Part shown: positions 1 to 29,198 of the stretch, piece by piece
Layout of the letters: each line of letters starts with the position of its first letter
Numbering within the stretch: position 1 is the stretch's first letter
Source of the DNA: Candidatus Sulfotelmatobacter sp.
Lineage (GTDB): Bacteria > Acidobacteriota > Terriglobia > Terriglobales > Acidobacteriaceae
Length of the DNA: 29,198 bases
Assembly: GCA_030045935.1 (NCBI GenBank)
Contig: JASIEN010000401.1
Coordinates: forward strand, 1-29,198
Reading direction: 5' to 3'
Position numbers and translations under genes: made by a program
Notes under the pieces: generated by a model
What the model saw: only the letters and a program-made list of their open reading frames with translations
What the model was told of the DNA's origin: nothing
Database searches by the model: none

Positions 1-79
1 GAATTGCCACTGCAAGGGAGTCTTCTACCTGCACGGTCCTATTTGACCATAGAGGCGCAGTGGCACAGAAAAAGCATGG

Positions 80-586
80 TTATTGCTGATCCCCTGCTTG
101 CCTCCGGAGTTCGCTGACGAGATAGATCATCTGGCCGATGTGATGTTGCATGTGGGCAGCGCACTGAACGAAGATATCGAGGCGATTGGAGCATTCAGTG
201 CCGACGGCAGAGTAATCGGCAGACCAGTCGTCGGGAGACTGCTTGCCGATGGCCGCTTGCACAATGGCGATAACTTCACGCAGGCGTTGGAGCGCGTCGG
301 CTTTCGATGGGAGATTGCGTTCTGTGAATTCGCGCTCTCGATCGCGGACATAACGAGTGTTCGCAATCTGCGCGCCGATGTAGTAATTGAGATTTCCGGT
401 CAGATGCAGGACGAGATGACCGAAGCTGTTGCCGAACGGAAATGGCTTTGTCCAGAATTGCGTATCCGTCAGTGGGGCAGCCAGTTCGTAAATGCGGCCG
501 GCGTTTTCAGAATAGCGGCGGCCGAGAGCAGCCCCGAGAGTCTCTTGTAATCCTGACATGTTCTCCATCTTCGCGGGCTCATGCAC
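80..586 (-). CDS. DinB/DUF1572-like putative metalloprotein
   Basis: Motifs NSFGHLVLHLTGNL, RDREREF and AHMQHHIGQM give the His-triad pattern of DinB four-helix proteins. The start may instead be ATG at 568 or 559 (GGAG lies just upstream of 559). Confidence 0.78.
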   Translation of the reverse strand: MHEPAKMENMSGLQETLGAALGRRYSENAGRIYELAAPLTDTQFWTKPFPFGNSFGHLVLHLTGNLNYYIGAQIANTRYVRDREREFTERNLPSKADALQRLREVIAIVQAAIGKQSPDDWSADYSAVGTECSNRLDIFVQCAAHMQHHIGQMIYLVSELRRQAGDQQ

Positions 587-598
587 CCACGTTTTCCC

Positions 599-1678
599 CT
601 AAACGACGCTGGCTGCTTCCTGCTTCAATTTCTCGGCTTGATAATGCGTGCTGAGAGCCTCGATCAGCGGCTGCAGTTTGCCATCCATCACAGCCTCGAG
701 TTGATGAAGGGTGAAGCCGATGCGGTGATCGGTGACGCGGTTCTGAGGAAAATTATATGTGCGGATTTTCTCGCTACGGTCGCCCGATTTCACCATGGAG
801 CGCCGTTCTTTCGCCAGCGCTTCCTGCTGTTTTTCCATTTCGATTTCGTAGAGCCGCGCGCGTAGCACGCGCATACCTTTTTCGCGATTCTTGATTTGTG
901 ACTTTTCGTCCTGACAACTCACGACAGTGCCTGTGGGAATATGAGTGATCCGAACCGCCGAATAAGTTGTATTTACCGACTGGCCGCCCGGGCCCGATGA
1001 GCAGAAAGTATCGATACGCAGATCTTTCGTCTCAATCTTGATATCGACATCTTCGGCTTCCGGCAGCACGGCAACCGTGACCGCAGAAGTATGCACGCGG
1101 CCCTGTTGCTCGGTCTCGGGCACACGCTGCACGCGATGCACTCCGCTTTCATATTTCAATTGTGAATAGACACGCTTGCCTTCGATGATGGCGATGACTT
1201 CTTTCAATCCGCCAACAGAGGATTCAGAGGTCGACAACACTTCGACCTTCCAGCGCTGGGTTTCGGCATAGCGCGTGTACATGCGGAAAATTTCGGCAGC
1301 AAATAGAGTCGCTTCGTCGCCACCGGTGCCGGCGCGGATTTCGAGAATGACGTTTTTCTCGTCATTCGGGTCTTTCGGCAGCAAAAGAACTTTGAGTTCC
1401 TCTTCGACGCCGCCAACGCGGCTTTGCAGCTTGTCGAGTTCCTCCTGCGCATAAGCGCGCATCTCCGGATCTTTCTCTTCAGCCAGCATGGCCTTACTTT
1501 CGGCAATGCCGCGGGTCAGATCTTTATACTCGCGATATTTCTCAACCACAGGAGTGAGCTCAGAATGAGCCTTCGCGGTCTTCTGATATTTACCCGAATC
1601 GCTGATGATCTCCGGCGAAGCCAGGGCCTGTGTCAGTTCTTCGTATTTCTTTTCGATTTGATCCAAGCGTTCAAACAT
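599..1678 (-). CDS. prfA: Peptide chain release factor 1
   Basis: GGQ motif ([10 protein letters not shown]), [25 protein letters not shown] and [17 protein letters not shown] at 1678 (MFERL) is preferred over the TTG at 1687. Confidence 0.98.
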
Positions 1679-1815
1679 ATAAATCAACTTTCGTAGATAC
1701 GCAGCTTGCGTCTAAAGTATGCGCCGTTTTACCGAAATCATGGTCGTAGTGAGTTCATCTCTACGGCATTCCAGTTGTTTAGGAGAGTTGTGCTGAGGTA
1801 TTCGCGGCGGAGCCG

Positions 1816-2871
1816 CTAGGCAATGACCAACTCGCCACCATGCTCTTTTTCAAGCTCCATAGCATGGTTGAGGGCTGTGATCGCGCACTGCGCCTGATCG
1901 TCGGATGGAGATTTCGTGGTGATGCGTTGCAGCCACAGCCCGGGAGCGGTCATGAGTGCGAACAGCGATCCGCGGTGCTTGGCCGCGAAGCGGATGATTT
2001 CGTACGAAACGCCGGCGATTACAGGCAAGAGCGCAATTCGTGAAGCAAAGCGCCCCCAGAAGGTGGTGAACGGAATCAGCATGTAGAAGCCGATCGATAT
2101 CAGCATCACCGTCATCAGAAAACTGGTGCCGCAACGGGGATGGAAAGTCGAATACCTCTGGACGGCCTCTGTTTCCAGCGGATCGCCGTTTTCGAAAGCA
2201 AACACCGTCTTATGCTCGGCGCCGTGATATTCATAGACCCGGCGGATGTCGGGAAACAACGAAACTCCCCAAATAAATAAGAGGAAAAGCGCCAGTCGAA
2301 TCGCGCCATCAATCAGATTGAAAACAATCTGGCCGCCAAAAGCCGGATCGAGCCTTTTCAGTTCTGTCGCCGCCAGCAGCGGCAAATATTTGTACATAAA
2401 AATAAAGAATGCGACCGAGATAATCACATTGGCAGCAGCCAGCCACCCGCTGATGTGGGTGGTTTTTTCCGGCGATGCTGAACGAGGATTGGCCTCATTT
2501 CTTCTCAATGCCGCCGCCTTTTCCTTATGATCGCCTGCCTTCTCTCCCTGCATTAGTTCTTCGATAGCAACGTTGGCCGAAAACCGCAGGGCGCGATAGC
2601 CCAGCGTCATCGCATAACCGAGCGTCATGACTCCGCGAATGATCGGCCAGCCCATCCATTTATGCTTATCCGACGGACGCTCGAGCGGTTCGCTCATGGT
2701 CACAACTTGGCCCGATGGCTTGCGGCACGCAATTGCCCAAGCGTGCGGCGAACGCATCATTACCCCCTCCAGCACAGCCTGGCCCCCGACGAGGGTTTCC
2801 TCGCCGCTTTCAAGAGCGGGCAGAAGCTGCACGGCAGCCAAAAATCGCACATAATTACCCAACGATCGCAC
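1816..2871 (-). CDS. DUF1385 (YqhQ-like) membrane protein
   Basis: GGQAVLEGVMMR, YHGAEHK and HPRCGTSF motifs plus hydrophobic segments. It lies upstream of prfA, the usual context for this family. Confidence 0.9.
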   Translation of the reverse strand: MRSLGNYVRFLAAVQLLPALESGEETLVGGQAVLEGVMMRSPHAWAIACRKPSGQVVTMSEPLERPSDKHKWMGWPIIRGVMTLGYAMTLGYRALRFSANVAIEELMQGEKAGDHKEKAAALRRNEANPRSASPEKTTHISGWLAAANVIISVAFFIFMYKYLPLLAATELKRLDPAFGGQIVFNLIDGAIRLALFLLFIWGVSLFPDIRRVYEYHGAEHKTVFAFENGDPLETEAVQRYSTFHPRCGTSFLMTVMLISIGFYMLIPFTTFWGRFASRIALLPVIAGVSYEIIRFAAKHRGSLFALMTAPGLWLQRITTKSPSDDQAQCAITALNHAMELEKEHGGELVIA

Positions 2872-3065
2872 AGTTATTGGATGCTCCAGAGGGGGATACG
2901 TACCAACCTAGGGTAACACAGGGTTCAAGCTGGTTGGAGAAGGCAGCAGCATGCGATGGGTAGTCTTGTTTGCAAGGCCCCCCGGGGTGATCCACATTGC
3001 GAGGCTGGCCGGACAGTGTTGACCGGCGTAAGCCGCGGCTTTCGTCTATGCTCGAAACTTGAGCC

Positions 3066-4835
3066 ATGCAAAAGTTCGCGCAAACCTGCGAAGCGATTGC
3101 CGCCACCACGAAAAAACTGCAGAAAACTGCGCTGGTCGCGGAATATCTGAAATCGGTTTCGCTGGATGAAGCAGCGGTGTCCGCGGTGTTTCTTTCGGGA
3201 AGGCCGTTTCCCGCGTGGGAAGAAACTGCTCTTCAAGTTGGAGGTTCGCTGCTGTGGCGCGTGGTGGCGGAACTTGGGGAAAAGGATGATGCTGAGCTTT
3301 CTGCCGCCTACCGCAGGCACGGAGATTTGGGAGCGGTCGCGGGAGACATGCTGCCGCAAAAAACTGGGCCGGGCTTGAGTGTTCTCGAAGTGAGCAGAAG
3401 GTTCCGCGAGATTGCCGCCGCGCGCGGAGCAGCGGCGAAAACTACACAGGTTCGCGATCTGCTGGCGCGCGCTGCTCCGCTTGAAGCCAAATACATCATC
3501 AAAATCATGACGGGCGACCTGCGCGTCGGGATGAAAGAAAGCCTGGTCGAGGAAGCAATCGCAAAGGCCTACGGTGGCACACTCGCCGACGTACAGCGGG
3601 CGAACATGCTGCTGGGCGATGTCGGTGAAACGCTGCGGCTGGCTGCGGAAAACAAGCTGGCGGAAGCGAAAATGCGCTTGTTCCATCCACTGGGATTCAT
3701 GCTGGCGAGCCCAATTGAATCAGCGGAAAAAGGACTAAGTTATTTTACTGAGGCGGCAATTGAGGACAAATACGATGGCATCCGGGCGCAGGCTCACGTT
3801 TCCGATGGAGAAGTGAAGATTTTTTCGCGAACCCGAGACGACATTACTGAGTCATTTCCTGAGATGCCGGGTGCATTGGCGGGCTTGCCGAATGACGCGA
3901 TTCTTGACGGCGAAATTGTGGCCTGGGAATATGCGAAAGCAGCCGGCGACGCTCAGCAAATCGTTGACGAACCGCCCAGCGAAGAAGGCGAGCAAAAGGC
4001 CACAGAACTGGGCCGAGCGCGGCCGTTCAGCATTTTACAGCAGCGGCTAGGGCGGAAGAAAGTGAGTGAGAAGATGCTGCGTGAGAATCCTGTCGCATAT
4101 CTGGTGTTCGATACGCTTTATGCGAATGGCAAGTTGCTTCTCGATCGGCCCCTGCGCGAACGGGCGCAAATTCTGGATGAACTGTTGACCACAAAACCAA
4201 ACACAAATCACCACAGAGTCACAGAGACGCTGAGAGAATCACAAGGCAAATTGAGCTTCGATGAAGAAGGATCGGCCGAAACCGCCCGCATAATTCGAGC
4301 TCCCGTTTTTCGTGCAACCAGTGCAGAGGATCTGGAAGAGCTTTTCAGCGCGGCTCAGGCGCGCGGCAATGAAGGGCTGATGATTAAGGACCTCGACTCT
4401 CCGTACCTGCCGGGTAAACGCGGCAAGTCGTGGCTGAAGATGAAGCGGGAGCTGGCCACTCTTGATGTGGTGGTCACGGCAGTCGAATACGGCCATGGAC
4501 GGCGCATCGGCGTGCTCAGCGATTACACGTTTGCCGTTTGGGACGGTGACAAGCTGGTTAATATCGGCAAGGCATATTCGGGGCTGACCGACGCCGAAAT
4601 TGCCGAGATGACGCAGTGGTTCCTCGAGCACACGATGGAAGATCAAGGGTTTCGCCGAAGCGTTGAGCCGAAGATTGTTCTGGAAGTGGCATTCAACAAC
4701 ATGATGCGCTCCGACCGCCACGACAGTGGCTACGCCTTGCGCTTTCCGCGCATCGTGCGGCTAAGACCGGACAAGTTGCCGCAAGAGGCGGATACGATTG
4801 AGACGGTGCGGGAGATATTCGCACGCCAGGGCTGA
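3066..4835 (+). CDS. lig: ATP-dependent DNA ligase (N-terminal DNA-binding, adenylation and OB domains)
   Basis: Motif I EDKYDG (adenylated Lys), ILDGEIV, EGLMIK, WLKMK and LRFPRIVRLRPDK. Two low-complexity inserts lie in the adenylation domain. Confidence 0.95.
   Translation: MQKFAQTCEAIAATTKKLQKTALVAEYLKSVSLDEAAVSAVFLSGRPFPAWEETALQVGGSLLWRVVAELGEKDDAELSAAYRRHGDLGAVAGDMLPQKTGPGLSVLEVSRRFREIAAARGAAAKTTQVRDLLARAAPLEAKYIIKIMTGDLRVGMKESLVEEAIAKAYGGTLADVQRANMLLGDVGETLRLAAENKLAEAKMRLFHPLGFMLASPIESAEKGLSYFTEAAIEDKYDGIRAQAHVSDGEVKIFSRTRDDITESFPEMPGALAGLPNDAILDGEIVAWEYAKAAGDAQQIVDEPPSEEGEQKATELGRARPFSILQQRLGRKKVSEKMLRENPVAYLVFDTLYANGKLLLDRPLRERAQILDELLTTKPNTNHHRVTETLRESQGKLSFDEEGSAETARIIRAPVFRATSAEDLEELFSAAQARGNEGLMIKDLDSPYLPGKRGKSWLKMKRELATLDVVVTAVEYGHGRRIGVLSDYTFAVWDGDKLVNIGKAYSGLTDAEIAEMTQWFLEHTMEDQGFRRSVEPKIVLEVAFNNMMRSDRHDSGYALRFPRIVRLRPDKLPQEADTIETVREIFARQG
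4208..4238 (+). repeat. Short degenerate CACAGAG-type tandem repeat within the ligase ORF
   Basis: TCACCACAGAG-TCACAGAG-ACGCTGAGAGAA, about 8-9 nt periodicity, encoding HHRVTETLRE inside a non-conserved insert. Confidence 0.35.
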
Positions 4836-4888
4836 CCATTAGTCGTGTCGGTAGTGAGCTACCTTGAATTTCGTGGCGCTCTCGGGCG

Positions 4889-4955
4889 AAAAACAGGTTC
4901 CTCGACTGCGCTTCCTGGCGCTATTGCGGCCAGAAACGCTCGCTCGGAATGACAA
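4889..4955. repeat. Intergenic palindromic repeat element (partial; ends ...GCTCGCTCGGAATGACAA)
   Basis: CAGGTTCCTCGACTGCGC...GCTCGCTCGGAATGACAA encloses an imperfect hairpin (TTCCTGGCGC-TATT-GCGGCCAGAA). Its end resembles the CGTTCGGGATGAC end at 24254-24266. It lies between the convergent lig and CDF genes. Confidence 0.55.
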
Positions 4956-4974
4956 TATTTGGAGATTAGCGACT

Positions 4975-5907
4975 TCAATGATGATGCTCTTCCCCATCGC
5001 CTACCGGAATCACGCAGCCATGTGCAACTTCACATTCCGCGTGCTCAAACTGGATCGTCGTGTGGTCAATGCGAAAGTCGTGGTGGAGGCACTCTTTTAC
5101 GTCACGCAAAATGCGTTCGCTGACTGAGGGAGGAATGTCGGCAATAGAAATATGGCAGGAAAGCGCCCGCGATTCCGATCCGATGCTCCATACATGCAGA
5201 TCATGCACATCGTTGACTCCCTCAACCGCACGAATCGCGGTTTCCACCAGTTCCAGCTTAATGCCGCGTGGAGTGCCTTCCAGCAGAATGTTGAGCGTTT
5301 CGCGCACAATACCGAAACCGGACCACAGAATCAGCACACCGATTCCGACGGACAGCGCTGAATCGATCCAGTAATCGCCAGTGGCGAGAATGGCCCAACC
5401 GCCGACAATCACGGCGGCGGTCGAGAGCGTGTCGCCCACCTCGTGCAGCAGGGCGCTGCGAATGTTTACATCCCCGCCGCCGGGTCGCATAGCCGAGCGA
5501 TAGAGCAGCAACGCGATCGCTCCATTCATCACTACCCCGGTGGCCGCGACCCACATCATCATGCCAGCACGAACGTGCTCCGGGTGCTGCAACCGTTTGA
5601 AAGCTTCGTAAAAAATGAGGAACGCCACCGCGACCAACGACACTGCATTCACCAGTGCTACCAACACTCCGGCACGATGATAGCCGTAAGTTTTGGTCGA
5701 ACTGGCCGGCCGTGATTGCAGATAGACGGCAAACAGCGAAAGCAGGAGGGCGAGAAAATCCGAGAGATTGTGCCCGGCTTCAGACAGCAGGGCCAGGGAG
5801 TGCGCGCGAATACCGGCTACGACCAGCAGTACGATATATGCCAGCGTGACCCAGAGGGAAATACCTAATACGCGCTTGGGATTGCCCCCATGTCCATGCA
5901 CGTGCAT
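4975..5907 (-). CDS. czcD: Cation diffusion facilitator (CzcD/ZitB-like Zn/Co/Cd exporter)
   Basis: SLALLSEAGHNLSD (TM2 HxxxD), LLHEVGD (TM5 HxxxD), TYGYHR, VHDLHVW and HTTIQFE motifs, with His-rich termini. Confidence 0.92.
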   Translation of the reverse strand: MHVHGHGGNPKRVLGISLWVTLAYIVLLVVAGIRAHSLALLSEAGHNLSDFLALLLSLFAVYLQSRPASSTKTYGYHRAGVLVALVNAVSLVAVAFLIFYEAFKRLQHPEHVRAGMMMWVAATGVVMNGAIALLLYRSAMRPGGGDVNIRSALLHEVGDTLSTAAVIVGGWAILATGDYWIDSALSVGIGVLILWSGFGIVRETLNILLEGTPRGIKLELVETAIRAVEGVNDVHDLHVWSIGSESRALSCHISIADIPPSVSERILRDVKECLHHDFRIDHTTIQFEHAECEVAHGCVIPVGDGEEHHH

Positions 5908-6043
5908 GGTTCAAGTGTAAGTGCCAGAGGTGCGGCCTTCAAGCCGATGAAACCCTGAAGCCTACAGTGTTCGAGGCAGTACCAAAAGCTCTAGTTTGTT
6001 CTTCTGAGACACCTGCAAAGAAATCTGTGCACGAGACTGGGGT

Positions 6044-6520
6044 TTATTCCTCGTCTTCGTTGATCTGCTGGGCCAGATAGCGCTCGTAGCCCAGTTCCTT
6101 GATCTGATGCATTTGGGCTTCGAGGAAATCCACATGTTCCTCCTCGTCTTTCAGCAATTGCACCAGGAGATCGCGCGATCCGTTATCGCCTTCCTTGGTG
6201 GCGATGGCCACAGCATCGTTATATTGCTTCACCGCGCCAACCTCCAAGGCCAGATCGCTTTCGATCATGGCCTTCACCGTTCCGCCGACCGTCAATTGCA
6301 GCGGCTGCATGGATGGGCTGCCATCGAGAAACAGAATTCTTTCGATCAGCACTTCGGCGTGCTTCATCTCGCCGATCGACTGTTGCTTGATCAACTCGGA
6401 GAGCTTGTGATAACCCCAGTTCTCGCACATCTCGGCGTGCAGAAAATACTGGTTGATGGCGGTCAACTCTTCGCGCAAGGCTTTATTCAGTTCGGACAAT
6501 ACTTTTGGATTACCTTTCAT
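6044..6520 (-). CDS. bfr: Bacterioferritin
   Basis: MKGNPKV start (ATG 6520), ELTAINQYFLHA, EMKH (heme-ligand Met plus ferroxidase residues), ERILFLDG and EEEHVD; 158 aa. Confidence 0.95.
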   Translation of the reverse strand: MKGNPKVLSELNKALREELTAINQYFLHAEMCENWGYHKLSELIKQQSIGEMKHAEVLIERILFLDGSPSMQPLQLTVGGTVKAMIESDLALEVGAVKQYNDAVAIATKEGDNGSRDLLVQLLKDEEEHVDFLEAQMHQIKELGYERYLAQQINEDEE

Positions 6521-6611
6521 AGGTGCCAGAGTATCGCAGAAAGGTGACGGGCAGACAAGAGCGGTGTTTTCGATATCCGATGTATATTCCCAATCCGGGC
6601 AAGCTTCACTT

Positions 6612-6627
6612 TGTGACCCCAATCACA
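6612..6627. promoter_or_regulatory. Perfect CRP-type box between divergent bfr and the acyl-CoA ligase gene
   Basis: TGTGA-CCCCAA-TCACA. A very degenerate partner GATGA-CCCGAG-CCCTA begins 22 bp downstream, at 6634. Confidence 0.7.
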
Positions 6628-6730
6628 AGAAAGGATGACCCGAGCCCTAACGACGCAATTAATCGATCAGGCAGAATTAAAAAAGGACTACCATAAGCGA
6701 CGATTAACTCTCTATGCAGGAGAAGCGAAA

Positions 6731-9490
6731 TTGAGCGCCGCCGACCCAGCCATTTCGAACCGAGCAGACCCGCTGAGCAGCGGAGCGGTTGAGGAGCGGC
6801 ATAGCCTGGATGCACTTTTCCATCCCCGCTCCGTTGCCGTGATTGGCGCAACGGACCGGCCTGCAACCGTGGGCCGGACGATTCTGCAGAATCTTCTGCG
6901 TCCAGAGTTTCGCGGAAAGGTGTACGCTGTCAATCCGCAACGCGCCGAAGTTCTTGGCCTCAAGTCCTACAAAAGCATTCGCGATCTTCCCGAGCGTATA
7001 GATCTGGCGGTGCTGGCGACACCGGCGGCTACGATCGCAGCGCTGATTGGGGAGTGCGTCGATGCGGGTGCGCGCAGCGCGATTGTGGTCTCCGCAGGAT
7101 TCCGCGAGCGTGGGACTGCGGGAGCAGAGCTGGAGCAGCAGATCCGAAAGCAACTGGACCGGGGCGCGATGCGTTTGATTGGACCGAACTGCCTGGGAGT
7201 CATGAATCCCGGGGTTGGACTGAATGCGACTTTTGCCAAGGATTTGCCGAGGACCGGCAGCGTCGCTTTCCTCAGCCAAAGCGGCGCGCTGCTCACCTCA
7301 ATTCTCGATTGGAGCCAGCGCGAGCAGGTTGGATACAGCGCGATCGTCTCGACCGGGTCCATGCTGGATGTTGGCTGGGGCGATCTGATCTACCATTTCG
7401 CCGATGATCCGCGCACCAAAAGCATTCTTCTTTATATGGAGTCGGTGGGCGATGCGCGGTCATTTCTGTCGGCGGCACGAGAAGTGGCGTTGAGCAAGCC
7501 GATCATCGTTATCAAGGCTGGCAGATCGGAAGCAGGAACCAGGGCAGCGGCCTCGCACACTGGCACTCTGACCGGGAGCGATGAAGTGCTGGAGGCAGCT
7601 TTCCGGCGCAGCGGCGTGCTGCGTGTGCAGAGCATCGCAGATCTTTTCTACATGGCGGAGGTCCTGGGCAAACAGCCGCGGCCTCTCGGGCCTCGACTTA
7701 CAATCCTCACTAACGCAGGGGGTCCGGGTGTGCTGGCGGCTGATTCTTTGGTAGCCAATCATGGCGAACTGGCTCCGCTTTCCGAACACAGCTTGCAGGC
7801 CTTAAACGAGTTCTTGCCCGAGCACTGGAGCCATAACAATCCCATTGACGTGCTGGGCGATGCCGATTCTGAACGCTACGGAAAAGCCCTCGAGATCGCG
7901 TCCAAAGATCCTAACAGTGACGGCTTGCTCACCATTTTGTGCCCGCAAGGCATGACCGATCCTTCCGACGTCGCAACCCGGCTGAAAGCATACGCGCGCT
8001 CCACCGGCAAGCCGTTGCTGGCGAGCTGGATGGGCGGTGTCAGTACGGCGGAGGGCATAAATATTCTGAACGCAGCCGGAGTGCCGACCTTCAATTATCC
8101 CGATACCGCGGCGCGCGTGTTTACGTACATGTGGCGCTATACCTACAACCTGCGGAGCCTTTACGAAACCCCAAGCGTGGCGGAAGGGCCGGAACTCGAC
8201 AATGCTTCGCGGGAACAGGTGCGCGGCATCATCGATAAGGCGCGTGCATCCGGGCGAACGCTGCTCGACGAGTTTGAATCGAAGAAACTTCTGTCGGTTT
8301 ACGGAATACCTACGGTTGAGACGCGCGTCGCGCGCAATGTGGACGAGGCTCTAGCGCAGGCTCGGGAGATCGGATTTCCGGTTGTGCTGAAGGTTCTTTC
8401 CCAGACGATCACCCACAAAACTGACGTGGGCGGAGTCAAGCTGAACCTGCGCGATGAAGATGCAGTGCGGGCTGCGTATGCCGCAATCCAATCGTCGGTG
8501 ACGGAGAAAGTGGGCGGCAGCCAATTCGCCGGCGTGACGGTACAACCTATGGTAGGGCTGGAAGGGTATGAGTTGATCATCGGCAGCAGCATCGATCCCC
8601 AGTTCGGGCCGGTGCTGCTGTTCGGCTCGGGCGGTCAGTTGGTTGAGGTTTACCAGGACCGCGCGCTCGCGCTGCCCCCGCTGAACACGACGCTGGCGCA
8701 GCGCATGATGGAACAGACCCACATTTTTCGCGCACTGAAAGGTGTGCGCGGACGCAAGCCGGTTGACCTGGCAGCGCTCGAGGGCTTGTTGGTCCGCTTC
8801 GGTCAGCTCGTGATCGAGCAACCGTGGATTGCGGAGATCGATATCAATCCGCTTCTCGCTTCCTCCGAGCGGCTGCTGGCACTGGATGCGCGGGTCGTAC
8901 TGCATCCGCCATCGATGAAGCCGGAACAGTTGCCGAAACCCGCCATTCGTCCCTATCCGTCGCAATATGTAACTCAGTGGAGGATGAAAGATGGCAGGGA
9001 AGCGACGATCCGGCCGATTCGTCCGGAAGATGAGCCACTGATGGTTGATTTTCATGGAACGCTTTCCGAAAGGACGGTCTATCTGCGTTACTTTTCCGCG
9101 ATGAGCCTGGGCAAGCGCGTCGATCATGAGCGGCTGCTGCGCATCTGCTTTGGAGGTTACGACCGGGAAATCGTGCTGGTGGCCGACGCCAAGGATCCCG
9201 CCACTGGCAACCATAAAATTCTTGGCGTGGGGCGCCTGAATAAGCTGCATACCGAGAAGGAGGCAGAAGTTGCGGTTCTGGTTTCAGATCCCTACCAGCA
9301 ACAGGGGGTGGGGACGGAATTGCTTCGCTGTTGCCTAGAGGTTGCGAAGAAAGAAAAACTTTCCCGCCTGGTGGCCGAGTTGTTGTTCGACAACGTGGGA
9401 ATGGAAAGGCTTTTCAAGAAATTTCATTTCACCTTCCGCACGCATGAAAATTCAGAATCGATCACCGCGGCTTTGGAGCTTCAGAACTGA
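6731..9490 (+). CDS. ADP-forming acyl/acetate-CoA ligase fused to a C-terminal GNAT (Pat/YfiQ-like architecture)
   Basis: CoA-binding AVIGAT, IGPNCLG, SQSGA, AASHTG, NAGGPGV, ATP-grasp HKTDVGGV and EIDINP, and [18 protein letters not shown] at 6731 with AGGAG 8 nt upstream is preferred; the ORF is open from ATG 6635. Confidence 0.9.
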
Positions 9491-9539
9491 CGGAACCCAT
9501 TCTTACTGTGTGACATCGAAATGAAAGAGCAGGTTTCGC

Positions 9540-10898
9540 ATGGACGCACTACTGCTGCACCGCATTCACTTTGCTTTCACGATTACCTTCCACTATTTGT
9601 TCCCTCAATTGACAATGGGTCTGTCGTTGCTGATTGTTGCCCTGAAAACAGCCGCGATTCGCAGCAAGGATGAGCGATACAACCAGGCGGCGCGCTTCTG
9701 GGCCAAGGTGCTGGCGGTCAATTTTCTTATGGGAGTCGTCACCGGCATTCCCATGGAATTTCAGTTCGGAACCAACTGGTCGCAATTTGCGCGCACTACC
9801 GGGGGCGTCATCGGCCAGCCGCTGGCGATGGAGGGAGTATTTTCGTTCTTCCTCGAGTCGGCATTTCTGGGATTGTTCCTTTTCGGAGAAAAACGCTTGT
9901 CGGCCTGGGGCCATTGGACTTCCGCGCTGCTGGTTTTTATCGGCTCGTGGATTTCAGGCTTTTTCATCATTGTCACCAATGCGTGGATGCAGCATCCCGT
10001 CGCCTATCGCGTACTTCCCAACGGAGTTTATGAAGTCACCAGCTTCTGGGGGTTGCTGACCAATCCATGGGCATTGTTGCAGTATGCCCACAACATGTCG
10101 GGGGCGGTGATCACAGCGGCTTTTGTGATGTCGGCAGCCGGAGCATTTTATGTTCTGGAAAACAGATTTGCAGATCACGGGCGAATTTTTCTGCGGGTCG
10201 GCGTGACTGCGGGAGTAATTGCCTCAATCACGCAAATTTTCCCCACCGGCGATCTGCATGGCCGCTACATGGCCAAACACCAGCCGGCAACGATCGCGGC
10301 CATGGAGGGGCTCTTCAATTCACGCACGGGCGCACCCATTGTGCTGATCGGACAACCTGACGAGGTCGCGCGCCGGATCGACAATCCCATCGCGGTGAAT
10401 GACGTTCTAAGTTTTCTGATTTATGGCACTACCAAGGCAGAAGTTACAGGGCTGGACCGATTTCCGCGCGAGGACTGGCCCGAGCCGATGCCTCTGCTAT
10501 TTTACGTCTATCACATCATGGCCGGACTGGGAACTTACTTTGTGTTCGTCATGATCGTTGCCGCGTTGTCTCTCTGGAAAGGAAAGCTGTATCACACACG
10601 CTGGATACTTTGGCCGCTACTGTTGAGCTTTCCGTTTCCGTATATCGCAAATACGGCCGGCTGGCTGACGGCTGAACTGGGGCGGCAGCCGTGGGTTGTC
10701 TACGGACTGATTCGGGTCCCGGAGGGCTATTCGAAATATGTTTCTTCGGGGAATGCGCTGTTTACGCTGATGGGATTTATGGGTCTCTACACCGTGCTTT
10801 CGATCTTGTTTATCGTGCTTATCTACCGAATCGTCGACGCGGGCCCTGCCGTGCCTGCGGCAGCGGAGAAGGAATTTGCGTCAGTGACTCCGGATTAG
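9540..10898 (+). CDS. cydA: Cytochrome bd ubiquinol oxidase subunit I (short Q-loop)
   Basis: FHYLF (His19 equivalent), GIPMEFQFGTNW, EGVFSFFLES, NAWMQHP, AHNMSG, AAMEG, YHIMAG and ELGRQPW. Confidence 0.97.
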   Translation: MDALLLHRIHFAFTITFHYLFPQLTMGLSLLIVALKTAAIRSKDERYNQAARFWAKVLAVNFLMGVVTGIPMEFQFGTNWSQFARTTGGVIGQPLAMEGVFSFFLESAFLGLFLFGEKRLSAWGHWTSALLVFIGSWISGFFIIVTNAWMQHPVAYRVLPNGVYEVTSFWGLLTNPWALLQYAHNMSGAVITAAFVMSAAGAFYVLENRFADHGRIFLRVGVTAGVIASITQIFPTGDLHGRYMAKHQPATIAAMEGLFNSRTGAPIVLIGQPDEVARRIDNPIAVNDVLSFLIYGTTKAEVTGLDRFPREDWPEPMPLLFYVYHIMAGLGTYFVFVMIVAALSLWKGKLYHTRWILWPLLLSFPFPYIANTAGWLTAELGRQPWVVYGLIRVPEGYSKYVSSGNALFTLMGFMGLYTVLSILFIVLIYRIVDAGPAVPAAAEKEFASVTPD

Positions 10899-10908
10899 AG
10901 GAGCGAAT

Positions 10909-11955
10909 ATGGGATTCATATGGTTCTGGGTGGTTGCGGTCATGCTGGTTGCCTACGTGGTGCTCGATGGCTTCGACATCGGAGTTGGTATTTTGCACCT
11001 ATTCGTGGCCCAGACTGAACCACAGCGTCAGGTCACTCTGCACAGCATTGGCCCCGTCTGGGACGGAAATGAAGTCTGGCTGTTGGCGAGCGGAGGCACA
11101 CTTTACTTCGCGTTTCCGCTGCTTTACGCATCAGCGTTCAGTGGATTCTATCTGGCCCTCATGATCGTGCTCTGGTTGCTGATCGGTCGCGCGGCGGCGA
11201 TCGAGCTGCGAATGAAAATCAATAACGGCGTGTGGAGAGCTTTTTTCGACGGCGTCTTTTTCATTTCCAGTGCACTGCTCGCCGTTTTTTACGGAGCAGC
11301 GCTGGCGAACGTGATCCGTGGAGTTCCGCTGGGCGCCGACGGTTACTTCTTTCTTCCGCTTTGGACTGACTGGCGCGTCGGTCCGCAGCCAGGAATTCTC
11401 GACTGGTATACGGTCATCGGAGGAGTGGTTGCCCTGGTGGCTCTGGCGGAACACGGAGCTCTCTATCTCGCCGTAAAAACCGAAGGCGAGTTGCAGCAGC
11501 GGGCGAGGGCAACAGGCCGCGTTCTTTGGATCGCGCTGTTTGCGTTGACCATAATCAGTCTGCCCGCTTCGGTGATTGCCCGGCCTGACACTCTCGACAA
11601 TTATCGGAAATACCCTCTTACATTCGCCGTCCCTGTGATCGTTTTCCTTTCATTGCTGGGAATGATCCATTTCTGCCGCAAAGCGGAGGATCGCAAAGCT
11701 TTCGGCTGCTCGTGCGTCTATCTCAGCATCATGATGGCCGGAGCGGCGATCGGGCTGTATCCCCGGCTACTGCCTGCAACAACCGGAGCGCAATATGACA
11801 TCACTATCGATCACGCATTGTCAGGCCCGCACACTTTGCATGTGGGACTGGCCTGGTGGGGCTTTGGAATGCTGCTCGCGTTAACGTATTTTGTAATTGT
11901 TTATCGCATGTTCCGGGGCAAAGTTCCGGTCGAGAGTGGAGGCTACGAGCACTAA
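10909..11955 (+). CDS. cydB: Cytochrome bd ubiquinol oxidase subunit II
   Basis: YVVLDGFDIG, IGPVWDGNEVWL and FPLLYA motifs; GAGGAG RBS; 10 nt after cydA. Confidence 0.97.
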   Translation: MGFIWFWVVAVMLVAYVVLDGFDIGVGILHLFVAQTEPQRQVTLHSIGPVWDGNEVWLLASGGTLYFAFPLLYASAFSGFYLALMIVLWLLIGRAAAIELRMKINNGVWRAFFDGVFFISSALLAVFYGAALANVIRGVPLGADGYFFLPLWTDWRVGPQPGILDWYTVIGGVVALVALAEHGALYLAVKTEGELQQRARATGRVLWIALFALTIISLPASVIARPDTLDNYRKYPLTFAVPVIVFLSLLGMIHFCRKAEDRKAFGCSCVYLSIMMAGAAIGLYPRLLPATTGAQYDITIDHALSGPHTLHVGLAWWGFGMLLALTYFVIVYRMFRGKVPVESGGYEH

Positions 11956-11957
11956 TT

Positions 11958-12149
11958 TCAGAATTCGCCCCTGGGCGAATGGCCTTTGGGCGACAACTTT
12001 TCCGCTGCCATTTTCCGAAGCTGCTGGCTATGCTGCCGGAGAGCATTATTGAGTTCCGCAATCGCTAAATCCAGCTCAGAATCGTTCGCGGCGATCACCT
12101 TTGCGCACAGTTCCCGGATGCGGTCGTCCAGAAGAGGTGTGCTCACCAC
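11958..12149 (-). CDS. Small hypothetical helical protein (63 aa)
   Basis: Fills the gap convergent on cydB (stop codons 2 nt apart). Amphipathic pattern DDRIRELCAKVIAA...IAELNNALRQH. No strong RBS. Confidence 0.45.
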   Translation of the reverse strand: MVSTPLLDDRIRELCAKVIAANDSELDLAIAELNNALRQHSQQLRKMAAEKLSPKGHSPRGEF

Positions 12150-12345
12150 CCAAGCATGCTACATGCAATTTGCGCTTCCCATACAGGGATTTACTGATTC
12201 AGTGCCGCTGAAACTGGCTCAAATCAAGGGGTTCTGAGGCGTTACTGAGAATTACCGAAGTTTAGGGTCTGCGCCATAAATCATTGTTAATGAAGCGGTT
12301 GGCTGTTTATTCTCGATCAAGGGGAACCCTCGTTCGCTGGGCGAC

Positions 12346-15138
12346 ATGAGCGACGGGCGTGTCCTCGCGGAGCAAATGTCGGCCAGCACACACTCGTGGA
12401 GAACCTTGCCCGTCGGCGGACGGATCTTTGTCGGTCTGGTCGTCCTTGCGGGAATGGCATCGCTGTTACAGGCTGCCATTTACCAGAACAGCAAAAACAT
12501 TGCCGAATTTATCTGCTATCTAGGGGTCGCGATTCTGGCGTCCCGGCTGCGGGTAAGTTTGCCTGGCATAACCGGCACTCTCTCGGTCAATTTCCTCTTC
12601 GTTCTGGTGGCCGTAGCCGAGTTGAGCTACAGCGAAGCGGTGACTTTGGCAGCGGTTTCGATGCTGGCCCAGAATTTGTATCAGCAGCGCCCGGGCGCGA
12701 TTCAGTTGACGTTCAACCTTTGCACGGCATCGCTTTCGACCGCCCTGGCGTATGTGGTTTACCACAATGCGCTTGTACTGGAGTTTGTCAATAACCGGCC
12801 GTTGACTCTATGTGTTGCGGCTGCTACGTATTTCCTTGTCAATGCCGGGTGCGTGGCGATTGTTATTTCGGTCAGTGAGGCGAAGTCGCTGCGCAGCATT
12901 CTGGTTGACTGCTATTTCTGGTCGTTTCCCTACTACCTGGTGGGAGCGGGCATCGCGGGTGCGATCGGCTGGTTTAACCGCGAGTTCAACTGGGAAACTT
13001 CGCTGCTCTTCGTTCCAGCCATGTATCTCATCTACGGGTCATACCGCCTCTATCTGGGGAAACTCGAGGATGAGAAGCGCCATGTGGAAGAAATTGCCGA
13101 CCTGCATCTAAGAACGATCGAGGCGTTGGCGCTGGCGATTGAGGCAAAGGACCAGACCACACACGAACACCTGCAACGAGTCCGGGTTTATGCCATCGAG
13201 GTGGCAAAAGAGCTAGGCATGAAAGGCAATGATCTGGAGGCCCTTCATGCGGCCGCGCTACTTCACGATATCGGCAAGTTGGCCGTGCCGGAGCACATTA
13301 TCTCGAAGCCGGGAAGATTGACGCCGGAAGAGTTCGAGAAGATGAAGATTCACACCGTGGTGGGGGCGGAAATTCTGGAGCGGGTGCGGTTTCCCTATCC
13401 GGTTGTACCGATTGTGCGGGCGCACCATGAAAAATGGGACGGCTCGGGTTATCCCTATGGATTGAAGGCGGAAGAAATTCCGATGGGAGCACGCATTCTT
13501 TCGGCCGTCGATTATCTGGATGCGCTTGCCTCGGACCGGCAGTATCGCCGCGGCGTGCCTCTGGACGAAGTAATGAAGCGCCTCACGGAGGAATCGGGAA
13601 AATCCTTCGACCCGAAAGTGGTTGATGTTCTCCAGAAGAGATATCGACAGCTTGAGAGGTTGGCAATGGCGCAGTCTTCCCACGATAGCGGGCTGGGCCT
13701 GCCCAGCAACCTTAAGATTGAACGTGGTATTGCGCCGGCGGCAGGTTTTGAGAAGGCTGCAGTGGTCGACTTGCCGGGCCGCGAAGCTACATTCCTGGCG
13801 TCGATTGCGGCTGCGCGGCAGGAGGCACAAGCTCTGTTCGAGCTAAGCCAGGATCTTGGAGCCTCGCTGAGCTTGGGTGAGACACTATCGGTCTTTTCAG
13901 TGAAGCTGAAGCCGATGGTTCCTTACGATTCGATTGCCATTTATGTTCTGCGCGACAGCATGCTTGTGCCGGAGTATGTGAACGGCGACAATTACCGTCT
14001 CTTTTCTTCTTTGCGAATCCCCGTGGGCCAGGGGCTTTCAGGTTGGGTTGCGCAGAACAAAAAACCAATTGTGAACGGGAATCCCTCGGTCGAACCGGGG
14101 TACTTGAACGATCCCGCAAAGTTCAGCACGCTGCGGTCGGCGCTGGCGGTGCCATTGGAGGGAGTAAGCGGCATCACCGGAGTTTTGGCGCTCTATCGAA
14201 GTGACAGGGACGCCTTTACCTCAGACCATTTAAGAATTCTGCTGGCCGTAAGCGGCAAGATGGCGCTGGCCATTGAGAACGCACTCAAATATGAACAGGC
14301 GGAAAGCTCCGCCACTACCGATTATCTCACCGGCTTGCCCAATGCGCGTTCGCTTTTCCTGCAGCTCGACCGCGAACTGGCGCGCTGCAAGCGCGACAAT
14401 CTGCCGCTTGCCGTGATGGTCTGTGATATGAACGGCTTCAAGAAAATCAACGACCGTTTCGGACACCTTGAGGGTAATCGCGTGCTGCGGCTCTTCGCGC
14501 AGGCGCTGAAAGACAGTTGCCGCGAGTACGACTACGTGGCGCGTATGGGTGGAGACGAGTTCGTGATCATCGCTCCGGGTCTGCCGGCGGATGCCGCCGC
14601 CAAGAAAGTGGAACAGATTCGTCCGCTGGCACGGCAGGCGGGATTCGAGGTTTGTGGCGAGGAAATTTTGTCGCTGAGCGTAGGCGTAGCGATTTCTCCC
14701 GTGGACAGCAGTGATGCGGAGCAATTGCTGACGCAGGCCGACCGCCGCATGTATCTGGAAAAGCAGAAGCAGCCGTCGCAGAAGGACCAGCGGTTGCACA
14801 CGCGCATGAAGTGCCGGCTTACCATCGAACTGCATCCGCAGCCGGGAGGAGAAACAATTTTTGGAAATATGATCGATATCAGTCTGGGGGGGTGCTATGT
14901 GGAGACGAGCGCCATTCTGGCACCGGAGACTAACCTTAAGCTGGTATTCTCCATCGATGACGGTACGCTCACGGCCGAAGGTACGATTGCCAGAATTCAT
15001 CCTGGATCCGGCGTAGCGGTGAAATTCAAAGAGATGAGCCGCGAAACGCGCGAGAAAATGTACAGGGTGCTGGAGTTTGTGCAGAATACGACGAATATAT
15101 ACAACGACCGCTACATGCAGAGTTTGTTCAAGCAGTAA
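12346..15138 (+). CDS. Membrane-anchored c-di-GMP protein: multi-TM sensor, HD-GYP, GAF, GGDEF and PilZ domains
   Basis: About 7 hydrophobic segments; LLHDIGK and HHEKWDGSGYP; GAF (GQGLSGWV, LAVPL); DYLTGLPN and RMGGDEF; C-terminal RLHTR and DISLGG. Confidence 0.92.
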   Translation: MSDGRVLAEQMSASTHSWRTLPVGGRIFVGLVVLAGMASLLQAAIYQNSKNIAEFICYLGVAILASRLRVSLPGITGTLSVNFLFVLVAVAELSYSEAVTLAAVSMLAQNLYQQRPGAIQLTFNLCTASLSTALAYVVYHNALVLEFVNNRPLTLCVAAATYFLVNAGCVAIVISVSEAKSLRSILVDCYFWSFPYYLVGAGIAGAIGWFNREFNWETSLLFVPAMYLIYGSYRLYLGKLEDEKRHVEEIADLHLRTIEALALAIEAKDQTTHEHLQRVRVYAIEVAKELGMKGNDLEALHAAALLHDIGKLAVPEHIISKPGRLTPEEFEKMKIHTVVGAEILERVRFPYPVVPIVRAHHEKWDGSGYPYGLKAEEIPMGARILSAVDYLDALASDRQYRRGVPLDEVMKRLTEESGKSFDPKVVDVLQKRYRQLERLAMAQSSHDSGLGLPSNLKIERGIAPAAGFEKAAVVDLPGREATFLASIAAARQEAQALFELSQDLGASLSLGETLSVFSVKLKPMVPYDSIAIYVLRDSMLVPEYVNGDNYRLFSSLRIPVGQGLSGWVAQNKKPIVNGNPSVEPGYLNDPAKFSTLRSALAVPLEGVSGITGVLALYRSDRDAFTSDHLRILLAVSGKMALAIENALKYEQAESSATTDYLTGLPNARSLFLQLDRELARCKRDNLPLAVMVCDMNGFKKINDRFGHLEGNRVLRLFAQALKDSCREYDYVARMGGDEFVIIAPGLPADAAAKKVEQIRPLARQAGFEVCGEEILSLSVGVAISPVDSSDAEQLLTQADRRMYLEKQKQPSQKDQRLHTRMKCRLTIELHPQPGGETIFGNMIDISLGGCYVETSAILAPETNLKLVFSIDDGTLTAEGTIARIHPGSGVAVKFKEMSRETREKMYRVLEFVQNTTNIYNDRYMQSLFKQ

Positions 15139-15174
15139 GGCCGCGCTTCGGTTGCTGACCTTTGCTTGCATCAG

Positions 15175-15227
15175 GGGCTAAAGCCCACATCTTTTAGCGT
15201 CCGCATTGGCACGACTGAAGTCGTGCC
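15175..15227. repeat. REP-like double-hairpin element
   Basis: GGGCT-AA-AGCCC (15175-15186) and perfect GGCACGAC-TGAA-GTCGTGCC (15208-15227), between convergent genes. Confidence 0.65.
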
Positions 15228-15303
15228 CTTCCACGAATCCTTTTACGAGACAGATTCTAAGCCCCGCCGCTCCGGCCGAATTTCAGGGTTGACTAGATCG
15301 AGC

Positions 15304-15900
15304 TTAGCCCTCTGTAACCGTCTCCGCCTCAAGCTGCGCTTCAACGTTGTCCGGCGCTGCAGTCGACCCGCATTCGAATCCCTTGTCGAATGCTTGTAAA
15401 TTGAGCTCGCGAAAATTCGATGGCACTGAATCTGCCACAGCTTTGCGGACTGCGTCTGGATCGAGCAAGCCCGTCAGCGCGGTAAAGAACCCCACCATCA
15501 CTGAATTCAAGACCATCTTTTTTCCGAGTCCCTCGGCAATGCGGGTTGCGGGAATTCCGTAAACTTTGATCTCTTTTTTCTTATCAAGTCCGGTCACGCG
15601 CACCAGATCCTGCTCAACGATCAATGTGCCGCCATCTTTCAACTCTGGTGCGAAGCGGTTGTAGGCCTCCTGCGACATCACGACCATGATGTCGGGCTGG
15701 GTGACGTAAGGATAAGCGACTGGCGCGTCAGAAATGATGAGCTGCGCGCTGCAGGCGCCGCCGCGCGCCTCGGGCCCAAAATTCTGCGTGACCGTGGCGT
15801 ATCCCTTCTCGAAAATCGAAGCCGCCTTGCCCAGTACCATAGCCGAGAGGATCACTCCCTGTCCGCCGAAGCCTGCGATGCGAATTTCCGTCAGCTGCAT
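15304..15900 (-). CDS. korC: 2-oxoacid:ferredoxin oxidoreductase gamma subunit
   Basis: IRIAGFGGQGVI, FGPEARGGACSA and MVLNSVMVG. Overlaps the beta-subunit stop by 10 nt. Confidence 0.9.
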   Translation of the reverse strand: MQLTEIRIAGFGGQGVILSAMVLGKAASIFEKGYATVTQNFGPEARGGACSAQLIISDAPVAYPYVTQPDIMVVMSQEAYNRFAPELKDGGTLIVEQDLVRVTGLDKKKEIKVYGIPATRIAEGLGKKMVLNSVMVGFFTALTGLLDPDAVRKAVADSVPSNFRELNLQAFDKGFECGSTAAPDNVEAQLEAETVTEG

Positions 15901-16814
15901 ACCTCCGCCTCCATGGGTTCCACGAATCTGTCGCCGAGCGAGTCAACGTACTGTGCGCGCATCATCGATTGATAGTCGGGCCGCTCGCGATCGACAAACT
16001 TGCCCACGATGATCTCTCCACTGATGGTGAGCCCGACTTCGCTGGTGGGCGCGCCGTTCTTCACTTTGCTCTTTGCCTTGTAATACTTCATCGTATCCAG
16101 GCTGTCGCCTAACTTGTTGCGCCGCTGATACAGGGTTGGGCAGGGCGAAATCACCTCGATAAACGAGAATCCCTTCTTTTGGAATGCTTCGCCGATGGCG
16201 CGCGCCAGCTGGCGCACGTGGAAAGTCGTCCAGCGCGCGACGTAGACTGCACCGGCTGCTTCCACCAGGTGCGGCAGATTGAACGACGGCTCAAATGTTC
16301 CGTACGGATTTGTCGACGTCGTTGCATGATCGGGCGTGGTCGGTGCCGTTTGTCCGCCCGTCATGGCATAAATCAGATTGTTCACGCAAATGACTTTGAG
16401 ATCGATATTGCGACGCGCGGCGTGAATCAGATGATTGCCGCCGATGGCAGAGAGATCCCCATCGCCGGAGTAGACGACGACGTTGAGCTTCGGATTGGCC
16501 AGTTTCAGCCCGGTGGCAAACGGAATCGCGCGTCCGTGCGTGGTATGGAAAGAATCGAGCGCCACATATCCGGCAACGCGGCCCGTGCAGCCGATGCCGG
16601 AGACCAAAGCCAGCGATTGCAGATCGATTTTCGATTCAATCAGGGCCCGCGCAAAGCAGTTAACCGTGGTACCGATGCCGCACCCCGGGCACCAGATGTG
16701 AGGCATGCGGTCAGTGCGCAGAAACGGCTCGACCGGATTCACCAAGTCATCATCCGGCAGATCAGTATTCAGCAGATCGTTATTTAGCAGATCAGTATTC
16801 AGATCGGTGCTCAT
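15891..16814 (-). CDS. korB: 2-oxoacid:ferredoxin oxidoreductase beta subunit (TPP-binding)
   Basis: WCPGCG, SGIGC, HTTHGRA, TPP motif GDGD...NN, MTGGQ and SPCP. ATGA overlap with the alpha subunit. Confidence 0.93.
   Translation of the reverse strand: MSTDLNTDLLNNDLLNTDLPDDDLVNPVEPFLRTDRMPHIWCPGCGIGTTVNCFARALIESKIDLQSLALVSGIGCTGRVAGYVALDSFHTTHGRAIPFATGLKLANPKLNVVVYSGDGDLSAIGGNHLIHAARRNIDLKVICVNNLIYAMTGGQTAPTTPDHATTSTNPYGTFEPSFNLPHLVEAAGAVYVARWTTFHVRQLARAIGEAFQKKGFSFIEVISPCPTLYQRRNKLGDSLDTMKYYKAKSKVKNGAPTSEVGLTISGEIIVGKFVDRERPDYQSMMRAQYVDSLGDRFVEPMEAEVCS
16758..16802 (-). repeat. 3 x 15-bp tandem repeat at the 5' end of korB
   Basis: On the + strand: CAGATCAGTATTCAG / CAGATCGTTATTTAG / CAGATCAGTATTCAG, encoding LNTDL-LNNDL-LNTDL. 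Confidence 0.85.
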
Positions 16815-17968
16815 CGGCTCGCCTCCACGATCACTTTCAGAATGTCTTCGGGACGATGTACGCCGCCGCCCGCGTGGGTTAGAGAAAATGTCTTTGCCCG
16901 GCCAGCCGCCGCACGCTCAACTTCCAGCGCCATCTGCCCCAGATTCAACTCGGGCACGACGAATGCTTTGACCCTGCCTGCGAGCTGCCGAATTTTCTTC
17001 TCGGGGAACGGCCAGGCGGTAATGAGCCGCAACTTGCCCACGCGCAGACCTTGCTCGCGCGCTGTGTCGATCGCGCGCTGCGCCACACGCGAAGTGATTC
17101 CATAAGAAACCACGACGACATCAGCATCCTTCAAATGCGCTTCTTCAAACATGGCAATGCGGTCGGCAGCCGAGGTAATTTTGTTTTGCAACCGCCGTAC
17201 CAGCTTGTCCTGAGTCTGCGGCGTCATGTTGGGATAGCCGCGCTCGTCGTGGGTCAGTCCGGTGACATGAAATCTGTAGCCCTCGCCTGCGTGGGCGATT
17301 TCAGGAACCAAGTCGCCGTTGGTCTTGTATGGCTGAAATTCTTCGACCGATTCCTTCGTATGCTTGCGCGGAACGATTTCAATCTGGTCGGCCGGCGGGA
17401 TCACAACTTTCTCAGTCATATGCCCGACGACCTCGTCCATCATGAACATTACGGGCACGCGAAATTCTTCGGACAAGTTGAAGGCCTTGATGGTCAGATC
17501 GAAGCATTCCTGCGGAGAATTCGGGCAGAGAGCAATGACGGCGTAGTCGCCGTGCGATCCCCAGCGTGCCTGCATCATATCTGCTTGTGCGGGTAGCGTT
17601 GGCAAGCCGGTCGATGGGCCTCCACGCTGCACATCGACAAACACGCAGGGCGTTTCCGTCATGGCGGCGTAGCCGATGTGCTCCATCATTAACGAGAAGC
17701 CAGGGCCAGAGGTCACAGTAAATGCTTTGGCCCCAGCCCACACCCCGCCTTGCAGTGTGATCGAGGCGGCCAGTTCGTCTTCCATCTGAATGAAGGTTCC
17801 GCCGACGGTGGGCACTCGTGCGGCGAAGCGTTCGACTACTTCAGTGGAAGGTGTAATTGGATATCCGGCCGCAAAACGTGCTCCCGCTGCCAACGCGCCT
17901 TCGCAGCAGGCGTGATCGCCATCGATAAAGTGCTCGCCGGTAAGAACGCCACGTGGATCGGCTTTCAT
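16811..17968 (-). CDS. korA: 2-oxoacid:ferredoxin oxidoreductase alpha subunit
   Basis: AGYPITPSTE, QMEDE, TSGPGFSLMME, QRGGPSTG and QARWGSHGD. Start is ATG 17968 (GGAGG RBS, ATGA overlap with delta), not the 18151 start in the ORF track. Confidence 0.93.
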   Translation of the reverse strand: MKADPRGVLTGEHFIDGDHACCEGALAAGARFAAGYPITPSTEVVERFAARVPTVGGTFIQMEDELAASITLQGGVWAGAKAFTVTSGPGFSLMMEHIGYAAMTETPCVFVDVQRGGPSTGLPTLPAQADMMQARWGSHGDYAVIALCPNSPQECFDLTIKAFNLSEEFRVPVMFMMDEVVGHMTEKVVIPPADQIEIVPRKHTKESVEEFQPYKTNGDLVPEIAHAGEGYRFHVTGLTHDERGYPNMTPQTQDKLVRRLQNKITSAADRIAMFEEAHLKDADVVVVSYGITSRVAQRAIDTAREQGLRVGKLRLITAWPFPEKKIRQLAGRVKAFVVPELNLGQMALEVERAAAGRAKTFSLTHAGGGVHRPEDILKVIVEASR

Positions 17969-18195
17969 TTCTTGCCTCCGTCTGCATTCTTCTTGCCGTA
18001 GATCGCGAAATCGGGACAGTACATGCCGCACAGGTCGCAACCGCTGCACTTTTCCGGGTGTACCACGTGCGGCACGTGATAACCCTTGGCGTTGAATGCC
18101 GAAGAAAACGCCAGCACATGGCTGGGACAGAACTCGATGCAGAAGCCGCAAGACTTGCAGCGCTCGGCGACAATTGAAACCCTTCCTTTTGTCAC
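17965..18195 (-). CDS. korD: 2x[4Fe-4S] ferredoxin (delta subunit)
   Basis: CKSCGFCIEFCP and CSGCDLCGMYCP. GTG at 18195 after a GGGGG tract is preferred; the ORF is open from 18246. Confidence 0.9.
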   Translation of the reverse strand: MTKGRVSIVAERCKSCGFCIEFCPSHVLAFSSAFNAKGYHVPHVVHPEKCSGCDLCGMYCPDFAIYGKKNADGGKK

Positions 18196-18292
18196 AAGGC
18201 CCCCACGCTTAATTAAGAAGTGCGCCTGATAGAAGTGATGGAACACTTCCGAAAGGTCGTTGCCAGTATGGCGTTCACGATGGGCAGGGGGA

Positions 18293-18330
18293 TGTGATGG
18301 GAATCACCGATCTAGGTGAGGGTGGGCACA
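18293..18330. promoter_or_regulatory. Tandem CRP-type boxes upstream of korDABC
   Basis: TGTGA-TGGGAA-TCACC (18293) and GGTGA-GGGTGG-GCACA (18315), 22 bp apart. CATACT lies on the - strand at 18270-18265. Confidence 0.65.
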
Positions 18331-18401
18331 ACAAGGTCAATTCCCGGGGCGGAACCGCGGCAATTAAGCGGAAACCTCGCCCTGTCCAGGCACTACAGTG
18401 T

Positions 18402-18439
18402 TGTGTTCTGCAACACAAATTCCTGTGACTCGGGTCATA
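18402..18439. promoter_or_regulatory. Tandem CRP-type boxes upstream of the cytochrome c gene
   Basis: TGTGT-TCTGCA-ACACA (18402) and TGTGA-CTCGGG-TCATA (18424), 22 bp apart. Confidence 0.65.
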
Positions 18440-18487
18440 GCGTGCTATCGTCCACTTCACTAATCATTAGAAGTTGACCATACAGTA

Positions 18488-18620
18488 GCCCGCGGGCAAG
18501 CGAACTCAGCAGGTCGTACTCCGGCCGCGGGGCGCTGGCTCGTAAGGCGAAAGCCCGCGATCTGGTGACGGCTTTTTGGAATTCCTCGTCTCGTAAAAGC
18601 GGCGAGACGTGGAAACTCCG
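18488..18620 (+). ncRNA. Putative structured 5' leader of the cytochrome c gene (family not identified)
   Basis: GCCCGCGGGC palindrome, GGC-GAAA-GCC tetraloop hairpin, alternative AAAGCC/GGCTTT stem with T5, and CGTCTCG/CGAGACG stem extendable into its flanks. Confidence 0.3.
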
Positions 18621-18652
18621 ATAGCGACGATATGGTCTACAAGGAGAACATC

Positions 18653-19099
18653 ATGTCCATGAACAAGTTGAGCTTGATTGTTGCTGCACTCATGTTGTCA
18701 AGCTGCGCGGCAGTAGCGCAGGATCAAACGCCCGAGCAGGGAAAGGTCATAAAACACACCGCGATACAAGCGACATCGGCCGCGTCCGGCAAGGAAATGT
18801 ACGATTCCTATTGTGCTGTCTGCCATGGCACGGATGGCAAAGGTAACGGCCCGGCGGCGAGCGCCTTGAAGACTATGCCCACGGATCTCACGGCATTGAG
18901 CAAGAACAACGGCGGAAAATATCCCAGCCTGAAAGTTTCGGCCGCGATCCGTGGCGATGCCAACGTTCCTGCCCACGGCACCAAAGATATGCCGGTGTGG
19001 GGATCACTGTTCCGGGGAATGAGCCAGGGGCATGAGAGCGAAGTCCAGCAGCGAATTGCCAATCTGACGAAGTATGTCGAGTCGTTGCAGACGAAGTAG
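18653..19099 (+). CDS. Secreted monoheme class I cytochrome c
   Basis: AAGGAG RBS, signal peptide (LSLIVAALMLSSCAAVA), CAVCH heme motif and distal Met in DMPVWG. Confidence 0.92.
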   Translation: MSMNKLSLIVAALMLSSCAAVAQDQTPEQGKVIKHTAIQATSAASGKEMYDSYCAVCHGTDGKGNGPAASALKTMPTDLTALSKNNGGKYPSLKVSAAIRGDANVPAHGTKDMPVWGSLFRGMSQGHESEVQQRIANLTKYVESLQTK

Positions 19100-19138
19100 G
19101 TCTCGCCGGAACTGAACCAGGGCAATTAGAATCGTCTG

Positions 19139-19186
19139 CATCCCGAGGCCCCGCGCTTTCACCTGCGGGGCGAGGGATCTCGCGTG
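19139..19186. repeat. Palindromic repeat element (half copy of the 24121 element)
   Basis: CATCCCGAG...GCGCTTTCA...GGGGCGAGGGATCTC aligns with CATCCTGAG...GCGCTTTTCA...GGGGCGAAGCATCTC at 24123-24164. Internal GCCCCGC/GCGGGGC stem; lies between convergent genes. Confidence 0.65.
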
Positions 19187-19221
19187 TGGCGCTGCGTGTG
19201 CTCCTCGGCAAAGTGACGGTT

Positions 19222-20262
19222 TTAGCTCCCGGTGAGTATCCGCCACGCCTCGCGTCCCGAAACCGCCACGTAGTGCGCGCTCTTGACCGCCTTCATATAT
19301 TGTGCCCGCTCAAATGCCGACGGATCTGCGCAGCGCAACTGGCTCATACTGCCCTTCATCTGCTGCACCGAGTCGTATTCGTGTTCCTCCATCCAGTCGA
19401 TCAGTCCCTTTTCGACGTGACGCAGGTGGCCGATGCCATTTTTTAGCAGGGAGGAGCACAGCATGGTGACATCTGCTCCCACCATGAGCAACTTGACCAC
19501 GTCCTGCGAACCATGAACGCCGCTGGTGGCTGCCAGGCTCGCGCGCACGCGCCCATAAAGAATTCCAATCCACGTCAGCGGCAGCCGTAAATCCTGAGGC
19601 GTGCTCAACAGCACGTTGGGCTCGATTTCCAACTCTTCCAGGTTGATATCCGGCTGATAAAAGCGATTGAAAAGCACCAGGCCGTTGGCGCCGGCATCGT
19701 CACAGCGCTTCGCCATGTTGGCCATGTTACTGAAGAAGGGGCTGATCTTCAGGGCGACGGGAATTGTTACTGCAGACCTCACTGCAGTGAGAATGTCGAT
19801 GTATCTTTGCTCGATTTCGCTGGAGGACACGCGAGGATCGGTAGCGAGAAAATAAATATTGCATTCCACAGCGTCCGCACCGGCCTGCTCGATTTCACGG
19901 GCATATTCGGTCCAGCCGCCAACCGAAGCGCCGTTAAGGCTGGCAACGATTGGAATGGAGACGGCATCTTTCGCGCGTCGGATGTGGTTGAGATAAGCCT
20001 CGGGCCCGGTGTGGAATTCGTTCGGCTGGGGAAAGAATGAGGCTGCCTCGGCGAAGCTCTCGGTTCCCGCAGTCAGACGGTCATCCAGTTCCAGAGCTTC
20101 CTGCCGCAACTGCTCCTCGAAAAGTGAATAGAGAACAACGGCCGAAGCTCCCGCCTCTTCCAGGCGGCAGATACCGTCGATTTCGTGCGACAGCGGCGAT
20201 GCCGAAGCGACAAGAGGAGTACGCAGCCGTAATCCCAAATATTTGGTGCTGAGGTCGATCAT
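19222..20262 (-). CDS. Dihydroorotate dehydrogenase-like flavoprotein (PFOR-associated)
   Basis: TKYLGLRLRTPLVASASP, VALKISP, GLVLFNR, LLMVGAD; GGAGGAG RBS; directly downstream of nifJ. It lacks the NxSCPN catalytic motif. Confidence 0.88.
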   Translation of the reverse strand: MIDLSTKYLGLRLRTPLVASASPLSHEIDGICRLEEAGASAVVLYSLFEEQLRQEALELDDRLTAGTESFAEAASFFPQPNEFHTGPEAYLNHIRRAKDAVSIPIVASLNGASVGGWTEYAREIEQAGADAVECNIYFLATDPRVSSSEIEQRYIDILTAVRSAVTIPVALKISPFFSNMANMAKRCDDAGANGLVLFNRFYQPDINLEELEIEPNVLLSTPQDLRLPLTWIGILYGRVRASLAATSGVHGSQDVVKLLMVGADVTMLCSSLLKNGIGHLRHVEKGLIDWMEEHEYDSVQQMKGSMSQLRCADPSAFERAQYMKAVKSAHYVAVSGREAWRILTGS

Positions 20263-20321
20263 GTTATCTCCTCCGTTGTGCGTGGTTTTCTCAGTGGCCT
20301 CCGCGATACTGTGCCTAATGG

Positions 20322-23300
20322 TTATTTGGTTGCCGCCGATGTGGTTTCTGCGACCGCCTTGGCCAGCTCCTTGCCGTTCTTGCGCTGCGCCAGATATTCG
20401 TACAACCGGTATCGAGTTTCCGTATCATGCTGCGCCTGTTCCCAAAGATGTTTGGCGTCCTCCGGCTTGCTTTTCAGCAGCATCTTGAAACGCGTTTCCA
20501 TGTTCATGAAGTCCTGCACCTTGCGCGTAGGAGCCCGCGAGTCAAGAATCAGAGGATTTTCACCCGCCGCGGCGCGCTCGGGATTATAGCGGTAGAGCAG
20601 CCACTGACCGGAGTCTACTGCCGCTTTCTGATCGGACATGCCGGTTGTCATGTTGATGCCATGGGCAATGCAGTGTGAGTAGGCGATGATCAGGCTTGGC
20701 CCGTCATAGGCCTCGGCTTCGAGGAAAGCTTTGAGGGTGTGCTCGTCTTTCGCGCCCATGGCTACACTGGCGACGTAAATGTTTCCGTAGCTCATCGCAA
20801 TGAGGCCGAGATCTTTCTTGGGACCCGGTTTGCCGCCGGCGGCAAACTTCGCCACCGCCGCTCGCGGAGTGGATTTCGAAGCCTGGCCTCCGGTGTTGGA
20901 GTAAACCTCGGTGTCGAGCACCAATACGTTGACGTTACGGCCGCTGGCCAGCACATGATCAAGGCCGCCGTAGCCGATGTCATAAGCCCAGCCGTCACCC
21001 CCGACGATCCAAACGCTTTTCTTGACCAGCAAATCGGCGATGGCGAGCAGTTGCCGGGCCTCCGAAGAATTCAGGCCGCGCAGTTTTTCTTTCAGCAGCT
21101 CAACCCGCTGCCGCTGCTCATGAATATCGGCCTCGTCCTTTTGCGGGAAGGCGGTCAGTGCAGTCGCGAGTTCTGTGCCGATCGTGTTGGCCAACCGCTT
21201 TACCAATTCGCGTGCAAATTCAGTCTGCTTGTCGATGGAGAGCCTGAATCCGAGGCCAAATTCGGCATTATCTTCGAATAACGAATTCGACCACGCCGGG
21301 CCACGCCCTTGCGCATTCTTGGCCCACGGAGTGGTGGGAAGATTTCCACCATAAATCGAAGAGCATCCGGTCGCGTTGGCGATCACGGCGCGGTCGCCAA
21401 ATAACTGTGACATCAGTTTCAGGTAAGGGGTTTCGCCGCAGCCTGTGCAAGCACCGGAGAACTCGAACAATGGCTCCTGAATCTGCTGCTGGCGAATGTT
21501 AGCGACTTTGATGTTTCGGCGGTCGAGTTCGGGAATTTTCAGGAAGAACTTCCAGTTCTCGCTTTCAGGAGCACGCAGGGGCGGCTGTGGCACCATGTTG
21601 ATTGCCTTCAACCGCGTTTCCGTCTTGTTCTTTGCCGGACAAACTTCTACACAGATGCCGCAACCCGTGCAGTCTTCCGGTGCAACCTGAATGGTGTATT
21701 TCAACCCCTGCCATTCTTTGTCGCGCGCGTCGGTGGATTTGAAGGTGGCCGGAGCACCTGCCAGTTCTTTAGAGTCGTACACCTTCATGCGGATCACAGC
21801 ATGCGGGCAGACCATGGCGCATTTGCCACATTGAATGCAGACCTTTTCATCCCACGCGGGAATCTCCAGGGCCAGATTGCGCTTCTCCCATTTGGCTGTG
21901 CCGGTAGGGAAAGTGCCGTCGACAGGAAATGCGCTCACGGGAAGCTCATCGCCACGCCCGGCGTACATCGTGGCCAGAACATCTCTCTCGAAAGCAGGCG
22001 CCAAGATGGAAAACGGCGCGGGCATCTCGATCGTGCTGGTCACGCTGGCGGGGACTTTAACTTCAAACAGGTGCGCCAGCGCTTCATCCACCGCTTTCAT
22101 GTTTTTCTGGACAATCTCTTCGCCTTTTTTGCCGTAAGTGTCGCGGATGGATTTGCGAATCGCGTCGATGGCCTGGTCTCCCGGTAGAACCTTCGAGATC
22201 GCGAAGAAGCAGACCTGCAAGATCGTGTTCATGCGGCTGCCCATACCGGTATCGCGCGCAACCTGATAGGCGTCGATCACATAAAATTTCGCTTTCCTTG
22301 CGATGATCTGCTGCTGAACTGCACGCGGCAAATGATTCCAGACCTCATTTGGACCGAATGGGCTGTTGAGCAGGAAAGTTCCACCCTCAACCAGTGCGCT
22401 CAGCATGTCGTAGCGTTCGAGAAAAATCCATTGATGACATGCCACGAAATTCGCTTGCGAAACCAGATAGCTCGAGCGGATCGGTTGCGGGCCGAAGCGC
22501 AAGTGCGAGACCGTCATCGCGCCTGACTTTTTCGAGTCGTAAACAAAGTACCCTTGGGCGTAGTTGTCTGTGTTCTCGCCGATGATCTTGATCGAGTTCT
22601 TGTTCGCGCCGACAGTCCCATCCGCGCCCAAACCATAAAACAACGCACGCACAACGTTGTCCGGTTCAGTCGAAAATTCCGGGTTGTACGACAGGCTGGT
22701 GTGGCTTACGTCATCCAGAATGCCAACCGTGAAATGTTCTTTTGGTTTTTGCGCTTTGAGATTGTCGTAAACCGCTTTGACCATCGCAGGAGTAAATTCC
22801 TTCGACGATAATCCATAGCGTCCGCCAATCACGAACGGCATTGTCTTCAGCTTGCCGTAATTTCGATTCAACCCCTCGTGCAGTGCGTTCACCACATCGA
22901 CGTACAGCGGTTCGCCAACTGCCCCCGCTTCCTTGGTGCGGTCCAGAACTGAAATCCTCTTTACGCTTGCCGGCAATGCTTCCATGAAATCTTTAACCGA
23001 AAACGGCCGGTACAAGCGCACTTTCAGCAGTCCGAGCTTTTCTCCTCGCGCATTCAGATGTTCCACTGTTTCGTGGGCGACTTCTGCGCCTGATCCCATC
23101 ATCACGATCACGTGTTCTGCATCCGGGGCGCCAATGTAATCGAACAGGTGATAAGAACGGCCGACCACCTGCGCGAATTTCTCCATCGCGGCGCGCACCT
23201 TGTCCGGGCATTCGTCGTAAAAGGAATTCGCGCGCTCGCGCATTTGAAAAAAAACATCGGGGTTTTGCGCCGTCCCGCGCAAAATGGGGTGGTCCGGCGA

Positions 23301-23930
23301 CAGCGCACGGCCGCGATGCTCGAAGACGCGGTCCATATCAATGAGGGCGCGCATGTCGTCTTCGCTCAGCATCTCGATCTTGTTCACTTCGTGAGAAGTG
23401 CGAAAGCCATCGAAGAAATGCAGGAAAGGAATACGCGACTCCAAAGATGAAGCGTGCGCAATCAAGGCCATATCCATGGCTTCCTGCACGGAATTGGAGC
23501 TGAGCATGGCCCAGCCCGTGGTGCGGCAGAACATCACGTCACTGTGATCGCCGAAAATGGAGAGCGCGTGCGTGGCCACGGTGCGAGCCGAGATATGGAA
23601 CGTTGTTGGCGTCAATTCCCCGGCAATTTTGTTCATGTTGGGGATCATCAACAGCAGGCCCTGCGATGCGGTAAACGTGGTTGATAGCGCGCCTGTCTGT
23701 AGAGCCCCGTGAACCGCACCCGCCGCGCCGCCCTCGCTTTGCATTTCAATGACATGCGGCACCGTCCCCCAGACGTTTTGTATGCCCTGCGAGGCCCACT
23801 CGTCGGCCCATTCGCCCATGTTTGAAGAAGGAGTGATCGGGTAAATGGCGATCACTTCGTTGGCGCGGTAAGCGACATATGCCACCGCCTCGTTGGCGTC
23901 CATGGTCTTGATCTTGCGTTTTGCGGTCAT
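20322..23930 (-). CDS. nifJ: Pyruvate:ferredoxin (flavodoxin) oxidoreductase, homodimeric type
   Basis: YPITPS, EMQSEGGAAG, CIQCGKCAMVCP, CTGCGICVEVCP, GACTGCGE, TPP motif GGDGWAYDIG and EVYSNTGGQ; 1202 aa. Confidence 0.98.
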   Translation of the reverse strand: MTAKRKIKTMDANEAVAYVAYRANEVIAIYPITPSSNMGEWADEWASQGIQNVWGTVPHVIEMQSEGGAAGAVHGALQTGALSTTFTASQGLLLMIPNMNKIAGELTPTTFHISARTVATHALSIFGDHSDVMFCRTTGWAMLSSNSVQEAMDMALIAHASSLESRIPFLHFFDGFRTSHEVNKIEMLSEDDMRALIDMDRVFEHRGRALSPDHPILRGTAQNPDVFFQMRERANSFYDECPDKVRAAMEKFAQVVGRSYHLFDYIGAPDAEHVIVMMGSGAEVAHETVEHLNARGEKLGLLKVRLYRPFSVKDFMEALPASVKRISVLDRTKEAGAVGEPLYVDVVNALHEGLNRNYGKLKTMPFVIGGRYGLSSKEFTPAMVKAVYDNLKAQKPKEHFTVGILDDVSHTSLSYNPEFSTEPDNVVRALFYGLGADGTVGANKNSIKIIGENTDNYAQGYFVYDSKKSGAMTVSHLRFGPQPIRSSYLVSQANFVACHQWIFLERYDMLSALVEGGTFLLNSPFGPNEVWNHLPRAVQQQIIARKAKFYVIDAYQVARDTGMGSRMNTILQVCFFAISKVLPGDQAIDAIRKSIRDTYGKKGEEIVQKNMKAVDEALAHLFEVKVPASVTSTIEMPAPFSILAPAFERDVLATMYAGRGDELPVSAFPVDGTFPTGTAKWEKRNLALEIPAWDEKVCIQCGKCAMVCPHAVIRMKVYDSKELAGAPATFKSTDARDKEWQGLKYTIQVAPEDCTGCGICVEVCPAKNKTETRLKAINMVPQPPLRAPESENWKFFLKIPELDRRNIKVANIRQQQIQEPLFEFSGACTGCGETPYLKLMSQLFGDRAVIANATGCSSIYGGNLPTTPWAKNAQGRGPAWSNSLFEDNAEFGLGFRLSIDKQTEFARELVKRLANTIGTELATALTAFPQKDEADIHEQRQRVELLKEKLRGLNSSEARQLLAIADLLVKKSVWIVGGDGWAYDIGYGGLDHVLASGRNVNVLVLDTEVYSNTGGQASKSTPRAAVAKFAAGGKPGPKKDLGLIAMSYGNIYVASVAMGAKDEHTLKAFLEAEAYDGPSLIIAYSHCIAHGINMTTGMSDQKAAVDSGQWLLYRYNPERAAAGENPLILDSRAPTRKVQDFMNMETRFKMLLKSKPEDAKHLWEQAQHDTETRYRLYEYLAQRKNGKELAKAVAETTSAATK

Positions 23931-23998
23931 TATTCCCCCGCTGGCTGTTGTTTAGCTGAGCCGATGATTAAGCATGGATGATGGGCGCCGATGTCGTC

Positions 23999-24036
23999 TG
24001 CCAAGTCGGTCACATGAGGATGTGATCTTCGTCACA
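23999..24036. promoter_or_regulatory. Tandem CRP-type boxes upstream of nifJ
   Basis: TGCCA-AGTCGG-TCACA (23999) and perfect TGTGA-TCTTCG-TCACA (24021), 22 bp apart. Confidence 0.72.
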
Positions 24037-24120
24037 TCGGCAAAATGAACGGCTTAGACCAGCCGGCGTGAAACTCGGTCGTGGCTCAGTTTGAAAACAA
24101 AGCGACCCGCACAATCGGGC

Positions 24121-24266
24121 GTCATCCTGAGCGCAGGCGCTTTTCAGCCGGGGCGAAGCATCTCCTGCCCCACGGAATTGTGCAGCCGGAGATCCCCGTT
24201 CGCCGCGCTCACTTGCTCAGGGCAGGCTCTCGCCCGGCTGGTGGAAACGCGGGCGTTCGGGATGAC
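24121..24266. mobile_element. 146-bp MITE/REP-like palindromic element
   Basis: Terminal inverted repeats GTCATCCTGAGCG / CGTTCGGGATGAC (both mismatches G-U compatible) and an inner GCGAAGCATCTCC / GGAGAT...TTCGC stem. Related copies at 19139 and 4889. Confidence 0.6.
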
Positions 24267-24333
24267 ACTATGTGAGAACGCGGAAAGTTCAAGCCGGACC
24301 ACTACCTGAAATTCAGCCCGTCACGCGCAGTTG

Positions 24334-24371
24334 TGTGACGCAGGTCACATCTGCGCGTGCCCCATGGCACA
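24334..24371. promoter_or_regulatory. Tandem CRP-type boxes upstream of the Crp/Fnr regulator gene (candidate autoregulation)
   Basis: Perfect TGTGA-CGCAGG-TCACA (24334) and CGTGC-CCCATG-GCACA (24356), 22 bp apart. GACACT at 24393. Confidence 0.72.
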
Positions 24372-24426
24372 GCCAAGTGGATCGTTGCAAACGACACTGA
24401 AAAGGAATGGGAGGAAGGTGGTCCCC

Positions 24427-25146
24427 ATGAACTCACCCTATGGACTGGAAATTGTCGAAAGCTGCCTGACTTGCAAGTTTCGCTCAGATCGCATCTTTTG
24501 CGACTTGCAGCCTTCGGCGTTGCAGGCTTTCGAAGAAATCAAATACACGACGGCCTATCCTGAGGGCGCCATTTTGTTTGTGGAAAAGCAGGCGCCACGC
24601 GGGATTTTCGTCATCTGCAAGGGCAGTGTAAAGATGTCGGTCAGCGCTCCCAATGGCAAGACCATGATTGTGAAAATTGCCGACGCCGGCGAAGTGCTCG
24701 GCCTGAGCGCCACCGTTTCCGGCCGGCCTTACGAAGTGACCGCCGAGACCATCGATCCCTGCCAGATCAACTTCGTCAAGCGAGAGGATTTTCTGCGCTT
24801 TCTGAAGAATGACATCCAGGTTTGCTTCAAAGTTGCGGAGCACCTGAGCGAAAAGTATCACACGGTGTGCAACGAAATCCGCTGTCTAGGCCTGTCACAC
24901 TCGGCTGCGGAAAAACTGGCAAAGCTGCTGCTGGAATGGAGCTCCAAGAATGGGGAGGCTTCCAGACCTGAACCGCGCGTAAAGCTGCGGCTTACCCACG
25001 AGGAGATCGCGCAGATGATCGGGACCTCACGCGAGACGGTCACTCGCCTGCTCGCCGATCTGAAGAAACACCAGATCCTGAACACTCGCGGTTCCACGCT
25101 GGTCATACGCAATCAGGCGGCGCTGCGCGAATTGGCCAACAATTGA
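24427..25146 (+). CDS. Crp/Fnr-family transcriptional regulator with an N-terminal Cys cluster
   Basis: cNMP-type beta-barrel (LFVEKQAPRGIFVICKGSVK, GEVLG), wHTH LTHEEIAQMIGTSRETVTR, and N-terminal C13-x2-C16-x8-C25. ATG 24427 follows GGAGG. Confidence 0.93.
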   Translation: MNSPYGLEIVESCLTCKFRSDRIFCDLQPSALQAFEEIKYTTAYPEGAILFVEKQAPRGIFVICKGSVKMSVSAPNGKTMIVKIADAGEVLGLSATVSGRPYEVTAETIDPCQINFVKREDFLRFLKNDIQVCFKVAEHLSEKYHTVCNEIRCLGLSHSAAEKLAKLLLEWSSKNGEASRPEPRVKLRLTHEEIAQMIGTSRETVTRLLADLKKHQILNTRGSTLVIRNQAALRELANN

Positions 25147-25150
25147 TGTT

Positions 25151-25206
25151 TTGCCGGAGCACTTGTTTCCGGCAACCACACTGAAGCAGAACCACAAGTC
25201 TGCTTC
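25151..25206 (+). other. Two adjacent perfect 8-bp hairpins in the regulator-hemerythrin spacer
   Basis: TTGCCGGA/TCCGGCAA (25151-25175) and GAAGCAGA/TCTGCTTC (25183-25206). No U-tract follows. Confidence 0.5.
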
Positions 25207-25309
25207 TCAGCACCGGTGCGCCATTCGGCGTCTTCCACTTAAAGTTCTGCATCGTTCCGCCGATAGCTCTCGATGATCCTCAAATCCGTACCGTAGATTG
25301 GAGATGACG

Positions 25310-25717
25310 ATGGCTTTGGTGACATGGGAACCCTCTTATAGCGTGAAGGTGCAGCGGTACGATGAAGACCACAAGAAGCTGTTTGCCATGATCAACGAGT
25401 TGCATGAAGCCATGCTGGCGGGCAAAGGAAAAGAGAAAATCCAGGAGACGGTGAAGAAGCTTGGCGAGTATACAAAGTTCCACTTTTCGGCAGAAGAAGC
25501 ACAACTTGCAAAGACGAATTACCCGGATTTGAGTGCGCATCGGGCGGAGCACCAGGCTTTCATCAACCGGATCCAAAAGTTTGAACAGGAGATTGCAGAA
25601 GGCAAACTCAACCTGTCGGTTTCGGTGGGAATGTTTCTCAACGAATGGCTAGCCAACCACATTCGCAAAACCGACCAGAAATATTCGAAATATCTTAACG
25701 AACACGGAGTTTCGTAA
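25310..25717 (+). CDS. Single-domain bacteriohemerythrin
   Basis: Complete di-iron ligand set: DEDH, HFSAEE (HxxxE), HRAEH (HxxxH), WLANHIRKTD (HxxxxD). GGAG lies 6 nt before ATG 25310. Confidence 0.93.
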   Translation: MALVTWEPSYSVKVQRYDEDHKKLFAMINELHEAMLAGKGKEKIQETVKKLGEYTKFHFSAEEAQLAKTNYPDLSAHRAEHQAFINRIQKFEQEIAEGKLNLSVSVGMFLNEWLANHIRKTDQKYSKYLNEHGVS

Positions 25718-25786
25718 GCATCGGCGGCGCGCCAGCGATGCTGCCGTAGCCCGCGTATCCCCAACATTCCAGGCATCTTCGTCGCT

Positions 25787-25824
25787 GGTGATCGCCGTCA
25801 CAATTTTCCGTGACCATAGTCACC
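25787..25824. promoter_or_regulatory. Tandem CRP-type boxes upstream of the radical SAM gene
   Basis: GGTGA-TCGCCG-TCACA (25787) and CGTGA-CCATAG-TCACC (25809), 22 bp apart. TATCGT at 25846. Confidence 0.65.
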
Positions 25825-25861
25825 GCCCGTCTAAGCCCCCGCTTATATCGTGACATTGGGG

Positions 25862-25879
25862 TTAGCTACACATAGCTAA
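25862..25879. promoter_or_regulatory. Perfect palindrome, candidate operator of an unknown factor
   Basis: TTAGCTA-CACA-TAGCTAA, 19 nt upstream of the radical SAM start codon. Confidence 0.4.
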
Positions 25880-25898
25880 AATGGGCCAGGAGGCCGCA

Positions 25899-27209
25899 AT
25901 GGCTTCATCGAACGGTAACGGACATCCACAACACAACAATCAAAATAAACCGCGGCTGATTTTCTGGGAGCTCACCAAGGGCTGCAATCTTCGATGCATT
26001 CATTGCCGCGCCAGCGCGACTGAACTGAGTTCTCCCACGGATCTGCCCACGAGTGCTGCAAAACACATCATCGATCAAATTGCAGAGATCTCTCATCCGA
26101 TTCTCGTGCTGAGTGGCGGCGAGCCGCTGTTCCGCTCGGATATCTTCGAACTCGCCCGCTACGGAACTGAAAAAGGCCTTCGGGTAGCGCTGGCGACAAA
26201 CGGCACGCTGGTGACGAAGCCGGTCGCGCAGAAAATTGTGGACTCCGGCGTGAAGCGCGTAGCCATTAGTCTGGACGGCGCCGATGCGCCCACGCACGAT
26301 GCTTTTCGCGGAATTCCGGGCGCATTTGACGCTGCTATTATCGGCTTCCGCAACCTGAAAGATCTCGGGATGTCGGTGCAGATCAACACCACGATTGCCC
26401 GGCACAACGCTCACCAGCTTCCCGCGGTACTCGAACTGGCACGATCGCTGCAAGCCGACGCTCTGCACACATTCCTGCTGGTTCCCGTCGGGTGCGGCGT
26501 TGACATTGCCGCTGAGCAGATGGTTCCTCCCGAAGAGTACGAGAGAATTTTGAACTGGTTTTATGATCAGTCGTTGGCTGGCGACATCGAACTGAAAGCC
26601 ACTTGCGCCCCACACTACTTCCGCGTGGTGCGGCAGCGACGCGCTGCCGAGCGCCGGGCCGCAGTTCAGATTCAAGGGGCAATTCCAGCAGCCTCGAGCT
26701 CTCCAAGCCGAGGTCCTCTGGGATCACCGACAGCACCGGACATCGGACCCACCGAGATGACTATGCCCGGTTCCACCGGAATCGAGTTGAAGCCGCATGG
26801 AATCGGCCGGCCAGTTGGACATCCCGGTGCTCATCCCTCGGACATGAACGCGATGACGAAGGGCTGCCTGGCTGGCACGGCGGTGTGCTTTATCTCGCAT
26901 CAGGGAGAAGTCTATCCGTGCGGATATCTGCCGGCTTTAGCGGGAGACCTGAAGAAGCAGTCTTTTGCGGACATCTGGAACGACGCAGTCGTATTCAATG
27001 AACTGCGCGACGTCAACAATCTCACCGGCAAATGCGGCTGCTGCGAATTCCGTAACGTCTGCATGGGCTGCCGCGCCCGCGCCTTTGCCGCTACCGGAAG
27101 TTACCTCGACGAAGAACCATTCTGCGTGTATGAGCCGGGTGCCGGAAACCCTGCGTCAAAACATTCGCATGAACAGGACTCGCCCACGCCAGCCGGAGCG
27201 AGGAGCTGA
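25899..27209 (+). CDS. Radical SAM/SPASM protein, AhbD (heme b synthase)/NirJ-like
   Basis: WELTKGCNLRCIHCRA (CxxxCxxC), SGGEPL, KATCAPHY, GCLAG, CGYLP and SPASM CGCCEFRNVCMGCRARA. AGGAGG lies 5 nt before ATG 25899. The N-terminus fits AhbD better than AhbC, but the exact function is not provable from sequence. Confidence 0.85.
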   Translation: MASSNGNGHPQHNNQNKPRLIFWELTKGCNLRCIHCRASATELSSPTDLPTSAAKHIIDQIAEISHPILVLSGGEPLFRSDIFELARYGTEKGLRVALATNGTLVTKPVAQKIVDSGVKRVAISLDGADAPTHDAFRGIPGAFDAAIIGFRNLKDLGMSVQINTTIARHNAHQLPAVLELARSLQADALHTFLLVPVGCGVDIAAEQMVPPEEYERILNWFYDQSLAGDIELKATCAPHYFRVVRQRRAAERRAAVQIQGAIPAASSSPSRGPLGSPTAPDIGPTEMTMPGSTGIELKPHGIGRPVGHPGAHPSDMNAMTKGCLAGTAVCFISHQGEVYPCGYLPALAGDLKKQSFADIWNDAVVFNELRDVNNLTGKCGCCEFRNVCMGCRARAFAATGSYLDEEPFCVYEPGAGNPASKHSHEQDSPTPAGARS

Positions 27210-27217
27210 GGCCGAAA

Positions 27218-28075
27218 GTGGCGTCGCGCGCGAGCCAATTCGCCGCTTCCTCCGACGCACGAATAAATGCGCTCATTACTCCACGCGAGCACGGAGCCTG
27301 GGGGCTTCTTCTGGTTCCCCTGGCCACAGGTGGTGCGGTGGGACTTCTTGAAGGTGGAAATTTCCTTTCTCTGATCATCCTTGCTGTTGCCGCCGTTGCT
27401 CTGTTTTGGCTCAGGACACCAGTCGAAAGTTGGTACGGCAACGGCGTGATTCGCGCCCAAACCCCGAGGGAGCGCCGGCTCGTATTCAAAGTGATTTTTT
27501 GTCTGGTTGCAGTCTCCGGCTTCGCTTTGGCATGGCTCTTTTGGAATGGCCGAAACCGGGAGCTCCTGCTGTTGGGAGCATTTGCCATGCTTGCTTTCAT
27601 CGTGCAGGCTCTCTTGCGAAACCTCAGCCGGCGCACGCGAATGCTTTCCCAAATTATCGGCACCATGGGCCTGACGATCACTGCGCCAGCTGCCTATTAC
27701 ATTGTCACCGGAGCACTGAATCGTGAAGCTTGGGCATTGTGGGTGGCGAACTCCATGTTTGCCGTGGATCAGATCCACTTTGTACAACTCCGCATTCATT
27801 CTGCTCGGTTGAACGGGTGGACGCAGAAATTTGAGCGCGGACGAAGCTTTCTTGTTGGCGAAGTGTTGCTGGTAATTGCTTTGATTTTCGCCTGGCGTCT
27901 TCGGCTGCTGCCATGGCTGGCGGCGGCAGCATTCCTGCCTTTACTTTTTCGCGGCACAGCATGGTTTCTTGAAAAGCAGAAGTCGCTGGTTGTGCGTCGA
28001 CTGGGCTGGACGGAACTTGGTTACGCGATCTTCTTCGGCATTTGCCTCGTTGCCGGGTTCCACGTGGGCCGATAG
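27218..28075 (+). CDS. YwiC-like integral membrane protein
   Basis: N-terminal PREHGAW signature, about 8 hydrophobic segments and C-terminal RRLGWTE. GTG start 8 nt after the radical SAM stop. Confidence 0.82.
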   Translation: MASRASQFAASSDARINALITPREHGAWGLLLVPLATGGAVGLLEGGNFLSLIILAVAAVALFWLRTPVESWYGNGVIRAQTPRERRLVFKVIFCLVAVSGFALAWLFWNGRNRELLLLGAFAMLAFIVQALLRNLSRRTRMLSQIIGTMGLTITAPAAYYIVTGALNREAWALWVANSMFAVDQIHFVQLRIHSARLNGWTQKFERGRSFLVGEVLLVIALIFAWRLRLLPWLAAAAFLPLLFRGTAWFLEKQKSLVVRRLGWTELGYAIFFGICLVAGFHVGR

Positions 28076-28170
28076 TTTTTTCCTCCCGGCAAGACCCGAG
28101 CATTCCCTGAAAACAGATGAGGGTTCACAAACTGCGGCGCAGTCGTGTATAGAACTTACTGGGACTCAAC

Positions 28171-29198
28171 ATGGCGGCTGAACCCATCATTGAAGCGCGG
28201 GCGATCGAGAAGTCGTATCCTCAGCCCGACGGCACACGCATACAGGTCATCGGCCTGACCGACTTTGTGATCGAGCCGGGGAAGATTATCGCCGTGCTCG
28301 GCGCTTCGGGATGCGGCAAGTCAACGCTCCTACGCATTCTAAGTGGATTGTCGCAACCTACCTCTGGCGCGCTGTTCTGGCACGGCAAGCCGATGAATGG
28401 TCAGTCGCCGAATGTGGCGATCGTGTTTCAGAGCTTTGCCCTGTTTCCCTGGCTCACGGTGCTGGAAAACGTGGAAGCTCCGCTCGAGGCACGCGGCGTT
28501 AACGCGGTTGAACGCCGCAAACGAGCCCTACGCACGCTCGACACCGTCGGCCTCGATGGTTTCGAGACGGCTTATCCCAAGGAGCTTTCGGGCGGGATGA
28601 AGCAGCGCGTCGGTTTTGCCCGAGCCCTCGTGGTGGAGCCCGAGGTGCTTTTCATGGATGAGCCATTTTCCGCGCTGGACGTGCTCACGGCGGAAAATCT
28701 TCGCGGTGAACTCCTGGAGCTGTGGCTCAACAAGAAGATGCCGACAAGCGCCATCTTCATCGTTACTCACAACATAGAAGAGGCCGTTATGATGGCCGAT
28801 CGAATCGTAATCCTGGGGCGCAATCCGGCACGCATACGGTCCGACATTAAGGTCAGGCTGCCTCATCCCCGCGACCGCAAGTCGCCTAAATTTATGGAGC
28901 TTGTGGATTACATCTACAAGGTGATGACCGAACCCGATGTCGAGCACGCTCTGCCCGATCCCGATAGCAGCGGCGAGATCGTTCTGCCGGCTGGTGGGTT
29001 GAAAAGAGGAAAGCCGCCGGTTCGTGCCAGCAAATACCAGATTCTACCTCACGCGCGCGTGGGCGGAATCGCCGGCCTGCTGGAGCTTCTGGAAGATCGT
29101 GGCGGGCACGAAGATCTTTTTCGCCTCTCCGAGGATCTGATCATGAACGTGGAGGATTTGCTGCCCATTCTGGAAGCTTGCCAGGTGTTGGGTTTCGC
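28171..29198 (+). CDS. ABC transporter ATP-binding protein, NitT/TauT (nitrate/sulfonate/bicarbonate) type with C-terminal extension; truncated by window end
   Basis: Not in the ORF track because it has no stop. Manual translation gives Walker A GASGCGKS, VFQSFALFPWLTV, LSGGMKQR, Walker B LFMDEPFSALD and VTHNIEEA, followed by an extra domain (LPHARVGGIAGLLE...). Confidence 0.93.
   Translation, partial: MAAEPIIEARAIEKSYPQPDGTRIQVIGLTDFVIEPGKIIAVLGASGCGKSTLLRILSGLSQPTSGALFWHGKPMNGQSPNVAIVFQSFALFPWLTVLENVEAPLEARGVNAVERRKRALRTLDTVGLDGFETAYPKELSGGMKQRVGFARALVVEPEVLFMDEPFSALDVLTAENLRGELLELWLNKKMPTSAIFIVTHNIEEAVMMADRIVILGRNPARIRSDIKVRLPHPRDRKSPKFMELVDYIYKVMTEPDVEHALPDPDSSGEIVLPAGGLKRGKPPVRASKYQILPHARVGGIAGLLELLEDRGGHEDLFRLSEDLIMNVEDLLPILEACQVLGF

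Follow-up and report, generated by a model that had tools for sequence, protein, structure and literature searches.

CRP-type palindromes in Candidatus Sulfotelmatobacter usually occurred as pairs exactly 22 bp apart, and this layout is common to the class Terriglobia and not peculiar to the genus. The pairs were evaluated in a window of 29,198 nucleotides (the whole stretch of DNA that was analysed), in the MAG to which it belongs and in related genomes. The boxes are putative operators, probably read by an uncharacterised Crp/Fnr subfamily, to which the product of 24427-25146 and the paralogues of this protein belong.

A box was defined as TGTGA-N6-TCACA (16 bp), and mismatches were scored over the 10 fixed positions. 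The initial annotation had listed five pairs with a 22-bp period, and a mismatch-scored re-scan of the window returned all five, as given below together with a sixth site.

18293..18330, minus strand: kor operon box pair; proximal 18293-18308 (1 mismatch), distal 18315-18330 (2 mismatches)
18402..18439, plus strand: cytochrome c gene box pair; distal 18402-18417 (2 mismatches), proximal 18424-18439 (1 mismatch)
23999..24036, minus strand: nifJ (PFOR) promoter box pair; weak proximal 23999-24014 (2 mismatches), perfect distal 24021-24036 (0 mismatches)
24334..24371, plus strand: box pair at the promoter of the regulator gene; perfect distal 24334-24349 (0 mismatches), weak proximal 24356-24371 (3 mismatches)
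25787..25824, plus strand: box pair in front of the AhbD-like radical SAM and ywiC genes; distal 25787-25802 (1 mismatch), proximal 25809-25824 (2 mismatches)
6612..6649, no strand: site 6612; perfect box 6612-6627 (0 mismatches), partner at +22, 6634-6649 (5 mismatches)

The window held 19 boxes with two mismatches or fewer versus 9.8 ± 3.0 in shuffled sequences, and none of the 100 shuffles reached 19. The weak box of the regulator's own promoter (24356-24371) reads CGTGCC..GGCACA. Whether the stronger box of a pair was proximal or distal followed no rule among the oriented pairs of the genome (7 against 5). Site 6612, which lies between bfr on the left and the acyl-CoA synthetase/GNAT-cydAB operon on the right, had been proposed as a further pair with a degenerate partner. 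Its perfect box was present, but the five-mismatch partner was indistinguishable from chance and the site is effectively single. A conserved pair at this site was not found across the genus, except for a true pair in one close relative (G056). The regulator gene and the genes adjoining the boxes are as follows.

6044..6520, minus strand: bacterioferritin, possible target of box 6612 (Pfam Ferritin; start MKGNPKV)
6635..11955, plus strand: acyl-CoA synthetase (ADP-forming) fused to GNAT, followed by cydA and cydB; may be controlled from box 6612 (Pfam)
15304..18246, minus strand: four-gene 2-oxoacid:ferredoxin oxidoreductase (kor) operon, putative target (Pfam)
18632..19099, plus strand: cytochrome c, putative target (Pfam)
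20322..23930, minus strand: nifJ-type pyruvate:ferredoxin oxidoreductase, putative target (Pfam)
24427..25146, plus strand: Crp/Fnr-family regulator P0001, 239 aa (Pfam cNMP_binding, HTH_Crp_2 and Crp; translation)
25881..28075, plus strand: AhbD-like radical SAM/SPASM protein and YwiC-like protein, putative targets (Pfam)

The distribution of the spacing was explored at several taxonomic levels. When pairs with at most four mismatches in total were counted in the Ca. Sulfotelmatobacter MAG, the 22-bp spacing had 18, and every other distance between 16 and 60 bp had zero to six; spacings of 32-33 and 43-44 bp were not enriched in this genome, nor were triple boxes at 44 bp. The 41 genomes of the genus gave 22 bp in 87 of 148 pattern matches and one match each at 21 and 23 bp, and the reversed pattern, which served as a control, was matched once. 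For the class Terriglobia, the value was 58 of 68 matches in at least four families, and the rest of the phylum, which was used as the negative control, had the spacing in 1 of 14 matches. In the orthologous promoters, 191 pairs were found at 22 bp versus at most 28 at any other spacing, and all of these counts are to be read as coming from relatives and not from independent samples. The sharp peak at 22 bp that a fixed double-box grammar predicts was thus present at the level of the genome, the genus and the class. The grammar is prevalent and not obligatory, because some perfect boxes with good -10 hexamers stand alone and site 6612 is effectively single. No description of a fixed 22-bp paired-box layout for this protein family was found in the literature.

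Across the whole genome, 23 perfect boxes were found versus about 3 expected from base composition, and nearly all of the pairs and perfect boxes were intergenic. The one-mismatch boxes (90 versus about 88 expected) occurred near the chance rate, and hence the perfect boxes were used for later analysis; the base profile around all 113 boxes with one mismatch or fewer had almost no signal. Perfect boxes without a partner, at C203, C241 and C591 of the same genome, had consensus -10 hexamers, indicating that some promoters need no more than one dimer.

The weak partner boxes, on whose conservation the double-box proposal had been made to depend, were kept in the orthologous promoters of about 80 species, and their degenerate form was retained. 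The regulator's own promoter had the pattern TGTGAG..TCACA-N6-TGTGCC..GCACA in about 80 orthologous promoters. Moreover, the nifJ pair was conserved in 47 distinct orthologous sequences, and the radical SAM-ywiC pair, with the spacer ATTTCC, in 53. Some weak boxes had a conserved flavour of their own, for example TGTGCC..GGCACA and GGTGA..TCACC.

The regulator has the domain structure of the Crp/Fnr superfamily, with an N-terminal cNMP-binding-like beta-roll and a C-terminal Crp-type helix-turn-helix (PF00027, 1.2e-16; PF13545, 7.6e-19; PF00325, 2.2e-09). It scored below every NCBIfam equivalog cut-off, including those of cAMP-CRP (NF008732; 74.2 bits, cut-off 266) and Fnr (47.5 bits, cut-off 228), and its nearest solved homologue was M. 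tuberculosis CRP (Rv3676). The recognition helix SRETVTR is of the CRP type (R-E-x-x-x-R), and together with the enrichment of TGTGA-N6-TCACA boxes in the genome it assigns to the protein a predicted CRP-type DNA specificity. Cysteines were found at C13, C16, C25, C64 and C112. Among the 30 readable homologues, C13, C16 and C25 were conserved in 29-30, C64 was near-invariant, and 12 of 30, all from the close orthologue group, had C112. The protein probably senses an O2 or redox signal through the conserved N-terminal cysteines. A homologue was present in 24 of the 26 genomes with a 22-bp pair versus 18 of the 95 genomes without one, and autoregulatory pairs adjoined the regulator genes in families f1, f6 and f8. 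Each genus genome had one to five detected homologues with 45-55% identity, and up to seven were found in a sister genus. The RETV(T/S)R helix was invariant in all readable homologues, including the second homologue of this genome, and the boxes can therefore not be assigned to one protein. The initial annotation had attributed the control of most of the cluster to a single Crp/Fnr protein, which was not borne out.

The position of the pairs relative to -10-like hexamers was evaluated at the five paired promoters of the window, with the following candidates.

18265-18270, minus strand: CATACT, kor operon promoter, 22 nt downstream of the box pair
18461-18466, plus strand: TAATCA, cytochrome c promoter, 21 nt downstream of the box pair
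23971..23976, minus strand: CATGCT, nifJ promoter, gap of 22 nt to the proximal box (most orthologues have 21 nt)
24393..24398, plus strand: GACACT, regulator's own promoter, 21 nt after the proximal box; orthologues have GA(C/A)ACT with an equal gap
25846..25851, plus strand: TATCGT, radical SAM-ywiC, gap of 21 nt to the proximal box; orthologue consensus TAT.GT

Of 36 pair flanks, 10 had a -10-like nAnnnT with a 21-nt gap, versus about 2 for other gaps, and these hexamers were oriented toward the adjacent gene. The hexamer was kept in the orthologue consensus of three promoters (the regulator's own, nifJ and radical SAM-ywiC). A conserved hexamer 21-22 nt after the proximal box would place the dimers at about -41.5 (or -42.5) and -63.5. 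At the paired promoters of the window the -10 hexamers were poor and no -35 element was present, which is a signature of activator dependence. The proposal that the boxes switch on the genes of the cluster thus gained support from a class II-like geometry, which suggests activation. In relatives, the pair in the own promoter of one paralogue was 5 bp closer to an extended -10 element, at about -36.5/-58.5, and this layout looks repressive.

According to the mechanism that we propose, proteins of the subfamily would read TGTGA half-sites through the CRP-type R-E-x-x-x-R helix, and about half of the predicted regulon promoters carry two 16-bp palindromes exactly 22 bp from centre to centre. With this spacing, two full 22-bp CRP-type sites abut without a gap. 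The proximal dimer would occupy the class II position at about -41.5 in place of the -35 element, and the second would sit directly behind it at about -63.5. We infer that the two dimers bind cooperatively as a dimer of dimers, side by side on one DNA face, each aiding the binding of the other, and the strong box would load the weak box. Both dimers together may activate transcription. Paired-box operators with side-by-side dimers and joint activation are, in our judgement, the likely overall explanation.

The spacing might instead reflect two contacts with RNA polymerase, by a proximal class II dimer and by a distal dimer through the alpha C-terminal domain, with no contact between the dimers. 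This is rather unlikely, even though both boxes had fixed positions relative to the -10-like hexamer and single-box class II promoters were found in the same genome. The box-to-box spacing (22 bp only; one match each at 21 and 23) was stricter than the box-to-hexamer gap (21 or 22 nt). The alpha-CTD of E. coli class I/III promoters is carried on a flexible linker, which also permits sites that are farther upstream by one or two turns of the helix. Independently bound dimers would tolerate such sites, yet no enrichment accompanied the corresponding spacings, and weak boxes with three or four mismatches would hardly be occupied alone. A division of each pair between different paralogues, by which one promoter would integrate two signals, is distinctly less probable again. 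The several homologues per genome and the conserved, distinct flavours of the weak boxes are consistent with it, but the identical recognition helix offers no basis for discrimination, and in several genomes with pairs (G060, G069, G087, G089 and G113) no more than a single homologue was detected at E<=1e-25.

A band-pass switch, as at the whiB1 promoter of M. tuberculosis, was also considered, in which a high-affinity distal box activates and the proximal box, filled at high regulator activity, represses. The abutting sites at whiB1, the M. tuberculosis CRP as nearest solved homologue and the repressive-looking layout of that paralogue's own promoter in relatives speak for such a switch. It is nevertheless very improbable. 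In the window the proximal box is at about -41.5 and not -37.5, and the promoters have the signature of activator dependence; five of the oriented promoters of the genome have the stronger box in the proximal position. Finally, Rex operators have the TGTGA..TCACA core in common with the boxes. The base after TGTGA was C or T and not A as in the Rex site TTGTGAA-N4-TTCACAA, and no Rex N-terminal domain (PF06971) exceeded the cut-off in this genome and 40 other genus genomes, many of them more than 95% complete. Binding by Rex, which the initial annotation had named as a possible refutation, was therefore rejected with near certainty, and paired operators of the Crp/Fnr subfamily are the preferred reading.

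The abutting CRP sites of the whiB1 promoter are the closest precedent found for the 22-bp pairs. CRP1 is centred at -58.5 and CRP2 at -37.5; both sites can be filled simultaneously, and the first, once bound, enhances the occupancy of the second (Stapleton et al., 2010; PMC2844151). The -58.5 site is activating, whereas the proximal -37.5 site, over the -35 element, is repressing (PMC2844151). Both systems have two directly abutting CRP-type palindromes, at 21 bp there and 22 bp here. However, whiB1 is one promoter and the present grammar is genome-wide and class-wide. The whiB1 sites are 4-5 bp closer to the start than the predicted -63.5/-41.5, with a similar layout (-58.5/-36.5) confined to the promoter of one paralogue in relatives, and the proximal site represses there, whereas the geometry here (-41.5/-63.5, weak -10, no -35) points to activation. 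Furthermore, Rv3676, unlike the regulator, is a cAMP-responsive protein that lacks a cysteine cluster.

With E. coli CRP the TGTGA half-site and the R-E-x-x-x-R helix are in common, and the gap of about 21-22 nt between proximal site and -10 element agrees with E. coli class II promoters. Tandem CRP sites of E. coli have variable and larger distances, with room for the alpha-CTD between the dimers. The sites here abut at 22 bp and lack the 32-33 and 43-44 bp enrichment, and thus they differ from class III. The regulator resembles the FNR proteins of E. coli and Aliivibrio in its N-terminal cysteine motif and central cysteine (C13, C16, C25 and C112 in the orthologue group) and in a predicted regulon of low-oxygen metabolism. 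It differs from FNR, a [4Fe-4S] O2 sensor whose cluster is ligated by three N-terminal cysteines and one central cysteine, in cysteine spacing (C-x2-C-x8-C versus C-x2-C-x5-C) and in having the helix RETVTR and a CRP-type box, whereas FNR has E-x-x-S-R and TTGAT-N4-ATCAA. The pairs of ARG boxes (ArgR) and of NrdR boxes are fixed tandem palindromes whole helical turns apart, one often weaker, read by one oligomer. The present pairs are similar in their fixed whole number of turns and their often weaker box; however, ArgR and NrdR are repressors of unrelated folds with known oligomers, whereas the oligomer here is a proposed one.

Peat and soil harbour abundant Terriglobia, Ca. Sulfotelmatobacter among them, and the gene regulation of this class is essentially unstudied; no paper tying this lineage to Crp/Fnr regulation was found. 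The sequencing runs that contain the present stretch were all DNA runs of peat and soil metagenomes. We tentatively suggest that a defined dimer of dimers on about 44 bp, with in-phase bends wrapping the DNA and activation from abutting -41.5/-63.5 sites, could be a distinct architecture. It might be the default of an Fe-S (O2/redox) sensor with CRP-type specificity, by which the abundant Terriglobia of peat and soil would change over to fermentative, hydrogen and low-oxygen metabolism. To our knowledge, work on the abutting arrangement of CRP-type dimers has been confined to a single mycobacterial promoter, at which the arrangement is repressing. The paired boxes are a natural test case for the cooperation of such dimers and their contact with RNA polymerase, and the paired-box rule is a sequence-only predictor of the low-oxygen/fermentation regulon across hundreds of uncultured genomes.

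The predicted regulon of the window would comprise PFOR, 2-oxoacid:ferredoxin oxidoreductase, cytochrome c, the AhbD-like heme synthase and the regulator itself, and possibly bacterioferritin and cytochrome bd. The kor operon has the gene order delta-like ferredoxin, alpha, beta, gamma, the first gene being the ferredoxin-like subunit (17965-18246). The AhbD-like protein reached 485 bits against the NCBIfam heme b synthase model (cut-off 500). The predicted function of the regulon is low-oxygen energy and carbon metabolism; box-associated genes elsewhere in the genome include hypD, NikR/TonB, acetyl-CoA hydrolases, acs, a DUF485 protein and a 2-hydroxyacid dehydrogenase.

A search of the window for TGTGA-N6-TCACA with two mismatches or fewer gave 19 box sites, compared with 9.8 ± 3.0 in shuffled sequences, and none of 100 shuffles reached 19. 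Perfect boxes were located at 6612, 24021 and 24334. The pairs 18293/18315, 18402/18424, 23999/24021 and 25787/25809 were recovered at the positions assigned in the initial annotation, and the box at 24334 was accompanied by a partner with three mismatches at 24356. The gene names proposed earlier all held, and the genes concerned are as follows.

24427-25146 (+), Crp/Fnr-family regulator of 239 aa
downstream of the 23999/24021 pair, nifJ-type PFOR
18246, ferredoxin-like first subunit of the 2-oxoacid:ferredoxin oxidoreductase (kor) operon
in the window, cytochrome c gene
25881-27209, AhbD-like radical SAM/SPASM protein (485 bits, where the cut-off of the AhbD heme b synthase model is 500), followed by YwiC
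in the window, bacterioferritin (bfr)
in the window, acyl-CoA synthetase/GNAT fusion, followed by cydAB

Apart from these, a large multi-domain ORF of 930 aa occupies 12346-15138, flanked by the cyd and kor operons.

The spacing of the boxes was explored in the organism's own genome, a MAG of 4.12 Mb with a completeness of 75%. This genome contained 23 perfect boxes, whereas about 3 were expected by arithmetic on base composition. Pairs were counted at each spacing from 16 to 60 with summed mismatches of at most 4 and at most 2 in the better box. The count was 18 at 22 bp between centres and 0–6 (mean about 1.7) at each other spacing, and 13 of these 18 pairs were located outside the window. 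Pairs and perfect boxes alike fell almost exclusively between genes.

For the comparison across genomes, a perfect box followed within 1–31 nt by GTG-N8-CAC was used as the pattern. The 41 genomes of the genus gave 148 matches, of which 87 had the 22-bp spacing and only a single one each was spaced at 21 or 23 bp (counted from the table). The 121 genomes of the class gave 68 matches; 58 of these, from families f1, f6, f8 and f9, had the 22-bp spacing. The reversed pattern, which served as the control in the genus, matched once. As a negative control, a sample of about 138 genomes from the rest of the phylum yielded 14 matches with scattered spacings, only one of which was at 22 bp. Near the regulator gene in 80 further species, 191 pairs had the 22-bp spacing, and no other spacing exceeded 28 pairs. 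Because the genomes are related, these counts denote conservation and not independent events. The paired-box observation was confirmed, and the spacing was fixed rather than random in the genome, the genus and the class.

A rarer second architecture consisted of two strong boxes 34 bp apart (TGTGACAT.AATCACA, 18 nt, TGTGATG.TTATCAC), which was clearly orthologous in at least 10 genomes of the genus (e.g., G015:C143:15270-15318, G005:C141:9705-9753 and G024:C3:1190164-1190212). Another conserved alternative had boxes 26 bp apart and a GCC...CTGG spacer (G053:C11:2383-2423, G010:C34:43249-43289, G013:C225:6466-6506, G024:C1:405310-405350 and G055:C70:75608-75648). In a sister genus, about 30 kb of one contig (G092:C34:56924-87378) contained three homologues of the regulator, one of them fragmentary, together with five 22-bp pairs; like the window, this region appears to be a dense regulatory island.

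The conservation of the weak boxes was evaluated by a preset test on orthologous promoters. The consensus at the regulator's own promoter was TGTGAG..TCACA, six bases and TGTGCC..GCACA, then GCCAA. At the nifJ promoter, the perfect box was followed by TGTGAC.TGCCTTGCT, and the consensus of 53 distinct radical SAM promoter sequences was sGTGAC..ATCACA, ATTTCC and GGTGATGA..GTCACC. The degenerate forms themselves were kept at all three promoters, which answers the objection, raised in the initial annotation, that the weak partners might not be conserved. The site at 6612 was the exception; upstream of bfr, a box occurred only in the own genome, in one other genome (G056) and in one weaker case, and the G056 site was a true pair with 2+0 mismatches.

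Orthologous promoters were anchored on the box pair to reveal downstream elements. A conserved −10-like hexamer appeared 21 nt past the proximal box, namely TAT.GT for radical SAM, GACACT for the regulator and CATGCT for nifJ. In the flanks of the own-genome pairs, nAnnnT occurred at a 21-nt gap in 10 of 36 cases and at 22 nt in 5, compared with about 2 at other gaps, and the hexamer was oriented toward the adjacent gene in every case checked. If the hexamer occupies −12 to −7, the proximal box would be centred at −41.5 and the distal box at −63.5. In the window, such hexamers are at 24393, 25846, 18461, 23971 (minus strand) and 18265 (minus strand), and transcription would start 7 nt beyond them. 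The hexamers at pair promoters were poor and a −35 was absent. With this box position, the poor −10 and the missing −35, these would be class II promoters that depend on an activator. The pair was not obligatory in the own genome; perfect single boxes stood 21–22 nt before a consensus −10 (TATAAT, TAAAAT) at C203:2270, C241:1213 and C591:1147, followed by genes for a carboxyl transferase, an unknown product and a fumarase-type lyase. Poorer −10 hexamers tended to go with pairs. At G000:C79:1384-1421 in the same genome, −10-like hexamers lay 21 nt from both ends of a pair (GAAAAT leftward, GAGGAT rightward), so this single symmetric pair could serve two divergent promoters with proximal and distal roles swapped.

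The recognition helix of the regulator, read from its translation, was of the CRP type (SRETVTR), and RETV(T/S)R was invariant across 30 readable homologues, including the second homologue of the own genome (contig C697, 46% identity). Pairs directly adjoined regulator genes in three families. A homologue (E ≤ 1e-25) was present in 24 of the 26 class genomes with a 22-bp match but in only 18 of the 95 without one. Rex, the rival binder named earlier, was not borne out, since none exceeded the family cut-off in the own genome and 40 other genomes of the genus. The nearest solved homologue was M. tuberculosis CRP Rv3676 (E = 3.5e-16), and the regulator fell short of all NCBIfam equivalog cut-offs, among them those for FtrB (80 vs. 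211), CRP (74 vs. 266) and Fnr (47.5 vs. 228). C13, C16, C25 and C64 were near-invariant across the subfamily. C112, at a position like C122 of FNR, was restricted to the close orthologue group, and paralogues had Gly or Ser there; hence, the fourth ligand may differ between regulator groups.

The pair would accommodate two dimers on abutting 22-bp sites. Its geometry could reflect either direct contact between the dimers or two separate contacts with polymerase. The box-to-box distance was stricter than the box-to-hexamer distance, and spacings longer by one or two turns of the helix were not enriched between 16 and 60 in the own genome; both points argue against separate polymerase contacts and for direct dimer–dimer contact, which we infer. 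This inference is limited by the single boxes, by the lack of a rule as to whether the proximal or distal box was the stronger (own-genome count), and by the boxes, which cannot be assigned to one paralogue. The earlier interpretation was partly supported: the fixed spacing, the conserved weak boxes and the lack of a Rex match above the cut-off in 41 genomes of the genus were in its favour, and binding by one particular paralogue was not supported.

Outside the window, pairs preceded the following genes.

hypD
NikR/TonB-dependent receptor divergon
two acetyl-CoA hydrolase/transferases
acetyl-CoA synthetase
DUF485 (actP-partner) gene
2-hydroxyacid dehydrogenase
TonB-domain protein
KAS III/SDR fusion

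With those of the window, these predicted targets suggest a switch that controls fermentative and hydrogen metabolism as well as metabolism at low oxygen. Given the AhbD-like score, a step of heme synthesis that needs no oxygen seems to belong to the predicted regulon, its gene lying beside that of the YwiC-like membrane protein.

A literature search of incomplete coverage turned up neither a pair grammar of this kind for Crp/Fnr proteins nor any work on gene regulation in the lineage. In the M. tuberculosis whiB1 promoter, CRP sites abut at −58.5 and −37.5; the first site improves occupation of the second, and filling of both leads to repression (PMC2844151). However, whiB1 is one promoter, whereas the abutting pair here was the common form of a whole regulon, class-wide, and would be shifted to a class II position. 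A paralogue group with about 53% identity to the regulator (loci L009-L011, L015-L017, L020 and L021) carried the same 22-bp pair in its own promoter, some 60 nt ahead of the gene start (1501). Only 16 nt separated the end of the strong box from an extended −10 (TGcTACAAT), which would place the box centres at about −36.5 and −58.5. These positions are similar to the repressive ones at whiB1, and the paralogue may be negatively autoregulated.

Follow-up and report, generated by a model that had tools for sequence, protein, structure and literature searches.

Fnr of the Bacillus subtilis type reads a CRP-type TGTGA-N6-TCACA box. The oxygen-sensing types known within the Crp/Fnr family include FNR with an N-terminal cluster, the Gram-positive FNR with a C-terminal cluster, which in Bacillus undergoes no dimer-monomer transition, and FixK2 with one reactive cysteine (PMC12937710). 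The same family includes the HcpR regulators of Desulfovibrio, of which HcpR1 reads TGTGA-N6-TCACA and HcpR2 has been proposed to be an Fe-S protein (PMC5701242); the HcpR branches have been described as being devoid of the FNR-type Cys motif (PMC1274295). As regards the acidobacteria, two papers on their physiology (PMC8407424 and PMC11636273) make no mention of a Crp/Fnr-type O2 regulator, and a full-text search of the literature returned no paper linking FNR-like regulators with Acidobacteriota or Sulfotelmatobacter.

The regulator considered here is encoded on the plus strand at 24427..25146 (239 aa) of a 29,198-nucleotide stretch of DNA from Candidatus Sulfotelmatobacter sp. (GCA_030045935.1 JASIEN010000401.1:1-29198), hereafter the window, and a search of sequencing runs traced the source DNA to peat and soil metagenomes, with DNA runs only and none of RNA among the results. 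A first-pass annotation, made from the sequence alone, had described it as a hybrid in which an FNR-type Cys cluster is joined to a CRP-type recognition helix. Like FNR of E. coli and A. fischeri, the protein has the common fold (TM 0.83), a Cys-rich N-terminal extension and no cAMP pocket, and it has a predicted low-oxygen energy-metabolism regulon, including cytochrome bd, and probable autoregulation. It differs from FNR in that the third Cys lies eight rather than five residues past the second, that the conserved fourth Cys is on strand 3 (C64, at the position of FNR R72) instead of at C122, that the helix reads R-E-T-V-T-R rather than V-E-T-I-S-R, that the boxes are TGTGA-N6-TCACA rather than TTGAT-N4-ATCAA, and that Val or Ala occupies the D154 position, overall identity being about 21%. 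With the Bacillus Fnr it has the superfamily and the type of box in common, along with the Fe-S-based O2 sensing that we propose for it; however, its Cys triad is N-terminal and it has no Cys past residue 153, which is unlike the C-terminal cluster of that protein. The DNA contacts R-E-x-x-x-R and the box type are shared with the CRP/GlxR group (M. tuberculosis, C. glutamicum and E. coli CRP), from which the regulator is set apart by the absence of the cAMP contacts and the presence of an N-terminal Cys extension. HcpR, in turn, controls genes of nitrosative stress (hcp and others), whereas no hcp-type genes are found by the boxes of this regulator. The family appears to join an N-terminal triad, a fourth Cys on strand 3 and CRP-type sites, a combination for which no description was found in the searchable literature. 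We predict, with a probability of roughly 0.6, that it represents an Fe-S O2/redox sensor of a distinct lineage found so far only in Acidobacteriota.

Gene, fold and family membership

The ATG at 24427 is directly preceded by the purine-rich GGAGGAAGG, a Shine-Dalgarno region read from the sequence at 24410..24421 (plus strand). An ORF finder also offers a longer alternative with a TTG start at 24331. Given this ribosome-binding site, the fact that the homologues are essentially all 239-240 aa long and share the start Met of the regulator, and that the TTG frame would overrun an operator box at 24334, the ATG is favored. A scan of the whole window against Rfam gave no match.

Three Pfam models score above their cut-offs, namely cNMP_binding (PF00027, residues 43-129, 60.8 bits), HTH_Crp_2 (PF13545, residues 162-236, 67.9 bits) and Crp (PF00325, 37.3 bits). 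A structural model built with AF2 from 93 family sequences has a mean pLDDT of 89.4, with only 72-79 in the N-terminal 30 residues, and it superimposes on the holo-FNR of A. fischeri with a TM of 0.83 and on the CRP of M. tuberculosis with a TM of 0.83-0.84. The Pfam domains, the secondary structure of the model and the fold matches all recover the three elements by which we define the superfamily, that is an N-terminal beta-roll of the cNMP-binding type, a long dimerisation helix and a C-terminal Crp-type helix-turn-helix. The protein is a Crp/Fnr-family transcription factor with the CRP/FNR fold.

Within the superfamily it lies outside all the named equivalogs that were tested, given that every NCBIfam score is far under the respective cut-off: FtrB (80.5 bits against 211), CRP (74.2 against 266), the PRK11161 Fnr subfamily (47.5 against 228), FnrL (46.9 against 300), NtcA (43.5 against 245), FixK (41.4 against 300) and YeiL (26.6 against 180). 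By sequence the nearest solved relatives are the actinobacterial CRP and GlxR (E = 3.5e-16), the FNR of A. fischeri following at about 1e-8, and no reviewed protein exceeds about 23% identity to the regulator.

The cysteines and a candidate fourth ligand

Translation of 24427-25146 gives eight cysteines in 239 residues (13, 16, 25, 64, 112, 133, 148 and 153), and the spacing first reported, C13-x2-C16-x8-C25-x86-C112 with four more Cys, is exact. The proposed cluster loop is the N-terminal triad C13-x2-C16-x8-C25 (24463..24501, plus strand), delineated by its conservation in homologues. The codon of C64, the proposed fourth ligand at the end of beta-strand 3, is at 24616..24618, and that of C112, at the start of beta-strand 8 and apparently facultative from alignments and its frequency in the family, is at 24760..24762, both on the plus strand. 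Across 120 homologues that are 75-90% identical, C13, C16, C25, C64, C112, C133 and C148 show no variation. Judged from these sequences, the Cys content of the regulator is not a matter of chance; as all seven are invariant there, this close set cannot tell them apart.

An exhaustive search of 50%-identity cluster representatives recovered 489 clusters at E ≤ 1e-30, of which the 150 listed have 36-73% identity, and co-variation of the cysteines was counted among these listed matches in the 131 sequences that cover the relevant columns. The triad C13/C16/C25 is intact in 90 of these 131 diverged representatives, and the tetrad that recurs in diverged relatives, among the 150 listed, is C13/C16/C25/C64. 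In the same listed matches 88 of the 90 relatives that retain the triad have Cys at position 64, as against 20 of 42 in which the triad is broken (Fisher p = 1.5e-11, a value that ignores shared ancestry and is only a guide); the difference from position 112 (see below) is large all the same. The dependence of positions 133 and 148 on the triad is not significant in the 131 sequences from the listed matches (p = 0.53 and 0.07). Thus C64, which the first-pass annotation had left among the "further Cys", instead co-varies with the triad, and we read it as the fourth ligand of the family.

Four cysteines of this kind could also form a Cys4 site that holds no Fe-S cluster, either as structural zinc or as a thiol-disulfide switch, in which case the signal would be oxidant stress or some other input. 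The combination of a CxxC with a distant Cys is a classic zinc or disulfide pattern as well, C64 and C112 could conceivably be joined in a disulfide, since they are on what we presume to be neighboring strands of the model, and L. casei FLP, which appears among the structural neighbors, is a thiol-disulfide redox switch. Redox sensing independent of a cluster is likewise known from Cys183 of FixK2 (PMC12937710). Nevertheless, four co-conserved Cys of which the first two are in the FNR register better suit a cluster, and the predicted regulon (see below) comprises low-oxygen energy metabolism rather than oxidative stress, which together make such a site unlikely.

The tetrad originally put forward was C13/C16/C25/C112, and under that reading an FNR-type cluster would be ligated with C112 as the counterpart of FNR C122, leaving C64 uninvolved. 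C112 is indeed invariant in close orthologues, and it is on the same beta-strand as FNR C122, three residues earlier. However, among the listed matches it is Cys in 45 of 90 triad-intact and 23 of 42 triad-broken relatives (p = 0.71), i.e. in about half of the wider family irrespective of the triad, while it is C64 that tracks the latter, and across the 150 listed the position is occupied by Cys, Ser, Thr or Ala. The registers against E. coli FNR and CRP, obtained with MAFFT and with profile-to-sequence alignment by hhalign, and agreeing in both, point the same way. C13 and C16 fall on FNR C20 and C23, C25 is three residues past FNR C29, C64 falls on FNR R72 and CRP V43, and C112 falls on FNR S119 and CRP C92. 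As FNR C122 aligns on N115, three residues later, C112 is not in the C122 column, and the regulator does not have equivalents to all four of C20, C23, C29 and C122. We accordingly regard ligation by C112 as quite improbable.

Returning to C64 as the preferred fourth ligand, DSSP on the model puts it last but one in strand 59-65 and C112 first in strand 112-118. In a jelly-roll of the cNMP type strands 3 and 8 are antiparallel neighbors, for which reason C64, C112 and the position of FNR C122 should share a small patch of the surface. In FNR itself residues 71-75 and 116-121 belong to one surface patch (AR1). From the topology and the co-variation taken together, C64 should be close to the triad. 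C112, C133 and C148 are, in our reading, additions of the Terriglobales orthologue group.

Recognition helix, ligand pocket and the question of a hybrid

The recognition helix S-R-E-T-V-T-R had been picked out correctly and comprises residues 201-207 (25027..25047, plus strand). In an alignment of 93 family sequences R202 and E203 never vary, R207 is found in 90, and the three align with the base contacts R180, E181 and R185 of CRP, so that the contact set of CRP is complete. R180 and E181 have been linked to the G and A bases of the motif (PMC1274295). A survey of about 6,000 genomes found R180, E181 and R185 to be largely conserved over the superfamily and placed the superfamily ancestor in a broad "CRP-like" class (PMC12531629). 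In light of these findings the FNR helix is the derived state, and R-E-x-x-x-R is to be expected in any deep Crp/Fnr lineage. The CRP-type helix noted earlier is thus borne out as an R-E-x-x-x-R that matches the enriched boxes described below, but it loses its special status, being the default of the superfamily.

The idea of a hybrid was examined by splitting the family profile into four parts and scoring each against E. coli CRP and FNR. The N-terminus (residues 1-30) gives no hit to CRP and -0.8 bits with FNR, the beta-roll (31-128) 41.1 bits with CRP and 31.4 with FNR, the dimerisation helix (129-160) 3.2 bits with CRP and no hit to FNR, and the DNA-binding domain (161-239) 57.9 and 56.5 bits, respectively. 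We rejected a chimera of an FNR sensor and a CRP DNA-binding domain, the sensor showing no preference for FNR and the DNA-binding domain no clear preference for CRP. With none of the domains nearer to FNR than to CRP, nothing points to a chimera, and as the N-terminal 30 residues are also without detectable similarity to FNR, the label "hybrid" finds no support.

The pocket had been described as lacking the residues that bind cAMP, and this holds. The segment quoted for it, GLSATVSGRPYEVT, is present at residues 92-105, and of the residues with which CRP contacts cAMP only G71 is retained; opposite E72 the alignment has a gap, R82/S83 correspond to Y102/E103 and T127/S128 to V147/C148, so that E72, R82, S83, T127 and S128 are all replaced. 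These replacements bear on the possibility that the protein takes its signal from an effector of the beta-roll pocket, either cyclic nucleotide or metabolite, and that the Cys are incidental or structural. The closest solved structures and sequences are the cAMP-binding CRP and GlxR of actinobacteria, the pocket motif P-Y/H-E-x-T is conserved across the family, and homologues have been annotated as "cyclic AMP receptor protein" by JGI. Against this, the cAMP contacts are gone, the score with the CRP equivalog is 74 bits for a cut-off of 266, and the co-variation of four Cys would then need another reason. An effector of this kind is consequently very unlikely to be the signal.

Operator boxes, predicted regulon and proposed mechanism

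The CRP-type boxes that had been noticed around the gene are real and enriched. Across the whole window TGTGA-N6-TCACA with at most one mismatch occurs six times against 0.63 expected, a number reached in 0 of 100 shuffles, and the FNR box TTGAT-N4-ATCAA is not enriched in the window (two against 1.05 expected). The regulator, accordingly, displays neither the E-x-x-S-R helix nor the TTGAT-N4-ATCAA sites of FNR. The gene is preceded by a tandem self-operator at 24334..24371, in which a perfect box (24334-24349) and a weak partner (24356-24371) are 22 bp apart. Upstream of it, the divergent PFOR gene (nifJ, 20322-23930, minus strand; NCBIfam TIGR02176, 1883 bits) has a tandem operator at 23999..24036, made up of a box matching in 8 of 10 positions (23999-24014) and a perfect one (24021-24036). 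A third tandem operator at 25787..25824 (boxes 25787-25802 and 25809-25824) precedes an AhbD-like radical SAM/SPASM gene (25881-27209), for which heme b synthase is the top NCBIfam match (484.9 bits, the cut-off being 500). Further away, two pairs of boxes (18293/18315 and 18402/18424, together 18293..18439) are situated between the operon of a multi-subunit 2-oxoacid:ferredoxin oxidoreductase (minus strand) and a cytochrome c gene (plus strand). The box at 6612..6627, which is perfect, is found between a Dps/ferritin-like gene (minus strand) and a gene for an ADP-forming acyl-CoA ligase-GNAT protein that is followed by cydAB (plus strand). The proximal boxes of the regulator gene, the AhbD-like gene and PFOR have their centers 64-76 bp ahead of the respective ATG, and given short leaders they would suit the position of a class II-type activator. 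As a scan of 23900-24450 with the sigma-70 consensus found no promoter, this class II-like geometry is only a reading of box-to-ATG distances.

The enrichment, 8- to 10-fold in window and genome, extends well beyond the locus. The 4.1 Mb genome (75% complete) has 23 perfect boxes where its base composition predicts about 2.8, and 21 of the 23 are outside large ORFs. Near strong boxes in the genome a second box-like site is found in 12 instances at a distance of exactly 22 bp, as against 1-3 at any of the other spacings between 8 and 60 bp. As 22 bp amounts to two helix turns between the centers, a pair of dimers bound in this arrangement would sit on the same side of the DNA. Elsewhere in the genome the boxes adjoin hypD (with two boxes), nikR, resB and ccsA, two genes for acetyl-CoA hydrolase/transferases, a D-2-hydroxyacid dehydrogenase, a fumarase/aspartase-type lyase and a carboxyltransferase, as well as genes for TonB-type outer-membrane proteins and a DUF485 protein, a type whose gene usually has an acetate permease gene next downstream. 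Judged by these gene assignments, the box-bearing genes are a coherent low-oxygen, fermentative set. A second paralogue in the same genome (L021:2971-3687) matches the regulator in its Cys pattern and, residue for residue, in its GTSRETVTR helix, and on this account the boxes cannot be assigned to the regulator alone.

That an Fe-S sensor at this locus responds mainly to nitric oxide or nitrosative stress in the manner of HcpR, rather than to O2, is scarcely credible, for while FNR-type clusters also react with NO, as described for FnrP (PMC4771820), and the Desulfovibrio HcpR1 site and the modelled Fe-S dependence of HcpR2 (PMC5701242) offer a precedent, no hcp, nor, nir or flavohaemoglobin-type gene was found adjoining the 23 perfect boxes, the neighbors of which are concerned with fermentation, ferredoxin oxidoreductases, cytochrome bd, hydrogenase maturation and cytochrome c biogenesis.

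Under the preferred reading of an O2/redox sensor the regulator would be a dimer, in which the C-x2-C-x8-C triad on the N-terminal extension together with C64 most likely holds an O2- or redox-labile cluster, probably [4Fe-4S]. It would function in the manner of FNR, though with its fourth ligand in another place, and C112, C133 and C148 would be lineage-specific extras near the face of the cluster. In the active low-oxygen form R202, E203 and R207 would read TGTGA-N6-TCACA, often with two dimers side by side on boxes spaced by 22 bp. The holo-dimer would then regulate low-oxygen metabolism and its own gene under low oxygen. Its predicted targets are PFOR, 2-oxoacid:ferredoxin oxidoreductase, cytochrome bd, the O2-independent haem synthase, hydrogenase maturation, and further cytochrome c biogenesis and fermentation of the acetate/succinate/propionate type. 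Oxidation would lead to loss of the cluster. The sequence analysis establishes the family and fold, how the cysteines are conserved and co-vary, the enrichment and position of the boxes and the repeated presence of the self-operator in relatives; the cofactor, the O2 signal and a role as activator instead of repressor are inferred.

In FNR the charge of D154 drives the protein apart into monomers and is key to the monomer-dimer switch at the D154/I151 interface. The corresponding column has V147 in the regulator and Ala in 57 of the 93 family sequences, the family as a whole having Ala or Val there, and with such residues in place O2-driven monomerisation in the style of FNR may not apply. One might speculate, by analogy with what has been reported for the Bacillus Fnr, that the regulator remains dimeric. 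A bolder proposal, doubtful at present though worth entertaining, is that the family has evolved independently as a third Fe-S O2-sensing architecture of the superfamily, in which the N-terminal C-x2-C-x8-C triad is closed by C64 on strand 3 in place of the C122 position and a dimer that is probably constitutive binds CRP-type boxes in phased tandem, 22 bp apart, acting as the master low-oxygen switch of the Terriglobales. To the FNR field the family would offer a naturally occurring case in which the fourth ligand has moved, the cluster loop is longer and the D154 position is neutral, useful for probing how the chemistry of the cluster is coupled to DNA binding.

Terriglobales acidobacteria are among the most abundant bacteria of soil and peat and survive at nanomolar O2. 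For this order the family and its easily recognized operator offer a candidate low-oxygen switch and a predicted regulon, which could be tested in cultivable relatives and read in metatranscriptomes. All relatives that bear a name are from Acidobacteriota (Terriglobales, Terriglobia, Thermoanaerobaculia), the names on the more distant members being Terriglobia and Thermoanaerobaculia. Within the genus all 24 sampled genomes contain the family, mostly as 2-5 copies, and 6 of 16 genomes of the sister family have it as well. Perfect boxes number 12-42 in four same-genus genomes, as against 1-2 for a reversed control pattern, and 0-4 in ten genomes of the sister family. This agrees with the model, but as all box-rich genomes come from one genus, the pattern is confounded by kinship and is no independent proof.

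With an alignment of 14 sequences we located 80 orthologous loci in Terriglobales MAGs labelled Candidatus Sulfotelmatobacter, Korobacteraceae and Acidobacteriaceae. The hemerythrin neighbor of the regulator gene has no conserved synteny in this set (2 of the 80 loci), and among the other neighbors the AhbD-like gene is retained in 39 and PFOR in 25. C13, C16, C25, C64 and C112 are all kept in 79 of the 80, a strong box is found within 200 bp upstream in 55, and a partner box at 22 bp in 52. In the same-genus genomes, moreover, boxes with a variable spacer are placed 54-116 bp before the start codons of the orthologue or of a paralogue of about 53% identity.

Paired boxes and their 22-bp spacing

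The copies of the putative operator, TGTGA-N6-TCACA (hereafter the box), occur in the window as pairs at 18293/18315, 18402/18424, 23999/24021, 24334/24356 and 25787/25809, with a centre-to-centre distance within each pair of exactly 22 bp. Across the whole genome, strong boxes are accompanied by another box-like site at a distance of 22 bp in 12 cases, as against 1-3 cases for each of the other spacings from 8 to 60 bp. This spacing suggests that two dimers bind on the same face of the DNA. Between the pair on the side of the divergent pyruvate:ferredoxin oxidoreductase gene (nifJ) and that on the side of the Crp/Fnr-family regulator P0001 lies a GC-rich stretch of about 290 bp (24040-24330), in which we found no convincing ORF, no Rfam match and, in a consensus promoter scan, no promoter.

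Genes associated with boxes

A perfect box directly precedes a gene on the plus strand (6635-9490) that is followed by cydAB and encodes an ADP-forming acetate/acyl-CoA ligase, comprised of CoA-binding, Succ_CoA_lig and ATP-grasp_5 domains, fused to a C-terminal GNAT domain. Given that the first ATG of this ORF is only 8 bp past the box, the true start may lie further downstream. Elsewhere in the same genome, two perfect boxes 57 bp apart are found upstream of hypD (positions 5014 and 5071 of locus L018, contig C772), and one is found between nikR and a gene encoding a carboxypeptidase-regulatory domain (CarboxypepD_reg) protein (position 2173 of locus L008, contig C256). Hydrogenase maturation and nickel control may belong to the same regulon as the other box-associated genes.

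The regulator and its paralogue

O2-driven monomerisation of FNR depends on D154 as a key residue. In our alignment this column is occupied by Val147 in P0001 (24865-24867) and by alanine in 57 of 93 family members; C133 of P0001 falls on FNR R140. The genome also encodes a second paralogue on the plus strand of contig C697 (locus L021, 2971-3687), which shares with P0001 the C-x2-C-x8-C, LC-x-G and PCQ pattern and an identical GTSRETVTR helix; its open frame extends 125 codons further upstream. In three relatives, the gene copies that belong to the class of this paralogue are not preceded by a box.

Other genes in the window

The AhbD-like radical SAM/SPASM protein encoded at 25881-27209 (plus strand) matches the heme b synthase model with 484.9 bits against a cut-off of 500, the match falling into two stretches separated by a Pro/Gly/Ser/Ala-rich insertion (residues ~268-325). 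The next gene encodes a YwiC-like membrane protein. At 12346-15138 (plus strand) a single 930-aa protein unites HD-GYP-type HD, GAF, GGDEF and PilZ domains, a combination of c-di-GMP synthesis, degradation and receptor functions.
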